IMG/VR virus record: IMGVR_UViG_3300038312_000193
Origin: a virus
Direction: 5' to 3' (one strand)
DNA: 64,000 bases
Shown here: positions 1-64,000 of the stretch, in pieces
Position numbering within the stretch: the first letter of the stretch is position 1
How the letters are laid out: each line of letters opens with the position of its first letter
Made by a program: the position numbers and the translations under genes
Notes under the pieces: model-generated
Database searches by the model: none
Seen by the model: the letters and a program-made list of their open reading frames with translations, nothing else
Told to the model about the DNA's origin: nothing

Positions 1-1180
1 CAGTAGGACAAAGTAAATGAAAGGTTTTGCCTAATCTTTTAATCAAAGATAAAATTGCTTGAGTGGTGAATGATTTGCCTACACCTCCTCCACCATTTAA
101 AATACTTATATTATTTTCATAAAACATTTTAATTGCATTAAATTGTTCATCAGTTAATTCATCATCACCAATTTTTTTAAACTCATTAATACTTATTTCG
201 TCCCATTTATTTTTACTTTTTAATCCTTCAATAAGTCTTTCTGCTACATATAATTCGGTATTATAAGTTTCCAAAATTGATATACTTTTACTTTCTTTAT
301 CAATATGAAAATCTTCTGTATTTTTAATAGCTTCTATAAATTTATCACTACATTCAGGTGTTAGTTTATCAAATAACTTTCTAAATTCTACAATTGATAT
401 TCTAGTATGACCATCATTTTCATTTTGCTCTAATAAATATTCAATTGCAGACACGGCACGTTGAATAGATGTTTTTATATCAAAATCAAAATATACTAAA
501 GGTATTTTACCTTGTTTCTTTTGTAATTTTGATTCTTTATCTAATTCAAGAATAATACTATCTGCGGTTTTAAAAGAAATTTTAGATAGAGAACATAAGC
601 AATGATAAGGTTCATTTTGTATTTCTTGTTTAATCCTTAATGTAGAAGGATATCTATCGTATAACTTTCTAACGGTATTCATATCAAGTAATCCTTGGAA
701 CATCTCAATTAATTCAGCAAATACAAAATTTTCTTCTATTTTTTGCCTGATAATATTAAATCGGAATTGACCAATATTATATAATTTCTTTAAATCAATA
801 TCTTCAAGTCTATTATTTATAACCCTATCCACAATATCAGGATAACTTTCCATAATGGTTTTAACTTGATCTGGTGTTAATAATTCAGATAAAAACATAC
901 GAGTGGTATTTTCATTTGTAGGTCTATCCCGTTGGATATGGATAACTTTATATTGATACCCATATCCATTCTTAGATTTTTGTTCTTCAGCTTTAATATG
1001 ATACTCGATTCCTAATCCCAGATTATGTATATTGCCAAGAATAGTATAATTACCATATTTATTTTGCTTTATATTTGGGAATTTTTCTTTATCAATATCT
1101 ACTGCATATATCTTATATTTATCTGTATCATAAGAGCATATAAATGGTATGCAAGTAAATTCTTTAATTATTTTATCCAT
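1..1180 (-). CDS. RecD2-like SF1 helicase, 5' part (runs off the window start)
   Basis: Not in the ORF track. Manual translation from ATG at 1180 gives MDKIIKEFTCIPF..., followed by ...NEPYHCLCSLSKISFKTAD... and Walker A ILNGGGGVGKSFTTQAI near 60-105, matching the RecD2/TraA layout. Confidence 0.85.
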   Translation of the reverse strand, partial: MDKIIKEFTCIPFICSYDTDKYKIYAVDIDKEKFPNIKQNKYGNYTILGNIHNLGLGIEYHIKAEEQKSKNGYGYQYKVIHIQRDRPTNENTTRMFLSELLTPDQVKTIMESYPDIVDRVINNRLEDIDLKKLYNIGQFRFNIIRQKIEENFVFAELIEMFQGLLDMNTVRKLYDRYPSTLRIKQEIQNEPYHCLCSLSKISFKTADSIILELDKESKLQKKQGKIPLVYFDFDIKTSIQRAVSAIEYLLEQNENDGHTRISIVEFRKLFDKLTPECSDKFIEAIKNTEDFHIDKESKSISILETYNTELYVAERLIEGLKSKNKWDEISINEFKKIGDDELTDEQFNAIKMFYENNISILNGGGGVGKSFTTQAILSLIKRLGKTFHLLCPT

Positions 1181-2465
1181 TAATTACCTTTCTCTTTAAT
1201 AATAATTTTTCTTTTAATATATCTTCAATATTATCATAATCCCAATACCATATTTCTAAAAGATTTATATTATTATTCTCAGCATATTCTCTTTTTCTAC
1301 GATCATGTTCTAATTGTTTTTTTAAATTCTTCTTTATGTAATAGTTTCCATTGCCATCATGAAATTCCCCTTGATATTCTATAAGTAAATTATAATTAGG
1401 TAAATAGAAATCATAGGATAATAAACCTCCACCTAAACCTATAAGACTTTGAAATTCTTTTTGAAAATCATATTTTATATTATTTTTTATTAACCATTCT
1501 TCAATTTGTTTTTCGCCCTTAGATTGATTACATTGTGGGCAACGAAAATTATAAATATTTGAATTACTTATATTTCTTTTATAATCTTTATGTATTCCTT
1601 CAAAACATTTCCAATAAACATCTTTATTACTCATGGGTGCATATTCATAAGGAGAAGTTTTGTTTTTATCAGACCATATATTTAATACTTCTGGATACAA
1701 TGTTCCTAAACTGTCTAATGGATGTATTTTTCTATTAGCACAATATGAACATCTATTATTTTGAATAGTAAAATTAGATGGAAAAGTTTTATAACTTCCA
1801 TGATAGTTTTTAATTTGACATTTAATATATATTATTGTTTTATCAGAACCATAACTAATTTCCCAAGGATCAACTGTATTCTTTTCATAATCCCAATACT
1901 TCACAAGGAAATCTTCATCTAAATTATCTATTCCCCATTGTGCAAAGGAGTTACATGCTTTACAATCCATACCATGTAATTTATTTGTAAAATTATTTAA
2001 ATTTTTTAGTTCACTTTTATGTAATCCTCTTGGGCATTTAAAATAATACTTTTTCTTATTAACACTATAAGCAATTTCATTTGGTTTGCAATCATTTAAT
2101 TCATAATCCCACCTGTCAAGAATATCTTTATAATTATTTTCAATGCACCATTGTTCAAAAGATTTAGATTTTTTTAATTTAGTTTTTCTACATTTTTCTT
2201 TTCCAAATAAATTCGCAGAACATTTTTTACAATAATATCTACCATCATTTTTAACATGTTTTAAATAATTTTTCCAAGGTATATTTTTTAATTCTTTTCC
2301 ACAACCATCACATTCTATATCTATTTGAATATGGCTCCCTTTACTTATATCTTTAATATCAACTCTAAATTCATCACCTATATTAGTAAAAGAATAACCT
2401 TTAGCAATATAATAATTTTTATTCCTTGCTCTCCAATTCATTATTACGTATTTTGTTTTTATCAA
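1173..2465 (-). CDS. Zinc-ribbon-repeat endonuclease (probable free-standing homing endonuclease, C-terminal PD-(D/E)XK/Vsr-like domain)
   Basis: Repeated WDYEKN...C...H...CxxC units. C-terminal SKGEKQI...YDFYLPNYNLLIEYQGEFH...HDRRKREYA motif. Confidence 0.75.
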   Translation of the reverse strand: MIKTKYVIMNWRARNKNYYIAKGYSFTNIGDEFRVDIKDISKGSHIQIDIECDGCGKELKNIPWKNYLKHVKNDGRYYCKKCSANLFGKEKCRKTKLKKSKSFEQWCIENNYKDILDRWDYELNDCKPNEIAYSVNKKKYYFKCPRGLHKSELKNLNNFTNKLHGMDCKACNSFAQWGIDNLDEDFLVKYWDYEKNTVDPWEISYGSDKTIIYIKCQIKNYHGSYKTFPSNFTIQNNRCSYCANRKIHPLDSLGTLYPEVLNIWSDKNKTSPYEYAPMSNKDVYWKCFEGIHKDYKRNISNSNIYNFRCPQCNQSKGEKQIEEWLIKNNIKYDFQKEFQSLIGLGGGLLSYDFYLPNYNLLIEYQGEFHDGNGNYYIKKNLKKQLEHDRRKREYAENNNINLLEIWYWDYDNIEDILKEKLLLKRKVING

Positions 2466-2482
2466 ATAAAAATAACCACCTT

Positions 2483-5400
2483 TTAATATACTTCATAATC
2501 ATATAATATTTCTTCATCTTCATTTGTTTTTTGCCATTTACCATTTATATTTTTAGTTTTCTTTTGTATTTTAAATTTATTAACTTTTAAAACATCAAAT
2601 AATTTAAAGGATGATTCAATAAATATTTTTTCATTTGTTATTTTTGTTTTTAAATCATCACCTGTTTTTAAATTTCTTAAAGTTACATATGGTTTACATT
2701 TATTTTTATAAACCTTATATTCAACAACTATGTACAAACTTTTATCTGCTTTAGGATATATAACAGTTGTATATTCTAAAAATTCCATTTCAAATTTTAC
2801 CTGTTCTTTCACTGATAAAGGTTTATCTTCTATTAATTCTGAAATTTCCTTAATATAGGAGATAGTATCAATATCTTTATATAATTTATTTGTTTCTTTT
2901 TCAGTGTATTTAAGTAAAATATCTATATTCAACTCTAATTTTACTGCTTTGTCTTTATTAATCTGCTTAATATCCGCAATAGATTCATATAAATTAAGTA
3001 TTTCTAGAAGTTTTTTATTTTTCCCAAATTCACTAAAGAAATTTAATCCTGTAAGTATACGCAACTGACGAGAGTTAGTTGATGTTTTTTCTTTGATATC
3101 TTTGATTAAATCAATAAAGTTTGTATATTCACTTTCTTGCGATAGTTGATAAAGTTCTTGTGCTACTTGAGAATTAAGGAATTTAATTGAAGATACAGAT
3201 TTATAAATTATATTAGTTTCTTTATCAAATGAATAAATATTCGTAGATTTACCAAATTTAATATCAGAAAGTTTTATATTAAAATAAGGTAATTCTAATT
3301 GTATTTTACGAGTTCTTTCAGAATCCGATTCATACTCATTAAGTATTACAGTATAATATTCAAGCGGATAATTTGCTTTTAAATATGCACCATAAATACT
3401 ATCCCATGCAACACTAAGACTATGAGATGCATTAAAACTGTATCGTGAAGCATCTTCTACTACTTGCCATACTTCTTCAAATTTTTCATCATTACCTACA
3501 TTATTAACAAATCCATTACGCAATTCTTCTTTTAACTCAATTAATTCTTCTTCTTTAAATTTTTTCTTGGCAATCTTTTTTATAATATCGTAAGTATGAT
3601 CTTCTTTTAATCCACACCAAACAAGAAATGCCATTATTGATTCTTGATATAACATGAAATGATATGAAGGTTCTAATATATTATCAATTTCTTCTACTCC
3701 TGTTGAATATTTTTGCCTACTTAAAAAAGTATTTAAGAGACTTGCAAACCCTGGACGAATTGCAGCTACAAAACCACTAATTTCTGCTACATTAGATGGT
3801 TTATATTGTTTTACAAATGTTGTACTTAAATCTGTATCTACTTGATTAAGAGTTGCGGTTAACCCATTTTTGTATAAATCCCATACTTTATTATCAAGTA
3901 ATTCTTTTAATTCTCTAATTGTTGGTATTGGTTTATTTAATAATTTAAAAGTATCAGATATTATTTTCCAAACCCTAACTGTAAGGAAATCATTTTTAAG
4001 ATATTTCCAAACATCTGAAGTATATCCATCTATGCAAGCACATATTTCATCACCTACTTTAACTAATCCTAATTCCTTAGATATAGGTTTGTTTAACATT
4101 ACAAAACTACAAGGACTTGGTGATATACTTTCTATAACTCCTTGAAACATTTTAGATTCTTCAATTAAGTCTTTCCATTGTGGGTCTTTTCTATATTTAT
4201 CTAAATCTTTTCCTACTTCATTATATTGATCCATAGGCAAATCATATGCTCTACATAGATTTCTAAAAGCAGATGACTCTTTCATAAATCCAATAGCATA
4301 CATATAATAAACATTATCTTCTCCAAGGATATCTTTTGATGCTTTAATTGGTGCATCTACATTTGCCCAATTAAAATCTATATCTGGTAAGGATTTTGAA
4401 TCCAATATTCTTGCTACACTCATAAATCTTGTTGGATATAACGGCACTTCTGCTTCAAATCTATCTATTTCAGTGAATCCTAATAATTTATTAATATAGA
4501 AAGATACTGCCGATCCCCTACCTGTACGAGTAAGAACCCCATTATATTCATTTACTGCTTTATTTATAATCTTTTCATTGAGAAGAAAATAATCTGCCAT
4601 ATTGGTATTTTTGATGATATCATATTCAAATGCGATACCTTCCATATATTCTTTATATCTATTTGGATTTATATTCTTTCCTTCTTCTTTCCATTTTTGA
4701 ACTATTATAGATTTTAATTTTTTATTTGAATCTTCATTTGGATATATAGTAGGCATTTTAATTTCTTTATCAAAATATAACTCTTCACAATCATCAAAAA
4801 TAAGAGTATTTTTTATTGCTTCTTTTGCTTGTAATTCAGATAAAACACCTTGCTGTTTATATCTAGTTAAAATAGTTTCATAATCAGGATAATCTAATAT
4901 AAATCCATCTTCTTCATCGTATTTCAACCCTTTGCCTTTAAGAAACATATCTCTTTTATAACTATCTTCAGGATATATATAATGAGAATCATTTGCGTGA
5001 ATTATATCAATATTATATTGTTTATTTAATTCTAATATTTTTTGATTATATTTGACTTGATATTCATGCACATGTGCCTGTATTTCTAAATAAAAATTAT
5101 TTCCGAAATGTTTTAGTATTGGTTCTAAAAATATATTTCTACTCTCTTCATTTTTTAATATTCCAGCAACACAAGCAGATGTGATAATAAAATTATTAGG
5201 ATTAAGAGATAATAATAATTTTAAATCAATTCTTGGTTTATAATAAAAACCTGTTTTATTGGATTCAGACATAATTTCATTTAATTGATAGAAAGCATCC
5301 TGGTTTTTGCCAACTATAATAATATGGTTATTACTATTATCTTTTTCAAATCTATCTTTTACTATATATAGTTCTGCTCCATATATCATTTTCAAATTGT

Positions 5401-5578
5401 TTTTTTTACATAAATCATACATTTCTAAAAAGTTACCTGTCCAACCATGTTGTGTGGTAAACATTGTTGTATGATTTAGTTCCAATGTTCTATCAATATA
5501 ATCTTGTGGTTTCACAACACAATCTAGTGTTCTAATATTTGAATAATGACAATGTTTATGATAATTATTATATCTCAT
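2483..5578 (-). CDS. dnaE: DNA polymerase III alpha subunit (DnaE, SPbeta YorL-like)
   Basis: PHP domain (HKHCHYS, ANDSHY), GRGSAVS, PDIDF, KNDFL, YQESIM and YSFNASHS motifs. Confidence 0.95.
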   Translation of the reverse strand: MRYNNYHKHCHYSNIRTLDCVVKPQDYIDRTLELNHTTMFTTQHGWTGNFLEMYDLCKKNNLKMIYGAELYIVKDRFEKDNSNNHIIIVGKNQDAFYQLNEIMSESNKTGFYYKPRIDLKLLLSLNPNNFIITSACVAGILKNEESRNIFLEPILKHFGNNFYLEIQAHVHEYQVKYNQKILELNKQYNIDIIHANDSHYIYPEDSYKRDMFLKGKGLKYDEEDGFILDYPDYETILTRYKQQGVLSELQAKEAIKNTLIFDDCEELYFDKEIKMPTIYPNEDSNKKLKSIIVQKWKEEGKNINPNRYKEYMEGIAFEYDIIKNTNMADYFLLNEKIINKAVNEYNGVLTRTGRGSAVSFYINKLLGFTEIDRFEAEVPLYPTRFMSVARILDSKSLPDIDFNWANVDAPIKASKDILGEDNVYYMYAIGFMKESSAFRNLCRAYDLPMDQYNEVGKDLDKYRKDPQWKDLIEESKMFQGVIESISPSPCSFVMLNKPISKELGLVKVGDEICACIDGYTSDVWKYLKNDFLTVRVWKIISDTFKLLNKPIPTIRELKELLDNKVWDLYKNGLTATLNQVDTDLSTTFVKQYKPSNVAEISGFVAAIRPGFASLLNTFLSRQKYSTGVEEIDNILEPSYHFMLYQESIMAFLVWCGLKEDHTYDIIKKIAKKKFKEEELIELKEELRNGFVNNVGNDEKFEEVWQVVEDASRYSFNASHSLSVAWDSIYGAYLKANYPLEYYTVILNEYESDSERTRKIQLELPYFNIKLSDIKFGKSTNIYSFDKETNIIYKSVSSIKFLNSQVAQELYQLSQESEYTNFIDLIKDIKEKTSTNSRQLRILTGLNFFSEFGKNKKLLEILNLYESIADIKQINKDKAVKLELNIDILLKYTEKETNKLYKDIDTISYIKEISELIEDKPLSVKEQVKFEMEFLEYTTVIYPKADKSLYIVVEYKVYKNKCKPYVTLRNLKTGDDLKTKITNEKIFIESSFKLFDVLKVNKFKIQKKTKNINGKWQKTNEDEEILYDYEVY

Positions 5579-6338
5579 CTATATCCTCCGTATCGGCATA
5601 TTTAAATATAAAACCTCCTGCTGTTTTCCTATTGCCTTTACAAACATTACATATATCGCCTTTTTGAATATTAAGATAATCACTTGCTTCTTTAATGGAA
5701 TTATGTATTTTTATTATATTATTATTTTTATCAAGTTGTATTATTTTTTGTTTTCTCTTTTCTCCTTTTTCTTTTACAATAACATTTGGCTCAATATAAG
5801 TACCATCTTCATTTAAATATCGAAAAATTCTTCCGTTAACATTTAATCTTTTGCCTTTACAAACTTCAATTATATGAGAAGCATTAATTAAGTTCATTTC
5901 CATTTTTACTTCATATAATGATTTATATTTTTTAATAATATCTCCTTTAATATTTATTTCTGCTATAGGTTTTAATTCTCTGCCTTGTTTATGTCTGCCT
6001 CTTTCAACCATATCTTGTGAATTATCTTTAATACTTCCAACTTCTAAATGATCTGGATTTATACAGCATGGATTATCACATTTATGTCTAGTGATTTCTT
6101 TTGGAAATTCCAATAATTTTCTTCCTAATTTTTCTTCCAAAACAAGTCGATGAATACCATTGTTTACCATATTCAATTTTATTTGTGCATATCCTTGTTT
6201 ATTTAAAAAATGACTTACGCATTCCCAACATCCTGTTTTTTCATTAACAATGTACTCTATTGGTTTTCGATTATTTACTTTTTGATTATATTTATCTAAT
6301 ATTTTTAAATTTAGTATATTCTTATTAATATAATTCAC
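5568..6338 (-). CDS. HNH homing endonuclease with NUMOD1-like repeats
   Basis: HRLV...RHKCDNPCCINPDHLEVGSIKDNSQDM, plus two SxxEA...I..VCKGKR repeats. Confidence 0.85.
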   Translation of the reverse strand: MNYINKNILNLKILDKYNQKVNNRKPIEYIVNEKTGCWECVSHFLNKQGYAQIKLNMVNNGIHRLVLEEKLGRKLLEFPKEITRHKCDNPCCINPDHLEVGSIKDNSQDMVERGRHKQGRELKPIAEINIKGDIIKKYKSLYEVKMEMNLINASHIIEVCKGKRLNVNGRIFRYLNEDGTYIEPNVIVKEKGEKRKQKIIQLDKNNNIIKIHNSIKEASDYLNIQKGDICNVCKGNRKTAGGFIFKYADTEDIDEI

Positions 6339-6341
6339 CCC

Positions 6342-7493
6342 TTATAATATGTCATCCAACCAACCAAAATCTTCTGCTATAGATTTATCTTCAATTGTTT
6401 TTATACCATTTTGTAAATCTAATTCTTCTAAGTATTTCTTATATGGTAAATGCAATAAACTACTATAACCGCTTAAATTAGCATGATAATAACTACTTTC
6501 TCTAGTAACATCTTGCCAAAATATATTTTTGTCTTTTGTTTTTTCAAATTCATTTTCTTTTTTAATTATTTCGGTTATTATATTTATAATTTTATTTTTA
6601 TGTTCATTTATAATTTCTTCATTAAGTTCAACTTCCACATAGCAATCATTTATTTCAAATTTTTCTTTAACTTCATCTGGTAAACAATCTATCCCATTTA
6701 TATTAATCATTTGCTTTAAAAATATATCTATCTGGTTTTCATCATAATCAAAATACTTTAACCACATTTTAGCATTAGATTGTAAATTTTCTCCTATAAC
6801 ATTTCTTTCAATTTGCCTTATTTTTATATCACCTTTTTTTTGAGTATATGAAACATTAACGTATTTCATAAAGTTAAATCTAATAATTATATCTTCATAC
6901 GGTATATTGTTTTTTTGATGTATACCTTCACCATAAAGTAAAAGCTGACCTGAATTATCTATTAACTTTTGACCTTTGTAAATAGAACTAGTTTTCCAAT
7001 CTGTAAGAATTACTTTTTTTCTGCCATCTCTTACTTCAACATTAAGAAAATCAATATAACCCTGGAAATATTGATTACCAATTTTGATTAAAATAAATGG
7101 TTCTATAATTGGTTTATCGGTAATTCGTTTATGATTTAAAAAGAAATGTCTCATGCAATCTTCATATTTTTTTGCTATCTTTTCATTCTTATCTTTATCG
7201 GTTCTATCATATAATAATCCCATAGTATTAAATTCAAATAATTTATCTTCATATAATTCAAGCATTTCTTGATGATTTAATTTGCCTCTATAAAATTCTT
7301 CCATACTTTCATGAGAAATTGTACCTGATACATTGTAAATTGAATCATTTCTATCTTCTGGTACTTTTAATATATATTTGAGTAGATATTCATAAGGATC
7401 AGTCATATATGTATTAAGTCTACTCCATGACCATAATCTACTAATATTAAGTTCTTTTTTTATTTGCTCTAATTCTTCACTTGTTTTTCGCAT
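6342..7493 (-). CDS. PD-(D/E)XK superfamily nuclease
   Basis: SWSRL, GTISHESME, FQGYIDFL, TDWKTS and QLLLY motifs. Confidence 0.8.
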   Translation of the reverse strand: MRKTSEELEQIKKELNISRLWSWSRLNTYMTDPYEYLLKYILKVPEDRNDSIYNVSGTISHESMEEFYRGKLNHQEMLELYEDKLFEFNTMGLLYDRTDKDKNEKIAKKYEDCMRHFFLNHKRITDKPIIEPFILIKIGNQYFQGYIDFLNVEVRDGRKKVILTDWKTSSIYKGQKLIDNSGQLLLYGEGIHQKNNIPYEDIIIRFNFMKYVNVSYTQKKGDIKIRQIERNVIGENLQSNAKMWLKYFDYDENQIDIFLKQMININGIDCLPDEVKEKFEINDCYVEVELNEEIINEHKNKIINIITEIIKKENEFEKTKDKNIFWQDVTRESSYYHANLSGYSSLLHLPYKKYLEELDLQNGIKTIEDKSIAEDFGWLDDIL

Positions 7494-8565
7494 TATCTAT
7501 CTCCTTTAAATGTTCTTTATGCTCTTTTTCATCATATTTTATTTTATGTTTTAATAAAAATTTATATAATTTATCAGGTAAATCAGATGGACTATCTTTT
7601 TCTCCTAGTAAATCATATTTATCCCATGTATAGAATATATTGCGGATTCCATAAAATCGCTCACATTCAGAACGAATATGTTTAAGTGAAACATCTTTAT
7701 CATATTGTATTATGATGTCTACATTAAGACCGATTAAAATTTTAACTTGTTCATCACTAAGATTATGTGAACCTATTGCAACACAAGTTTCATCTAATCT
7801 ACTATGGCGTTTTAATACCGCTTTCTCACTTTCAAATACCGATATTTCACCTACTTCTTGAATACTTTTATAATTCTCTTGAAGACCATATAAATTAATC
7901 CCTTTAGAATAAGATTTAAGAGGATAATATTTTGCTATATCAAATAAATCAAAATTTTTTATCGTAGTTCTACCAATAATTCCTATGTAATCATCTTCTT
8001 CTCCTGCCCAATACCTAACAGGTATAACAATTCTTTTATGTTTATAACTGTAACCAATATTAAATCTTTTACGAGTAAATTCCATTATCCCATCTTCTTT
8101 AACCCAATCTATATACAAGCATGGTTCATATTCTTCTATTATCGTGTTGTCATATATTTCAATATCATTAATATTAACGGTATTTCTTTTACGTTTTATT
8201 TTTTTGAAGATTTCTAATGGATCAATTTTATCTTCTTCTTGTTTATTTTTATTTTTTAATTTTTTATATTGATATTTTAATCCGAATAAATTATGTAAGT
8301 ACTTATTTGCTTCTACAAATGATATATTTTTTATATGCATTACAAGAGTAATTATATTCCCTCTTAAAATTCCACCTTCTGATTGGAATATTTTTGTTTT
8401 TAAAGTATCTTTTTTAATTGCCACACTTGTTTTATTTTTATGTCCTGGTAATCCGCAACGATATTCGGTTGTATATGGTTTCAAATCATGACAACCTAAA
8501 TCATCAAGAATTACTTTTAAAGAATCATTTTTTATAATATATTCAATTAATTCTGTTGCTGTCAC
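7477..8565 (-). CDS. DNA primase (YorJ-like)
   Basis: RIVIPVR...GIIGRT, NLYGLQEN, TOPRIM FESEK...YDKD. Adjacent to the helicase. Confidence 0.85.
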   Translation of the reverse strand: MTATELIEYIIKNDSLKVILDDLGCHDLKPYTTEYRCGLPGHKNKTSVAIKKDTLKTKIFQSEGGILRGNIITLVMHIKNISFVEANKYLHNLFGLKYQYKKLKNKNKQEEDKIDPLEIFKKIKRKRNTVNINDIEIYDNTIIEEYEPCLYIDWVKEDGIMEFTRKRFNIGYSYKHKRIVIPVRYWAGEEDDYIGIIGRTTIKNFDLFDIAKYYPLKSYSKGINLYGLQENYKSIQEVGEISVFESEKAVLKRHSRLDETCVAIGSHNLSDEQVKILIGLNVDIIIQYDKDVSLKHIRSECERFYGIRNIFYTWDKYDLLGEKDSPSDLPDKLYKFLLKHKIKYDEKEHKEHLKEIDNAKNK

Positions 8566-8582
8566 AATTTATATTTCACCAC

Positions 8583-10082
8583 CTACCAATCAATTGCTAC
8601 ATGAGTGATACCTACTTCTTTCATAATATTACGTGACATATCATGTTCTATGACTACTTGATAAGCATTGGCACTACCTTCTCTATTTTTTATAATAAAG
8701 ACAATTTGATACCTCTTATCAGCATCTAATTTTACTGGAATTTTAGTTTTACCATTTTTACCTTCAAGTCTATATACTTTTAATTCATGTTTACCATCAG
8801 GAAATTCATCGTCTAAAACGTCTCTAATCATAATACAAGTACTTGCTGGATCAACAATATTTTTTGAAACACCTATATTATCTTGCGTGTAATACCGTTG
8901 TTTAGCACTACCTTTAACTAATTGAAATGTACAAGTTATATGTAGATTTTTTGCTTCTGGTTTTACAACATCATTAATATCAACCATAGCTTGTTGCATT
9001 TCTAACCATGAATTATTTGTTACTTTTCCAGCATCCATTTTAAAAGTATCAAGAACAAAATATTTAACACCCATACTGGCATATTTTTTAATTACTTTAA
9101 TAGCTTTAGAAGTTTCATATTTTTCAAAAGGTATAAGTGTAATAGTATGATTATTAGCTTGTTGTTTTAACCATTCGGCACTCTCTCTTAATATTTGAAT
9201 TACTTCATCACTATATTTTCCATCTCTAACTATGTATTTTTGTAAATCCTTCTTGAATATATTATTGGCAATCCATACTAACATTTCTCTTTGCCATTTC
9301 TTTTTTCCATCTTCGTTTAATATTATTACAACCTTTTCTTTTTCTTTAATAATACTAGGTATAGTAACCGATCTTGCGAATGTACTTTTACCTACATTTG
9401 ATAACCCACCAATTAAAGTAATGTTGCCTATTAACATACCACCTGTTTCTTTATTTATAAGTGGTAGATTATAAAAAGGCAGACCTATCGCAATACCTTC
9501 ATTCAATTCTTCAATTAAATCATCAATGCCATCAGTAATACAATAACTTTGCACATCTCCTTCTACGTTAACAAATACATGATTTAGTTGAGTTTCAAAC
9601 ATATCATAAATTTCTTCTGCATTCATATCTACAAATTGTTTAATCTTATCATGAATAGGAAATCTTCTTGCTAATAATTGCAATACGGCATTCCACTTAT
9701 TTAACTCATTAATATAACCACCGATATTTTCAACAATAACATATTCTTTAGATTTATCAATGGTATCATAACCACCATATTCATCATACTTTTGTTTAAG
9801 TTTAGGATGTTTTTCAAGATATAATCCAACAGTAATATCATCTAAAGACTTTTTGCTTTCTTTAACAATAATGTCATAACCAATTTGCCAATAAACACGC
9901 CAGATGTTATTACTAAAACTTTTAAGGTTCAATTTATCATATGTAAAATATAAATCAGGATTTTTATACAGAATAGCAACTATATTTGCTTCACACGCAA
10001 GTTTATATTCTTGAACTTGTTTACTACTTTTAATCAATTCAATTTCTAATGGGGTTAATTCTTTGTCTTTTTTATCTGCCAT
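8583..10082 (-). CDS. Replicative DnaB-like helicase (YorI-like)
   Basis: Walker A GGLSNVGKST, FVLDTFK, TFQL and KNREG arginine finger. Confidence 0.88.
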   Translation of the reverse strand: MADKKDKELTPLEIELIKSSKQVQEYKLACEANIVAILYKNPDLYFTYDKLNLKSFSNNIWRVYWQIGYDIIVKESKKSLDDITVGLYLEKHPKLKQKYDEYGGYDTIDKSKEYVIVENIGGYINELNKWNAVLQLLARRFPIHDKIKQFVDMNAEEIYDMFETQLNHVFVNVEGDVQSYCITDGIDDLIEELNEGIAIGLPFYNLPLINKETGGMLIGNITLIGGLSNVGKSTFARSVTIPSIIKEKEKVVIILNEDGKKKWQREMLVWIANNIFKKDLQKYIVRDGKYSDEVIQILRESAEWLKQQANNHTITLIPFEKYETSKAIKVIKKYASMGVKYFVLDTFKMDAGKVTNNSWLEMQQAMVDINDVVKPEAKNLHITCTFQLVKGSAKQRYYTQDNIGVSKNIVDPASTCIMIRDVLDDEFPDGKHELKVYRLEGKNGKTKIPVKLDADKRYQIVFIIKNREGSANAYQVVIEHDMSRNIMKEVGITHVAIDW

Positions 10083-10096
10083 TTATTCACCATCCA

Positions 10097-10564
10097 TTAC
10101 CACAATTCATCTAGTTCATTATTCACCTTTTTATCTTTAGATTTATTTTTATATTCAGCACCTTCATGAATCACATTCGTAAGATCAATTTTTTCTATTT
10201 TTTCTTCGGATTTAACTTTTTGCTTTAATCTATTAACAACATCATTAATATCTTTTTCAATTATTATCATTATTGTATTGAATTTATGTTGCTCATTTTG
10301 AAAACTAGATGATTTTACAATTTCTTTTATCTTTATTTTATTAAGTTTAAAAGTATATAATATATGTTTATATTCATATTTAGCCATAGGTTTGACATAT
10401 TTATTTGCCATAAATTTACCTTCGACTAAACCTTTTAATCGTAAAATCATATACTTAGGTAATGCTTGATTTGTATATTCAAATATTTCTGTTTTTATGT
10501 ATTGATATAATTCATCCCAATCATCTTTTTCTTGCTGTGTCATTTTTACCATTTTAAATTTCAC
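10097..10564 (-). CDS. Conserved phage replication-module protein (YorH-like position)
   Basis: Position between helicase and AAA ATPase as recalled for SPbeta-like phages. No catalytic motif seen. Confidence 0.5.
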   Translation of the reverse strand: MKFKMVKMTQQEKDDWDELYQYIKTEIFEYTNQALPKYMILRLKGLVEGKFMANKYVKPMAKYEYKHILYTFKLNKIKIKEIVKSSSFQNEQHKFNTIMIIIEKDINDVVNRLKQKVKSEEKIEKIDLTNVIHEGAEYKNKSKDKKVNNELDELW

Positions 10565-10578
10565 CTACTTTAAAGAAT

Positions 10579-10599
10579 TAGAGGGGATATACCCCTCTA
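10579..10599. terminator. Intergenic hairpin TAGAGGGG-n5-CCCCTCTA
   Basis: Perfect 8-bp inverted repeat just after the stop of 10611..11777. Confidence 0.5.
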
Positions 10600-10610
10600 T
10601 TTAATTTAAA

Positions 10611-11777
10611 CTAAACTGTTTTAATAAATTTAACAAATTCTTGTAGTTTACTTATATCAGCAGAATCTAATTCTTTTGCCGATAATTCTAACTCTTTCAT
10701 TTTCTTAGTTATTTTAGATACTTTTTCTTTATCCTTTTCGCTAACTATTACTGCCATTAATTCTTTAAATTCACTTATTAAATTTTCTCTTAATTCTGTT
10801 TCATTTTTTTGTTGTATTTCTTCTTTTTTCTTAGTAGCAACTTCTTCTACAATTTTATTTTTTGCAATATCCTGCTCTTGTCTTGCTTCATCAATTGATT
10901 TTTTATCAGGTTGTTTTTCATGTTCAATTTTAATTGCATCTTCAACAGCTTTGATAAATTCATCTGAATCAAAAATTATTGAATCAATAATTCCGGAGAA
11001 TCTTGATTTAGAGTCAATATTAAAATTATCATCTCTAAATGTAATCTTTCTAATTTCATTACTTACTTTTCCTTGAATTTTTTCTTTACCAGAAAAATCT
11101 TTTTTACCAGTTTTCTCTTGAATTATTTCTCTATCAATACTAGCAACACCAAGTATATGCAATTTAGTTTTAAGTGCATTAAAATAATTATATTGCATAT
11201 TTGTTGTTAAGATATCATAATCCATTCCAGATACAGGATCATTCATAGTTCTCTTTTTCGTATGTCCAACCAAGAACATAGCAACCCCTACTTTTTTAAG
11301 TTCCCACATTCTTTCCATAATTAAATCTATAGTATATTTTTCACCTTCGCCATAACCACCCCATGCCTGTTTAATGGTTTTTGCTTCTCTTTTTTCCTTT
11401 TTACTAGGATTTTCTCTTATTTCTTTATTATAAAGTCTTATAGCTTCTGGTTCTGCTATTCTAATTAATTCATCGATTGTATCCCATATGATAACTTTTA
11501 AATCTTTGTAATCTGTAAGTTTATTTTCAATTATATCTTCGGTAAATTCATCAAATGTATCCCAATCAGGAATATCTTCATAAATAGCACCAGCAATTGC
11601 ATCTATTCCATCTTCACGACCAGTATTGGCTATTATGTATCCATTTTCACCAACTAAAGTTTCACATACTTCTTTTGCTAAAGTTGTTTTGCCTACTCCA
11701 GATTCTCCTATAAGTCCAATATTATAAGCCAAAGGGTCAATTTTAATCACATTTTTCTTTCCAAATTTTCTACTCAA
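10611..11777 (-). CDS. AAA_24/Sak4-like ATPase (YorG-like)
   Basis: GESGVGKTT Walker A, IIWDTID Walker B, GGYGEG, LVGH. Confidence 0.8.
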   Translation of the reverse strand: MSRKFGKKNVIKIDPLAYNIGLIGESGVGKTTLAKEVCETLVGENGYIIANTGREDGIDAIAGAIYEDIPDWDTFDEFTEDIIENKLTDYKDLKVIIWDTIDELIRIAEPEAIRLYNKEIRENPSKKEKREAKTIKQAWGGYGEGEKYTIDLIMERMWELKKVGVAMFLVGHTKKRTMNDPVSGMDYDILTTNMQYNYFNALKTKLHILGVASIDREIIQEKTGKKDFSGKEKIQGKVSNEIRKITFRDDNFNIDSKSRFSGIIDSIIFDSDEFIKAVEDAIKIEHEKQPDKKSIDEARQEQDIAKNKIVEEVATKKKEEIQQKNETELRENLISEFKELMAVIVSEKDKEKVSKITKKMKELELSAKELDSADISKLQEFVKFIKTV

Positions 11778-11855
11778 ATATATACTCCTTTCATTCTTAA
11801 CAATTACATACTTAAAGGGTGAAAATAATCACCTTTTTATAATTATTTAATTTTA

Positions 11856-13079
11856 CTAAAAAGGTATTTCATCCAACATAGCATCTAAATCGTCTAAACT
11901 ATATTCTTCTTTATCATCATTGGTATCAGAAGATGTTGTTTTATTATTATCCTTTTTACTATCATTATTATCTTCATCTTCATTAACTAATTGACTCAAA
12001 AATACCAAATCATCAAATTTATATTTATCTTCTGTTCTCATAATAACAGGTGTTTTTTCATCACCTTCGCCAACCATTCTAATAACAGGTTTTTTAATAA
12101 CCATTTTCTTTTCTCTGGTATTTCCAACAGCACACTTTGCTAATGCTTCTTCTTCAGTATAAGCACCTAATTCAATTAGTTCCTTAATATCATCAGGAAT
12201 ATCATCAATAGTAATATTTACTTTTGCTTGACCTTCGATAATATTACCTTCAACCATAATTTCATTAACATTGTCTTTTTTGGCTTTAAACATCTTATTA
12301 AGAAGTTTTGTGCCTTTTTCAATTTCTGTTTCAGCAACTTCAAATTGGAACGTTTTAGGGAATACAACATTCTGTTTAATTTCCTGTTTCTTCTCACCAT
12401 ATTTGCCAACATAATCAATTACATATGCTGATATTGGGAATGCTCCAGTTTCTTTATCATATTTACCAATACTATCTTTATCAACAAGAATAGTTTGCTG
12501 GAAAGTTGCAGAATATTTAGAAGATTCATCTGCTTTTGAAAGAAATACCGATGTTACTTCTTTCTTAATCTGAGTATTACCTTGATATGGGGAATACTTT
12601 AAATTACCTTTAACATTAATAACCGTACCTTCAGTAAGATTTTCTTGAATATATGCGATTGCATCATAAGCAGATAGGAATCTCTTTATAAATGTTTTAT
12701 CTTTAGCATCTTTTTCAAGACCTATAGTAATAAAGCATTGTTTTCCAACCTGATCAATAATATCTTGGTCAAATCTATCATCCCAATCTATTGTAAATCT
12801 GTTTTCAAAATCATCTACTTCTTTACCATTATCATCTTCAATTTTACCATGAACATAGATTACAGAATCACTTGTACTACTATATCCACCCATCATGTCA
12901 CAATAGACAGTATTGCCATTGCCACAATCTACTCCAAGATTCATATTATTATAAACCCATCCTGAATTAGATTCCTCGTCAATCTTAAAAGTGTAGTCAT
13001 TAATCTTTGCCTCACCAATTAGTTGAAAAGTTGAAGCTCCTTTTTTAAGAACAGTTTTTTCTTCTTCTTTTTTCGCCAT
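11856..13079 (-). CDS. Probable single-stranded DNA-binding protein (YorF-like)
   Basis: Acidic tail ending DEIPF. Start moved to MAKKEEE after a GGAGG RBS. Confidence 0.65.
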   Translation of the reverse strand: MAKKEEEKTVLKKGASTFQLIGEAKINDYTFKIDEESNSGWVYNNMNLGVDCGNGNTVYCDMMGGYSSTSDSVIYVHGKIEDDNGKEVDDFENRFTIDWDDRFDQDIIDQVGKQCFITIGLEKDAKDKTFIKRFLSAYDAIAYIQENLTEGTVINVKGNLKYSPYQGNTQIKKEVTSVFLSKADESSKYSATFQQTILVDKDSIGKYDKETGAFPISAYVIDYVGKYGEKKQEIKQNVVFPKTFQFEVAETEIEKGTKLLNKMFKAKKDNVNEIMVEGNIIEGQAKVNITIDDIPDDIKELIELGAYTEEEALAKCAVGNTREKKMVIKKPVIRMVGEGDEKTPVIMRTEDKYKFDDLVFLSQLVNEDEDNNDSKKDNNKTTSSDTNDDKEEYSLDDLDAMLDEIPF

Positions 13080-13119
13080 ATGTAACAATATACCTCCCAA
13101 TTTTATTTTATATTTTTTA

Positions 13120-13818
13120 TTAAGTATTTATATACCTATACTCACCAAAGTATTCTATTTCTGCTTGCTTTCTAACTTCAACAGCTTCATCGAAAATATC
13201 AAAGTAACCTAAATGAATATGTTTATTATTTATAGTAATATATGCCCTCCATTTTTCTTTATCTTCTCGCCAAACAACTCCTTTAATACCAGATGTATTA
13301 TTACTTTGAGTCCTTCTATTCATTTGATTCTGACTTGGAGTAACTATTCTTAGAAATTCCTTTCGGCAATCAAATTTTTTATGAAAAATATGATCTACCT
13401 CCATATCGTCAGGACAGTTCATAATAATTCTGTGCATAAGTATCTTATTATACCCAGTTACAATATAACCATCTTTGTTAAAATGCCAACTATAATTTTT
13501 TATTTTATTATAGTCTTCTAAATCAAACCAAAATTTTTCTTTTTTAAAAGTCCATCCTACTCCATACTCACCTGATAAATCGTATGTATTATGATTTTTG
13601 TTTATTTGACTTATTTCTTTAATTTTTTCTCTTTGTAAGCAACCGCATGATTTAGTATGTCCACTTCTTAAACTTGATCCCTTTATCACTTTTAAACTAT
13701 TTTCACCTTCACAATTACATTGGCATAACCACTGAGGTTGACCCTGTTTGTCATTTTCTGCCCTTTCTAATACAGTCAATCTTCCAAATGTTTTATTTTT
13801 TAAATCTATAATAGCCAA
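13120..13818 (-). CDS. HNH-AP2 homing endonuclease
   Basis: FGRLTV...WLCQCNC...SCGC, MHRII...VDHI, NNTSGIKGV...HLGYF. Confidence 0.85.
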   Translation of the reverse strand: MAIIDLKNKTFGRLTVLERAENDKQGQPQWLCQCNCEGENSLKVIKGSSLRSGHTKSCGCLQREKIKEISQINKNHNTYDLSGEYGVGWTFKKEKFWFDLEDYNKIKNYSWHFNKDGYIVTGYNKILMHRIIMNCPDDMEVDHIFHKKFDCRKEFLRIVTPSQNQMNRRTQSNNTSGIKGVVWREDKEKWRAYITINNKHIHLGYFDIFDEAVEVRKQAEIEYFGEYRYINT

Positions 13819-13840
13819 TATATCTCTTCCTTAACTATCT

Positions 13841-14113
13841 TTAATCCTCTTCTTCAGTTTCCTTAACTAACTTCAAACTACCTTCGCTAATCACAACAAT
13901 AGGCCAGATTTCTTCGTAATTTTGATTAATTGGAACTAACTGGATTTTCAACTTTTCATTTTTTCCGTTTAATTTAGTCACGAAACCTTGCTTAACTTCT
14001 CCTGTAGATTCAATAGTGAATTCAATTTTATTTCCTTCGCTAATTGTAAGCAATTCTCCCTCATCATCTACTATAACAATAGACTTATATGGGTTAGTAT
14101 CGATTTCTACCAT
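13841..14113 (-). CDS. Hypothetical protein
   Basis: ORF with GGAGG RBS. Confidence 0.7.
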   Translation of the reverse strand: MVEIDTNPYKSIVIVDDEGELLTISEGNKIEFTIESTGEVKQGFVTKLNGKNEKLKIQLVPINQNYEEIWPIVVISEGSLKLVKETEEED

Positions 14114-14290
14114 ATATATTATTTCCTCCTTTCTTCTAAATTTTCAACATTTACTTATTTTAAAATAAATTCTTATATATGAATTTATATAAGACAAAAT
14201 TAACCAAATCATGATCCAATCCTTTGATCTATGTTGTTTGCTTTTATATTTATATTATACATTTAATATAATGATTTGGCAAGTAAAATT

Positions 14291-16177
14291 TTACCTGCCT
14301 ATCATCTTCAGAAAATCATCTTCTTGCAAGATTTTAACCCCGTCTTTTCTAGCTTTATCTTCTTTTGAACTTCCTTTAATACTACCAACCACTAGATAAT
14401 CAAGTGACTTAGCATATCCACTTGTAAACTCAGCACTTAAACCTTCACAAATTGCTTTAAGTTCATCTTTCTTATATGAAGCAAATGTCCCGGTACAATA
14501 TAGTTTTTTACCTGCAAATGGATTATCTGTATTGGATACTTCTTTCTTTTCTATTTGTTTAACATTAAGATAACCCATTAATTCTTCAAGTAAATGAAAA
14601 TTACTAATGAAACTATCAATAATATTATCTCCAATACCAACAATACAACGTAACATATCCATAATTTCAACTTTAGGAGAAGTTTTTAAGTTATTCCATG
14701 TTCCAAATTCTTTAGCGATATCCTTACTTACTTTCCTACCAACTAATTCAATTCCACTTGCATAGATTGCCTTATCAAAATCACAATTCCTAGCACTCTG
14801 AATATTTTCATATATCTTCTTTGCCGATTTCTTTGCAAAACCATCTAATCTTAATATTTGTGCTTCTGATATATCAAAAATTTCCCAAAAATTTTTAACA
14901 ATATACCCTGCGTCAATAAATTTTTGAATCGTTTGTTCAGATAATCCCTCTATATTAAGTGCATCTCTTCCTACCATATGTTTAGTTCTGTAAAGTAATT
15001 TTGCTTGACAATTATTATTAGTGCAGAACAATTGATCATTAATCTGTTTTAAGGCACTTCCACATGAAGGGCATTTATCTATTATTTCAATAGGTTCACT
15101 ACTTTCAGTTTCTTTACATTCAATTACGGCAGGAATAACATCGTTTGATTTTACTACTAATACTTCATCACCTATTTGTAACCCTAATGCATTAATATAC
15201 CCTATATTATGCAACATAGCACGTTCTATAGTGCTTCCTAAGATATCTACAGGCTTCAATTCAGCTACAGGAGTCACCCTACCCGTTCTGCCTGTTTGCC
15301 AAGTTATAGAGTTTAAAACACTCCACTCACCTTGATTTGGAAATTTGAAAGCCACAGCAGAATTCGGGTGATGTTCAACTTCACCAAACACATCTAAAGC
15401 ATTCGCTTTATTAGATTTAATAACAAGACCATCAATCTCATAATCTAATTTTAAACGATCAAAATTTTCAATAAAACTAATTGCATCATCTATTTCACTA
15501 TAATTCCATATGGTATCTGCTTCAGGAATCTCAAAGTATTCTCTAAGTTCTAATAATTGCCGAATATGAGAATTTGCTGATCCTACAATTTCATAAGCAA
15601 TAAATCTTAAACCCTCTGGTACATTAGAATTATCTTTATTCCTTAAAATACCTGCTATTGCATTTCTAGGATTTTTAAATAATTCTTTACCTTCTAATTC
15701 TCTTTTTGCATTTATTTCTTTAAATAAAGAAATAGGCATTATTGCTTCACCACGAATAGGTAAATCAAATGGTAAATATTTAAAGGGATGATTTTTATTT
15801 ACGAATTTGCTTGCACAATAAGTAACATCTTCCCCTATTAACCCATTACCTCTTGTAACTATTTTCCCATCAGGATACAAAACTAAAGTCAACCCATCAT
15901 ATTTTGGTTCAATAACTACTGGAAAAAGTCTTTTAATTTCCGTTTTTGCTTGTTCAATAGTATTAATTTTACCTAATGATTTAACAGGAAATTGATGTGT
16001 ATATTTTTTAAATTGTGCTTCTCCAGGTATGTAGTTATATTCCTGTTGGTTAATTAAATTAAGATATTCAGATTTTAAAGCATCGTATTCTGCATCAGAT
16101 AATTCAGGATTATCTTTGTTATAGTACAAATCATCATGATAATCTAATTGTTGTTTAAGGTTTTGAATTTTATCCAT
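14291..16177 (-). CDS. ligA: NAD-dependent DNA ligase
   Basis: SDAEYD, EPKYDG, TRGNG, NPRNA, DGLVIK, GRTG, CPSC zinc finger and C-terminal BRCT. Confidence 0.95.
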   Translation of the reverse strand: MDKIQNLKQQLDYHDDLYYNKDNPELSDAEYDALKSEYLNLINQQEYNYIPGEAQFKKYTHQFPVKSLGKINTIEQAKTEIKRLFPVVIEPKYDGLTLVLYPDGKIVTRGNGLIGEDVTYCASKFVNKNHPFKYLPFDLPIRGEAIMPISLFKEINAKRELEGKELFKNPRNAIAGILRNKDNSNVPEGLRFIAYEIVGSANSHIRQLLELREYFEIPEADTIWNYSEIDDAISFIENFDRLKLDYEIDGLVIKSNKANALDVFGEVEHHPNSAVAFKFPNQGEWSVLNSITWQTGRTGRVTPVAELKPVDILGSTIERAMLHNIGYINALGLQIGDEVLVVKSNDVIPAVIECKETESSEPIEIIDKCPSCGSALKQINDQLFCTNNNCQAKLLYRTKHMVGRDALNIEGLSEQTIQKFIDAGYIVKNFWEIFDISEAQILRLDGFAKKSAKKIYENIQSARNCDFDKAIYASGIELVGRKVSKDIAKEFGTWNNLKTSPKVEIMDMLRCIVGIGDNIIDSFISNFHLLEELMGYLNVKQIEKKEVSNTDNPFAGKKLYCTGTFASYKKDELKAICEGLSAEFTSGYAKSLDYLVVGSIKGSSKEDKARKDGVKILQEDDFLKMIGR

Positions 16178-16270
16178 AACTTCCTCCTTTCGTTTGTATA
16201 TTTATTTTATACTTTTAATAAAAATTTGTCAAGCATTTAATTTCATGACCAAAAACTAGGTTGGTTTTAA

Positions 16271-16822
16271 CTATGATAAACCAGCAAACTTGCCATAATA
16301 TTTTTGTCTTGCTTCTTCTGCAATCCTTCCAGCTTCATTAACATCATCAAAATAACCTATTATTATTCGTTTATTATTTCGACACAATGACACTTGCCAT
16401 TTTTCTCTTTGAGAATTCCAAAATACATTTCTATAACCACTTTTATTATTAGAATTTTTGCTTTTACGATTCTGATTATTATTAGGATGTAATGTTACTC
16501 TTAAATTAGATTCTCTATTATTTAATCCATTGTGATCTTTATGGTCTACTCGTATATGTTTCTCAGTAGCATCTGTTAAAAATCTATGTATAGAGATTGT
16601 TTTTGGATGTTCTCCAGATGGATACACCATTGTACGAACATAATATGTTTGTGATCCCTTATCCCATTGAGCATTCCATCTATATCCTGCTTTAATAAGT
16701 TTATCTAATTTTTCTAAATCTACAAAACATTCAAGAATTTTATTCTTATGCTCAATAAATAATACAATATCTTCACCACGTATTTCATAATTATTAAATC
16801 CTTTAAAATATCCCTTTGCTAT
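16271..16822 (-). CDS. HNH-AP2 endonuclease, probable ATA start
   Basis: VDHKDHNGLNNRESNLR, NNKSGYRNV. Frame stays open upstream of 16630 to an ATA at 16822 just after AAGGTGA. Confidence 0.75.
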   Translation of the reverse strand: MAKGYFKGFNNYEIRGEDIVLFIEHKNKILECFVDLEKLDKLIKAGYRWNAQWDKGSQTYYVRTMVYPSGEHPKTISIHRFLTDATEKHIRVDHKDHNGLNNRESNLRVTLHPNNNQNRKSKNSNNKSGYRNVFWNSQREKWQVSLCRNNKRIIIGYFDDVNEAGRIAEEARQKYYGKFAGLS

Positions 16823-16878
16823 ATTATCACCTTCTTTATATTTTTATTTTAATAACATTACCAAAGACGCATTTGGAT

Positions 16879-17112
16879 TTATTTTATAACATTCATATTT
16901 TTATCAATATCATATTTTTTACTTTCTTCATAAGTAATTTCAAATTCAACCACTTCGGCATTTAAATATTTCTCACAATCTTCAAACATGTTTAAATGAC
17001 CATTAACATTACCAAAAGTTGACCATGCATGACCGTTTTTACTCCAACCACCATACATACCTTTATTAGCATATAAACCTGTTTCTTTATCTCTTATTTT
17101 ATAAACCTTCAA
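16879..17112 (-). CDS. Hypothetical phage protein
   Basis: ORF with GGAGG RBS, flanked by 18-bp sites. Confidence 0.65.
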   Translation of the reverse strand: MKVYKIRDKETGLYANKGMYGGWSKNGHAWSTFGNVNGHLNMFEDCEKYLNAEVVEFEITYEESKKYDIDKNMNVIK

Positions 17113-17198
17113 TAAATTTCACCTCCTATAAATACCAATATAACGACTTTTCTGTTTTAACCAAATCAGACTTTTATAATGATTTTGTTCCTATTTGT

Positions 17199-17882
17199 TT
17201 ATATTATATTTTTGATTCTAGGTGTTATAATTTCATCTATGTATTTTGATTTAGTTTCGGTTGCCAGCCAATTACGATTATTTTTAATACAACTTTCAAT
17301 TTCACTACCTGAACCAGCAAAAGGAATATAAACTAAATCATTTTCATTTGAAGATTGAGTTATTAGGATATCAGCAATTTCTACACTTTTTTCAGATGGA
17401 TGTTTCCTTTTTTTACCTTTAGGGAATTTTACATCTATTAAATTAGATATGGAATTATTATTTACTTGTTTTGCCTTACCAATAGAATTTCTAAATAATA
17501 ATACAAATTCTATTTGTTTCATATACCAACCGAATATTACTTTATTACCTTTATTCAGAACTATTACATTCATCAACTTTAAACCACATTTATCTGCATT
17601 ATACAAAATATCTAATAAATTTTTATCATTACTATAAACATATAAATGAGCAGACGGTTTTAATATTCTTTTAAATTCACTCATATATTGATCAGCTTGA
17701 AGATAATCAAATAATTTTCTTTCTTCTTTATTTCTATAAAATATCCCACTTCTCATTTTCCCTGCTCCTCCACCAGCTTCTATTTTATATGGTGGGTCAG
17801 CGATTATTAAATCAATATATTCATTAGGCAATTGTTTCATAAATTCATTGCAATCTTCATTGTATATTTTATTAATTTCTAT
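17199..17882 (-). CDS. N6-A/N4-C DNA methyltransferase (beta class), probable ATA start
   Basis: ADPPY, HPSEKS, PFAGSGS. An in-frame upstream extension IEINKIYNEDCNEF begins with ATA after GAAAGGAG. Confidence 0.85.
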   Translation of the reverse strand: MEINKIYNEDCNEFMKQLPNEYIDLIIADPPYKIEAGGGAGKMRSGIFYRNKEERKLFDYLQADQYMSEFKRILKPSAHLYVYSNDKNLLDILYNADKCGLKLMNVIVLNKGNKVIFGWYMKQIEFVLLFRNSIGKAKQVNNNSISNLIDVKFPKGKKRKHPSEKSVEIADILITQSSNENDLVYIPFAGSGSEIESCIKNNRNWLATETKSKYIDEIITPRIKNII

Positions 17883-17974
17883 GTTTTTGACTCTCCTTTC
17901 TATAACTTTTAATCAAACAAAAATTTGGTGTTGTTTTTGTAATTTATAAATGCCATTATTTCGGACTTTGTATT

Positions 17975-18739
17975 TTATACTATTAATCTGTTTTTTGCAA
18001 TTTCACAATATTTTTCTTCCAATTCGATGCCAATACATTTTCTTTTTAAATTCCTTGATGCTAATAATGTTGTACCAGAACCGCAAGTGAAATCTAAAAT
18101 AAGTTCGTTTTCTTTTGTGTATGTATTAATTAAATATTCTATAAGAGGCACTGGTTTTTGTGTTGGATGTAAACCACTTTCAGAATTAAATTCTAAAATA
18201 TTATTCGGATAATTTGTATATTTTTGAGTATAATCATTTTGTCTGCTTGGACGTTCTTCAATTGTAGTCCCTTTTCTTGATTTGCCTTTATTGCTTTTTT
18301 GTTTATTAATTTCTATTAACCCTTGAGGATAATATTTCATCATGTTTTTACTGCCATTTGCTATGTTTCCAAAACTAAAACACATTACATCTTCATATTT
18401 TTTCATTGGACTATTTTTAGCATTTAGAAAATTACCTACTTTTGATTTAATCCATTTATAATCATATTTATAAAGTTTTTCATTGCTCAATCTTAAATGA
18501 CTACTAAATGGTTCTGTGCCAAATAAACAAATACATCCATCGTCTACTATTAAATTTTCAAGTCTATCCCATATTTCTTTATAATTAATTACACTATCCC
18601 ATTTACATGCTGTAGTCCCATAAGGTGGATCAGTGATTATTGCATCAAATTTTATACCCTTCTCAATAATCTTATCCATCACTTCTAAACAATCACCTTG
18701 AAATAGTCTTATGTATTCATCTTTATAGTATAATTGCAT
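17975..18739 (-). CDS. N6-A/N4-C DNA methyltransferase (beta class)
   Basis: GDCLE, TDPPYG, HPTQKP, LDFTCGSGTT. Confidence 0.92.
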   Translation of the reverse strand: MQLYYKDEYIRLFQGDCLEVMDKIIEKGIKFDAIITDPPYGTTACKWDSVINYKEIWDRLENLIVDDGCICLFGTEPFSSHLRLSNEKLYKYDYKWIKSKVGNFLNAKNSPMKKYEDVMCFSFGNIANGSKNMMKYYPQGLIEINKQKSNKGKSRKGTTIEERPSRQNDYTQKYTNYPNNILEFNSESGLHPTQKPVPLIEYLINTYTKENELILDFTCGSGTTLLASRNLKRKCIGIELEEKYCEIAKNRLIV

Positions 18740-18767
18740 CTATAATTAATTCAACCCTCCTTTTATA

Positions 18768-19346
18768 TTATATTTTTACATCACTTTCAACTTCATTACC
18801 CCATACGTCCCAACCTACTCTTTTATTTCTAGCAAACAATTCAATGTAAGGTGCATAACTAACTTTCTCTATCATTTCATACATCTCTTTTGGTTTTTCA
18901 GAATGTTCCCCTCTAGGAGCAACAAATACCGTTTTACCTTGTTGCCTTTTACTATTTAAAGTCTTATATGGCAAAACACCTTTTACACCAAACAAACATA
19001 CTTCATCAAGTCCACGGAAATATTGTCCTAATCCTGCATTTTCAAATTTAAAAGTTTTACCTTCTGAATCAAGACATTCTCCTTTTACCCATGTGATTTT
19101 TGTTTTATATGTAAATCCCCATGCTTTCATAACTTGTAAACCATCTTTAAGAAAATTATTTGTAACCCATAAGTATAAGTGACAATTATCATCTGCTAAA
19201 TTATGTATTGGTAAATTTATAATATCCTTTGTTTTCATTAATGGATAATGTCTATCTGCTCCACGTTTAATCTTTCCTCCACCTGATTCCATCCAAGGAG
19301 GATCGGCATATATTGTTTTATATTTATTAATCTTTTTTACCTCCAT
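18768..19346 (-). CDS. MT-A70 family adenine methyltransferase
   Basis: YADPPW, LYLWVTN, WGFTYKT, HSEKP, IELFAR...GWDVWGNE. Confidence 0.92.
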   Translation of the reverse strand: MEVKKINKYKTIYADPPWMESGGGKIKRGADRHYPLMKTKDIINLPIHNLADDNCHLYLWVTNNFLKDGLQVMKAWGFTYKTKITWVKGECLDSEGKTFKFENAGLGQYFRGLDEVCLFGVKGVLPYKTLNSKRQQGKTVFVAPRGEHSEKPKEMYEMIEKVSYAPYIELFARNKRVGWDVWGNEVESDVKI

Positions 19347-19438
19347 TTTTATATTATTGTTTTATTATGACTTGTGACAAAACCGAAGTTTTGTGTTGAT
19401 TTTTGGATTTATAAAGCCCAATATTACGGGATTCTTGT

Positions 19439-20182
19439 TTAAGCAATTTTGTGATTTTTGACTCTTTCTAAAGATAAATTATAATATTCTTCATCTGTTT
19501 CAAATCCTATGTAATTTCTTTTGGTATTTAAACAAGCTATCGCTGTTGTACCAGAACCCATACAATTATCTAAAACTAATTCATTTTCATTTGTGTATGT
19601 ATTAATTAAGTATTCAAATAATTCCACTGGTTTTTGAGTAGGATGAACTTTTTCTTTCTGATTTGCGTTACCGATTTCAATAATGCTTGTTGGATAGTAT
19701 TCATCATATATTTCTTTTTCTTTAGGTTGATTTATAGTGCCATAACAATCACTTAAAGAATAAAGTTTTCCACCTTTACTTCTCTGTTTTCCTTTTCTCA
19801 TAATTGGATTATATGTAGGCATTTTTTTATAAAAACATAATATTAATTCATGTCTTCTTAAAGGTTGTCTTTTGGCATTTAAAAAACCTGTTGATAATTT
19901 TTTATCCCATATTAAATCATATTTAAATAATTTATTATTACTATTAATTAATTTAGTTGCAAATGGTTGTGTAGCAGTAAAACACATCATCCCATTATCT
20001 TTTATAATTCTTTCATACTGCTCCCATAATGGTTCAAATGGAATTATCTCATCCCATTTATTTCTTGCCGTAACCCCATACGGCAAATCACATAAGATCA
20101 TATCAATACTTTTATCTGGTATTAAACACATACCATTTTCTTTAATACAATCTTCATTATAAATAGTATTCAATTCAATCAA
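19439..20182 (-). CDS. N6-A/N4-C DNA methyltransferase (beta class)
   Basis: CDLPYG, HPTQKP, LDNCMGSGTT. Confidence 0.92.
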   Translation of the reverse strand: MIELNTIYNEDCIKENGMCLIPDKSIDMILCDLPYGVTARNKWDEIIPFEPLWEQYERIIKDNGMMCFTATQPFATKLINSNNKLFKYDLIWDKKLSTGFLNAKRQPLRRHELILCFYKKMPTYNPIMRKGKQRSKGGKLYSLSDCYGTINQPKEKEIYDEYYPTSIIEIGNANQKEKVHPTQKPVELFEYLINTYTNENELVLDNCMGSGTTAIACLNTKRNYIGFETDEEYYNLSLERVKNHKIA

Positions 20183-20491
20183 TTTATGTATTATTATCCT
20201 CCTTATTTTTATTTTATGCTTTTAATAGTTTTTTTTCAGAAAATCATGCCTCACAAACGCCCAAATTTCGGACTTCATTTCTGCACCAAATAGAGAATTT
20301 ATCAACACTCCTCTTTAAATGCCTCGTAACACCCTTTTGTATATTCAATTATTTCCATGTCTTCACAATCATTACAATTAAGACTACAAGAGTATTGCCC
20401 ATCTGTGATTTCTTCTACGTCAGCACACCAACTGCCGTATGTATTACACCATTTAGCCATATTTACCTCCAATCATTATGAAACATAGTTT

Positions 20492-20908
20492 TTATGCTGA
20501 TATTTCTTTTCTTACTCTCATAAGAATTTTGCCCAACATATTCTTACCTCTACCCCTGCACACTCCCCAATATATATCATTCCATGTGTTTCCTTCTATT
20601 AACTCCTCATTACCAGTATCAACAAGTCTTTGTCTTAAATCTTGGTTACGAGTAAACTTATCCTTAACACATTGATACATCACTTCGTCTTTAATATCTT
20701 CCCAATCATTTCTAAGTAAAACATTTCTACCTTTCTTCTTTGCTGTTGAAGGGTCAAGTTGGCAAAATTGTTTTCTACGTTCTATATCTTTTACTTTAGC
20801 AGATTGAAAAGCAGCTTCATTATTTTGGTAAAGTAAATCTTCAAATATTACTGGTGCAGAATAAAAATTACTAAGAAAATAATATTTGCCTTTAAATTCA
20901 TTAATCAT
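20492..20908 (-). CDS. NADAR (YbiA-like) family protein
   Basis: FLSNFY, EAAFQSAK, KFTRN, LIEGNTWNDIYWG, GKNMLGKILM. Confidence 0.9.
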   Translation of the reverse strand: MINEFKGKYYFLSNFYSAPVIFEDLLYQNNEAAFQSAKVKDIERRKQFCQLDPSTAKKKGRNVLLRNDWEDIKDEVMYQCVKDKFTRNQDLRQRLVDTGNEELIEGNTWNDIYWGVCRGRGKNMLGKILMRVRKEISA

Positions 20909-21033
20909 ATTTATAACCTTCCTTTTAAATCGTGATCAACCTCAAATTTTATTCAAATATTTATCTATATATTGTGCCATCAATTGTTTTATGTCAGAAT
21001 ATATAGTATACTAATCTTTTTATTTTGAGTAAT

Positions 21034-22761
21034 TTATATTATTTTTTGTAGTTTCTCCATATATCCCCTATTAACTATTATTATATTATTATCAAAATTT
21101 AGATGATAAAGTTTAAATCCATTGTAATCATAAATATTGGTTATAACTGCTTTAACATTATTATAATTAATTTCTTTTATGTAATCTCCAATAATGTGTT
21201 GTACTTTAATCTTATTTATAATGAATATATCTCCAATTTCATATTCTTCTCTATCCCATAGTAACTTTCTATCTTCAGGAGAAGCAAAATCTAAATATCC
21301 ATTAAAAGTTCTTCCGTATATTTTATTAATTTTTATTTTACGCCATTCACAATATAAATTATCATCAAAATTCATAAGATCACAATAAGTCTCTTTTAGA
21401 GAATCATTTTTATTACCAATAGCTAAAATATCTCTATTATTATAATTAACCGTATAATATTTTCCATCATCCATTTCTAAAAGATATCCCGCTTTAATAT
21501 CATCTATATTGTACATACCTTTCTCCTTTCTTAACCAATTCGATTTTTGGTTTTAATTTTATAGATTACCAATATTTTATTTCCCCATTTTTTCTTACCT
21601 ACTATTTTTATATTATTTTTTAGTTATAAGTTCTTTTTTTAATCTTTCTACTTCTTCTTCAACAATCATAATAATACATGGTTCACTATCTTCATCATTG
21701 TTAAACTTAACTAATTCCAATTCTTTACCGTTATATTCATTACCATAGATTTTATACATAACCAAATAATCTCCATCATCACAAAGAATTTTATGACTAT
21801 TAGAAAATCTCTTTTTACATTCTTCGTATGTCATATTAATATATCTCCTTTATTTAATTCTCCTGTACAATATTATTATAATCAGTTTCAACGACACATT
21901 TTTCATCAACTCTAATTTGTACTAAATTACATTCACTATCCGCACCTACCACCTTACCTTTAACCCCTTTTAGGATACCATTTAAAATTGTTGCTTCTTG
22001 ATTGACTTTTACAGCCATTATTAATCCTCCTTTACATAATTGTATTTTTTATTTTCTTCTCTTAACGGACACCAATCTGGACTAGATTTTTTATAAACAT
22101 TCATTGGAATAGTTAATGCATCTAAAAAATCATCATCAAAAGTATTACCGTAAGTATCATAATCTGGGACAACATATTCACATACATATAAATATCCGTT
22201 TAAACCGTAATCCTCACAGTTTTCACAGGTCTTGCATTTTGGTGTTTTCATAATATATCATCCTTATTTATTTCTTTATGCTCTTTTTTAAACATATAAT
22301 ATTCATGCTTATTTCCGTCAAATAAAACTCTTTTACAATTTTTACAAGTAAGTTTATAATAGCCTGATTCATAAAAATATTCATCAGGCTCGACACGAAA
22401 TTCTTCTTTCAAATTTTTACAACTACATTTTTTATTATTCTTCATCTTCTATTTCTCCATCTTCCCCTCTAACATTCTTTTTTACAGCTTCCCATAATAA
22501 ATCACATAATTCTATTTGATTATTAGTTAATCGTGCCTCACCCGTTTCAAATAATAATGCTATAGAACATCCATAATCTTCATCTAAAATGATCTGTATA
22601 GGAATATCTTGTGAATAATTATCTCTTAAATATTCTAACATTTCTCCAATAGTAAACAGTTTTCTTTTGGTAATATTAGAATTAGTATCCCATTGCTTTA
22701 AAAATACTTTTTCTTTATAATTCAATTCATCCCATTGTTCTTTTGTAATTTGTTGTTTCAT
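21034..22761 (-). CDS. Run of small hypothetical genes (21034-21516, 21613-21834, 22021-22251, 22248-22445, 22435-22761)
   Basis: Co-oriented ORFs, most with an RBS. No recognisable domains. Confidence 0.6.
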
Positions 22762-22806
22762 ATTAATTCCTTTTTAATTCATTTTTCTAATAACTTTCAT
22801 ATGTAA

Positions 22807-23165
22807 TATAGAAAGTAATAGTTACCCGAAATACCTACTACTTTCTATAACCGTACCAACCAATACGGATTAGTCTTTTGACAGCAGGGACACGATATTG
22901 TGTTTACTGTTTTTGCTCGACCACAACTATCACTTTCGGGGAGTAATGGTTGAGTTTGATGTTTGATCCACCCTCAGTCTCCGTCAAGGAAACCTACTTC
23001 CCCCTCTTAGTTATAAGAGTCCCCAGATTTTTAGTTTTGTCTGCTTCCCACCCTTTATTCAGACCATGATTGAAATAACAGAGTTTTTTGAATCTCAATC
23101 ATCCCGTATATAATTCCACTACTTTTAATAGAATTTTTTAGCCACTCTGTCATTAGCTAAGTAGT
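22807..23165 (-). ncRNA. Unclassified structured ncRNA (about 360 nt)
   Basis: ORF-free, GC-enriched island with about 10 hairpins containing G-U pairs, a predicted loop-loop pairing, an upstream TATAAT and a terminal 15-bp hairpin (22807-22849). Confidence 0.7.
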
Positions 23166-23271
23166 TTCATTATATACACTCACCAAATTAACTTATAATA
23201 AAATAAAATAAGTATATCAAACTTTATTATGTATTTTTATTATAATTTTTTATATTATAGTTTTAATATAT

Positions 23272-23418
23272 TTAACTAATCTTATTAATTCCATAAAATA
23301 TTACATTAATAATTGCAAAACCAATATTAAGTACCGTTCCACAAATATTTTCTTTTGCCGCAAAATAAGCTGCTAATAGTATACATGCGACTATTAATAT
23401 TAAACTTATAGTAGACAT
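23272..23418 (-). CDS. Small membrane protein (48 aa)
   Basis: Manual translation MSTISLILIVACILLAAYFAAKENICGTVLNIGFAIINVIFYGINKIS after GGAGGGGG. Promoter at 23472-23500. Confidence 0.55.
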   Translation of the reverse strand: MSTISLILIVACILLAAYFAAKENICGTVLNIGFAIINVIFYGINKIS

Positions 23419-23599
23419 ATTTTCCCCCCTCCCTGCTTTTAAATATTATTAAGATCAAGCTCTCCTCTATTAGTATAATATCATATGTATTATTTGTCAA
23501 TATTTATTTTTTGCTTTTAATGAAAGTTTTTTATAAAATTCATAGTTCAAGAATCCCAATATTTAGGCATCCATTTCATGATAGAACTAGAATTTTATG

Positions 23600-26500
23600 T
23601 TAATCTTCATTTTCAATATTTATATTAATAAATATTTCATCCTTTACTATTTCTACTTCTTGACCAACATTATGATATTCTGATTCTCCCAACCATTTTA
23701 TTCCTATGTATGATACAGACTTATTATTTCTCATAAAATCAATATGAGTAATGTCACTATATTTATTAACTCTTTCATATTCTGGTTTATTCTTAATTAT
23801 TAATTTTGCTTGCGTTGCACTTTTGTCCAATTCAAAACCGTCATTTTTTCGATAACAAATATTATTTATAAATAATCTTTCTTTAATATCTCCTAACCAT
23901 ATAAATCTAACATCACTCATCGGAACTTGTATTACTTCACAATTTTCAAAAACTATATCAATTCTATCTATTTGTTTTCCCATTACTTCTCCTTTCTAAA
24001 ATCAACACCAAATTGATGATTTATTATATTATTTATTTTGGTAATATAGACATTAATACATTTCTTAAATCTATATTGTCTATTTCTTTTCCAGTTTCAA
24101 CTTCTCTAATAGATAAATTATCTTGTATATCTAAATTTCCTTGAAAAGTAACTATTTTACCTAATTCAGTTTCCCAAACTAATCCTAGAATTTTCTCATG
24201 GTCTACAATAACATACATTGGTTTACTTTCTCTCATATTAACTCCTTTCTTTAATCACTACCAAAGTGATATTCTATTTAATAAAGTGATCCATTTTTTA
24301 TTGATCTCCCAATAATATAACTTATTATTATAACAACTATAGGAACAACATATTTAGGGAATGTAACACAACCTATTATGACCCCTATTATTATACTGAT
24401 TATTAAACCTATTAGTATTAATCCTATTAAACCTAACAATACTGTCACAAGGATATCTAATAAAATATCTTTCAAAATAAAATAATTTCCTTTCTTTAAA
24501 GTTTGAATGAAACGTAGATTTGGTAACGAAATATTATCGTATTTCATAATGTACGCAATATGTAATTCCTTTAACACAACATTCATCTTCTTTATGTTCA
24601 TCAATATATTCACAATCAGAGCAATTCTTTTTCTTATAACATGAATTACATAAACATAATTTAACGCACATATCTTACCTCCAAATTATTATAGAATACA
24701 GTATTGAATTGATTTTATTATTTATATCTTTCATAGTCTTTATCTGTCATTAACTCATATGAAAAATCATTTAATTCACCATATCCTTTTTCTACACATT
24801 CATCTATATGTAAAACACAATCCTCTTCGGAATCAAATCTGTCAGACCATAATTCTCCATTTAATAAGACTTTCCACTCCACAACATCTTCATATTTATA
24901 TCTACTCATATTAATCCTTTCTTAAATATTGTTTTAAAACATTCATTTGGTTTTAACTTTCTACTTTTACCCAAAACCCATCTGCAAAATTTTCTTCAAC
25001 TTCCTTGATAGAATAATTTACATTTTCTTCTATCTCTCCATCTTCTACCCAAGTAATTATATATTTATTATCTTTCATTATTAAATTATATAGGTGATTT
25101 TCAGTAGGAAATTTTTCTATTAAATCTTGACTTAATCTAAATTTTACTTGCAAATTTAAACTCCTTTCTAATATTTAATCCAAAACTAGATTCTGATTAA
25201 ACTCTAATAAATCTATCAAGATATTTTTTCATGACTTCTTCAGTCTTATTAACTTTAATTACTTCATCTATATATTTGTTACAATCTTTACACATATATG
25301 GACTTACATGATTTTTGATATCAGATAATGCCCAAGCATAACCAAGCCTTAAAACACTTTCAAATTGCTTTGTAGGAAACATGTCATTAAATAAGTTTGT
25401 TACTTCTTGATTAATTGGATTTTCTTTACGTCTAAATTCCATAATTTCTTCAATTCTATTTAAGTAATCTTTATCATTAGTCATATGTATTTCCTTTCTT
25501 TATTTTAATAATTTTATAAAAGAGAAATTTGGTTGAAATTAATCTAAAACTTGTTTAATCGTATGTGTTAACCCAACGCCTAATAAAAATAAACAATAGG
25601 CTATTGTAATAATAACAAGGGTAGGTTTATCAAAAACGAACATCATGATAAAACCAATTGGAGCTAAAATGCACAAAGGAACCCCAATAATATAAGGCAA
25701 CAAAGATAAAAAACGATCCATAATTCTCCTTTCTATATTGAGTTAAAAGGGTTATTTGATTACGATTCTAATCCCAACCTTCAGTAACATCTAATACCTC
25801 ACCGCATTCACATTCAACTTTGACGACATCATCTAATCCAGTAGGAATAAACGTATAACTCAATCTTACACCCGTAACGTCACCACGTTTACTTGCATTG
25901 CATTTATGACCAGTTTCAGCATTATCCCATTGTTTAATTTTTTCTATTTGGGTATCACTTAATTCAAATACTCTCATAACTGCCTCCCTTCACTCGTTAT
26001 AAAATCGGGGTTTTAATCTATTAATTGTTTAATTATTTCTTCTTTATCTTTTTTAGATAACTTATCACTTTCTTTTAACAATCCTAAAGCATCTTCTTTA
26101 TGTTCTAGTAGATATTTTTTAATATATTTCGATTTCATTTGTTTGATATAATTAAATTCATTCCATACCTTTTTAATAAAAGGATAAATCTTATCTAAAA
26201 AATCATCGTTATCTATAAGATGTATATATTCCAGAATAAAATTACCAATACTATTATTTTTTAATCCTGTCAATTTGGCATAATCAATATTATCTAATAT
26301 AATTTTTACTTCATTTTCATTTAAATTTTGATATTTATAAATATTTGCAAAATTATTTCCATGCGTTTCAGTCATTTTTTGTCCCATTAATTTAAGATAC
26401 TTTTCTGTTTTTAATAATGGATTTCTCAATACATATTGCCAAGGTATTTCCGAATAATTTTTATTACATTGCTCTTTAACGGATTTCAAAGAACTACTAC

Positions 26501-28538
26501 TCCAAAAATGCAAATTATATTGAAAGAAATTCCCATTGCAATTATAATGATTTCTCATAGTATCAAAAAAGATATCTAATTCTTCTTCATTCCAATCTAT
26601 AGGCAATCTAAAATTATTAATATCTTTTGGTCTTTTTATATTAAGAATATTAAACATTTCAATAATTTCATTTTTGTGTGAATAATATTCTGTTAATACC
26701 CTTAACCATAATGGAGTTTCTTCTGTTGACCAAGATTCTTCATAATCTTTTTCATAAACAACCGCAAGGAATTTAGTGAAATTATCTTTATTAATATTGT
26801 TTGAGATTAAATCAATGAATAGAGAATTTTTACACTTTTCATTCGATAATTTAACTTCCTCTTTTAATTGCCTTGCTTCATTTCGTAATTTTTGATTTTC
26901 TTCTCTTAGTTGAATATTGTTGTTTTTAATATCATCAATTTCGCTTTGAACTGATGCTAAAAGGATAGTTTTACATTTCTCTCTATACTCTATAAACAAT
27001 TCATCTAAAGGCGTTGGCTCATAAATCTGCTCATCATAATATTCATTATATCCATACATTTTTTACTTCCTCCTATATTTATTTTTATAACATTATAAAA
27101 GCTGGATTTGGTATTAATCTTGCTCACCACAAAATCCTTTAACCAACCACTTAAAAGTAGCATACAATTCTTCTAATGATTCAAATTCACTATTAATATT
27201 TAATCCCCTGGTAAACACATCATATATATCTACTTGCTTATTAAGACTATATCCCTGGTTAATCATCCACCCTGTTAAATTATCAAATAAGTGTTTAATA
27301 TATGTCTTCTCTCCATCATGCCCATTTGTAAATTCATACACTGTTTCAATACTTATGGAATACATTTTACTTTCTTTATTATAAGTAATATCAATGTCAT
27401 TCATTGTATATAGATTTGCTTCACTATAAGACGGATCGTTTGCTGATTTGATTCCCCAAATAAATTTATATGTATCTTCGTATTTTTCATATTCTTTAGA
27501 ATATTGATGTTTATTCCATAGTGATTTTAATTTACGAAACATATTATTCTCCTTTATTATTATATTATACATTTAATGTAAAATCAAACATTTATAACGA
27601 TTTTATATACTAATTAGTGTAAGATTTACTTCCATATCATTTTGATAAATATCAATATTTCTTTGTAAAGATTCTTGTAACTGTTTTATTTCATTTTTTA
27701 TTCTTATATCTTTTTCTTTGAATGTTTTATCACCAATCTTTATATTTCCTAATTTTCTTAGTAGTTGAATAATTCATACTTCCTCCTTCTTAATTTGTAG
27801 CATCTGTATTTTTTGGTTTCCTACTTTTCTTTTTCTCTTTACTACTCTCATATACCGATTTCAATAATTGCCCTACATATGTATTAGTACCCTCATAAAA
27901 TATAATCACTTCGGCCTTTTCTTGTTTGTTTAAAGTTTCAAATTCTACAATAAGATGTTGTATTGCTTGCTCTACATTGTTACATATAAGTAGAATGTCA
28001 TCAGAATTCAAACCGATTATATTTGATTTACGTTTCAATATGTATACTCCTTTCTATATATTTATATTATAATTTTAATACAATGTTTGAATAAAATCAA
28101 TAGTTGGTCATATTATTTATTGCAGTTTTAATATTCCTGTTTGCATTTCTTCTAACATAATTATGTATTTATATTTTTCATCTATAATTTCACTTATATT
28201 GCATTCTTTATCTGAATCTTTATGAAAACTAATACCATCTAAATTGCAGGTTTTATAACTTTCTCGATAATCATGACTAATACAATATCCGCATTTGCTT
28301 TTAACACATTTCATTATCAACCCTCCTTTATTTTTACATATTGATTCTTTTATATTAATATTATTGACTCTTCTTTAGATATTGTTAATTTTCCATCTTT
28401 ATCAATATGAATATAACAATCTTCTTTAGGTTCAAGATATATATCACCATTTGCATAATGAATAATAGTAATATTTTCAGCTTCAATAGTTAATTTATTT
28501 TCATCTATTGTAAACATCGAATTATTAATCACAATCAA
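23600..28538 (-). CDS. Array of about 13 hypothetical genes (including the 348-aa 26013-27059), almost all separated by 18-bp sites
   Basis: ORF track plus AGGAG RBSs. No recognised domains. Confidence 0.6.
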
Positions 28539-28550
28539 ACCTCCATTTCA

Positions 28551-28925
28551 TTAAGATGCTTTTATCAAACTTTTATGATAATCTTTTAAAAATTGTGGCG
28601 TTTGCATTGTTGTATATCCGACCATTTCTTTTATGATTTTTCTTTTAGATTTAAACGTCATAAGAATATTATTATGTTTTTTATGATACCCCTTACGACC
28701 TAGTATACAATTACATCTATAACAACAAGTTGCTAAATTATATTCGTTATTATTTCCTCCTTTACTTTTAGGAATTATATGATCTAATGTCGCAATATTA
28801 TTAGGCATAGGAGTATTTTTATTGGGATAATATACTATTACCTGTTCACCACAATACAAACAAGTAAAATTATCTCTCTCATATAATTTTATATGATTCA
28901 AATTATCACCTACTTTCATTAGCAA
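28551..28925 (-). CDS. HNH endonuclease
   Basis: RDNFTCLYCG...TLDHIIPKSKGG...NLATCCYRCN. Confidence 0.85.
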   Translation of the reverse strand: MLMKVGDNLNHIKLYERDNFTCLYCGEQVIVYYPNKNTPMPNNIATLDHIIPKSKGGNNNEYNLATCCYRCNCILGRKGYHKKHNNILMTFKSKRKIIKEMVGYTTMQTPQFLKDYHKSLIKAS

Positions 28926-28944
28926 ATGATGTTTTGGTTATGAT

Positions 28945-29133
28945 TTATCTTCTATATTTAATTCTTATATAAGGCCAAAATAAATCAACTACCCAACCAT
29001 ATATTCTAAGATAAATCTTTTGCCACCATTTTAAATGAAAATTTTCAATATAAAAATATTTCATTTTTCCTCTTGTTGTATTGCTCGAATATATTGATTC
29101 AATTTTACTACCATTTTTAAATTCAATTTTCAT
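28945..29133 (-). CDS. Small protein resembling a terminase large-subunit fragment
   Basis: MKIEFKNGSKIESIYSSNTTRGK resembles the terminase IxFxNGSxI...RG segment. RBS GGAGG before 29133. Confidence 0.45.
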   Translation of the reverse strand: MKIEFKNGSKIESIYSSNTTRGKMKYFYIENFHLKWWQKIYLRIYGWVVDLFWPYIRIKYRR

Positions 29134-29146
29134 AATGCCTCCAAAT

Positions 29147-29641
29147 CTACATTTCATAAAAATCTGATAACATAATATATAAAATCAAAGCATTTCTTTT
29201 GCCAATCTTAGATTCACAATAAGAGATTTTTTCTTCTGGATTAATCCTAACATTAAATTCTACAATAATATTTCTGAATTGTTCCATAAAATTATTAATA
29301 ATTTCATTTCCATCTTCATCGCGACATAATCTACAAATCAATATCCTTAAATATGCACCTGCTTTATCTCCGTCTATTGGTATAACACTATTATAAGCAT
29401 TTTTCAAAAATGTATCATAGGCAATGTAAGATTCTATTGTAAGTTTAACATAATCCTCTATTGGTATTTGATAAACATTTGCTACAGAAGAAGACCTGTA
29501 AAATATTTTTAAAATATCTTCATATGAAATTATTCCTTTAAACCCTGGATATTTTTTAAATTCTTGTTCTACTACGTTGTATAAAACATTGACTGCTACA
29601 TCAAAGTTTTCAATATTTGTATCACATTCTTTCAAATACAC
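29147..29641 (-). CDS. Hypothetical protein resembling a tape-measure-protein segment
   Basis: YEDILKIFYRSSSVANVYQIPIEDYVKL...GDKAGAYLRILICRL recalls the TP901-type TMP core. Confidence 0.35.
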   Translation of the reverse strand: MYLKECDTNIENFDVAVNVLYNVVEQEFKKYPGFKGIISYEDILKIFYRSSSVANVYQIPIEDYVKLTIESYIAYDTFLKNAYNSVIPIDGDKAGAYLRILICRLCRDEDGNEIINNFMEQFRNIIVEFNVRINPEEKISYCESKIGKRNALILYIMLSDFYEM

Positions 29642-30145
29642 TTAATCACCATCCTCCTTTCATTCATTATGAAATGTCTATTTGATTATTACTTTTCATT
29701 TTCTAATTGTGTTATAAAATTCATCATTGCCTTAATAGATAATAAAGCACCTTTCCGAGCCTCAATTGGTATAACATCATTCTTTTTCTTTTGTCCATCA
29801 ATTAATTTTTGTTTTTCTTTTTTAAGGTAATCCAAAACCGCTTTTCTACTTATTAAATCATTATCCATTTTTATACCTCCATTACTTTTAATAGAATACC
29901 GATATTATTCAAATTACTCAATATAAATTGTTAATGAATTATCAATAACTTCAAGTTTTTTAACTATCGCTTCAACATAACTATTCGCTAAATTATCTAA
30001 GGTTTCAAACTCGGCAAATGATCCATATTTCTCACTCTGGAGATAAATTCTAGCATTACTATCTGTACAATATACCTTTGAAATATCCTTTACTTTCATT
30101 TTTAAAATCCTCCTTTTAAAAATCATTATCAAATATAAGTTTCGT

Positions 30146-30379
30146 TTAATCTATTAACTTATATTTAAAAACAATCTCACGTTTTCCACCACACATATCA
30201 TCAAGTATTTGTTGCATTTTTTTAACTAATTGCTCTCCTGTCATAACTGGTTCATGCGGTAAAGTTTTAGCTATTTTAGGAACTTCGATATATACAACAT
30301 TACAATCAGTCCACTTTTTTATTTTAACGCCCATTTGCTCCCATGCCCCTAACATCCCTTTAACTATTAATTCATTCAT
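30146..30379 (-). CDS. Hypothetical protein behind a structured leader
   Basis: ORF with RBS. Promoter at 30570-30597. Confidence 0.6.
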   Translation of the reverse strand: MNELIVKGMLGAWEQMGVKIKKWTDCNVVYIEVPKIAKTLPHEPVMTGEQLVKKMQQILDDMCGGKREIVFKYKLID

Positions 30380-30415
30380 AAAAATTACCTTCTTTCTTAG
30401 ATAAGTTAATCTATA

Positions 30416-30512
30416 GGGAGAAGCGGAATATTCTCGTCAGAATATTTTCACTACCACTTCTCCCACATGTCAAAAAGGTTGATGGACTCAGTAGTTAGCC
30501 CATCTAGCTAAC
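30416..30512 (-). promoter_or_regulatory. Structured 5' leader or small RNA
   Basis: Stems GTTAGC/GCTAAC versus the alternative GATGGGCT/AGTCCATC, then GGGAGAAGTGG/CCGCTTCTCCC enclosing AATATTCT-GACG-AGAATATT. Confidence 0.5.
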
Positions 30513-30992
30513 ATATAAAAATCAAATGCTAATTCTATATTAACATAAATTATCTATATCTTAATATCAATAATACCACACTCAGCATCATTGTCAACAT
30601 ATTTATTTTATATTTTTAATTAAAAATGAGGATAGAACTTCTTCTTATCCTCTATCTTTATGCCAATGGATTACAACTTCTCTACATTCATCAAAAGTAT
30701 TAAACATTAATCCATATTTTAATGAATTATAAGAAACGTATAAATCACAATTATCTTTTATACATTGCTCTAATCCACAACGTTTTTTAAAACAAGTAAT
30801 ATAAAAATGGTAATTACCATTTGGTATGTGAAAAATAAAACTTACCAACCCTGTTTCTCTATTTTTATGTTGCCAAGTTTCATATACTTTTCTTTTTTTA
30901 ATTTTTTGAAATTTCACTTTGTCATTCTCCACTCTTATTAAATATGTATTAGGCATGTGGAATTACTGAATGACTATGTGAAATTTTAAATA

Positions 30993-31388
30993 TTATAAAT
31001 TATTACCAATCAATCCTTTTAATACGTCTATTACATCATAAGTTATTTCTTTACTTTCCTTATTCATTATAAAACCATTAAATTTTACTTCATTTTCTTC
31101 TAATTGCGTTTGAATTTGACCTAATAGCTTATATATGTCATTATCTTCCATGCCGCTATTAATGTCAAGGATATAATTATCATTATTGTCTTTTAATAGT
31201 TCATCAAGAGTAATTTGATTATATTGAGCAATAATAATCAATCTGGTGATATCTATAGTCTTTATAGTCTCTTTCTTTTTTAAATCCAAAAGCCAATCGC
31301 CGGGGAGTCCCATTGCTTTACCCCAATCGGCATAATTTTTATATCCAGACCGTTCAAATAGTTTATTAATTTTCTGTCCAATATTCAT
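30993..31388 (-). CDS. XRE-like HTH regulator
   Basis: NIGQKINKL...YADWGKAMGL...RLIIIAQYNQITLDELL. Confidence 0.7.
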   Translation of the reverse strand: MNIGQKINKLFERSGYKNYADWGKAMGLPGDWLLDLKKKETIKTIDITRLIIIAQYNQITLDELLKDNNDNYILDINSGMEDNDIYKLLGQIQTQLEENEVKFNGFIMNKESKEITYDVIDVLKGLIGNNL

Positions 31389-31413
31389 TTATTCAACTCC
31401 TTTATTTATTAAG

Positions 31414-31803
31414 TTACTGCCATTTATTATTAATATACTTTTGCCCGTAATTATTTTGAGTAAAACATAATAATTCTCTCTCAGTAGAAAAAATTAATGA
31501 ATTTTTATTTATCCATTCATTATAATTATTTTCAATTTTACATAATCTCCATTGTTCGGGATATTTTAATATACTCACTAGATTTTCTTGTCCTTTTTCT
31601 ATTTGTTTAAGAAGGCGGTAATTTGTTTTTTCATATAATAAACGATTTAATGTATCGAAACTTGTTTCTTTTATTAATTTTTCTAATATCTCTATTTGTG
31701 AATTAAGATAAGAGATATGTTTGAAATTATATCCCTTATCTATTAATCCATCTTTAAGATATGTTATTATTTTATATCTTCTCCACATTGTTACTAGAAT
31801 CAT
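31414..31803 (-). CDS. Hypothetical protein
   Basis: ORF overlapping the stop of the upstream gene. Confidence 0.55.
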   Translation of the reverse strand: MILVTMWRRYKIITYLKDGLIDKGYNFKHISYLNSQIEILEKLIKETSFDTLNRLLYEKTNYRLLKQIEKGQENLVSILKYPEQWRLCKIENNYNEWINKNSLIFSTERELLCFTQNNYGQKYINNKWQ

Positions 31804-32825
31804 ACACGCAACAACTCCTTATACTGATAAAACATATCTTTTATTACGTACCAGTAAGAAGATTCTTTATTGCTTGTATTTTCTTTAACACCATAGTTAT
31901 ATCGGACACAAACATCATCAAAATCTCTATCGGTTATTTCACCTTTTTCTTTATAAATATCAAAACACATTTGTAACATCCCCGAAAAATAGATGCTGGA
32001 GTATGTTAAATACCTATTATCACATGCTTCTTGAATCTTTCTCATCCTAGAATTTAATAAACTAGGTGTAAATATTTCAAACTTATTTTTCCCTGGTTTT
32101 CTAAGAACATATCTATTTATTAATTCATCTGTTTTTGACTTCCCAGTTTTATTGATAATACTCTTTCTAGGATCGGGTATTTTAGGGTTATTAGTCATTT
32201 CACCATTATTTTCTATATAATACTCTTGTTCATATGCCTCTCTAATTACATCAAAAATAAAATTAGGAACATTATCTAATATCCTAGACACACCATCATT
32301 TTGTCTTAAAATAAGAATATTTTCTTTTTCATTAATATCATCAATTGTTAAATTAATCACTTCTTCCATTGTACCATCGTCTATAGTTCTACCTCTTACG
32401 CCTATATAAGGCAACCATAAAATTAGTTGGTCTTGATAATTAAATAAGGTGTTTTGGTACTGAATCATCTTTTCTCTAGGGATATATTTGCTTAACAATG
32501 CTTGACGATGAACAAAATCATTAATGTCTATATATCTTGCTCTATTTTCCATGTGAGATACAATTTTTTTACTCACGCAAAAATCAATATAATTCACCAG
32601 AATAGATTTATTCTTACCTGCGCCACGTTTTGAAGTGTTACGCAAAGTGGCAAACATTTCATTTAACTCAGGAATACTAAGATTATAAACTTGTTTACCA
32701 ACTTGATTCTCGTAATTATCAAATTCACGCAACACAAAAGCATCAGAATCAGCAGTTCCAGTTGGTTTACTTTGTAGATATTCTTGTTTAATTTCGTTAT
32801 TAACAGAAAATTCAATATTTGCCAT
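31800..32825 (-). CDS. Tyrosine-recombinase-fold protein, probably a catalytically dead repressor (SPbeta YopR/MrpR-like)
   Basis: DQLILWLPYIGVRG...EEVINLTIDDI is integrase box I-like. HxxR is replaced by YSSIYFSG. Lies next to a DGQHR gene. Confidence 0.65.
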   Translation of the reverse strand: MANIEFSVNNEIKQEYLQSKPTGTADSDAFVLREFDNYENQVGKQVYNLSIPELNEMFATLRNTSKRGAGKNKSILVNYIDFCVSKKIVSHMENRARYIDINDFVHRQALLSKYIPREKMIQYQNTLFNYQDQLILWLPYIGVRGRTIDDGTMEEVINLTIDDINEKENILILRQNDGVSRILDNVPNFIFDVIREAYEQEYYIENNGEMTNNPKIPDPRKSIINKTGKSKTDELINRYVLRKPGKNKFEIFTPSLLNSRMRKIQEACDNRYLTYSSIYFSGMLQMCFDIYKEKGEITDRDFDDVCVRYNYGVKENTSNKESSYWYVIKDMFYQYKELLRV

Positions 32826-32828
32826 TGA

Positions 32829-34148
32829 TTACACCTCCTTAAAGAGTTTGTAGATTTTGTTTTTAGTGGATTTACCAATCTTATTGTCTTTGATTATCCC
32901 TATTTCACGCCACATAGGATTGTCTGTACTAAAATTGATAAGCTTAATTTTTTCTTTAAGAATTTCTTTCCAATCCTTATTATCCTTTAGTATCGCTGAC
33001 AATGCAATATATCCATAGAACATATTCATGTTATTGATATAAGAAATTTTCTTTATCTCATAAGGGTTAGAAATAAACTCTTCTTGATAATAACCCATAA
33101 GATAGTTTGTGAATTCAGTTATCCATTTTGCTATATCATCACGATTCATTGCTGAGTCTAGGTCTGTATAGTTGTCTTTGATTGCTTCAGCAAGGATTGG
33201 TTTAGTTGTTAAGGCACGATCTGATTTTACGAATGCATCAGTATCTTTAGCAACATTGGATAAGTCTCCACGACTATCCATTATTTTATCTAATACAAGA
33301 TTTTCAGGTTTAGAATAGTCTTTAGTAGTTATTACTTCAGTTTTAATTTTTGTCTGCTTGTTGATCTGCACCATTGCAGAATGACTTTCAATTTCTGATA
33401 GATTAGTAATATCAATAGGCCAAGTAAAATCTATATCAGGATTTTTTGACATTACTAAGGCTGAAGCAGACTTGCGATGCTGACCGTCAAAAAGATTCAA
33501 CACCGTTCCTTCTCTCAGAGTTAACATTCTAGTCTTAGGATTATAGATAGGTTTATTTTCATCTTTTACAATGTTAATTTTAATATGATCTGGATAATAT
33601 GTTCCAGCAAGCATATTTTCCGCAATCTCTTCAACCTTTTTAGGGTCTTCATTTATCCTAGTTGATTTCTTTGTTACTTTCAGCCCACGCTGTGCGTTAG
33701 GGTTCCAAAGTAATACATTATATAATTCATTAAATTGCTGTATAGTAAGTTTAGTCTGCCACTGTTTACCAGGAATAATCTCTTGTACATCTTTTAAATT
33801 ATATGGGAAAATTTCATCTGATTCTTTTTCTTCAGAATAATTTTCCCACTGGCTGATTTCAACTGGAGTAAAGTAATTTTGATAATCATTTAATACATTC
33901 ATATTTTTTTCTTTTAATGCTTTGTTAAGAGCAAGGGTAAAGATAAAGAGTAATTGAATATCCTCTTCTGAATCTGTTAAGACATCTAAATCAAGGTTCT
34001 CAGAAAAAAGCCAAGCAGCTCTTAACGATGATAAGTTGCGATTTTTAAACTCATCCATCACGAACTGTTTGACATCATTCATATACCCTACTTCACGCAG
34101 GATGCCCCTAAGTTTATTTTTTAATTGCTGTTCTTTATCTTTTAACAT
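32829..34148 (-). CDS. DGQHR/DndB-like ParB-fold protein (SPbeta YopQ-like)
   Basis: WNPNAQRG and LFDGQHRK motifs. Confidence 0.75.
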   Translation of the reverse strand: MLKDKEQQLKNKLRGILREVGYMNDVKQFVMDEFKNRNLSSLRAAWLFSENLDLDVLTDSEEDIQLLFIFTLALNKALKEKNMNVLNDYQNYFTPVEISQWENYSEEKESDEIFPYNLKDVQEIIPGKQWQTKLTIQQFNELYNVLLWNPNAQRGLKVTKKSTRINEDPKKVEEIAENMLAGTYYPDHIKINIVKDENKPIYNPKTRMLTLREGTVLNLFDGQHRKSASALVMSKNPDIDFTWPIDITNLSEIESHSAMVQINKQTKIKTEVITTKDYSKPENLVLDKIMDSRGDLSNVAKDTDAFVKSDRALTTKPILAEAIKDNYTDLDSAMNRDDIAKWITEFTNYLMGYYQEEFISNPYEIKKISYINNMNMFYGYIALSAILKDNKDWKEILKEKIKLINFSTDNPMWREIGIIKDNKIGKSTKNKIYKLFKEV

Positions 34149-34716
34149 ATCGACACCTCCTATATACTCATATGTAATATATTATATTAAGAGTATATAC
34201 GAAAGTCAATAATTTTATACATGTTTATATTTATTTTTTTTATTAATCATAATAAATTCGTTTTCCTCTTGGTATGTCTTTTAAATTTATGTATTCTGAA
34301 TAGTGTTTATCATTTAATTTTTTTAAATCTTGCTTGATTATATCTTTATTATTATAAAAGATAAATCCACTCGTAATTCCGCTAAACAATGCTCCGAATT
34401 TTGGATTAACATAATACCCATTTTCATTCTTAATCACATACACCATTTTATCCTGCATTGACATAAACATAAACCCTCCTTTATGTAAATTAATTTTATA
34501 TCTTATTAATAAAATATACAAACACTAGTTCTTTTATTATAATAGCTAAATTAATACAATAAAATTTAAGAAATAATTAAAAATAAACTCTTAATTATAT
34601 ATTCTATTTTAAAACTCTTTATTTGATAAAACAATTTAAACTTATCCTCTTTATCTTCTTTTATTTTTTATTATTCGACAAAGTTTTTAAAATAATATTT
34701 TTATTTATTATTTTTT

Positions 34717-35001
34717 TCATTGCATATTGGATTTATTAAGTATAGACATTAATCCTTTGTGAGTATAAATAGCATTATATGCATGATATAAACATGTCTT
34801 CCAAGATTGTATGTGATATTTATTTATTTTTCCAAATTTATTTTTATGTAAAAGGCAATAAGGTTTAATTTGTCTATTTATAACCTTTATCTGCCAAGAA
34901 TCAAGCGGAGATTCTATAATAATTGTATTTGTACATTTAAAAACTTTTGATCTTGTACCAAACATTTTGTCATATTTTTTTATTTCTAATTCATTAATCA
35001 T
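34717..35001 (-). CDS. Hypothetical protein separated from its RBS by the IS insertion
   Basis: ATG at 35001 lies 8 nt from the IS right end. Confidence 0.55.
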   Translation of the reverse strand: MINELEIKKYDKMFGTRSKVFKCTNTIIIESPLDSWQIKVINRQIKPYCLLHKNKFGKINKYHIQSWKTCLYHAYNAIYTHKGLMSILNKSNMQ

Positions 35002-35009
35002 TTAAAACA

Positions 35010-35175
35010 CTGCTACTCAAAATATAGACAAATATACTCATTATCCATATCGAGATTTTTACTGCTTCTTCCTGTATGCTTTCATACTGATAAATCAGAT
35101 ACTACTCACAAGTTCTTGTACAGTCCACAGTCGTAAATTCCCGACTAGCCATCGGTACACACTTATGATAGCTTT
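35010..35175 (-). ncRNA. omegaRNA (TnpB guide scaffold) region
   Basis: GTACCGATGGCTAGTCGGGAATTTACGACTGTGGA...GAAGCAGTAA downstream of tnpB, typical of tnpB 3' ends. Confidence 0.65.
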
Positions 35176-35176
35176 A

Positions 35177-36338
35177 TTATGCTATTTTATAAGTTTTAAC
35201 ATCTCTCAAATTAAGACTTGCATTATAATCTCTATCTGCATGATATCCACAATCACAAATATATTCTCTATCAGATAATTTTAAATCTGATTTAATTTGA
35301 CCACATTCATGACATAATTTACTTGATGGATACCATCTATCTACAATTCTTAATTCAATACCATTCTGGTTACATTTGTTTTTTAGTTTAACTCTAAATA
35401 TATTAAACCCTTGCTTAGATATTGCTTTTGAAAGATGTCTATTCTTCATCATTCCTTTAACATTTAAATCTTCAATTGTAATATAAGAAGGTTTGGTTTT
35501 TACCAACTCACTTACAGTTTTATTTAAATAATTTTCTCTGATATTAGATAGAGTTTGATGAATTTTTTGTACTTTGACTATTTGTTTTTGAATATTTTGC
35601 CTAGTAGCAGTACCTCCTTCCTTTTTATTTCTTAATTTTAAACTCTCATATTTCCTTGAAAGTTTTGTTTGTTCTCTTTTTAATTTCTTTTCTAATCGTT
35701 TTACTCTTTTAGTTTTATTAATGTTGGGTTTGATAATACTATTAGATATCACCGCAAATTCTTTTAATCCAAGATCAATTCCTAACCCAAAATTATTAAG
35801 TTGTGGTTTGATAATTTCTTCTACTTCAATTAAAACTGACACATAATACCTATCTACTTTCATTGATACAGTGCCACTAATAACTTTTGCATTTGTAGGT
35901 ATATACGCAAATTCCTTAACTCTTACCCATTTTAAAGTAGGTATTTTTATTCTATGCCTTTCAATAGTCCAATCAGTTATATTATTTTTAGGGAAATAAG
36001 CTTTTATATTTTGATCTTTTTTCTTTTTAAATCTAGGAAATCCAGATTGTTTCTTAAAAAATCTCTTAAAAGCCTTTTCTCCGTTCATAATTGATTGTTT
36101 TACTGCCTTACTACCAACATTTTTAATCCATTTATATTCTGGATTATTAGGTATATATTCATTATTTAACCACTTAGAAAACTCTATTCCTGAAACAAAA
36201 CGTTTTTTCTTTTTCATAAACCTCTTTATTATATGCTAAGTAGAAATTATAAACAAATCTACATACTCCAAGAGTGTGATGAATTAATTGCTTTTGCTCA
36301 TGAGAAGGGTTAATTTCTACTTTATAGGTTTTGAGCAT
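35177..36338 (-). pseudogene. tnpB: TnpB RNA-guided nuclease with a frameshift near codon 44
   Basis: GIDLG, IEDLNVKGM, YPSSKLCHECG, DRDYNAS. The N-terminus MLKTYKVEINPS... (ATG 36338) is in another frame because of one extra A in GAAAAAGAAAAAACG. Confidence 0.85.
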
Positions 36339-36443
36339 ATTTCATCTCCACATTCATGAATAAAAAGTTTAGACATTTTAATTCCTCCTTAATATTTTAT
36401 ATTATAGTAAACCATTATTATATATTTGTCAACATTTATTTTA

Positions 36444-37067
36444 TTATTTTAATAATTCATTTTTAATTTTGTTTACTTTTCTGGAATATTTACTTTCATA
36501 TGTTCCACTTCTACTAGCATACTGTTTCGCACCGTAGACACCCCTGTTGTAGCTGGTAAATAAACTATGCTCTTCTAAATTATGATTGTTCTTTAAGTAA
36601 GCAATCCAATATATTCCTCCGGCAATATTAAATTCTGGATTATTTCTATCCCAAGAATTAAAATTTCTATCTTCTGCCTTTAATTGTTTTACTATTTCTT
36701 TATAAGTAATATCGTTGAGTTGAAATAAACCACCATCTGTTGATCCATCTTTATTAGTATGTATTGCATCAAATCTATATGTACCTCCGCTCTCTATACA
36801 AGCAATTGGTAATGCTTCATCGAATACTTTAACTCCTCTGCCCTTTGCTTGTTCTACAAAGTATGTTGATGTTTCTAAATCCCAATTAGTGATTTGTTGT
36901 ACTTTGAGAATGTCTGGGTCAATAGGTTGTGGTTTAACTTGTAATTCTGATTCTGGTTTATGTTTTACTGTATTTATATTTTGCGTTTGTATTTGTGATT
37001 GAACTCGACATGATCCTATTGTCACCATTAATGCTACTAATAATAATGTTATAATATACTTTTTCAT
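36444..37067 (-). CDS. Lytic transglycosylase (SLT) with signal or lipoprotein peptide
   Basis: IACIESG, DGGLFQLN, SYNRG. Hydrophobic N-terminus with IGSC. Confidence 0.85.
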   Translation of the reverse strand: MKKYIITLLLVALMVTIGSCRVQSQIQTQNINTVKHKPESELQVKPQPIDPDILKVQQITNWDLETSTYFVEQAKGRGVKVFDEALPIACIESGGTYRFDAIHTNKDGSTDGGLFQLNDITYKEIVKQLKAEDRNFNSWDRNNPEFNIAGGIYWIAYLKNNHNLEEHSLFTSYNRGVYGAKQYASRSGTYESKYSRKVNKIKNELLK

Positions 37068-37453
37068 TGTATTGTGCTACCTCCATTTATCTAATATTTG
37101 TTAAATCAAGAGATATTATTTCTCCTGTATTCTTATCAACAAATATTATTGTATTTGTTCTTACCTCCATATGTATATTATTATTTTTTGCATCTCTGAT
37201 TAACTTCTGTAATTTGTCACTATAGTAAGATACATTTTGTTGTTTCATTATGATTTCACCTCTTACATAAAAGTGTTCAAAAAGATTATTTGGTTATTAT
37301 TTAATCCACAACCATTCTTTATTTTATAACTTCCATGCACAAAGAATATTTAATTCTTTACTTAGAAATTCATTAATTTCTTTTTCTGTGTAAAAATTTT
37401 TATAATAAAGTTCTTTATTTTTAGAAAACCTAACCGTAATCATTTATAACCTC

Positions 37454-38044
37454 CTAATTTAATTTTATTTCCTCCAATATTTCTATCTGATTATTACTAA
37501 ACACCACAATAGTCTGTTCTTGCAAATTTAAAAAATCTTCTAAATCACAATATCCAGTTATGTAATTTTCATAACCATAATAAGAAATACTATATAAATC
37601 AATTCCATCTTCTTCTAATTTTAATTTATATTTGTGACCTCTAGGGGTAACATAGGTAGTCTCACCAGTAGAATATAATTCTTGCTCATTTATTTGTGGA
37701 ATATCATTAAATATAATGCCATCATAACCCATAGATTGAAGGCGTAATCTTGTAGCATCAGCTACACTTCTATAACCTTCTAAATTAGATTTCCATAATT
37801 GTTTTACTAACTTATTAATAACTTCATGTGGTGCAGGGTTATTTAGTGTTACTATACACTTCTTTAAATAATTAGGATTTCTAAATGAAGGAGATGTATA
37901 TTTATCGCTGCTAAACCAGAACCCATTATAGTAAGCATCTGTTTCTTCAGCTTTGATTTTATTTACGTCAAAATATGTAAATGATTCTACAGAAGCATGG
38001 TATAAGGTATATTGCATTTCCTCACTCCTTTTTATTTTTGACAT
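37454..38044 (-). CDS. ART-PolyVal-like ADP-ribosyltransferase-fold protein
   Basis: LYHAS...FD...GFWFSSD...GYDGIIF...EQTIVVFSNNQI. Confidence 0.55.
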   Translation of the reverse strand: MSKIKRSEEMQYTLYHASVESFTYFDVNKIKAEETDAYYNGFWFSSDKYTSPSFRNPNYLKKCIVTLNNPAPHEVINKLVKQLWKSNLEGYRSVADATRLRLQSMGYDGIIFNDIPQINEQELYSTGETTYVTPRGHKYKLKLEEDGIDLYSISYYGYENYITGYCDLEDFLNLQEQTIVVFSNNQIEILEEIKLN

Positions 38045-38185
38045 TCACATATTTGGAAAGTCTCATGTAATCTTTCATCTTCTTCTACAATAATCGTTAT
38101 AACTCCTTCTCCATTGCAAACTGGACAAGTTTTCATTTAAATATCACTCCTTTCTTTATATTATATTATACTTTTAATAGTTTAA

Positions 38186-39160
38186 TTAATCAAGTTGTTT
38201 CAAATAATTATCAATCTCTTTTTTAATTTGTGTTGCAATTGCTTTGGATAATGGAACTGGTACTGCATTAGCAACCATTTGTATTTTTTCATTTAAAGTA
38301 CCAACAAAAACATGATCATCGGGGAAACCTTGAATCCTAGCCCCTTCTCGGACTGATATAATCCTATTTTCTTCTGGATGAATTATTACTGACTTACCAA
38401 AATGCACTAAAGTATTTGACGGTTTATCATTATGTAGTCTACTATATAAAGTAGATTGAGTCTTTGATTTATGCAAATTTATTTTATATTTTTCAGGTAA
38501 GCATTCCCAATTACCACCAGGAGGAATATAAGAAATTTTATGTATAGTCTCTTCTTTACTGTTTCTTCTATCTAGTTGATTAGAAACATTATCATTTAAT
38601 CCTTTGAACGCATCTCTTATAGTCAAATATTTAATTAATGGCTCTGGATGTTTTATAATTCCTATCCTGCTGCCAATAAATATAGCTCTCTTTCGTATCT
38701 GTGCTACTCCATAATCATAAGCATTTAAAACTTTAACTTCAATATGATAATCTGGCAATCGTTCTTTAAACTCTTTAATAAATAGACCATCTAAAGCAGT
38801 TATTACTTGGGGAACATTTTCATAAACAAACACCAAAGGATTAACTTCTTGAACCTTATGTATATAACTTAAAACTAAACTATTTTTAGGATTATCTAAT
38901 AATTTTGAACCATTCTTTCTATTGGTATTAGATAAACTCTGACATGGTGAACCTCCTATGACAACATCAGCGAATCCTTTATTAAATTTTAAATTATTAA
39001 CATCATCACAAATAACTTTATGATTAAAATTATGTTCTAATGTCTTGCAGCAATCTTTATTAAAATCTGTACTTAGTATCAAGTTAAATCCTGCCTGTTT
39101 AAAACCTAGATCAAGGCCACCACCTCCTGAAAATAGTCCTAATACTGTATATTTTTTTAT
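38186..39160 (-). CDS. C5-cytosine DNA methyltransferase, probable ATA start
   Basis: Motif I LFSGGGG lies upstream of the track start, in frame from ATA at 39160. GSPCQ, YENV, QIRKRAI, ANAVPV. Confidence 0.9.
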   Translation of the reverse strand: MKKYTVLGLFSGGGGLDLGFKQAGFNLILSTDFNKDCCKTLEHNFNHKVICDDVNNLKFNKGFADVVIGGSPCQSLSNTNRKNGSKLLDNPKNSLVLSYIHKVQEVNPLVFVYENVPQVITALDGLFIKEFKERLPDYHIEVKVLNAYDYGVAQIRKRAIFIGSRIGIIKHPEPLIKYLTIRDAFKGLNDNVSNQLDRRNSKEETIHKISYIPPGGNWECLPEKYKINLHKSKTQSTLYSRLHNDKPSNTLVHFGKSVIIHPEENRIISVREGARIQGFPDDHVFVGTLNEKIQMVANAVPVPLSKAIATQIKKEIDNYLKQLD

Positions 39161-41336
39161 AAATAATCACTCCATTTTAATTATTTTATTCTTTTTATCG
39201 ACTATTTATCTCACCTCCTTGTTTGAAATATTTGAATGAATCCTCCATTTGGATTTAAATTGTATAAAAATTTCCATATCCATGTTCTTCCCTAACTCTA
39301 TTACCATTTTCATCTAGTCTATACCAATACCAAAAATTACTTAAACCATGATTCCCCCAAAATTGACCATTAATTATTTCTATCTTATATATTTCTCCAA
39401 TTTTATAATGTTCACTATTATGAAAAGGTATAAATAATACTATTTGACCATTATTAGGTTTATTTATTTTATTTGGTTCAGTATTAAATTCTTCCATAAA
39501 ATCTTTTGCCCATTGTTGAACCGCCATAATCTATAACCTCCTGTTAAAACAAAATCAAAGTTTTGTGTTATATTCTTTTAATTGATATAGAAATTCCTCA
39601 TCATTACCACTAACAGATAGCATTTTCTTTAATTCTTGAATTGTTCCTCCATTGTTAATAAAGTATTCTAATTGTCGCACTATCACATCATTAAACAACT
39701 TAATATTCCCCCTTTCATTATAAACTCTTCGTTTTATTCCATTATATGTTTTCTAATTCCATTTCAATATCTTTCATTAAACAATAACCATCACAATCTG
39801 CTTCATCGTAATATACTGTTTCAGATAATAAGTTAAGTACATAATGAGAATCTTCTTGTTTTTGTAATAATTCCAAGCAAGCCTTTAATAATGTAATTTT
39901 TCTATCTTCCATAACTATTTACCCCTTCCTATTATATTGATTTAAATCTACAGTTTTATGCAGACTTCTCTTTCAATTGTTCTAACAGCTCTATTGTACT
40001 ATCAATTTCTTCTTTCTTAATCACATTCCCTGCTGCAAACTTATGTAATTTACTTGTTATTATTTTAATTTGATGCCAATAATCTTTGGTTTTTTAGGTA
40101 GAACTTCGCCATATTTAATGCTTCTTCAGGTGTATTTCCTTGACTACTACAAATTATTCCATCATTAACCTATACATCACAAATCCAACCTACTTCATTA
40201 TTAAAATAAATTTTATAAGTTTTATGTTTCATGCTCTTACCCCTCTCTGTTATTATATTTTTATTTTAATGCAATATGTGTTAATTTGTCAATGCTTAAC
40301 TTAATCTAACTTACTATCTTTATTGCCGGATTTCTACCTGTTATAGCAATTACTCCTTTTTCTGTAATAATGGTTATAATATGTATTTTGTTATTCTGAA
40401 TGTCTGCTACTATCGTGTATGACAAGGTTCGGTCTGTTATGTAAACTTTTCTGTTTTTAATGCTGTTTAGATTATTTAATTTGTTAATAGTTTGCCTTAT
40501 CATCTGTTCTGTTATTTGACGTTGTTTTGTTCTCTCCTTCCAAATAAAACTCGCATTTTATAGATATTTTTTATCGGTTTTCTTATACCAGCCCAATACC
40601 GAATCAGGTTTGATAACATAGCATTTCTCTTTATCACCATCATCCTGAATCCATATAATCATATTTTCAGAAGCTCTTTTTAATGTTTCAAATGCCTTTT
40701 CTATTGCCATATCCATGTTAACCTCTCCTTTTTTTAGATAAATCTCTTATTTGGTTTTATTTCTTCAGTATAGCCATTATTTTCTTTTGTGCCATACCTT
40801 TGAATTCTGCCTTAACTTCATCTATTACCTCTTCAAATGCTTCGTTTACCATATTTTCAATCACGTTTGGATCAAACATGTAAAAATCATACTGCTCCAA
40901 GTCGGTTTGAAATTGTTCTTTAATAATTTCTTTGAATGCTTGCCTTAACTCGTCCTTATCTTCCGATGTGAATAAGATACCTATATTATCCATATATAAC
41001 TTCCTTTCTGTTGTGCTAAAATAACCATTTCATGTTGATTTTGAATTTTAACAATGCCTGTATATCGGCATTCATTTTTATAAAAAACATTTATTTGATA
41101 ACAATATCTCTTGCTTGAAATATTTCTATTGCATCATTAACCGTAAAGTCCTTTATATATTCTTTCATATCTTCTATATCTTCAACTAATTCTTCTTCGG
41201 TTTGATACCATTTGTAACCTCTTTCCATCATCCCTTCCATGTTTTCAAATGAATAAAGTAATAGAAATTTATTATCCATTATATCCCTCCTTAATTTAAC
41301 AAAACCCCACATTTATCATATTATTATGTTAATTAT

Positions 41337-41440
41337 TTGAACCTCTCATCACTAAAGTGACGAGATTCCTGTTTCATAGACTTCGTAACCTCCATCTCCA
41401 CAGGCTTAAAATCCGATAGTCCCTACCGTACTAGTATTTA
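41337..41440 (-). mobile_element. Orphan IS200/IS605 right end / omegaRNA without tnpB
   Basis: GTACGGTAGGGACTATCGGATTTTAAGCCTGTGGAG...GAAACAGGAATCTCGTCACTTTAGTGATGAGAGGTTCAA, with terminal hairpin and TCAA end. Confidence 0.7.
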
Positions 41441-41714
41441 GATCAAACGCAAACTGTTATATGTCTATACTAATCCTAATTCCTTTATTTTATTTATACT
41501 ACATATCACCTCTTTATTTTTTGTATTTAAAGGTATTAATTTTGCTTTATTTGATACTATTATTGGTATTTCATATATCGTTTTTATAATATAATCTTCA
41601 ATAAAAAATCTTAAATTATTTAAAGGGAAAGTGACCACAATATTTTCTTTTTCTTCTATTGTTGTTTTTGATATATTGTAATAATATTCAAATATTTTTA
41701 TCATCTCCTTACTA

Positions 41715-42803
41715 TTATACCATTACTTCCTGTTTATACTTCGGACTTTCACCATACATTTCTATTGCTTTATTTATCTGCTCCTGGAATTTTTCTGCCC
41801 CATGTTTATCTATCATTTTCTTTAGCTCTTCAAACACTTGTTTCTTAGTAATTCCATTTACAATTCTCAAACCACTTCTTGCTTCAGATATTTGCCAACA
41901 ATCTTCAAAGTTAGTAATAAACATGTTAAGACCGAATTTGTTATATGCTTCTGCCTGGATTTCTTCAAAGTGAGGAACTGGCACTCTAATATTGCGGTAA
42001 AAAGTTTGGATGTCCTTTTCATGCTTTTGTCTTTTTTTATAAGGTACTATACCTTTATATTGTGATTTTGTTATATTATTTAATATTTCATATGTGCCTT
42101 TATTGGTGGATGGTAGTTTAATCCCTGTTATATGATAAAACACTTTCTTACTGGTTTTATTCCCCAAATGTAACCAATCAATTAAACATTCTTTACACCA
42201 ATGACCATATTTAGAATCGTCAATGTTATCAATATAAACAAGCAACTTAATCATATCACCTTTAAAACTACCTATTTCATCTATCCATATATTTTGCATC
42301 AAAATCATTTTATTATTATCATTATAATTCTTTAATTGTTCATTTGTCCAAGATTGAAATCCAAATACTTTTTCTTCATGTTCTTTCTTCGTTTGCTCCT
42401 GTGCGAGTTTCTCACTTATTTGCTTTTCAATTTCTTTCTGGTTTCTTTCTTGTTCGTCCTTAATGAATGATTCAATTGTTACTTCATTAGTTAACTCCTT
42501 TAATATAAGATACACAGCAAAGTTATATAAAGTCTTTTCAATTGTCCAATATGAATTATCTTTTGTTTTTAAATGGTATTCGTCTTTAGGTTTTGTATTC
42601 CCTCCTATTTTCTTACTATAGTGTGATACATTTTCTTCAAATTTTGGTATATCACCTTCTATAACTTGATTAACTACAAATTGTTTATTGGTTAATACTG
42701 TGCCGTTATAGCGTTTTTTACTATCAAGCAATTTCTCTGCTCTGGCCTTTTCCATTGGTTTCATATTATCAGTAAATCCTAAATATGTATTATCCAAATT
42801 CAT
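41715..42803 (-). CDS. Hypothetical protein (362 aa)
   Basis: Long ORF with RBS. Confidence 0.7.
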   Translation of the reverse strand: MNLDNTYLGFTDNMKPMEKARAEKLLDSKKRYNGTVLTNKQFVVNQVIEGDIPKFEENVSHYSKKIGGNTKPKDEYHLKTKDNSYWTIEKTLYNFAVYLILKELTNEVTIESFIKDEQERNQKEIEKQISEKLAQEQTKKEHEEKVFGFQSWTNEQLKNYNDNNKMILMQNIWIDEIGSFKGDMIKLLVYIDNIDDSKYGHWCKECLIDWLHLGNKTSKKVFYHITGIKLPSTNKGTYEILNNITKSQYKGIVPYKKRQKHEKDIQTFYRNIRVPVPHFEEIQAEAYNKFGLNMFITNFEDCWQISEARSGLRIVNGITKKQVFEELKKMIDKHGAEKFQEQINKAIEMYGESPKYKQEVMV

Positions 42804-44008
42804 TTATCCCACTCCTTTACTGCTCATACGCACAAATAACTTTATCACCTAAATCAATTCCATATCCTTTCCCACTTGCCAGCGGTTTAATCATATCAAT
42901 AAACTTTGATTTAGTCTTATGTTCATTCCCTGCTATATCAATAAAATCTTGCCAGTAATTCCATGTGTCATATCTATTATTTATTGTTTGTTCTAAATAA
43001 CATACTAATGCTCTGTCGGCTGGTAACGAATATGAAGCATGGTTTGTTATATTCCCCTGTTCATCAATAGATTTAATAATTGAATTTTGATTATTCATTA
43101 TATACACTCCTTTTATATTTTAGTTTTAAAGGGAAGGATATTACACCTTCCCTTATGTAGTTTACTCAAACATTCCTTCTGCATCTTCTAATGCTACTAT
43201 TAAACCATCAAATTCCTCTCCTGGCATTATATCAGCTAACTCTGTAACAATATTCAGAGATATTGAATAATCATCTGCCATATATTTAAGATAATCTTCC
43301 CGGTTCTTATAACCATTTGCCTGAAAATCTTTCTCTGTTAGTTCGCTCATTTAATACACTTCCTTTATGTAATATTTGTTTTTATCCTACATTTATTTTA
43401 TACTTATATTGTAATGTTGTCAACAGGAAAATGAGATAAATCATGATACAATGTCCACCATCAACCGTATAATAATTATAGGGTTTTAATTCTTCTGGAA
43501 TATCATCAAAATATTTAATTGGTTTTATCATATGTTTTATATCTTCTAAACTTTTTCTCATATCAAACTCTTCTCCTTTCTTTTCTATTGTTAAAAACTG
43601 TTACGCTTTAAAAATCGTTCTTCCTATTTTATGATTAATAACCTCTTGAATTTCATCATTTGTAAATACTGCTTCTGTTCCATTTTCTTCAGCCAACGCT
43701 TCAAATAATTCCTCTGATCTTTCTTGTAGTACAATATGCCATTTTTTTAAGGATTCAGGTGTAAATTCATGTAAAAATGTATTTTGTGTAAATATCGTTC
43801 CACTATTCAAAATACCAGAAAATTCATTAATATCATTATAAATATCAACATCAATTTTTTGTTTTCCTTCATGATCTAATCTATATTTTACAATCATAAT
43901 ATTTTTCATTTTCCCAAGCTTACCCGTGTTTTTAATAATTGCACGAGTGTAATTTAAAAATTTATTAGAATTCCCTGTTATTTTCATATTAACCTCCAAC
44001 CTCCTATT

Positions 44009-45049
44009 TTACATTCTAATTTCTTTGCTAATTGGTGGAAACTTACTTAAATAGGCAATTGCTCTTTCTTCAAATTTTGTAAGTTCTCTTACATTATACC
44101 ATCCTTTTTCACTTTCAAACATCTGCCAATATTTTTTACCTGTTTCTTTATCTGCTGTTGCCAGCCCACCCTTTTCTAACCCTTTTCCCACAACATAATT
44201 CGGATTAACTGTATACCCAAAATCAAATATGTTTCTACATTGGAATTGTGCTTTTTCTTCTGTTGCCGGATCAATAATTTCAACTATAGCGTAAGGATCT
44301 TTTTCTTCACCTTGAGAATAACCCTTTTTAATAATTTTAACATTCATTGTTTTCTTTTCTTCTTCGAGTTTTTGTTTTACTGCATCCTCTTCTTTTTTCT
44401 TTTCAATTCTACCTTGCAAAATATCGGTTAATTTTATTTCAAATCCAGTAACAACAATATTTTTATAACCATGATATTTGTGTGATTCTTCGTTATATTC
44501 AGGGTTTAGGACATCTCCAAGATCTTCAATTGTGCCAACAGATTTTTTAATTTTTCTTTCAATGTATTCACAAGAATTTGATACCCATTCATCACTACCC
44601 ATTACCTGTTTAATAGCTTTTTTCATAATTTCTTGTTCAAGTCCATTTAAATCTTCAGGTAAATTTCTTATCCAAGGTTGATAATGAGGCCAATCACACC
44701 CAACAATTCCAAAATGAATATTCCTTTTTCCTTCTACTAATTCATTCACTACTTGATTTATGTTTTGTTCCCTTTCTGCTTTAAATTGTTCAAAAAGATT
44801 TTTAACTTCTGTTAATATGTTCTCTGGTAGTCCTACACCATTAACTTTTTTACCTTTTATTTTTACGTCATATAAACTCATTGCATTATGCTGCGGTAGG
44901 AATTCAGAATTATAATAGTAACCTTCGGGATCATGTTTGTTTTCATGGATACCTTCAATTTTATGCGCCATAACTAATTTACCATACTGATTAAGTCTAG
45001 GATTTTTAAAATAAAATTTAATCCCTTGTTTTTCAAATTCAAAATTCAT
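44009..45049 (-). CDS. Hypothetical protein (346 aa)
   Basis: Long ORF with RBS. Confidence 0.7.
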   Translation of the reverse strand: MNFEFEKQGIKFYFKNPRLNQYGKLVMAHKIEGIHENKHDPEGYYYNSEFLPQHNAMSLYDVKIKGKKVNGVGLPENILTEVKNLFEQFKAEREQNINQVVNELVEGKRNIHFGIVGCDWPHYQPWIRNLPEDLNGLEQEIMKKAIKQVMGSDEWVSNSCEYIERKIKKSVGTIEDLGDVLNPEYNEESHKYHGYKNIVVTGFEIKLTDILQGRIEKKKEEDAVKQKLEEEKKTMNVKIIKKGYSQGEEKDPYAIVEIIDPATEEKAQFQCRNIFDFGYTVNPNYVVGKGLEKGGLATADKETGKKYWQMFESEKGWYNVRELTKFEERAIAYLSKFPPISKEIRM

Positions 45050-45509
45050 TTAAATCATTCCTTTCATTTTGTTTGTTATTCCTGTTTTACTTCCGATTTT
45101 CCTGTTGACCTTATGATTAATTATATCATGTTGGCAATATTAAAATCAAGTGTTTTTATAATATATTTATTTTATTAATTTGATATTGAGTCCAAATGTA
45201 CTTTTTATAATCTTATTACAAAAGCTTCAAAAAAGTAATTAGTATCCTTAATTTCATAGTCTGCTAAATGTGTTACTTGCCTCAAAACTTCGCCAATAAA
45301 ACCAAATGCCACTTCTTTCCCGTCAACAAAAATTGATAAATGACTAGCATTAAGGTTGTTAAAATTTATATCTCTTAGTTTCATTTCTCCTGCCTCCTTT
45401 CAACATGAAATCTCCTTTTAAATCATCATGATAAATGCCTTGTTTGATAATGTTTTTATTTTATTAATATAATTATATACTATCAATTTAATACTGTCAA
45501 CATGAATTA

Positions 45510-46268
45510 TTAACTTACTTTTCTTTTATTATATTTTCTTTTAGGTTTTCTATTTATTTCTTCAAATTGTTTGTAATCTTCGGTTAACCATTCAAATATT
45601 TTCTCAAGTCTTTCTTGTGTAAAATTTGAATTATTTTCATTATACCATTCATCTAAGGTAAACTTCCATTTCTGATCATTACAACTACCACAAGAAGGAA
45701 TACAATTATTTAACCCATCCCCTCCTTCATGATTAACATGTTCTTTATGTAAATCAATTTTTTGTGGTTCACCAGCATATATACGATAATGATTTTCTAT
45801 AGGAAGTCCACAATAAGCACATTGATAGTTAAAATATTTTTTACAAGCATCCCATTCTTGTTTGGTTATATTATGGTTTTTATGTCTTCTATCTTCATTA
45901 TATTTAATCATTTTTTCAGGATATTTTTCAAAATATCTTTCAAAATACCCTCTTTCTCTTAACCCTTTTTGAATTTTTCTTCTTGCAAATAATCTTTCTG
46001 GTTTCCTATCATATTTTCTTTGATTTTCTAATTGTTCTTCATAATTATCTCTCTGTCTTATATCTGCTCTAATAATTTCACATCTTTTACAAGATGGATT
46101 TAAACCATCTTTTTTATTTTTAACATTTGAATAAAAATATTCATTAGTACATAATAACCAATCATCTTCTTCTGGAAAATAAATTTGATGATTTACACAT
46201 TTTTTATATAAAACTCCATCTATTTCTTTATGATAATCTTCGTAATTATATTTCGTACCTCTTGACAT
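45510..46268 (-). CDS. HNH endonuclease
   Basis: CAYCG...HKEHV...NCIPSCGSCN. Confidence 0.8.
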   Translation of the reverse strand: MSRGTKYNYEDYHKEIDGVLYKKCVNHQIYFPEEDDWLLCTNEYFYSNVKNKKDGLNPSCKRCEIIRADIRQRDNYEEQLENQRKYDRKPERLFARRKIQKGLRERGYFERYFEKYPEKMIKYNEDRRHKNHNITKQEWDACKKYFNYQCAYCGLPIENHYRIYAGEPQKIDLHKEHVNHEGGDGLNNCIPSCGSCNDQKWKFTLDEWYNENNSNFTQERLEKIFEWLTEDYKQFEEINRKPKRKYNKRKVS

Positions 46269-46287
46269 TTATTATATAATCCTCCTT

Positions 46288-46584
46288 TTATACTTCTTTT
46301 AAAAATTCTCTCACATCAAAATCAAACGCTACTGCCAAATGTAACGCTTGATCAAACATAGGAATATTATTAGCGGTAGGTGCTAACCAAGAATATACAT
46401 TCGGGGAGGTATATCCTAACTCAATTATTTGTTTTGGTTTAATACCATACTCGGTTAATATTCTTTTGAGATTCTTCTTTATTACTTGCCTATCAACTAA
46501 ATTATACCGATTAATTAATTCTAAAAACTCTCTTTGTGTTTCTAATTTGTTTATCTGGTTAATTCTTGTTTCTAGAGTTTGCAT
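46288..46584 (-). CDS. XRE-family HTH regulator
   Basis: KKNLKRIL...SPNVYSWL...IPMFDQALHLAVAFDFDVREFL. Confidence 0.7.
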   Translation of the reverse strand: MQTLETRINQINKLETQREFLELINRYNLVDRQVIKKNLKRILTEYGIKPKQIIELGYTSPNVYSWLAPTANNIPMFDQALHLAVAFDFDVREFLKEV

Positions 46585-47994
46585 TATTGATACTCCCTTC
46601 TTTGCTTGTAAATTTATTATATCATAAAATTAATAAGTCCCAATATTACGGCATTTCACCTGCGACCAAACCCAGGATTTATAACGATTCTGTTATGCTA
46701 TTTTCTCAATTAACCAAACGCCTGAATGAAACCATGTTTCTTTTGCTATACCTAAATCAAAACAATCTTTAATCATTCTGGCAACATCTAAATCAAAATC
46801 GTTATCCTCTAACCAATTTCCTGCTGATCCCTCAAATACTATTTTATTATCGTTGGTTACTCTTATGTTCATCTGTTATACTCCTTTCAAATTTTATTTA
46901 ATTACCTTTTCGATTATATTTCTCCACTCTTCCACTCTTGATTGATAGGCAATTTTTTCAGCATCTTTTTTATTTTCAAATACATCAATAATCTTTAGTA
47001 CTTCGTTTTTAACTAATCCAATCACAATATAAACTTTTTTATTTTTCATTTTTCAACCTCCTGTTATTATAAAATGATTGATTTATCATGATTTTATTAA
47101 ATATATGCCTCCCACCAAACCATCTCAAAATTAAATCCTCCAATTATAACCCCACATCTATCACAATAAAATTTATTACCTTCTTCACGCAAATAATCTC
47201 TTTGTGTCCAATACGCATCCCAACAATGTTCATTTTCTATGAGATAATCTATCAATTCTTGTTTGGTTTGAAAATGTTTCCACATTATTTATCACTCCCA
47301 TTTAAATTTATGCCATACACATCTTTAACCCATCTTTTAATTGTATGACTATAATTTATAAGTCCTTCCCAATTACAAACTTCATCAAATACCTGGTCTG
47401 GTGATAATTGATTAAATATATTATCTTTACTCTTATCTGTTGCCTCTAAATCTTCTCGTTGTCTTAACTTTTTAAGAATATACTCAGGATATGCCATAAT
47501 ATATCTAACTCCTTTTCATATTTTATTGGCTTAATGCCCATTCCCATTGACAAGTAGGAGAAATTTTACCATAACCATAAGGATGATCTATTAATATTCT
47601 ACTATCAATTATTGTTTTTATATACCTTAAACCTTGGCAGTATTCTGATATTTCTATAATAGGATTATATTCTATGTTATTACGATAAAAAGTACAGTTA
47701 TGAACATTAATACCCTGGATGTAACTTTGTACTATTTCATCTTCTTTAGTAACTTCACCTATACCAATATGATTAAATTGTCCACAAGCTGAAGTAATTA
47801 TATATTTGTTACCATTGTCCTTTTCAAAAATAAAATATGCTTTCTTGTTTATGTACTGGTTATCTAACAACCAATATAAGTATTTTTTTAAATTAATCAT
47901 TTAAACCACTCCTTTATAATTTATTATAGTTATATTATAAAGGAGTGTATTCATATTGTCAACATTATTTTCTTATTGTATTTATATTTTTATT

Positions 47995-48738
47995 CTAGTT
48001 ATACATTTCACCAAATGCTTTTGCCATATAAACAGGTACTCCATTACCTATCGCTTCGTATAAATTATAAATCCATTGTCCTTTAGTTTTATTTCTTCCA
48101 GTTTTACTATTAATTTCATTTAACCATTCTTCAGGAACATTATACCATTCTTTAGGTATTATAAAACCTTGATGATAAGCACATTCTTCTAAGGTTAGTC
48201 TTCTACCATAAAATCTACTTGCTCTACGTTTATCTTTAGTGCTACCTTTATATTCTGTTGCGGTAATACACGGACAAATATCTTTAAATGTTTTCTGATA
48301 ATCACTATATATATCGGGTAATTTATAATTCCCACCAATCATTCTATTCCTATTTTGAATTGGATGCTCAAGAAATTGTGCTGCATTAAATGGTTTACCC
48401 CAGGTTGGCATTCTCCCTTGAGGGATTACATTTTCAACCCACAAAATATCTTTTTTAATATTTAAACTCCAATTAAGAAAATCTCCTGCATATTTTGAAG
48501 TTGGTTCTCCTTGTGTTCTAGCGGAACTAAATTGTTGACATGGAGGGGATGCCCAAACAGCATCAAATTCCTTTAAATCAATTTGTGTTGCATCTGCTAA
48601 AATACAATTGCCACTACCTACAAATTTACTTAAATAATGTTTCCAAGGATCAAGTTCATATCCTGTACATTCATGTCCTGCTTGTTCTAATCCTAATCTA
48701 GCAAGACCTGCTCCATCAAATAATACTGCTATTTTTAT
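47995..48738 (-). CDS. Compact C5-cytosine DNA methyltransferase, probable ATA start
   Basis: In-frame extension IKIAVLFDGAGLARLGLEQAG...WASPPCQ...WVENV from ATA at 48738 after AAGGAGG. C-terminal AIGNGVPV. Confidence 0.85.
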   Translation of the reverse strand: MKIAVLFDGAGLARLGLEQAGHECTGYELDPWKHYLSKFVGSGNCILADATQIDLKEFDAVWASPPCQQFSSARTQGEPTSKYAGDFLNWSLNIKKDILWVENVIPQGRMPTWGKPFNAAQFLEHPIQNRNRMIGGNYKLPDIYSDYQKTFKDICPCITATEYKGSTKDKRRASRFYGRRLTLEECAYHQGFIIPKEWYNVPEEWLNEINSKTGRNKTKGQWIYNLYEAIGNGVPVYMAKAFGEMYN

Positions 48739-48912
48739 ATGTATTTCCTCCTTTAATTATTATATTGTATTTTTAATGCATTAAATATTTTACACAATCA
48801 TCACTCCTTTATAAATAAAAATAGTATTAATTTCATTAGTTTTTTAAACTAAATCCACCAATACCATTAAAATATTTGGCGTTTATTATTTAATTATATA
48901 TTTATAATTAGT

Positions 48913-51900
48913 TTATTTAAAATTAACTCCTTGTTTTTTTAATATAGAAAAGATATTTTTTAACTGCCATTTTAAATTAATTCCTAATTCAATGGTCATT
49001 GTGTTATCATCCTCATCTGCAATGCTCATAAAATCCTGATATTCTGGTTGTAGTTTTAATGCTATTACATTTAGTTGTATTTGTAATGCTACATTCTTTT
49101 CATGTTCAAAAATCTTTAATACCTTTTTTGCTTTTTCTATTTCTTGTTTCAATTCATTATTTTCTTTTTTAAGTATTTCTAATTCTGTCATATTAGTCAT
49201 CTCCTTTAAAAATCGTTTATTAACTATATATATTATAGTAGCAATATATATAGATTGTCAATCACATATTTATATTATGTTTATAATTTTTATTTAATTC
49301 CTTAATAACCAGGTTTTAATATTAATAGAATACATTGTTTGAACCAAACGATTCTTCTATGCTGTTATAGGTAATTCCCATTGATAAGTATTTTCAGTCC
49401 ATTTATAACCTAATTCTATTAAGAATATATGAAAAAGTTCTTCTACCTTATCCCATAATTTTTCTTCGTTATCGGTAGTTATTTCTGCACATTTTGTGTA
49501 AATATAATTATATTGTTCATTACTTAAATTTACTTTTTCATAATCTTCGCTATTTTTGGTAGATTCTAATATTTCCGTTGCTCTTTTATTCATTATTAAC
49601 CCCACCTTTCTGTTATACATCAAATACCTATTTGGTTTACTTCCAACTGGCTACACATCCTAAATGAGATATTAAATAATCTTCGTTGGCAAATCTAAGT
49701 GTATAGCTTTTAAAGGATGTATTTTTAAATGATATTTCATTAGAATTTTTTAAATAAGTTAATTTGAAACTTGCGAAACTTCTTGATTTATAATTTCTTT
49801 TTGCAATAATGCTGTTATCTACTATTTCAAAATTATGTGATTTTACATGTTCTTTTAAGTATTCATACATTTCATTTATATTTTTCATTTTATCCTTCCT
49901 TTCAACTCATGACCAACTCTGAATTTTATACTAACACAACATTTATACACTTAGGGTAAATTTTATCTTCTCCAATGACAAGTAATGAGTACCATTTATT
50001 ATTTTTAAACCACATGCCAATATATAAATCCTTTAAAGTTTCAAGTTTCCAGTCTGTTATTATTTTTATGTTATTATTATCTGTCATTTGCAATTCATAC
50101 TCATTAAATTGTTCTTGATATTTATCGTATTTTTCACTAATCATTATATACAGTTCTTTTGCTTTGGTTTTTGATGTAAAAGGTATTTCAAAAACTACTT
50201 TTCCATCAAAGTAATGTAATCCTTGCAGTATATACGATCCTCTTTTAGAAGAATCTTTTATTATGTTAAACATACTTATATTTTTGTTCTGATAGTTAAA
50301 ACCTTTTACCAAACAATTAACTTTATATCCTGCATGATAAAATGGTTTTGTTCCTGCATATATACTTTTACCTTTAATAATATTAATTACTTCTCTAGAT
50401 ATTTCCCTTAATTCCTTTTCAGTAAAAAAATTTAAACCTTCCATTTTTAACACTCCTTCAATCTCTTTTATTCTTACTTATGCTCCATTTTCCAAAACTT
50501 AAATCATGATAAAAAAGTTATTTGGTTTTGTTATATTTAGTATATCATATCCGCAACATGAAAGCAAGTACTAATTTTATATTTTATAAATAATTATGCT
50601 ACTTTTTTGGTTTTATTGGTCTGTTTGTAATCTGCTATTATATTTACATCCTGGTTCTTTATCGGATCATGCCATAAATATTTTACTGTTAAGGCACATA
50701 CACCAATTAATATCCATCCTGCTATGGTATATAAGGTTAATATTGTTGCTGTGTTTATGTAATCCTGCGTTGTAATTATCATCCCTATCATTGTATTTAT
50801 ACCTCCTTATATAAATCCTTCCCAGGTTTTAAACCATTCTGAATAATCATAAAGTAAACCACTTTTGTTATAGCAATTTTTTATTACTATTCTGTTCCAA
50901 TTTACTTCTCCACTTTTAAATAAGTCTATAGATACCATACAATCAAGAATACATTGACGGTCTTTATAGATTAATAAGGATTGAGGTTTTAATGTGTAAT
51001 AATCTGCTACAAGTATGGCCTGTTGTAATTCTTCGGGCAGATCATCCCAATTCTCTGTAATAGTTTTTAATTGTTCTGTGGGATGTGATAAGTTAATTAT
51101 TGTTATTGACATTTGTTATACCTCCATCCGTTTTAATCTTTTTTTAATCAGATTTAATTCATCTTGAAAGAATTTAATCTGGTTAGGGTTATTTTCTTCT
51201 TGATGATATTTAATTGCTCCCTCAGTATAACCTTTACGATATAATAATTCCTCTTTGCTCAAACTTTTAACTGTGTTATATGCATATGAATTTTTATATT
51301 CAATTTTTTCATAACCTATATCATTCATTCGATATACCTCCAATATTTTTATATTAAGGTTTTTGTGCAGAACCTTTAAAACTGCTCTGTTATTGCTTTA
51401 AAACAACCTTGTATATAATCCTGTTACTGAGGTAAAAATGTCTTCTAACATATCGGCATAAACATCTTTGTATTCCTTAATGATTACAATCTCTTCATCA
51501 TAAATTTTAATTCCCATTGCTTTATACTCTGGTGTTTTACATTCAGGTTTTAAAGTCTTTTTAATTCTGCTGAATGTCAAGTTATAGAGATCAAGGCCAT
51601 TAAGTTGTATTTTAAGATACTGAGCCTTTGAATTATTCCTGGTTAGTTTGATGACAAGATATACATACCCTAAATCATCATAACCGTAATACTGGAATTT
51701 ACTGCCTGTCATTATTAAAAACTTACTACCTCCAATTTGTTGAATTATTGTTCTGTAATCACCTATTCTAATTTCATTCTGTTCTGTTATTGCCATTATG
51801 TAAAACCTCCTTATAATCCCCATTTTGCAATTTCAATTTGTGTATGTTTCCGTAGTAAGTAATTAGTACAATCTGTTATTAAACTTTTGAGCCATTTTAT

Positions 51901-54900
51901 CGCCAGTTCTTCATTCCAATCTAATTTTAATTCATAATCTTCAATTTGGTATTCGAGAAATTGCAAGGATTTTAAAACCTGTTCTACGGTCTTGTAATCG
52001 TCTGTTATTTCTCTTTGCATCATTACCTTATAAATAAAATCATCCTTTGTATATACCTGTTCTGCCTGATCATCTTTATATCTGTTATTCCATGATTTAA
52101 CATTCAAGCAATGTAAATAAAATAACTGTTCGGCTCTTTCTTCTGGAAATTCTGTATGTCTTTGTATAAATTCCATCTCACACATTCTAAACATTTGGAT
52201 ACCGTTTAGTAATCTTGTGTATCCTTTTAAATCATCAATCAAAATAACACTCATTGTTATACCTCCTTTTCTATCGCCCAATCTGTCCATGAATCTCTTT
52301 CAATCACAAATAACTGGTTGTTAATCTTTATCTCTATTCCGTCTTTTAACGGACAATCTGGTTCACCTGTAAATGTATTCCAATGATTGACATAAACACC
52401 TTTTGAATATCTATCATTTATATGTCTACTGTACAATCTGCTTGTATTCTTATCTTTGTATATCTCCCTGCAATAACCTTCTTGGTTTTCGATTTTGATT
52501 AAATCTAACATTCGCATACACTCCTTATATACTTTATTTATATTATTAATATGATTAATATATAATAAAATACATACTGTCAACATGTAATTATTTTGAT
52601 TTTTATACTTCATATTTAAAGGGATGTTACAACATCATAACACCCCTTATAACTTCTATGCTATTTCTTGTTCTCCTTGCACCTGTTCTTGTTTTCCTTG
52701 CCATTCTTCAAATAATTCCTGTAATCCATTTAACCTTCCATTAACTCTTTCTTTTTTTGTTGATCCTGCGCCACAATTATTTTTATAAGCATCTCCTGGT
52801 TTACTGTTTTTACTGTACCATGTAATGAAGTTTGTAGATTCATGTTTACTCTTTTGGGTATTTAAAAATCCTACCATAGACGTTATGTTAATCTTAGTGC
52901 AGAATTTATTATATTTATTGTTAAAGCTATCTGCTATTACTGTAAATAATTCCTCTGTGCGGTTTAATACTTCATCTGTTATTGTGTTGGTCACAAAGAA
53001 TTTTTCAACATCCTTTGCTGCAAAGGTACAAAAATCAAGTCCTGATACTAAGATAATTGATTGAAGTATAGTCATTTGTTTATCTGATTTCTTTATTGCT
53101 CCTGGTGTAAAGTGAGCAACATCGGTAAATAGTTTATGTTCTGTTATCATTCTCTTAACAAATTCTCGTACATTTTTCTTAGCTGATACTAAAGCAAGAT
53201 GCTCTTTACTTACGACTTTACCATTATTCAAACGATAAAAAATATCATTTACGATTGATTCTTCATCATCATTATCGTCAAGTTCGATAAGTTTAAAGGC
53301 CAACATGAAACTTTTGATTTCATCCTGCACTTCTTCTGGTAGTTCTGAAAATTTCTTACCAGAGATATTGAATTTTTCACCTGTAGATTCAAGTTTGATT
53401 TGTGGGAGTTCTGTAAGCTGCCATTCATCGTTAATAAAAGAGTGAATAATAGTAAGACGTTGGAGGCCATCAATAATACTGTAAGTATTCCCTGATTCTT
53501 GTTTCTCTTGTATGGCATAAATATCAGGCACAAACATTTCTAAAATAGAATGGATTAACAATGACTTATCTTCATTTTTCCATTGTCCTGCTGGTCTTTG
53601 CACAGGATTATCAAAAACTATAGTTCCTTTATTAATCATTGTGCTAACCTGCTTTACTGACCATGATAAACTTTTTCTTTGCATTCCGAACAACTCCTTT
53701 TAATTAATTTCTATCTTATGTTTATTTTATACCTTTGGTTTCATGTTGTCAACATTAAAATAAGAATAAACGATAATTATTTTTTATCCTGTTGGTTCAA
53801 GATCATGCGAAATACACCAGGAACAAAATACATCTATATTAGTTCCTATTCCTTGTTGCTGTCTTACTTGTTGGTAATTATTCCAATCACAATACCAACT
53901 ACCAGCTTTGTAATAGGTCTTAATTCCGTTTACATAGCGGATTTTTAGATTACTAGTTGACTTTGTTTTGTTGCTCTTGTTTTTTGTTCTCATTTTATAC
54001 ATCTCCTTTTTATTTTTTGTATTTTAATCCTTCTTAATATGTCGGCTCTGTCATTGTCGGCACATTAAGCAGGATTAAACCTGCTTATAATTTATATTAT
54101 TGTTATGTCAAAATTCCACTCAATACAATCCTTTGTTAAATATCCATTAATATGATCTCCTTCTCTTCCTGTTAATTTCCAGCCTATTTGTTTAAAAAAC
54201 TCATAGTATTTATAAAAATATTCATTATTTGACTTTTTAAATATTTCCCATTTTTTACCGTTTGCTTTATCTGTAATAGTTTTAATCAACATTTTTTAAC
54301 CTCCTCTTATAACTCGTTACCTAATTGTCATTTGGTTTAATTATATTATTTGTTTTGCTAATGTTTCCGTTAATGGGAATCTAACTTGCTTAAATACATT
54401 GTCGTAAAACCTTGGATAATTAATATAGTCTGGAATAATCTCGCTACCATCAGGTAATAAAACTGATTGACTATAACTGCCCAATGACTTGATGCATTCC
54501 TCAATGCTGTTATAGACTTTTATACAATCAAAAGTATTGTGTTCAATCTCATAGGGTGATCTGTTATTCCATGCCCAATCATTAATTTCTCTGATCCGCA
54601 TTTTACCATCATAAAAAGCTTGATAATGCATTATTATCCTTCCTTTCCTTCTCCTAAAATTTTACTGTACATGAAATTTGCTTTCTATCATGTTATTTTA
54701 ATGTAATTAATGCCATTCGATTAAGATCAATTGTTAATATATTGAAATGATCTAGTTTTTTAATTAAATCTGCATCATACCAGATAGGTTCTCCGTTTTC
54801 TTCAATCTCTTTTGTTATTCTGTTAATCCAATATTGCTTATTAAATACTTTAGTTTTCAATTTGTTCAACTCCTTATTTGTTTAATTCGTTATATTGATT

Positions 54901-57900
54901 ATAAACCCTGCTATTCATATTGTCAATATGATTTTGCTACTATCTTTATATTTTTTATTTAATTCTCTGAAAAATAAATGCCATTATTCAGGCATTCACA
55001 AAACGGCAAATAGTCATAAAATCAATCTTTTGTAATGTTCGGGAATTGTTCTGTTATGCTGATTTATTACTTATATATTGATAATATTTATCTGGTAATT
55101 TTACCATTAATAATAACCTGTTTGTTATTTGTCTATGCTTTTTGCAATGTCTCCATTGTTCTATATGTGCTAATTCGTGACAGATTACTTCTTCTAATGT
55201 TTGACCGTTTAATTCCCATGTGCTGGTAATACTATCTAAAATAAAGTATGTATAGCATTCATGGACAAAAAATTCATCAATTGTTATATGGTAAATATCA
55301 AATTGGTTTCTCCAACATATTCCTAATGATTCTTTTGATTTGCCTTTTAAAGTGCTATGATCCATAATTGTTATATTAATATCCATAGTGCATTCGATTT
55401 GAGTTAATGTTTTTTGTACTGTTTGATCAAAATATTCTTGCTCTGTTATCATGCTTTTATACCTCCTTTCTTTATAATATCATATTCCTGCTATACTGTT
55501 ATGCTGTTTTACTTAATAATTTCCGTAGTTCTTGTTCTGTTATTTGATGTTGCACAAATAAGGTTATTAATTTAGTTTTCGTCAATGTAGCATTACCTCC
55601 TTCCTGCTGTTATTGTATTTAATTCCTTTTTAGAGTGCTAAACTGTTATTGTTATTTATATTATGTATATGTTTAGCACTCAGGAAAAGAATTAAATTAT
55701 ATTGCTAATCTTTGTTTAATCTCCTGCTCTTTTTCAAATCCTGTTATGTCAATTTCTCCTGATTTAATACTGTTTTTTAAATCTCTGATAGCACACGGAC
55801 AAAAACCTTTTTTATTAAATGTTTCATTTTTTACTTCTTGCCAGAATTTTTTATCTTCCATTCTTTTCTTTTCCTTAATTGTTTTGATTCTATTATTAAA
55901 TTGATTTAAAGTATTTTCTAGTGCTGAGTCAGCCTTTTCTATTCCGTATTCTTCTAATACTTTATTGTATCGGTTTATTACCTCTTCTTTTGTGATTCCT
56001 GTTAGTTCGGCTGTTATTGCTGTTTTAACTATTTGATCAACCAATTTGTTAAATTGTTTTTCTAACATCTTTTATTATTCCTCCTTTTATTATGCTATTT
56101 CACTTTTATATTGTATTCTGTTTATTAGATCATTACATAGTTCTGTTATAGCATTGGCCTGTTTTTCACTCTCCGCATTAAAAGGTATTTCGTCTTTTAT
56201 TAATTCTAAACTGTTAATGTTATACTCAAAAATGTATTCTGGCATACAGTAGGATATTGTCTCAGCTAACATATTAAATCTTCCCAGGATAACAGGGTAT
56301 TCTTGCCAATCAATATTATTTTCAATTTGTATTATATCCTTTGTAGAGATTAAACCAGATAGCATATTTTTTGCTACTCTGACCATTTCTTTTTCTACTA
56401 TATTGTTTTTATATGCCTGATAATAATATGAGTAATTACTAAGTAATTGATCTTTTTCTTTTTTGTTCATCCTGTTATACCTCCAATCTATTTATTGATC
56501 CAATCGGTTATTTGGTGTTATTGTTATACTAATTCTAAAAAATCAATTTTAATATTTCGAGTAACACCATTTACTTTTACTTTAGCAATATTACCAGATT
56601 CTTTTGTATTTATTGCCATTACTTTTCCTTTTTCAATTGGTACTAATTTGATTACAGGATCAAACTTTTTAACTCTGTTATTATATTTTTCATTAGTCTT
56701 TACGGTATCACCTATTTTAATATTCATTTCGTTACCTCCTTCTGTTATTTGTTTTTAAATTGCATGTAGTCATTAATATCTAGCAAGCTGTAAACATAAC
56801 CTAATAAACTGTTATGCTTATATATTGCGTATGTTTTTTCGTTTTGATCGTATATTAAGGTTATGTTATGCTTATTTTCGTAGTGTTTAATTGCTTGGTG
56901 TTTACTCATTTTTATTAACCTCCTTCTGTTATTCTGTTATTAATTTTATCATATCAGTAATATGATAGCAAGATAAATTTATTTTGTTGTTATAGTGTTA
57001 TGCTGTTAATAAATCGTTATATCTTACTACTCCTTTTATATAGCTCCCGATATCTCTAATTTTAGCAGGTAAATAATATGGCAATTCTTTTTGTTGCAAT
57101 GTTTTATTGAGGTTATACCATTTTATAAAATAGTTATGTTGATATTCGGTGAATGATTTTATTAGTTTTTGTATTTCTTCAATTGTGAGTGATCCTTCAT
57201 ATTTTCCGTATATGCTGTTATTGTTTATTAATTTGTCAAGTGATACATATAATTCGTTAATTTTATAACAATAGTCTTTTATTTGTTCTTCAAGTAAAAA
57301 CATATACTGGTTATAGTCTGATTCTGTTATTTCTATCATATTGTTATCACCTCTTTTCTGTTATAGTTTATTATAATCCTTTATAAATAGCACTACAATT
57401 TATTTTATTACTGTAATGCTATCTAAAAAAATTATAATTCCGTATGTAGTAATAACCTAGCAGGATCAAGACGGTTAAATATATCCTGCACATTAACCAT
57501 GTTGTCGCTGTTATAAAATTTTTCAGATTGTAAATACTGGTATAGTTCTGTTATTAGTTCGGCTGATTCTGTTATACGGTTTTTTAGTTCCTGGTTATCT
57601 TCCTGTAATTGTTTAATATAATTCATCGTGTTACCTCCTGTTATTTTAGTTTTCTATAAACTCTACTAAATGTAAGCCTTGATGCCAATTATATTTTGAT
57701 ATCTGACCACTAAAAATATTATAATCAGCATCGACAAACAAGGTAATACCATTTACATCTTTTTTTATTTCTTCCCGATATGGCTTGATATATGTTTTGC
57801 CTAATAGATGATGTGTATCACCTGTTATGTCGTAAACATCCGCAAATAAACCATTATCAGTTAATACGCTTGCTTTAATATCAGTAATATTAATCATTCT

Positions 57901-60258
57901 GTTACCTCCTATTTATGTAATATAATTTTATTTTGTTGTTCCCAACCTTTTAACCAGTTATTTGTTATTTGTTCTTTTAATTCGGGAAATGTACTCCATA
58001 ACCATTGACAACATGTGTCAAGTGCTGGTTGCCGATATCCTGCCTTACACCTGTAATTTTTACCACAAATAAAAGCAATATTTTCTGCTTGATTTTTAGT
58101 GGTTTTTAAAAGTGATTGATAATTCATTATATTACCTCCTATTATAATTTTACTGCTATAGTTCCATTACGAACCCAACAATCCGAATTGCCTATAACTG
58201 TTACTATTGTTATAGTTCTGTATGTTATATTGCAGACTACGCTAAAATTATTTTGTTTGTCCATGATGAAAATATCACGGTTAGAACCACTGTAATCTGT
58301 TATGGTTTTTTGGCCTAATGATAGGATTGATCCTGTTACCTGATACAAGTCAATTTGTCTTTCTTGTAGTCGCTGTTCTGCGTGATTTGTTAAGCGAATA
58401 GAGTAGGTTTTGTTTTGGATTGTAAATGACAATATCATTATTCCTGGTTTCCTCCTTCTGCTACTGTTATGGGAATTATAGGATTTTTGGGTAATGGTAC
58501 TATTATTATACATTGTTTCACCTCCTTGTATGTTAATAAATCCTTTATTGAGTGCTATATATTTTAATTATATTACTGTTATACTGTTATGCTTTTATTA
58601 GCACTCTAAAAAGATTTAATTATATTGTTATTGTGTATTATGCCTCTACTAATTCAAAATGATGTCCACTATATCCTTTATCTAAAATACTAACAGAATA
58701 TAATTTGCCAGTTTTACATGGTGGCAGGTTATAATTTGGATATTGTACATGATCATGTGGTGGAAAATAAGCAAAATTGTCTTTTGTGGCCTTCAACATT
58801 ATTTTTTTACCGTTGTTGTTCTCATGTTGGTATACTACCTTGGAATTTTCAACGTGTGCAGTTTCAAATACTTCATGAGGTTTGTTATTCATGCCTAGAT
58901 AAATTATTTTTTTCATTATTTGATCCTCCTATACTTCTATTATTTTACTTCTCTGTTATAGTTTTTAGAGGTTATGTTAATACCCTCTATAGAGCCATCA
59001 TTTTATATTACCATTTTATGATGACTCTAACAAGGTACTAATTATGCTATTGCTTGTCTTTGTTCTCTTTCATCTCTGTTAACCATTTCGCTACCATATA
59101 AATTGCGAATTTCTTCTATAGTTAATTCTTTTTTGGATTTTTTGCGGAAAGTTCCAGGTTTCCAGTACCAAGCTAATTTTTTGCCTGAGAAGGTGAAACC
59201 TAACTCTTTTAATATGTCTTTATGTTGTTTGGTTTCGCCTGTTATCCAAAGCCATGTGCCACAAAGTTCTATTGTTATTCCTTCAAGGTTTATTATTTTG
59301 TCTATGATTTCTCTGTATCCATCAAAAGGATCGAAATTTTGTGTATACTCTTTTTTGGTTTCATGGTTGTAACCTGTAAAAGTTTTGTTCTTGAATGCTT
59401 CATACTGTAGGTTAATCTGCTTCATTGTTTCGGTGGTATCATTGTCATGGTTATGGTCTGGATGAAATTTTTGTGCAAGTTCTCTGTAACGTTTTTTAAT
59501 TTCCTCTATTGAGTTACAATCGGAAAAATAGTTTAACATTTTTATCAATCCTTCCTTATGTTTATTTTATTGGTTTAATATCCTCTATAGAATACATTAA
59601 CTGTTATATGCTAATGTATTCTAACAAGATACTAAATAAAATATAGTTCGTTATTAACTTCCAAACTAATTGCATCCTGGTTTGATATTTCTTTTAATTC
59701 TTCTCCTATTTCTATAGCTGCTTCGATGCTATTTTCTAGGTTATTACTATAACTGAAAACTACTACTATTTTTTCCTTTATCAATTCTCCTGCTACACTT
59801 TTCCAATAGCCTAACGCCTGTGTTGATGTTGCTCCTCCGTTAACTTCACTAAATTTACTAGCTGTTAAGTCTACCATTTTTTGAATTAAATCAGTTGGTA
59901 GTTCCTGGTTGTTTTTGTCTCTGGTTGGTACATATAAACTTACTTTGTGAGATAGTTTAAAAAGGTTTTTTAAGGTTTTTTTGTTTTCGTTATTCATTTT
60001 GTTATAATCTCCTTTTTGTTTTTTATTTAAGGGAATAACCCTTATTTTTTGAATCAAATTTCGGTTTGGTGTTGAGTGGTTTTATAATCCTGCTAATTTT
60101 AATCTGGTAAACTCTTTTGCTGCCTCGGTATAAGATGTATACTTTTTGTCGTTGAATTTGTTACGGACAATGTATTCACCTGCTTCATTAATTCCTAATT
60201 GTAAGATACCTTTAAAATTAAGTTCACGATTTTTTAATACTTCAATTTTCTCTCTCAT
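48913..60258 (-). CDS. Putative early / host-takeover operon region: about 30 short, mostly hypothetical genes
   Basis: Dense co-oriented short ORFs with strong GGAGG RBSs, several strong promoters and intergenic hairpins. Confidence 0.55.
52656..53693 (-). CDS. DUF262 (GmrS/ParB-like) domain protein
   Basis: VQR..QW...SLLIHSIL, IIDGLQRLT, IFYRLNNG. Confidence 0.85.
   Translation of the reverse strand: MFGMQRKSLSWSVKQVSTMINKGTIVFDNPVQRPAGQWKNEDKSLLIHSILEMFVPDIYAIQEKQESGNTYSIIDGLQRLTIIHSFINDEWQLTELPQIKLESTGEKFNISGKKFSELPEEVQDEIKSFMLAFKLIELDDNDDEESIVNDIFYRLNNGKVVSKEHLALVSAKKNVREFVKRMITEHKLFTDVAHFTPGAIKKSDKQMTILQSIILVSGLDFCTFAAKDVEKFFVTNTITDEVLNRTEELFTVIADSFNNKYNKFCTKINITSMVGFLNTQKSKHESTNFITWYSKNSKPGDAYKNNCGAGSTKKERVNGRLNGLQELFEEWQGKQEQVQGEQEIA
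55054..55452 (-). CDS. SprT-like zinc metallopeptidase
   Basis: LGICW...LEEVICHELAH...HCKKH. Confidence 0.7.
   Translation of the reverse strand: MITEQEYFDQTVQKTLTQIECTMDINITIMDHSTLKGKSKESLGICWRNQFDIYHITIDEFFVHECYTYFILDSITSTWELNGQTLEEVICHELAHIEQWRHCKKHRQITNRLLLMVKLPDKYYQYISNKSA
58142..58513 (-). CDS. DUF4258-like small protein
   Basis: LTNHAEQRLQERQI...ITIVTVI. Confidence 0.5.
   Translation of the reverse strand: MYNNSTITQKSYNSHNSSRRRKPGIMILSFTIQNKTYSIRLTNHAEQRLQERQIDLYQVTGSILSLGQKTITDYSGSNRDIFIMDKQNNFSVVCNITYRTITIVTVIGNSDCWVRNGTIAVKL
59042..59548 (-). CDS. J-domain (DnaJ-like) protein
   Basis: EEIKKRYRELAQKFHPDH...MKQINLQYE. Confidence 0.85.
   Translation of the reverse strand: MIKMLNYFSDCNSIEEIKKRYRELAQKFHPDHNHDNDTTETMKQINLQYEAFKNKTFTGYNHETKKEYTQNFDPFDGYREIIDKIINLEGITIELCGTWLWITGETKQHKDILKELGFTFSGKKLAWYWKPGTFRKKSKKELTIEEIRNLYGSEMVNRDEREQRQAIA
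59632..59997 (-). CDS. DUF3574-like small protein
   Basis: GGAT...GYWKS...KEKIVVV...NQDAISLEVN. Start moved to MNNENK after AAGGAG. Confidence 0.5.
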   Translation of the reverse strand: MNNENKKTLKNLFKLSHKVSLYVPTRDKNNQELPTDLIQKMVDLTASKFSEVNGGATSTQALGYWKSVAGELIKEKIVVVFSYSNNLENSIEAAIEIGEELKEISNQDAISLEVNNELYFI

Positions 60259-60299
60259 TTTATCACCTCTTTCCTTTTAATGAATTCTATATATATTAT

Positions 60300-60324
60300 A
60301 TTCTACATCGCTTTTAAATATCCT
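60300..60324 (-). promoter_or_regulatory. Sigma-H-like promoter (AGGA-N17-GAAT) heading the early operon
   Basis: Minus strand reads AGGA-tatttaaaagcgatgta-GAAT upstream of the first short gene (ATG 60258). Confidence 0.45.
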
Positions 60325-61232
60325 TCTTTTTTATAAATTTATTTTATATTTTTAATGTGCTAGAAATGCCTATATTACGGGATTTGTAGGGTATGCATAA
60401 ATATTCATAAAAATAATTTTTTATACATTTATATGGTTTAAATGCCTATATAATGGGGTTTGTGAAATATTAGTACGTTGATGTAAGGTATACATTAAAT
60501 CATGTATATTATACAGGTTTATGAATAGATATGCATTGATTGAAGTAGGTTTATGCTCTTTTATACCCTATGAGGGTATGTAGAAATGGCTTAATATTGG
60601 GGGTTTGTGAGGTATGGAAAAATGAGGTTGTGTAGTGCGTTTTAAGGTATGTATATTTATTTTATTGATATAATAGTCGTGAGAGTGGGAATGTTGGGTG
60701 TAGGTGGTATAATGTAGGTATGGTGGGATTTTTGGGGATTTTGGTTTGTACAAGGTTTATGCATCGATAATGTATATTTATATTGTGGGTTTGGTTGTGG
60801 CCTGGATTGATTTATCTAATATCTTACTAACTAATCATTATAATAATATTGTATCGTCTTATATTTATTATATAATAAGTTATTATATTTTTATGTTGCT
60901 ATCTTATTATCTTATTATATTACTAACATATTATATTATTATTATGTGATATTATTATGTTGATATACTAACATCATATTAAGTTTATATAATTGTATCA
61001 ACATATCATATTATAATATTACCATATTATATTCGCATATTAATATTTTATTATTTTAACAATTTAATATCATATTATTATAATAACTTAATATCTTAAT
61101 ATTATAATAACATAACTTTTTATTATCTTATAATTATAATATGATGTTGGTTTAATATGGTACTAATATTATAATATAGTGGTATAGTTAGGTTATATGT
61201 TAGTTAGATTGTAGGATATTAAAATAATAGGC

Positions 61233-61260
61233 AAAAAAAATAAACCCCATGCGGGGTTTA
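61233..61260 (-). terminator. Intrinsic terminator
   Basis: TAAACCCC-GCAT-GGGGTTTA followed by T8. Confidence 0.8.
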
Positions 61261-61482
61261 TCTAATCATATCCGGTCTTTGCTGCATTGCCTTGTAAACT
61301 CTGCTGTAACCGTAATGATTTGTGATTTGGCCTATTATCGTATCTTTATTGGACTGACGATTAATTGATATGTGAGCTTCTTTTGCTAATTGTAGTAGTT
61401 CGGATTTTTTGCACTTGCTTAATATTTCGGTGCTTGCCTCCCTGGTCATTGATTTTAGCTGATTGATTAATTCTGCCATCAA
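61258..61482 (-). CDS. Small helical protein (Rho-N/HeH-like)
   Basis: LSKCKKSELLQLAKEAHI.....KDTIIGQI. Confidence 0.45.
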   Translation of the reverse strand: MMAELINQLKSMTREASTEILSKCKKSELLQLAKEAHISINRQSNKDTIIGQITNHYGYSRVYKAMQQRPDMIR

Positions 61483-61749
61483 TATACACTCTCCTTTTAT
61501 ATTATTATTTTGTTTTTAAAGATCATTGATTGTGGGTTTATGTCTATCTCTATTATTATTTTATCAAAGTATTGTAATGTTGTCAATATGATAATTGATA
61601 TTTTTTGAGATTTTTTAAGATTAATTTTAGTGAAAAGTTGTCACTTTATAACCTATAATATAAGCATTTTTAAAAATTGACTATTTAGACGGTATATTAT
61701 ATAGTATCTCTATATGTCCTTCTAATTAGTCAATTTTTATATTTCTATT

Positions 61750-62844
61750 CTATTTTAATCTCAATAATAATTCTGCCAGTTCAAATTGAGCATTAAGATA
61801 TTTATCCTCAGTTAATCTGAAGAATTTATTTATTGCTATGCTATTTGGTAAACCTATTATATCATCCATATACTTTTCTATTTGTTGATCATATTCTTTT
61901 TGGCTCTTTTCTAAATTATATTTTGCTTGCTCATTTACTGCATTTATTACTTTATCATTTAACATTATTCGTTGCATATTTAATTCGGCCTGTTGCAACG
62001 CTTGTATTATATGATCCTTGACAAATATTATTTTAATATCAGTATATATATAATTTATATTATAGTTCTCTTTTAATAACTCATTTACTCTATTGTAAAA
62101 TTCTTTATGCTTGAATTTTAAATACACTAAAGTAATGCTATCTAGGTTCATTTCATTAAGTACTATTTTCTTTATTGCTAATATGTTTTTCTTTTCTTCA
62201 TCGGTAGCAGGTCTTATATTATTATGTAATATTTCGTTTATATCTGGCTCAATAATATTAATCATAGTTAATTCTTCATAATCAATTAGACATCTATTTT
62301 TTAGATTACGCAATGTATCAAATAATATCTTCCTTAACTTTTGATAGGTTCGCTGATAAAAATGGTTTATTTGATAGTTTGTAATGATGTCATTTTGTTT
62401 CTTTAGTTCCTCTTTATTTTCTTGTATGTAGTTTGAATTGATCATACCCATTAATAAAAATAGTTTCTTTAGAGTTAGTGTGGTAGTATATCCTTGTTGC
62501 TTAGATAGATAGTTGAGTAATATTAATTCAATATGTTGTATATATTTACTTGTGTTGCCTAATGATCTTTTATCTTCTTTTGGTAATGGTTGGTTGTATA
62601 TCTCAGTAATTATGTATTTTTGTCCTACTTTTTCATAATCAAAGTATCTTTGCCATTCTTTATGTTGTGATTTTTTACTGTCTCCTGCTTTTATTTCTTG
62701 TGATAGTAAAGCGCATAAGGTTTTATAATTTTTGATTGTATCGCCAGGATGTAAAGTTTTTTGGATTTGATTGTATAATTTTGTATCTGGCATAATGGTA
62801 TTAGTTCCTCCTTTTATATGGTATATAATTTGTGGCGTATGCAT
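61750..62844 (-). CDS. Hypothetical DNA-binding protein (likely start MPDTK at 62793)
   Basis: Long ORF, possible winged-helix segments (LFDTLRNLKNRCLIDY). Confidence 0.55.
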   Translation of the reverse strand: MHTPQIIYHIKGGTNTIMPDTKLYNQIQKTLHPGDTIKNYKTLCALLSQEIKAGDSKKSQHKEWQRYFDYEKVGQKYIITEIYNQPLPKEDKRSLGNTSKYIQHIELILLNYLSKQQGYTTTLTLKKLFLLMGMINSNYIQENKEELKKQNDIITNYQINHFYQRTYQKLRKILFDTLRNLKNRCLIDYEELTMINIIEPDINEILHNNIRPATDEEKKNILAIKKIVLNEMNLDSITLVYLKFKHKEFYNRVNELLKENYNINYIYTDIKIIFVKDHIIQALQQAELNMQRIMLNDKVINAVNEQAKYNLEKSQKEYDQQIEKYMDDIIGLPNSIAINKFFRLTEDKYLNAQFELAELLLRLK

Positions 62845-63292
62845 AGCATAGGTAATTATATTATAGCATAGTTGGTTGTGATTTGCAATTTGTTTATATT
62901 ATAGATATAATGGGATTTATAACTGTATTAGTTGAAGTAGTACAGTTAATACAATATTACTTCGATGGCAAATTTCCTGTTATCAAATCCGAATATTTAG
63001 AAGTTTATCTAAATATCTAAATATTATTCGTTTGGGCGTATTCTGGCAGGTTGTGGCCTGATACTATGAGTAGATACCAGGATTAATCAGGATCAATTCT
63101 ATATCATTAGTTTGTGCAGCTTAACCCGTATTTATTCCCTTCATTCCTGCCATAATGCAGGATAACACATATTATCTAGTATTAATTAATAGCTTGTAAA
63201 TGGCTATATATCGGTATTTGTAGCTATATTCAAACATTTATTACATTACCAATATATTATTATCCAGGCTAGACGGGGGTACTTTACAAAAA

Positions 63293-63319
63293 GAACAACC
63301 GTTTGTAGAACAGATGTTT
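63293..63319. promoter_or_regulatory. Tandem LexA-like boxes GAAC-N4-GTTT
   Basis: GAACaaccGTTT at 63293 and GAACagatGTTT at 63308. Confidence 0.45.
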
Positions 63320-63765
63320 GCCTATCTCTTCTATCAACAGACTATGAAAATTTTTCATACCGACAATCTTAATTCTTTCAACAAATACCCATCGTTCTAA
63401 TTTCGTTTAATACCCCAACCTACAAAACATCCTATAACTCCCAACCATCTTAAAATCAACCTTATCAACTCCTAAACCATCTATATAATCAAAATTCAAA
63501 CCCACTCAAACGCCCAATGAATCAACATTTACAACTATTCCTTTACTCAACTACTACTATATATAATAACAATTTCACCGAATCAACTTTTAACCTATCT
63601 AACCAATCTAAAAACAACATTCTATTAACAACCAAAATTCCTTTAAAATCCTACTATTTAACTAACTCTAACATATAATTAACGCCCACTCTGGATTAAT
63701 TCACCGACAACCAACTATCAAAATAATCATATCTAAAAAAATTTCACATTTATTTTATAATTTTC

Positions 63766-63794
63766 TTGACACTTCTAATATTATCTTGTATTAT
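63766..63794 (+). promoter_or_regulatory. Sigma-A promoter of the recombinase gene
   Basis: TTGACA-N17-TATTAT with TG directly before the -10. Confidence 0.7.
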
Positions 63795-63832
63795 TATATT
63801 AATAATTTAACTAAAACAAAGGAGATAACAAA

Positions 63833-64000
63833 ATGATCAATAATAATGAACCCAATCCAAATCCTTTAATCCAATACACCCAACATTTAATCCAACAAAA
63901 TAAATCCACCAATACAATTAAATCTTATACTAAAGATATAACATCATTTTTTGCTTATTTCAACCAAACTCATAACATACCTCAAACATTAACTCGTTCT
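63833..64000 (+). CDS. XerC/D-like tyrosine recombinase, N-terminal part (runs off the window end)
   Basis: After AAGGAG: MINNNEPNPNPLIQYTQHLIQQNKSTNTIKSYTKDITSFFAYF, matching the integrase SAM-like KSxNTIxSYxxDI pattern. Confidence 0.7.
   Translation, partial: MINNNEPNPNPLIQYTQHLIQQNKSTNTIKSYTKDITSFFAYFNQTHNIPQTLTRS

Follow-up and report, generated by a model that had tools for sequence, protein, structure and literature searches.

In the 64,000-nucleotide viral stretch analysed in this study (the window), which belongs to an AT-rich SPbeta-like phage, a dyad site with the consensus AYMAAA-N6-TTTKRT recurs about 45 times in the short gaps separating small early genes, over the interval 16.2–60.1 kb. 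These sites probably function as multi-copy operator boxes and as a roadblock array of the phage's MrpR/YopR/SroF-type repressor. The original prediction favoured an integron-like array of gene cassettes shuffled by a recombinase and named operators for a YopR/MrpR-like repressor as the alternative; that alternative proved to be the best-supported reading. An integrase-shaped repressor with a multi-copy box system is already known from SPbeta and phi3T, and the SPBRE/SroF box of these phages is best read as the counterpart of the dyad sites. The suggestion that similar repeats may have been noted in SPbeta-like phages was borne out, and our own count in phi3T gave 23 SroF-type boxes, of which 19 lie in the early region between genes or at gene ends. 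The sites, which have no assigned strand, are as follows.

16248–16265, dyad site, 21.9 bits; 15 nt upstream of the -35 of the ligase/replication-gene promoter
16860–16877, dyad site, 20.9 bits
17160–17177, dyad site, 19.2 bits; exact consensus
17912–17929, dyad site, 23.4 bits; exact consensus
19377–19394, dyad site, 26.9 bits; right arm overlaps a TTGTCA -35
20285–20302, dyad site, 13.9 bits
20478–20495, dyad site, 17.4 bits
20935–20952, dyad site, 17.4 bits
21534–21551, dyad site, 19.3 bits
23581–23598, dyad site, 14.4 bits
24007–24024, dyad site, 16.4 bits; L007 homology resumes ~13 nt upstream
24260–24277, dyad site, 13.8 bits; L014 junction in right arm (position 16/17)
24507–24524, dyad site absent from the original prediction, 19.5 bits
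24934–24951, dyad site, 19.9 bits
25179–25196, weak dyad site (originally placed at 25180), 12.7 bits
25516–25533, dyad site, 18.9 bits; first L007 mismatch at spacer/right-arm edge
25743–25760, dyad site, 20.1 bits
25999–26016, dyad site, 18.0 bits
27095–27112, dyad site, 22.3 bits
28091–28108, dyad site, 19.0 bits; contains the -35 of a TTGATT-17-TAAAAT promoter-like site
28534–28551, dyad site absent from the original prediction, 20.7 bits; spacer is the ribosome-binding site TGGAGG
28921–28938, dyad site, 19.6 bits
29669–29686, dyad site, 13.9 bits
30128–30145, dyad site, 18.6 bits; L010 homology stops at left edge
30521–30538, dyad site absent from the original prediction, 13.4 bits; 31 nt downstream of a strong early promoter
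37277–37294, dyad site, 12.3 bits; L002 homology begins at first base
39236–39253, dyad site, 15.1 bits
39549–39566, dyad site, 18.8 bits; exact consensus
39720–39737, weak dyad site, 12.2 bits
39942–39959, weak dyad site, 12.0 bits
40738–40755, dyad site, 15.3 bits
41016–41033, dyad site, 16.3 bits
41299–41316, dyad site, 13.4 bits
45191–45208, weak dyad site absent from the original prediction, 12.5 bits
45431–45448, dyad site, 21.0 bits
46665–46682, dyad site, 19.0 bits
47069–47086, dyad site, 15.6 bits
49343–49360, dyad site, 17.2 bits
49619–49636, dyad site, 12.3 bits; exact consensus
49912–49929, dyad site, 17.5 bits
50509–50526, dyad site, 23.4 bits
54319–54336, dyad site, 16.8 bits
55016–55033, dyad site, 16.2 bits
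56499–56516, dyad site, 17.5 bits
60053–60070, dyad site, 20.3 bits

All 46 positions listed originally carry the 18-mer, which matches AYMAAA-N6-TTTKRT with at most one mismatch in 37 of them; 41 reach 12 bits or more when scored with a 30-bp matrix. The remaining five (27578, 29891, 40544, 45405 and 54671) are weak, and good intergenic copies at 24507, 28534, 30521 and 45191 had been missed. The conserved sequence extends to about 28 bp (T-Y-A-n-n-AYMAAA-N6-TTTKRT-n-n-T-R-A). The exact degenerate consensus was matched 13 times against 1.5 expected, and ACCAAA-N6-TTTGGT with up to two mismatches 21 times against 5.9 expected. A matrix trained on 16–31 kb alone recovered 12 sites in 37–60 kb compared to 0.45 in locally shuffled DNA, so that the predicted enrichment over an AT-rich background holds when training and testing use separate stretches; the same matrix found no site in 1–16.2 kb, where no clear copy had originally been seen. 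The dyad sites are real, and their enrichment is not circular. In independent relatives, the window matrix detected 16–20 sites per 21 kb and fewer than one in shuffled sequences. In a related 3.1-Mb assembly, 25 of the 70 exact matches (control pattern, 54) lay on a 149-kb phage contig making up about 5% of the sequence, demonstrating that the motif is phage-specific and does not represent a host regulon; its density was ~11-fold higher on this contig than in the remainder of the assembly, and 19 of the 25 matches clustered around the repressor gene. That the sites exist, are symmetric, conserved and phage-specific, and are distributed as described is a matter of observation.

According to our own crude gene calls, 46 of 51 matrix matches were intergenic, though intergenic DNA accounts for 22.6% of the sequence. 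As originally described, the sites tend to abut a stop codon and to precede a ribosome-binding site: 30 of 46 lay -4 to +10 nt from the upstream stop codon, and 28 of 46 lay 15–36 nt ahead of the next start codon. Within 16.2–30.6 kb, 15 of the 17 gaps of 40–99 nt contained a site, and none was found in the replication block at 1–16 kb.

The frequency matrices of the two half-sites mirror each other (r 0.84–0.87, compared to 0.22 for a direct-repeat control), including the degenerate positions 2, 3, 7 and -3, despite the location of all genes on one strand. Base preferences are symmetric from -4 to +7 of each half, giving an 11-6-11 layout. The mirrored half-sites among one-way genes fit a symmetric protein on duplex DNA rather than a polar RNA or promoter signal. 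No covariation between the arms was detected at the paired positions 2/17 and 3/16, C2 being paired with A17 as often as with G17; the arms thus vary independently, indicating that base pairing is not selected and that the site is not a hairpin. Neither an attC-like folded structure at the sites nor a conserved hairpin around them was found. The 6-bp spacer, originally regarded as unconstrained, shows a preference only at its two outermost positions, Y at position 7 and R at position 12. Of 43 spacers in the window, 42 are distinct, as are 75 among 88 sites once relatives are added. These properties bear on whether the sites act in RNA or as transcription signals, namely as RNase-processing or mRNA-stability hairpins, translational operators or phage-specific promoters. 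Intercistronic processing hairpins occur in T7 and SP82, and the dyad sites lie 5–10 nt upstream of ribosome-binding sites in polycistronic arrays. However, besides the independence of the arms, an A/U-rich stem of 6 bp would lack stability, the motif shows no polarity in spite of unidirectional transcription, the region has no excess of promoter-like sites (113 compared to 126 in shuffles), and no -35/-10 at fixed phase is conserved around the sites. We consider this explanation extremely improbable.

The genes and the promoter that bear on the identity of the binding protein are as follows.

30570–30597, minus strand, early promoter TTGACA-16-TATTAT with extended -10, just downstream of the immunity genes
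31800–32825, minus strand, MrpR/YopR/SroF-type integrase-fold repressor homologue, 341 aa (Pfam MrpR_N_CB, 5e-13); putative site binder
32829–34148, minus strand, YopQ-like DndB/ParB_N-type protein, 439 aa (Pfam DndB, 1.5e-9); conserved directly upstream of the repressor gene
63833–64000, plus strand, 5' part of a canonical tyrosine-recombinase gene that runs off the window (Phage_int_SAM_1, 1.7e-5, 25.4 bits)

A repressor homologue is present, as judged from its sequence, and we infer that it binds the sites and affects transcription. Its MrpR_N_CB match was above the Pfam cut-off and its MrpR_C_cat match below it; it aligned over its full length with PDB 9rd5 (4e-15), 8a0a (3e-11) and also 8bj6 in phmmer, and was ~24% identical to YopR of SPbeta and phi3T in tblastn. 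A search found 89 homologues. In a sequence alignment to MrpR Table 3, the HxxR box appears not to be conserved, S276 and Y279/F280 standing in place of His and Arg-II, R144 occupies the Arg-I position, E154/155 is invariant and Y324/Y335 is conserved. An hhalign comparison with canonical integrases returned nothing. The YopQ-like gene (YopQ domain assignment, PMC8612738) precedes the repressor gene in the same operon, and the two are kept as a pair in all relatives fetched. MrpR, together with its DndB-like neighbour, was the sole recognisable family of sequence-specific regulators among the 98 window ORFs, and no HTH family was found among them.

Strong promoter-like sequences are overlapped or adjoined by the sites at 16248, 19377, 28091 and 30521. 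The first lies 15 nt upstream of the -35 of the promoter TTGACA-17-TAAAAT of the ligase/replication genes, and the second overlaps the TTGTCA -35 of a promoter-like site at 19380–19353. The early promoter at 30570–30597 is conserved in the relatives L001, L002, L007 and L020. It has a site within ~30 nt in two lineages only, that of the window and L007 and that of L002, with none nearby in L001 or L020, which counts against the operator reading.

We propose the following scenario for the prophage state. The repressor may occupy the ~45 two-fold symmetric boxes of ~28 bp over the early and accessory arms. The minority of boxes that overlap or flank sigma-A-type promoters would block initiation, and at the majority, in 40–100 nt gaps between co-directional small genes, bound protein may form a roadblock or silencing array comparable to the stoperators of mycobacteriophage L5. 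Because the half-site preferences are mirror images, each box may hold two protomers or one symmetric dimer in the fashion of a recombinase core site; symmetric pair binding here would set the repressor apart from phi3T SroF, for which binding as a monomer to an asymmetric box has been solved.

MrpR binds multi-copy SPBRE in vivo and in vitro (PMC10516654), and phi3T SroF reads its 26-bp box at 24 positions (bioRxiv 10.1101/2025.11.27.690993). The present system shares with these a homologous repressor gene adjoining a YopQ-like gene and a long, A-tract-rich box (~26–28 bp) in tens of copies, found only in intergenic or promoter DNA of the early and accessory arms and often touching the upstream stop codon. 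Several differences argue against the operator reading: the box sequence is unrelated to that of SPBRE and phi3T; the box is symmetric, whereas that of phi3T and SPbeta is asymmetric, with direct A-tracts, strand-oriented and bound by one monomer; and site density is ~4 times that of phi3T. The two systems also differ in the repressor, which here is just ~24% identical and retains Arg at the Arg-I position by alignment, and in the host lineage, here a metagenomic clade that is AT-rich and of Clostridium type. The intercistronic roadblock is argued from analogy. In cluster A mycobacteriophages, stoperators (L5 gp71 type) are 13-mers that lack symmetry and are oriented along transcription (PMC9283540, PMC6550527). 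They resemble the dyad sites in their number, which exceeds 20 per genome, in lying both at promoters and in the short gaps of co-directional operons, and in the proposed block of both elongation and initiation. However, stoperators are bound by a monomeric protein with an HTH and a stoperator domain, whereas the dyad sites have two-fold symmetry, span more base pairs and go with an integrase-fold protein.

Another symmetric binder also weighs against the operator reading, be it the YopQ-like DndB/ParB_N-type protein acting as a KorB/ParB-like global silencer on palindromes or an unannotated small dimeric regulator. Dyad symmetry is typical of dimers whereas the solved SroF is monomeric on an asymmetric box, and the gene for the YopQ-like protein always accompanies that for the repressor. 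Further factors may also be needed for MrpR specificity (PMC10516654). In SPbeta and phi3T, however, the integrase-fold protein itself reads the box, the window ORFs offered no HTH or other regulator family, and nothing ties YopQ-like proteins to the sites; we regard such a binder as unlikely.

In an integron-like or pdif-like cassette system such as the one originally predicted, a phage tyrosine recombinase would cut at the arm/spacer edges and move single genes in and out. The enzyme could be the product of the 63833 gene or of another gene outside the window, or the MrpR-like protein could retain some activity of its own. Cre/Xer-type core sites consist of inverted arms of ~11–13 bp around a spacer of 6–8 bp that is common to partner sites, and integron attC sites are imperfect inverted repeats of 57–141 bp with folding and paired core sites. 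The recognised geometry of a tyrosine-recombinase core site, two inverted arms of ~11 bp and a short spacer, is indeed present, as in lox, dif, pdif and attC; single small genes lie between sites, most units comprising a site, a ribosome-binding site, a single ORF and the next site; the MrpR clade retains Arg at Arg-I, the Glu and the C-terminal Tyr; and canonical integrase genes are present in these phages. The sole canonical integrase ORF of the window, at 63833, lies outside the site arrays, and no IntI-type integrase with attI and a Pc promoter was seen at the head of the array in the window. On the other side, the diversity of the spacers, which are not common to sites as in lox, dif and pdif, cannot be reconciled with two-strand exchange of Cre/Xer type between different sites; the sites, at 18–28 bp with independent arms, differ from attC in lacking its hairpin and covariation; and the HxxR box appears, by alignment, to be missing from the adjacent integrase-fold protein.

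Natural variants bear on the same question. Across about a dozen events, junctions fell at -13, -12, 0/1, 0–2, 12–17, 17–19 and +21 relative to the site, giving no single crossover point; further junctions occurred inside genes or, at 36425, at a promoter -35 without a site. In near-identical variants, the junctions at 28534, 24260 and 25516 and that of one L001/L020 pair are compatible with a break where the spacer meets the right arm, and another junction would fit a break where the left arm meets the spacer. The apparent crossover at 28534, however, merely coincides with the interval from the ribosome-binding site to the start codon. The assembled sequences compared showed neither circles nor deletions from site to site. 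A dedicated cassette system is thus very improbable, and the predicted integron-like array was not upheld. This leaves a few junctions at the border of spacer and right arm without an explanation. It is marginally less probable still that the boxes are living recombinase core sites, bound pairwise by a repressor clade that retains Arg-I, Glu and Tyr, at which the repressor, or a phage integrase acting as its partner, now and then exchanges one strand at the spacer/arm edge, with replication resolving the product and no spacer homology being needed. If so, the repressor-box array would double as a gene-cassette exchange system of the phage and would represent an evolutionary intermediate between recombinase and repressor.

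The sites could possibly be both regulatory and passive preferred crossover points for homology-driven or illegitimate recombination among unrelated intergenic regions, with faster shuffling of accessory genes, a reading we hold tentatively. The precedent is the PeSLs of T4-type phages (PMC2839356, PMC4122927), which combine an early promoter with a terminator stem-loop; their recombination relies on homology across longer repeats, and mini-circles have been demonstrated. As with PeSLs, a repeated regulatory motif lies between small accessory genes at insertion, deletion or replacement borders of close relatives, whereas the present element is a short dyad box with which neither a promoter nor a hairpin is conserved. 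About 10 of ~12 intergenic junctions lie within ~20 nt of a site, and the one clear site-free case, at 36425, coincides with another conserved regulatory motif, the -35 (and -10) of a promoter, showing that short conserved motifs delimit mosaic blocks here. However, a site fills most of each short gap, so that junctions at gene borders fall near one by packing alone; conserved motifs make homology seem to reach them; the common arms comprise just six degenerate bases; and independent events are too few for statistics. Under the operator reading that we favour, mosaic junctions often lie at or beside the box since it is one of the few sequences common to otherwise unrelated intergenic regions, and we read this clustering as a by-product rather than as dedicated cassette machinery. 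At site 28534, three different downstream genes are joined in variants.

The G+C content of the window was 27%, and all convincing genes lay on the minus strand. Replication genes, including those for a DNA polymerase III alpha-like protein and an NAD-dependent ligase, were located in 1–16 kb, and small genes were arrayed in two stretches, 16–31 kb and 37–60 kb, with an immunity-type module placed between them. All 46 coordinates at which the original prediction had listed an 18-bp palindrome bore the 18-mer; 41 of these sites were robust and five were weak, and good sites at 24507, 28534, 30521 and 45191 had not been listed. Exact matches to AYMAAA-N6-TTTKRT numbered 13 against 1.5 expected, and ACCAAA-N6-TTTGGT with at most two mismatches was found 21 times against 5.9 expected. 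With a 30-bp matrix and a 12-bit cut-off, 51 matches were scored where locally shuffled DNA yielded 1.5; this test is circular. In a non-circular test, a matrix trained on 16–31 kb alone detected 12 sites in 37–60 kb (0.45 expected) and none in 1–16 kb, where no clear copy had been seen originally. Furthermore, when relatives with repressors of 80%, 69%, 67% and 51% identity were scanned with the window matrix, 16–20 sites were detected per 21 kb, compared with fewer than one in shuffles. The enrichment over shuffled AT-rich DNA, which had been proposed as a check, thus held in both non-circular tests.

Although intergenic DNA made up only 22.6% of the sequence, 46 of the 51 matrix matches were intergenic. 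A site was present in 15 of the 17 gaps of 40–99 nt in 16.2–30.6 kb and in about half of such gaps in 37.3–60.1 kb, and the replication block and immunity module had almost none. The upstream stop codon lay within −4 to +10 nt for 30 of the 46 sites, and the next start codon followed 15–36 nt beyond 28 of them, a placement explained by packing because the gaps are about 45 nt long. The dyad motif is phage-specific: in the 3.1-Mb assembly holding the related locus L002, 25 of 70 exact matches lay on a 149-kb phage contig, 19 of them within 46 kb around the repressor gene, and a control pattern gave 54 matches in the assembly. The remainder of this assembly was not enriched, and a host-factor regulon was thus rejected. 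In the relative with the 51% identical repressor (L020), the half-site leaned to ACCAAT/ATTGGT rather than ACCAAA/TTTGGT, which may be a specificity shift tracking repressor divergence.

Conservation extended past the 18 bp to positions −4 to −2 (T-Y-A) and 21 to 23 (T-R-A), and to the outer spacer bases Y7 and R12. The frequency matrices of the half-sites mirrored each other, with a correlation of 0.84–0.87 against 0.22 for a direct-repeat control, and this mirroring covered the approximately 50:50 choices at position 2 (C/T) and position 3 (A/C), indicating a dyad in which two arms, each about 11–12 bp long, flank a core of 4–6 unconstrained bases. No covariation was detected between the variable mirrored positions, C2 occurring as often with A17 as with G17 and A3 as often with G16 as with T16 (permutation p = 0.4–0.8). 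Base pairing of the arms is thus not selected, which excludes an RNA hairpin or a DNA cruciform; the absent covariation fits two independently degenerate protein half-sites. A motif without polarity in a region transcribed one way is unlikely to be a promoter, a terminator or a signal for ribosome binding or RNA processing. RNA-level signals are effectively excluded. The sites were also rejected as promoters because promoter-like sequences showed no enrichment (113 in the region and 126 in shuffles) and the sites had no fixed −35/−10 phase.

The immunity-type module includes the following gene.
31800–32825, minus strand, MrpR-type ORF of 341 aa (Pfam MrpR_N_CB, 5e-13)
Alignments with solved structures spanned this whole ORF (9rd5, 4e-15; SPbeta MrpR/YopR 8a0a and 8bj6, about 3e-11), and identity to YopR from the SPbeta and phi3T phages was about 24%. 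A 439-aa DndB/ParB_N-like gene precedes it, in the place that YopQ takes in the SPbeta operon (PMC8612738). Among metagenomes, 89 repressor homologues of 39–82% identity were found, in an AT-rich clade from fermentation and anaerobic-digester samples, and one came from a Clostridium sp. assembly. Taken together, the MrpR/YopR homologue, the gene in the YopQ position and the Clostridium sp. homologue identify the element as Clostridium-type and distantly related to the SPbeta-like phages. Related-locus searches with the window repressor in viral and genome contigs, and with a 346-aa protein in viral contigs, returned no close relatives, and no record matched the repressor protein of the window exactly. 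Catalytic residues were mapped through a HMMER alignment onto Table 3 of the MrpR paper; profile comparison (hhalign) with the canonical phi3T integrases gave no significant alignment, and the residue map is that of the MrpR alignment alone. The Arg-I position, Ser in SPbeta and Asp in phi3T, was R144 in the window protein and at least 80% conserved across the clade. Among 49 homologues, the motif G-V-R-G-R (protein positions 142–146) was nearly invariant and E154/E155, R181, R260 and Y335 were invariant, with Y324 also conserved. The His-x-x-Arg box was replaced in the window protein (S276, Y279/F280) and was not conserved in the clade. Catalysis has thus likely been lost, judging from the sequence alignment. 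Notably, a box with symmetry like that of a recombinase core occurs here in a clade retaining part of the active-site constellation.

Prediction of the SPbeta repeated element (SPBRE) dates from 1999, and in 2023 ChAP-seq, EMSA and reporter-fusion experiments established that MrpR recognizes it; MrpR is a repressor of tyrosine-recombinase fold in which catalytic residues have been lost (PMC10516654). A 2025 preprint gives the solved structure of phi3T SroF, of the same family, on a 26-bp box, in which a monomer reads all but two of the base pairs (24 of 26); multiple SroF sites are spread over the phi3T genome (bioRxiv 10.1101/2025.11.27.690993). A search of phi3T with the SroF box (at most six mismatches) yielded 23 copies, all in one orientation, of which 19 were intergenic or at gene ends in the early region, several touching the upstream stop codon. 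The distribution of the window sites is thus known behaviour of the MrpR/SroF family. However, site density in the window was about four-fold higher than in phi3T, and the box sequence was unrelated to that of SPBRE and phi3T. Furthermore, the window box is symmetric, unlike that of phi3T, which is asymmetric and takes a single monomer, and we infer that two protomers would occupy each window site.

Natural variants were gathered by exact protein look-ups, and a junction was defined as the end of alignable near-identical DNA; block ends of lower-identity BLAST alignments, mostly alignment fragmentation inside genes, were left out. Upstream homology ended in the right arm of 28534 (position 15/16), where three different downstream genes were joined, in the right arm of 24260 (position 16/17), at the left edge of 30128 and, in variant L024, 12 nt upstream of 28534. 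It also ended at the spacer/right-arm edge of 25516, where the next 40-nt leader was still about 80% alike, and one L001/L020 pair showed the same pattern. Homology resumed 13 nt upstream of 24007, at the first base of 37277 and, in variant L010, at the right edge of 28534 and 3 nt past a site missing from the window (L010 position 12272). Five variants (L023–L027) were 98–99% identical up to 36425, diverged exactly at a promoter −35 hexamer (TTGACAAA), where there is no dyad site, and bore other genes instead of TnpB; L023 and L025 diverged a second time after the −10. Four more junctions lay inside genes. Mosaic borders thus hug the sites, and other conserved regulatory motifs likewise, at many positions and with no single crossover point, contrary to the breakpoints within the spacer that a cassette system had been expected to leave.

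Considering these results, we propose that the sites are probably an operator and roadblock array of the predicted MrpR/SroF-type repressor, which would act like the SPBRE boxes, with the intercistronic copies resembling the stoperators of mycobacteriophages (PMC9283540). No HTH-type family was detected in the 98 ORFs of the 16–63 kb stretch, where MrpR and its DndB-like neighbour were the only regulator families; occupation of the sites by another symmetric binder, for example the YopQ-like protein, is improbable though worth naming. A tentative further reading, compatible with their being operators, is that the sites promote mosaic junctions in a passive way. The junction pattern is the one expected when short conserved motifs undergo homology-limited or illegitimate recombination, as described for the PeSLs of T4-type phages (PMC2839356), and differs from that expected of an integron or a lox/dif-type system. 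The apparent crossover at 28534 is the gap between ribosome-binding site and start codon, because the spacer of this site is the ribosome-binding site. Spacers were distinct in 42 of 43 window sites, ruling out classical two-strand exchange between different sites. Canonical tyrosine-recombinase genes are present in these phages, and three or four events only were compatible with the spacer/right-arm edge; a small probability is kept for a recombinase-based reading on account of this cluster. A dedicated integron-like system would be remarkable, but it found no support in the evidence and is very unlikely. Of the original prediction, the repeat was thus confirmed and the alternative of YopR/MrpR-like operators is favoured over the cassette array.

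If the assignment to an MrpR/SroF-type repressor is true, integrase-fold repressors with genome-wide box arrays would not be confined to the SPbeta phages of Bacillus but would also occur in a large clade of AT-rich phages from fermentation and anaerobic-digester metagenomes, with homologues down to 39% identity. The symmetric 11-6-11 box, which looks like an ancestral recombinase core site, would represent a second DNA-recognition mode for the integrase fold beside the asymmetric monomer box of phi3T, and the two phages would form a concrete pair of systems for the evolution of repressors from recombinases. Silencing of the stoperator kind would gain a second, independent case in this very dense placement of boxes between cistrons, and the boxes would offer a simple marker for early/accessory arms and immunity groups in such phages.

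The sites with long leaders at 16248, 19377, 28091 and 30521 overlapped or adjoined strong promoter-like sequences, 30521 lying downstream of a conserved early promoter (30597–30570). Read in gene orientation, the segment 30481–30650 starts with a terminator hairpin after a 90-aa gene, followed by a strong promoter with an extended −10 (TTGACA-16-TATTAT) that is kept in relatives, the dyad site, a second terminator-like hairpin (30504–30481) and a second promoter-like site; this segment looks like the main early control region. Short GC-containing elements, which may be small hairpins, lay 15–30 nt from some long-leader sites.
19416–19425, minus strand, CC(G/T)-AAT-A/T-TTGGG element
20259–20268, minus strand, CC(G/T)-AAT-A/T-TTGGG element
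23554–23563, minus strand, CC(G/T)-AAT-A/T-TTGGG element
46638–46647, minus strand, CC(G/T)-AAT-A/T-TTGGG element
The pattern AAWWTTGGGM was rejected as a second repeat near some sites, since it was not enriched (5 against 3.6 expected).

The arrays also carried genes for HNH nucleases and, at 16879–20182, 38186–39082 and elsewhere, for five DNA methyltransferases (three N6_N4 and two C5, one also matching MT-A70), NADAR, ART-PolyVal, a GmrSD_N protein and a DnaJ-domain protein. The methyltransferase, NADAR, ART-PolyVal, GmrSD_N and DnaJ-domain genes are likely counter-defence cargo. The immunity region held an IS605-family TnpB gene (35177–36338; OrfB_IS605 and Cas12f1-like TNB domains). In the near-identical variant L024 (4918–6197, compared with window 36425–29335), about 1.3 kb of different small genes took the place of a block of roughly 7 kb that begins with TnpB, includes the YopQ-like and MrpR-like genes and reaches about 29.3 kb, and L024 may have lost the repressor (a virulent relative) or have been rearranged. 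Within the replication block, a segment of about 630 bp (13102–13740; 232-aa gene 13120–13818) was 67–69% identical to genes of relatives that sit upstream of the YopQ-like gene in several of them (L004, L005, L007 and L008), at times twice, and the 232-aa gene looks like a paralogous or mobile gene.

Follow-up and report, generated by a model that had tools for sequence, protein, structure and literature searches.

The window, a 64,000-nucleotide stretch of viral DNA (IMG/VR record IMGVR_UViG_3300038312_000193), probably carries a gene-like unit, complete in itself, for a structured non-coding RNA that is specific to one strand and about 385 nt long; this RNA would belong to an uncatalogued family and work as a trans-acting particle. 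An earlier note on this DNA had proposed an unrecognised structured RNA of ~360 nt on the minus strand, and the proposal was borne out by the absence of an Rfam match, by the G-U pairs of the fold and by compensatory changes. The conserved unit is wider than the span given there, 22807-23165, and covers ~22795-23180.

The RNA locus and the phage that carries it

The RNA locus is held in a gap of 510 nt between a 48-codon ORF and a 108-codon ORF, both on the minus strand, which is the orientation of all the genes in the window. The GC content of the locus is 0.40 as against 0.18-0.28 in its surroundings, the genome lying at 22-27%. The following features were placed at the locus and in its flanks.

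~22795-23180, minus strand: conserved RNA module of about 385 nt, delimited by the divergence points of the variants X4 and X6
23272-23418, minus strand: 48-codon ORF upstream of the RNA, very hydrophobic, with two apparent membrane segments
22435-22761, minus strand: 108-codon ORF, the next gene downstream of the RNA, its start 34 nt beyond the module edge at 22795
23192-23220, minus strand: candidate sigma-70-type promoter TTGATA-17-TATAAG, read from the sequence, with a predicted start near 23185
23169-23174, minus strand: alternative -10 element TATAAT, within the 5' strand of helix P0, with a predicted start near 23163

None of the six frames is open at the locus beyond 48 codons, counted from stop to stop. 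A peptide from the 32-codon AUG frame at 23153 was rejected because it has no SD sequence, and because the diverged copy of the RNA, contig L002, has no start codon there and carries a 1-nt deletion that shifts the frame. The minus strand folds with an MFE of -96.4 kcal/mol (z -3.60), a value that none of 100 shuffles equalled, and the full module on this strand reaches -103.2 kcal/mol (z -3.77). L002 folded alone gave a z of -3.43 and the same hairpins were recovered. It had been claimed earlier that mismatches in the stems are mostly G-U on the minus strand, and about 12 G-U pairs were indeed counted in the minus-strand fold. These pairs would be C.A on the plus strand, which points to the minus strand as the RNA strand. 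The locus is non-coding, folds better than chance and is a candidate transcript.

It is hardly credible that the locus is instead a DNA-level element, such as an origin, a recombination site or a packaging site, or a chance GC-rich spacer without RNA function. Such a reading could draw on the very AT-rich stretch (GC 0.18) that adjoins the locus and on the plus strand, which folds more weakly than the minus strand and still somewhat better than shuffles (z -2.65). However, G-U pairs and the G-U intermediates in the compensatory series make sense only in an RNA of the minus strand, whole stems have been exchanged beneath preserved loops, and the locus holds neither iterons nor repeats.

A search of the whole window with Infernal cmscan against Rfam 15, which the earlier note had proposed as a check, returned at gathering thresholds only a RAGATH-18 RNA at 35059-35131, and no family reached threshold at the locus. 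A permissive search (E up to 10) of 22600-23400 and of L002 gave only sub-threshold noise from miRNA, snoRNA and CRISPR-repeat models. There was no covariance-model match at gathering score to GOLLD, ROOL, OLE, raiA or HEARO in the window, the locus or L002, and no model match to tmRNA, RNase P RNA, SRP RNA, 6S RNA, T-box or riboswitch leaders in the window or L002. ARAGORN found no tRNA and no tmRNA in the window. The earlier reading that hallmarks of tmRNA, RNase P, SRP, T-box, raiA and OLE are missing therefore stands.

Several other known classes were considered and rejected. A group I or group II intron has no model match; the flanks are separate complete ORFs (stop at 23272, start at 22761), and the flanking genes differ among copies of the RNA. 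A TnpB or IscB guide RNA (omega or reRNA) was set aside, as the TnpB gene of the window is 12 kb away and has its own RAGATH-18 RNA at 35059-35131. For a type I antitoxin RNA, stretches of at least 10 nt complementary to the coding strand of the window numbered 38 as against 39 in shuffles; with regard to the hydrophobic 48-aa ORF in particular, there is no complementarity, and the upstream flank of X6 is different. A type III toxin-antitoxin RNA would not fit a locus without repeats and with neighbour genes that are not constant. For a phi29-type pRNA there is no model match, and the genome is large with a DnaE-type polymerase.

The window belongs to a large AT-rich phage whose DnaE-type polymerase shares 55.7% identity with its counterpart in Clostridium phage c-st. 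The host genome of the RNA is a large phage related to phage c-st, and its source is anaerobic fermenters; by k-mer content the stretch is present in fermentation metagenomes and partly in digester, wastewater and landfill runs. No RNA library was listed among the public sequencing runs that match the stretch by k-mer content. A contig of 224 nt, X20, lies inside the RNA; its library type (RNA-Seq/cDNA) is a guess only, and X20 was used solely as a sequence variant and left out of the evidence on transcription.

The 16-40 kb arm around the locus codes for DNA methylases, NADAR, an ADP-ribosyltransferase domain, HNH nucleases, an MrpR-type recombinase and TnpB, and the RNA sits in this accessory, counter-defence-rich arm. 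Three N6/N4 methylases, an MT-A70 methylase, a C5 methylase, NADAR and an ART-PolyVal ADP-ribosyltransferase domain were located at 17199-20908 and 37454-39082 (minus strand), and a GmrSD-like protein at 52656-53693. The MrpR-type tyrosine recombinase lies beside a DndB-like protein (31800-34148, minus strand), and this pair fits a plasmid-prophage lifestyle as in phage c-st. The TnpB gene (35177-36217, minus strand) has OrfB_IS605 and Cas12f1-like TNB domains; directly after it comes the RAGATH-18 RNA (35059-35131, minus strand, 70.3 bits), and the two look like an ordinary TnpB with its own guide-RNA scaffold. The immediate neighbours of the RNA are small ORFs of no known family, with no adjacent reverse transcriptase or Cas protein, and the gene context points to no partner protein or ligand.

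With regard to transcription, the candidate promoter TTGATA-17-TATAAG was not listed by the consensus promoter scan because the scan requires T at position 6 of the -10 element. A near-consensus promoter, TTGACA-17-TATACT (11/12), was observed at 23472-23500 (minus strand), ahead of the 48-codon ORF; with no terminator in between, its transcripts would enter the RNA module.

Relatives of the RNA and conservation of its helices

When the locus was compared by BLASTN (distant mode) with the phages of GenBank and the plasmids of PLSDB, nothing matched. In IMG/VR (six motifs), the JGI metagenomes and the genomes of GTDB, the hits of exact-motif scans were all due to chance or to coding sequence, as checked by BLAST and by eye; the window itself is absent from those collections. 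A search with the stop-to-stop frames of the RNA as pseudo-proteins gave nothing useful. One true diverged copy, the ENA metagenome contig L002, was reached through relatives of the downstream ORF. Its first ~345 nt align to the RNA with a mean column identity of 85%, from the contig end (~23166) through the 3' end of the RNA, and a 95%-identical relative of the downstream ORF follows. Three further partial variants, from contigs of four runs, were compared at the locus: X4, from an anaerobic digester, is ~97% identical to it; X6 covers the 5' domain and matches 23039-23180; X20 covers 22823-23004, its 5' continuation being more diverged. X5, X6 and X20 were read only where the contigs cover the locus. 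The comparison set, two near-full copies and three partial close variants, is too small for statistics of R-scape grade.

The helices and loops, all on the minus strand, are listed below with their state in L002.

23178-23169 / 23114-23105, minus strand: P0, UGUAUAUAAU / AUUAUAUACG, predicted; ten canonical pairs, in the full-module MFE fold
23165-23160 / 23123-23118, minus strand: P1a, ACUACU/AGUAGU; in L002 ACUAUU/AGUAGU (C-G to U-G)
23159-23155 / 23143-23139, minus strand: P1b, UAGC/GCUA; in L002 UAGU/ACUA (C-G to U-A)
inside P1b, minus strand: loop 1, AAUGACAGAGU, enclosed by P1a and P1b (23118-23165)
23112-23135, minus strand: P2 hairpin, AAUUCUAUUA/UAGUGGAAUU, present in the window; 5' arm deleted in L002
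23066-23102, minus strand: P3 hairpin, AUGAUUGAGAU/AUUUCAAUCAU, 11 bp in the window; 8 canonical pairs in L002, with G-U to A-U
apex of P3, minus strand: loop 3, UCAAAAAACUCUGUU, 15 nt; core AAAAACUCUGUU identical in window and L002
23039-23064, minus strand: P4 hairpin with loop GGUGGGAA, GUCUG/CAGAC; in L002 CUAUAG/CUAUAG
23004-23019, minus strand: P5 hairpin, CUCUUA/UAAGAG; in L002 UUCUC/GAGAA, two double changes
23003-22998 / 22991-22986, minus strand: P6, GGGGAA/UUCCUU; 5 of 6 pairs kept in L002
22976-22994, minus strand: P6alt with a 5-nt loop, GGUUUCC-UUGAC-GGAGACU; in L002 GGUAUU-AUAAA-AAUGCC; absent from the earlier reading
22954-22948, minus strand: CUCAACC, invariant, just 5' of inner P7
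22947-22942 / 22934-22929, minus strand: inner P7 hairpin with loop CCCCGAA, in the region 22929-22954
22881-22910, minus strand: P8a/P8b bulged hairpin (ACAGUA/UGCUGU plus ACAC/GUGU), invariant
22851-22868, minus strand: P9 hairpin (CCGUAUU/GGUACGG) with a GGUU loop; U-G to C-G in L002
22808-22848, minus strand: P10 terminal hairpin, 14 bp with a 4-bp tip, followed by no U-tract

All ten stems listed in the earlier note are present on the minus strand where it had put them, as verified by script; P1 reads UAGCU/GGCUA, and P7 has one C.A mismatch. In the comparison P2 is not conserved, the outer half of P7 is contradicted, and P6 is left ambiguous. The terminal hairpin is also real, measuring 14 bp with a 4-bp tip and not the 15 bp reported.

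P0, which is predicted from the MFE fold, would close the 5' domain. Its 5' strand lies beyond the end of the L002 contig and contains TATAAT, so that it could be a -10 element instead. P2 competes with P0 and P1a, which together would form one long 5' hairpin with P1b at the tip. In X4 and X6, P1 carries a C-G to U-G change and one broken pair, the terminal pair of P1b, disrupted by U23159C. L002 has a wholly different P4 stem around the same loop core, GGUGGGAA, and P5 in X20 (CUCUUG/CAGGAG) differs by a double change and a single one. P6 and P6alt cannot form together; the comparison is compatible with either, and both MFE folds choose P6alt.

In inner P7, a U-G pair has become C-G in L002, X4 and X20, and a C-G pair has become U-A in L002. 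Outer P7 (CAACC/AGUUG) is broken by changes common to L002, X4 and X20. P8 is uninformative in the comparison because it is invariant. P10 in L002 shows two double changes (G-C to U-G and A-U to G-C) and two single ones. With no U-tract after it, P10 is not a canonical terminator, and a terminator scan of the minus strand found none after P10; the RNA may therefore belong to a longer transcript.

Taken together, the 3' domain (inner P7, P8, P9, P10) has 41 of 41 pairs canonical in both the window and L002, and three of these pairs have changed on both sides and four on one. When the partners were slid by 1-3 columns, only 23-52% were paired; a two-sequence shuffle control for this domain was weak (71/500). 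P7-P10 is highly conserved (95% identity), and the 5' and central domain is fast-evolving. In the latter, P1b, P4, P5 and P6alt show double-sided changes between window and L002 with their loops kept. X4 and X20 add compatible changes, and X20 adds one more compensatory pair, in P5. Over all copies, compensatory changes on both sides of a pair number about 12 and compatible changes on one side at least 8, versus the one terminal-pair disruption. The loops ACAGAG, AAAAACUCUGUU, GGUGGGAA, GUAGG and CCCCGAA are fixed on these changing stems. There is little or no informative variation in P0, P8 and the two candidate pseudoknots described below.

The collection of homologs for covariation, suggested in the earlier note, has thus lent support to most helices and spoken against P2 and outer P7. 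The aligned copies show that most helices are kept by compensatory change, which indicates that the folding is under selection.

Loop contacts and the heptamer ATAACAG

Two long-range contacts were considered. The complementarity of loop 1 and loop 3, pointed out in the earlier note, was confirmed: 23153-23145 would pair with 23083-23075 (minus strand) in a run of 8 loop nucleotides, which one nucleotide of a stem extends to 9. When the two loops were shuffled with their composition kept, 63 of 20000 trials gave as good a pairing (p about 0.003-0.007), and no run among the other loop pairs of the RNA exceeds 6. The window pairs AUGACAGAG with CUCUGUUAU with one G-U, and in L002 the match of AUAACAGAG with CUCUGUUAU is perfect, the G-U having become A-U. 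Loop 1 has thus changed between the two copies, and loop 3 has not; no change in its core AAAAACUCUGUU is listed in those X4, X5 and X6 contigs that cover the loop. The contact may be intramolecular, forming a pseudoknot, or intermolecular. Contacts of ROOL and GOLLD that had at first been taken for tertiary ones were later shown to bridge separate molecules (PMC12286853).

The second candidate pseudoknot came from RNAalifold and would join GGUGGG of the P4 loop to CUCAACC (23047-23052 / 22954-22948, minus strand). The strands are identical in L002, and U22953C in X4 turns a G-U into a G-C. This modelled contact is suggestive and is kept as a candidate only.

Loop 3 drew attention for another reason as well. 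On the coding strand of the window no 7-mer is as strongly over-represented as ATAACAG, with 54 occurrences as against 10.7 expected, and its exact complement is present in the apical loop of P3. The heptamer has a strand bias of 54:5 (coding versus other) and is concentrated at 40-63 kb (40247-62983, as CTGTTAT on the plus strand). It is about twofold enriched between genes, and within ORFs it occurs only in phases 0 and 1.

It could be possible that loop 3, through CUCUGUUAU, pairs as a seed with AUAACAG(A) in the ~54 copies of the 40-63 kb arm. One RNA would then act on many transcripts of the arm, at the level of translation, decay or processing, and loop 1 would be a mimic that masks loop 3. 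This reading is a special case of the preferred explanation and not a strict alternative to it, and on present evidence it seems rather unlikely. In its favour, the top over-represented and strand-biased 7-mer matches an invariant loop; loop 1 varies while loop 3 is fixed, as if under an extra constraint; the longest complementarity between RNA and window, of 12 nt (tied), falls with loop 3 on a heptamer site; and five related phages that lack the RNA have no heptamer enrichment. However, the match was noticed post hoc, and one CTGTTAT on the gene strand in 386 nt has a chance of ~0.03. The pairing covers only 7-8 nt and is not lengthened by the sequence on either side of the 54 sites. Only 9 of them are within 25 nt of a start codon; the sites, found both inside and between genes, are not tied to starts, and the motif could have its effect on the DNA itself. 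That RNA and heptamer occur together is effectively a single observation.

It is quite doubtful that the RNA and the heptamer form one system, a phage riboregulator that is global and addressed by a motif, that would control a temporal class of genes with loop 1 as its built-in competitor. The predicted targets of loop 3, a proposal that is doubtful to much the same degree, would be transcripts containing AUAACAGA.

Portability, probable role and comparison with known RNAs

The flanks of the RNA differ from copy to copy. Similarity of X4 to the window runs from beyond 23300 down to 22795 and then gives way to unrelated sequence, and X6 is unrelated to the window upstream of 23180; from these two break points the conserved unit is wider than 22807-23165. 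In X4 an ORF-like start lies within ~15 nt of the module end and belongs to a gene that differs from the one in the window. Relatives of the downstream ORF were found on one contig with the RNA (L002) and on three without it, and one relative lacking the RNA abuts a methylase gene instead. The RNA moves as one block among different neighbours in different phages, which makes it a portable RNA gene and not a leader. Relatives of the upstream 127-aa ORF (L030-L037, 83-90% identity) were observed to have entirely different small ORFs downstream. The arm appears to be a mosaic of exchangeable small cassettes, of which the RNA is one.

The distribution is narrow. A covariance model of the 3' domain, R1, found in the window only the locus itself (205 bits), and 0 of 49 IMG/VR records of phages with related DnaE had a match, 15 of those records being at least 90% complete. 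Eight contigs with relatives of the upstream 127-aa ORF, one of them from the sample of L002, all lack the RNA. The 48-aa ORF product is identical on 8 contigs, which are only identical copies of the same phage. Judged from these searches, the RNA is a rare accessory mobile module of a narrow lineage.

The RNA could in principle be a cis-acting element of a polycistronic transcript, such as a structured leader, a riboswitch-like sensor or a processing or stability element. No terminator follows P10, the next ORF begins on the same strand 34 nt past 22795, and the ORF-like start of X4 is closer still; these observations would suit such an element. However, X4 and the window have different genes downstream of the RNA, and X6 has another upstream flank. 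There is no alternative terminator or antiterminator and no pairing that would sequester an SD sequence, no riboswitch or leader family of Rfam matches, and 385 nt with ten helices far exceed the usual leaders. A cis-acting role is therefore very doubtful. Its change of neighbours, its size and the missing expression platform all speak against a leader or riboswitch.

Stems that change freely beneath loops that stay fixed suggest an RNA that works through its three-dimensional surface, and for this reason the trans-acting particle is favoured. The RNA would act in trans as a compact folded particle and not as the leader of the next gene, with the fixed loops as its working surfaces. Pairing of loop 1 with loop 3 over 8-9 bp would either close the 5' domain or join molecules head to tail, and pairing of the P4 loop with the invariant CUCAACC would tie the central domain to the 3' domain. 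Its likeliest role during infection could be that of a scaffold or decoy for another RNA or for a protein.

It is rare for bacteria and phages to carry a large structured RNA of no known function, and the few that have been studied (GOLLD, ROOL, OLE) proved to build unexpected assemblies of RNA only. The RNA described here is a previously uncatalogued, orphan ornate phage non-coding RNA with a fold partly supported by covariation. This compact example has clear domains, fixed loops and two candidate contacts at long range, and its size would suit probing and cryo-EM. Concrete ideas on function come from its place in the anti-defence-rich arm, its portability and the match of loop 3 to a motif. 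The narrow distribution limits its general importance unless the link to the motif proves real.

The pRNA of the phi29 type links its molecules hand in hand through two loops that differ in sequence and are complementary to each other. It is ~120-174 nt long with a loop complementarity of 4 nt, and occurs in small protein-primed podophages. The RNA of the window is like it in being a phage RNA with two non-identical, mutually complementary loops. Unlike the phi29 system, it belongs to a large genome with a DnaE-type polymerase, no link to a packaging gene was seen, and Rfam gave no match.

The comparison with GOLLD and ROOL has more to offer. ROOL is ~580 nt long, and the RNA here, unlike both, has ~385 nt in a window that holds no tRNA genes. 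It is also unlike them in lacking a covariance-model match even at E up to 10, and in its very narrow distribution among related phage records (0 of 49). GOLLD often exceeds 800 nt (PMC12286853). Like GOLLD and ROOL, the RNA is encoded by a phage, is large for a bacterial non-coding RNA, has many helices and is not tied to one neighbour gene. It also resembles them in a conserved kissing-loop complementarity, which in those RNAs forms intermolecular bridges.

Follow-up and report, generated by a model that had tools for sequence, protein, structure and literature searches.

The heptamer CTGTTAT, which reads ATAACAG on the complementary strand, forms a dense cluster of a single orientation over the early region of the phage record IMGVR_UViG_3300038312_000193, and in four related phages the word is purged from that same DNA strand elsewhere, regardless of gene direction. 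All long open reading frames between 1 and 62.8 kb of the 64,000-nt stretch analysed (hereafter the window) lie on the minus strand, and the sense form of the word is therefore ATAACAG. We tentatively read this array as a cis-acting signal on one DNA strand, a zone in which a one-way machine reading that strand would be stopped, braked or attenuated; we hold this as quite possible, if somewhat short of probable.

CTGTTAT occurs 54 times on the plus strand of the window and five times on the minus strand, while shuffled sequences contained 14.0 ± 3.5 copies (maximum 23) with both strands summed. A preliminary description of this DNA had reported about 38 copies in 8.2 kb, 30 of them between 55.0 and 59.6 kb, with about ten more at 40–50 kb, almost none at 1–40 kb and a single reversed copy. 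Our plus-strand counts are 39 within 51387–59607, exactly 30 within 55.05–59.6 kb and 14 within 40.2–50.1 kb; the 1–40 kb region holds none on the plus strand and four on the minus strand, and only one reversed copy lies within 51387–59607. The comparison with Markov models proposed in that description gives 53 sense copies of ATAACAG in 40–60 kb against 4.4–8.6 expected (order-1 and order-2 models), and the word ranks first among all 7-mers of this interval (z = 15). The cluster is real and stronger than first stated; it is far from uniform along the genome and its excess persists under a codon-aware null. The core of the word is ATAACA (89 versus 9 copies), and position 7 is G (53) or A (25). 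The flanks of 178 sites from four phages carry no information past the heptamer save a weak C at −2, the information content being flat from −30 to +36.

The features of the window are collected in Table 1. The dense field corresponds to a single operon with about 15 small genes, whose downstream boundary is marked by a hairpin and T-run at ~54980–55030 and a perfect TTGACA-17-TATAAT promoter at 54926–54898; a promoter scan located no strong sigma-A promoter inside the operon. Word density climbs toward the head of the block, both in the window and in the complete circular relative G009:C25, and in both the first two genes of the operon are without the word. GC skew changes sign at 60–62 kb, where an AT-rich stretch is a candidate origin or genome-end region. 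The context of the isolated head copy recurs at the heads of G009:C25 (89733), G006 (73508) and L227 (7355), which share no other sequence around it; a weak promoter match at 63200–63171 may or may not transcribe the head copy of the window. This is a large, temperate phage of Clostridium type that resembles SPbeta and carries a YopQ/MrpR-like pair. Rfam returned RAGATH-18 as its sole match, with no tRNAs; the window had no nucleotide match in the phage collection, and a 31-mer taken from it was unmatched in IMG/VR.

Table 1. Positions of the word array and associated features in the window, with the array of a complete relative.
Feature	Position	Strand	Remarks
Densest field	55051–59607	-	30 sense ATAACAG (6.5 per kb); one reversed copy at 56289
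Lower-density continuation	40247–54567	-	23 sense copies, 2.2 falling to 1.3 per kb away from the head
Isolated head copy	62977–62983	-	Non-coding, upstream of the block; TCGG-N6-ATAACAGGAAAT, then inverted repeat
Purged zone, replication and middle genes	1–40000	-	Sense ATAACAG 0 versus 5.4 expected
AT-rich stretch, 0.9 kb	60300–61250		No credible gene; iteron-like repeats; adjoins the dense operon on its upstream side
DUF4258 gene (RelE/ParE-like fold)	58142–58438	-	Pfam PF14076, E = 1e-7; inside the dense operon
Array in G009:C25, complete circular relative	90.7–106 kb		64 copies

The word is maintained at the expense of coding sequence, as the preliminary description had proposed in noting that it forces Ile-Thr-Glu/Asp/Gly. 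Early coding sequences contain 30 copies, where 300 rounds of synonymous-codon shuffling gave 9.0 ± 2.5 and never more than 18. Of the 54 copies, 24 fall between genes; among those within genes, 21 occupy frame 0 (ATA-ACA-G) and nine frame 1, while frame 2 would put TAA in frame and is impossible. Early genes encode 26 I-T-[EDGAV] tripeptides (4.9 per 1000 codons), and 21 of these are spelled ATA-ACA, against 7.0 expected; the genes of 1–40 kb encode 11 (1.0 per 1000 codons), none with this spelling. Likewise, in frame 1 the word is carried by 9 of 17 x-N-S/R tripeptides in early genes versus 0 of 19 in the genes of 1–40 kb. Enrichment, polarity and the overriding of coding thus all uphold the earlier view of an oriented signal under selection, and the signal recurs in many further elements.

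At least ten other phage or plasmid-like elements carry ATAACAG on one strand in the first 15–20 kb of their early block. Counts by strand are 65:10 in G006, 45:8 in G007, 20:8 in G008, 52:2 in G011, 33:0 in L226, 32:0 in L227, 35:0 in L228 and 12:2 in the plasmid-like L225, and the cluster is also present in G010. Elements that share almost no genes thus have in common both the word and its placement where a one-directional early block begins; G006 and G007 have ten open reading frames in common and no more. No comparable polar word was found in c-st and SPbeta (1–100 kb), and the large cluster is absent from G001, which has four copies at the end of its contig. The matches to a triple-word scan (e.g., L344 and L308) were mostly coding tandem repeats and were discarded. 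The clusters contain no opposite-strand genes by which strand and transcription might be separated, and joints in contigs from sequencing runs proved to be mosaic joints at gene borders, with no molecule ends seen.

Outside the array the word is avoided by strand. In the 1–40 kb region of the window, ATAACA is present nine times on the sense strand against 35.0 expected, while the opposite strand is normal (26 versus 26.3). In G009:C25, ATAACA on the cluster strand stands at 0.0–0.6 of expectation in all 10-kb bins outside the cluster, and at 0.0–0.3 in 10 of these 12 bins, while the other strand averages ~1 (bins 0.1–2.3). The late block of this genome has the opposite orientation, and its cluster strand still carries just 11 copies of ATAACA versus 47.9, the lowest of 30 word permutations. 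Under synonymous shuffling of the late genes, sense TGTTAT was observed nine times against 29.4 ± 3.8, with 0 of 300 shuffles as low, and sense ATAACA was normal (36 versus 36.5); the G009:C25 genes co-directional with the cluster are the mirror image of this. The same strand pattern is found in G001, and the late-block purge reaches 0.26 in G006 and 0.30 in G008; it is missing in G006 at 0–53 kb (0.90), and a purge of the heptamer is not obvious in G010. What the purge tracks is the DNA strand, irrespective of gene sense; this favours a DNA-level signal and argues against a purely mRNA tag. Action on DNA or on RNA had been left open in the preliminary description; the strand purge in the relatives now favours the first, with an mRNA tag as its main rival.

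On the reading that we prefer, dozens of weak co-oriented copies would fill the first 15–20 kb of the early arm, densest at its head, and the same strand would be kept word-free elsewhere, as in the relatives tested. The likeliest machine would be a helicase-nuclease entering from the early end of the genome and obeying a Chi-like logic; the array would protect the first-injected end, which would also be exposed after terminase cutting, and would make this end recombinogenic. Packaging or replication machinery would be less likely readers, as would a late RNA polymerase that crosses the genome unhindered and halts at the array. That the array lies at a physical DNA end, what reads it and what follows from reading are our inferences, and the early end is probably the first-entering one. 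Co-oriented words clustered at a terminus and read by a helicase-nuclease that comes in from the end have a precedent in the Chi sites of phages LLS and MD8 (PMC12315714). Synteny with the related phage c-st alone would place the genome end of the window: the c-st record annotates terminal direct repeats of 404 bp, its early block begins precisely at the left virion end, and its yopQ-to-polymerase spacing matches that of the window. Host-genus genomes contain about one copy of the word per 4 kb, and a 7-nt word of this frequency is too unspecific for a classical operator and typical of the words of translocating enzymes. Several observations count against a function at a DNA end: c-st is without the word, and its end has no sequence similarity to the head region of the window; the Chi precedent does not predict that copies in active orientation be purged from the interior; the word is unremarkable in the putative host; the purge is uneven among the relatives; and the word-free first two genes, together with a step down in density at the operon boundary, look like transcript-level features. 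Co-occurrence across word-bearing elements yielded no obligatory reader gene, and phylogenetic profiling of the open reading frames shared by word-bearing phages yielded no universal reader candidate.

The same density step suits an alternative that we regard as rather unlikely, in which AUAACAG in early mRNA is a cleavage or binding site for an RNase or RNA-binding protein that co-regulates early anti-defence operons. T4 RegB is an endoribonuclease that targets GGAG in early mRNAs, and early operons would here be shut off or silenced in a similar manner by a RelE-fold DUF4258 protein or a MazF/PemK-like protein. Within the early block the word always has the sense orientation, co-directional downstream genes avoid it, its density is ~3 times higher between genes, and 14 of the 54 copies lie between −31 and +12 of a start codon. 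Tandem doublets with an 8-nt pitch are over-represented, and predicted accessibility at the word is marginally raised (p 0.04–0.12); presentation in hairpin loops, which the preliminary description had mentioned, does not significantly exceed controls (27/125 versus 66/425, p = 0.13). It speaks against an mRNA site that late genes purge the complement, UGUUAU in their mRNA, and keep AUAACA at normal frequency, a DNA-strand avoidance seen in four phages; the head copy may lie off the transcript.

In favour of an mRNA site, 8 of 11 elements have a conserved DUF4258 gene within the cluster, and its product is a candidate sequence-specific RNase with more than 100 homologues at 56–100% identity. 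The best folds matched by its predicted structure (pLDDT 78) are RelE, ParE and HigB (Z 4–5.1), with T4 RegB (2hx6) at Z 3.5, a range (3.5–5.1) in which a fold match may mean a common arrangement alone. Foldseek searches of the PDB with this model returned nothing with E below 0.001, and a profile search against PDB sequences gave no match. DUF4258 is unmatched in G006, G010 (99% complete) and G011, and hhalign and hmmsearch found no hidden copy in G006. PemK is found equally in G001 and G002, which are without the large cluster, and is absent from the window. Co-occurrence does not support DUF4258 or PemK/MazF as obligatory readers.

The purge of TGTTAT from the late-block sense strand would also be expected if the array consisted of termination or pause sites for a polymerase running antisense to the early block, such as a YonO-type late polymerase, a reading that we consider improbable. 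CTGTTAT on the non-template strand would then act like the T7 class II signal ATCTGTT, which causes pausing or termination at the concatemer junction (bioRxiv 10.1101/2021.01.11.426313); the late operon would have to lack the word, and the array would end read-through at the genome end. A weak RdRP match in L227 offers a YonO-type candidate, but YonO-type and T7-type polymerases are unrelated, and a T7-type single-subunit RNA polymerase gene was not seen in the window. Furthermore, the purge of this strand also takes in the 60 kb of early-direction genes that separate the late block from the array, the array sits in genes that need transcription in the other direction, and terminators would be expected instead where transcription converges.

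The word might instead be the ordinary Chi of the AddAB of a Clostridium host, gathered by elements that rely on host recombination, although the chance of this appears slim. A polar 7-nt word common to unrelated elements of one host group is what this would produce, and across 31 genomes of the host genus the word is present at ~1 per 3.5–4 kb, 1.5–4.4 times the reversed-word control. We came across no Clostridium Chi sequence. Known Chi words are generally G-rich, which counts against this identity. In the MAG G009, the putative host as assigned by binning, the word ranks 54th of 210 words of the same composition over 221 kb of open reading frames, with 38 sense and 22 antisense copies as composition gives, and CTGTTAT, which would be the active orientation for a machine coming from the head, is the less common of the two on host sense strands. 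The word is thus ordinary in the putative host genome, which does not support the preliminary description's suggestion of a classical host Chi or KOPS-like word; nothing was seen in support of its suggestion of partition. A KOPS/SRS guide for FtsK/SpoIIIE would be enriched with a skew along both replichores, and such a role was rejected, there being a single local cluster with depletion elsewhere and the word being ordinary in host genes. Terminal clustering of Chi has precedent (PMC12315714), but active-orientation copies are here purged from the interior and not scattered as in LLS and P1.

Least probable of the readings weighed, and in our judgement very unlikely, are stoperator-like roadblocks, in which a prophage repressor bound to an asymmetric duplex word would block elongating RNA polymerase in lysogens. 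The temperate, SPbeta-like character of the phage and its YopQ/MrpR-like pair would suit such a role, the word is avoided in genes that the plasmid-prophage state requires, and L5-type sites are asymmetric, numerous and oriented with transcription (PMC9283540). However, 30 of the 54 copies are inside genes, the purge in the opposite arm tracks the strand and not the direction of transcription, no array is found in that arm, and, at 7 bp with no flanking information, the word would be present in hundreds of copies in the host genome. A sigma-70-type or phage promoter was rejected, as the 178 sites have no partner element and a promoter scan found no excess over shuffles; YonO in SPbeta uses one late promoter. 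A resemblance to the SpoIIID box was set aside, since the invariant T breaks the consensus and the consensus-fitting AAAACAG and AGAACAG are not enriched. Pairing with the tRNA-Asn anticodon loop was dismissed as well: the loop would be CUGUUAA, because the presumed tRNA-Asn genes in the putative host MAG read GGCTGTTAACC, and TTAACAG is not enriched. A trans-acting sRNA seeded by CUGUUAU was looked for as well, but no copy conserved in non-coding sequence turned up, and the contexts in common are coding.

We found no published description of this signal, and a literature search for the word as a string gave nothing relevant. It may represent a new class of "address label" in phage and phage-plasmid genomes, a prospect we rate as close to even, consisting of a polar-word array on the arm that is expressed first or enters first, together with removal of the word from the same strand elsewhere; such a label would be read by a one-way machine. 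The early arms of large phages and phage-plasmids hold fast-evolving takeover and anti-defence genes, and the signal is conserved while these genes turn over. Since it persists in this way, alters both the codons and the amino acids of these genes and is kept off one strand elsewhere, it must serve a process central to the establishment of infection or the maturation of the genome. Its reader, once identified, could reveal a new nuclease-control word for low-GC Firmicutes; other possible outcomes are that packaging or replication includes a step that senses sequence, or that early genes are timed in a new way. The signal is also a simple computable marker of the early end and its orientation in uncultured phage genomes.

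Four known systems invite comparison. As with RegB and GGAG, the word is enriched early and avoided later, and a RelE-fold protein is found among the early genes; unlike GGAG, ATAACAG is 7 nt long, is not centred on ribosome-binding sites and is avoided by DNA strand and not by mRNA sense, and the RelE-fold gene is unmatched in three word-bearing elements. The T7 class II signal is likewise a structure-free heptamer on one strand only, at a genome end as the array would be, with the core CTGTT in common, but it is a single site and not an array, and T7-type polymerases are not known from word-bearing phages. Cluster A mycobacteriophages, also temperate, carry many asymmetric, orientation-dependent stoperators over kilobases; these are 13-bp, mostly intergenic sites, 20–30 per genome, oriented with transcription in both arms (PMC9283540). 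The Chi sites of phages LLS, MD8 and P1 are similar in being a short, asymmetric, co-oriented word that gathers toward one genome end (a putative one for ATAACAG), runs through coding sequence and is positively selected: 20 of the 23 sites in LLS are in active orientation and concentrated near one end, and the orientation count in MD8 is 32 versus 0 (PMC12315714). In those phages, however, the word is the host Chi, abundant in the chromosome, and its active copies are spread through the phage, whereas ATAACAG is unexceptional in the putative host, is removed from the same strand beyond the array, and reaches densities of 6–10 per kb where LLS has about one Chi per 1.9 kb.

The + strand of the window has 54 copies of CTGTTAT and the - strand five, and shuffled sequence gives 14 +/- 3.5 for both strands together. 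The long ORFs between 1 and 62.8 kb are all on the - strand (the first + strand gene begins at 63833), so the sense-strand form of the word is ATAACAG. The sense strand of 40-60 kb carries 53 copies, with 4.4-8.6 expected, and that of 1-40 kb carries none, which bears out the preliminary description of a strand-polarised heptamer saturating the early region. A single operon at 55.05-59.6 kb holds 30 copies. The core hexamer is ATAACA (89 versus 9 copies), followed by G in 53 and by A in 25, and 178 aligned sites taken from four phages show no added information in the flanks except a weak C at -2. Tandem doublets at an exact 8-nt pitch (ATAACAGNATAACAG) make up 7 of 222 gaps in the pooled clusters of the window and four related elements (G009:C25, G006, G007 and G008), about ten times the local-density expectation. 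No strong sigma-A promoter match was found for the dense operon; a sequence upstream of its first gene, a candidate sigma-H-like promoter, fits the B. subtilis sigma-H consensus.

The word was also said to override coding sequence, and this holds under a codon-aware null: the early CDS of the window contain 30 copies against 9.0 +/- 2.5, with a maximum of 18 in 300 shuffles. Twenty-one of these lie in frame 0 and nine in frame 1, the only two frames able to hold the word, and a further 24 copies are intergenic. Ile-Thr-[EDGAV] tripeptides are five times more frequent in the early genes than in the 1-40 kb genes, and are spelled ATA-ACA in 21 of 26 early cases (7.0 expected) versus 0 of 11; the frame 1 equivalent carries the word in 9 of 17 early cases versus 0 of 19. 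In the early block the word therefore moulds both the codons chosen and the proteins they encode, and downstream it is avoided.

Word arrays and other features of the window and related elements (ratios are cluster strand:opposite strand)
Sequence	Feature	Position	Strand	Remarks
Window	YopQ-like (439 aa) and tyrosine-recombinase-like (341 aa, candidate MrpR/YopR-type) pair	31800-34148	-	pairing as in SPbeta and c-st
Window	RAGATH-18 RNA (70 bits)	35059-35131	-	directly downstream of TnpB-type transposase gene 35177-36217 (-)
Window	End of dense operon	promoter near 54.9 kb		hairpin and T-run, then perfect sigma-A promoter
Window	Candidate sigma-H-like promoter, GAAGGATA-N12-GTAGAAT	60290-60330	-	upstream of dense operon's first gene; sequence read by eye
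Window	AT-rich 0.9-kb stretch, no credible gene	60300-61250		three C-rich iteron-like repeats (...ataggcattt...), long ATAAT/TATTA runs
G006	Array, 65:10	53.9-73.5 kb		about 60 copies in this interval
G007	Array, 45:8	20.7 to 57.9 kb		several clusters
G008	Array, 20:8	0.5-1.6 and 12.7-16.8 kb
G011	Array, 52:2	inside 15 kb
G010	Array, 25 copies	first 12.6 kb of 197 kb
G009:C25	Array, 64 copies	90.7-106 kb		36 in first 5 kb, 10 in one 360-bp stretch
L225	Array, 12:2
L226	Array, 33:0
L227	Array, 32:0
L228	Array, 35:0

Scanning IMG/VR with the doublet, and later with a triple, recovered contigs that carry the same co-oriented cluster without nucleotide similarity to the window; L225-L228 were reached through a DUF4258 protein encoded in the dense operon. 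The nearest complete relative is G009:C25, a 149,326-bp circular sequence assigned by binning to a Clostridium sp. MAG; its polymerase is 86-89% identical to that of the window, and its cluster strand has just three further copies in the other 129 kb. In every whole contig inspected, the A-rich sense strand is the one that carries the cluster, which begins just past the point where the gene blocks diverge (G009:C25, G006) or about 5-10 kb downstream of it (G007, G008), and in the window and G009:C25 density thins with distance from the cluster start. G006 and G007 have only 10 ORFs in common, and the G006 polymerase is 26% identical to that of the window; the word is conserved across elements whose genes differ. 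The window, G009:C25, G006 and L227 each have a lone "head" copy, set in TCGG-N5-7-ATAACAGGRAAT, upstream of phage-specific palindromes. No comparable word was found in Clostridium phage c-st or in SPbeta. Large-loop hairpins with a common stem, GAGTGCTA...TAGCACTC, and one to three word copies in each loop stand between unrelated genes in the window (58560-58615 and 55640-55690) and in G009:C25 (L219, 11380-11450). The 70-kb L225 and 48.5-kb L226 encode DUF4258 homologues of 64-65% identity and carry the array beside ParM-like genes, and the system therefore extends to plasmid-like or phage-plasmid elements; L225 also encodes FtsK/SpoIIIE-like, relaxase-like, ArdC, SprT and methylase proteins.

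The window derives from fermentation metagenomes and encodes a DnaE-type polymerase (55.7% identity to that of c-st, which the c-st annotation calls SPbeta YorL-like), a DnaB-type helicase and an NAD-dependent ligase. The YopQ assignment follows the c-st annotation, and that of the MrpR-like partner follows analogy and a weak MrpR_C_cat match in L227; the pair may be a master-repressor module, which could account for the many intergenic palindromes. Transposases homologous to the TnpB-type protein occur in G001, G006 and G007 (56-65% identity). Near the syntenic position of the TnpB-type/RAGATH-18 site, G009:C25 has a 283-aa PemK-domain gene (112892-113743) with no homologue in the window. The early small genes are many and include those for J-domain, GmrSD_N and DUF4258 proteins. 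Exchangeable cassettes make the early arm a mosaic: related-phage contigs from other runs align gene by gene over 54800-60400 with joints at gene borders, several of them at most a few bases from a word copy (e.g., 56741/56752, 57639 and 59238).

In the c-st record, 404-bp terminal direct repeats are annotated at the left end, the exact start of the early block, and the yopQ homologue lies 27 kb from the polymerase gene, compared with 28.6 kb in the window. By synteny, we infer a corresponding genome end at roughly 59-63 kb, just upstream of the dense operon; a search of this region found no similarity to the c-st end sequence. The AT-rich stretch there, preceded by a strong terminator (61238-61263), may represent an origin or a genome end.

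Observed and expected counts per strand and compartment reveal a purge outside the array. In G009:C25, cluster-strand ATAACA stands at 0.0-0.6 of expectation in all 10-kb bins outside the cluster (0.0-0.3 in 10 of 12), and the opposite strand averages about 1 (0.1-2.3). The 68-kb late block, in which the genes are reversed, has 11 cluster-strand copies versus 47.9 expected, ATAACA being the most depleted of all 30 hexamer permutations. At the coding level, by synonymous-codon shuffling, sense TGTTAT in the late genes numbers 9 versus 29.4 +/- 3.8 (0/300 shuffles as low) and sense ATAACA 36 versus 36.5 +/- 5.4 (147/300); in genes running with the cluster, ATAACA numbers 10 versus 22.0 +/- 4.0 (0/300) and TGTTAT 28 versus 25.7 +/- 3.7 (229/300). 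The late-block purge recurs in G006 (0.26) and G008 (0.30); none was seen in 0-53 kb of G006, and G010 has no clear heptamer purge. G001, a 227-kb IMG/VR contig, is purged of ATAACA on one strand in both gene blocks, to 0.18 and 0.27 of the expected level, and has no large array; its four word copies all lie in the last 2.5 kb, and the contig end may have truncated an array. The window has no opposite-strand block and can show the same-direction purge only, in 1-40 kb, where sense ATAACA occurs 9 times versus 35 expected. Where the purge is seen, a single rule describes it: one physical strand admits the word inside the array and nowhere else.

The preliminary description had proposed an oriented signal under selection, acting on DNA or RNA. 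Orientation and selection stand, and the purge by DNA strand makes a signal for a machine moving one way along the genome the best-supported reading. Action on RNA, as RegB-like shut-off or silencing of early mRNA, is still a serious rival: word density steps at the operon level, copies favour intergenic and start-codon positions, and a RelE-fold gene (DUF4258) is present, but the purge tracks one physical strand and an mRNA-level rule would require two different words to be avoided in two gene sets. The DUF4258 protein has more than 100 homologues (56-100% identity), and its predicted model weakly resembles the RelE, ParE and HigB toxins (Z 4-5.1) and T4 RegB (Z 3.5); no match was found in G006, the 99%-complete G010 or G011. 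Co-occurrence does not support PemK/MazF-like proteins as obligatory readers, since they are present in phages both with and without a large array and missing from the window. Searches turned up no conserved RNA complementary to the word, no partner element of a promoter and no matching tRNA, and a literature string search found no published description of the word. A host Chi or KOPS identity is unsupported (Chi/KOPS-like action was among the earlier suggestions), as the word is 54th in rank among 210 words of the same composition in 221 kb of putative-host genes, where composition accounts for its 38:22 sense:antisense bias; in 31 genomes of the host genus it occurs about once per 3.5-4 kb.

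As a DNA-strand signal, the array at the early end would be a zone where the machine moving along the genome is stopped, braked or attenuated. The first-choice reader would be an end-entering helicase-nuclease, host- or element-encoded, because the nearest documented behaviour is that of RecBCD-reliant phages, in which co-oriented Chi sites cluster terminally (LLS has 20 of its 23 in the active orientation, MD8 32 versus 0; PMC12315714). Unlike the present phages, the Chi picture includes no interior purge. Such a purge would be expected if the word stops the machine and must not be encountered early, and an example of a stop signal of this kind is the T7 class II word ATCTGTT, present in one copy close to the T7 concatemer junction and active in the non-template strand (bioRxiv 10.1101/2021.01.11.426313).
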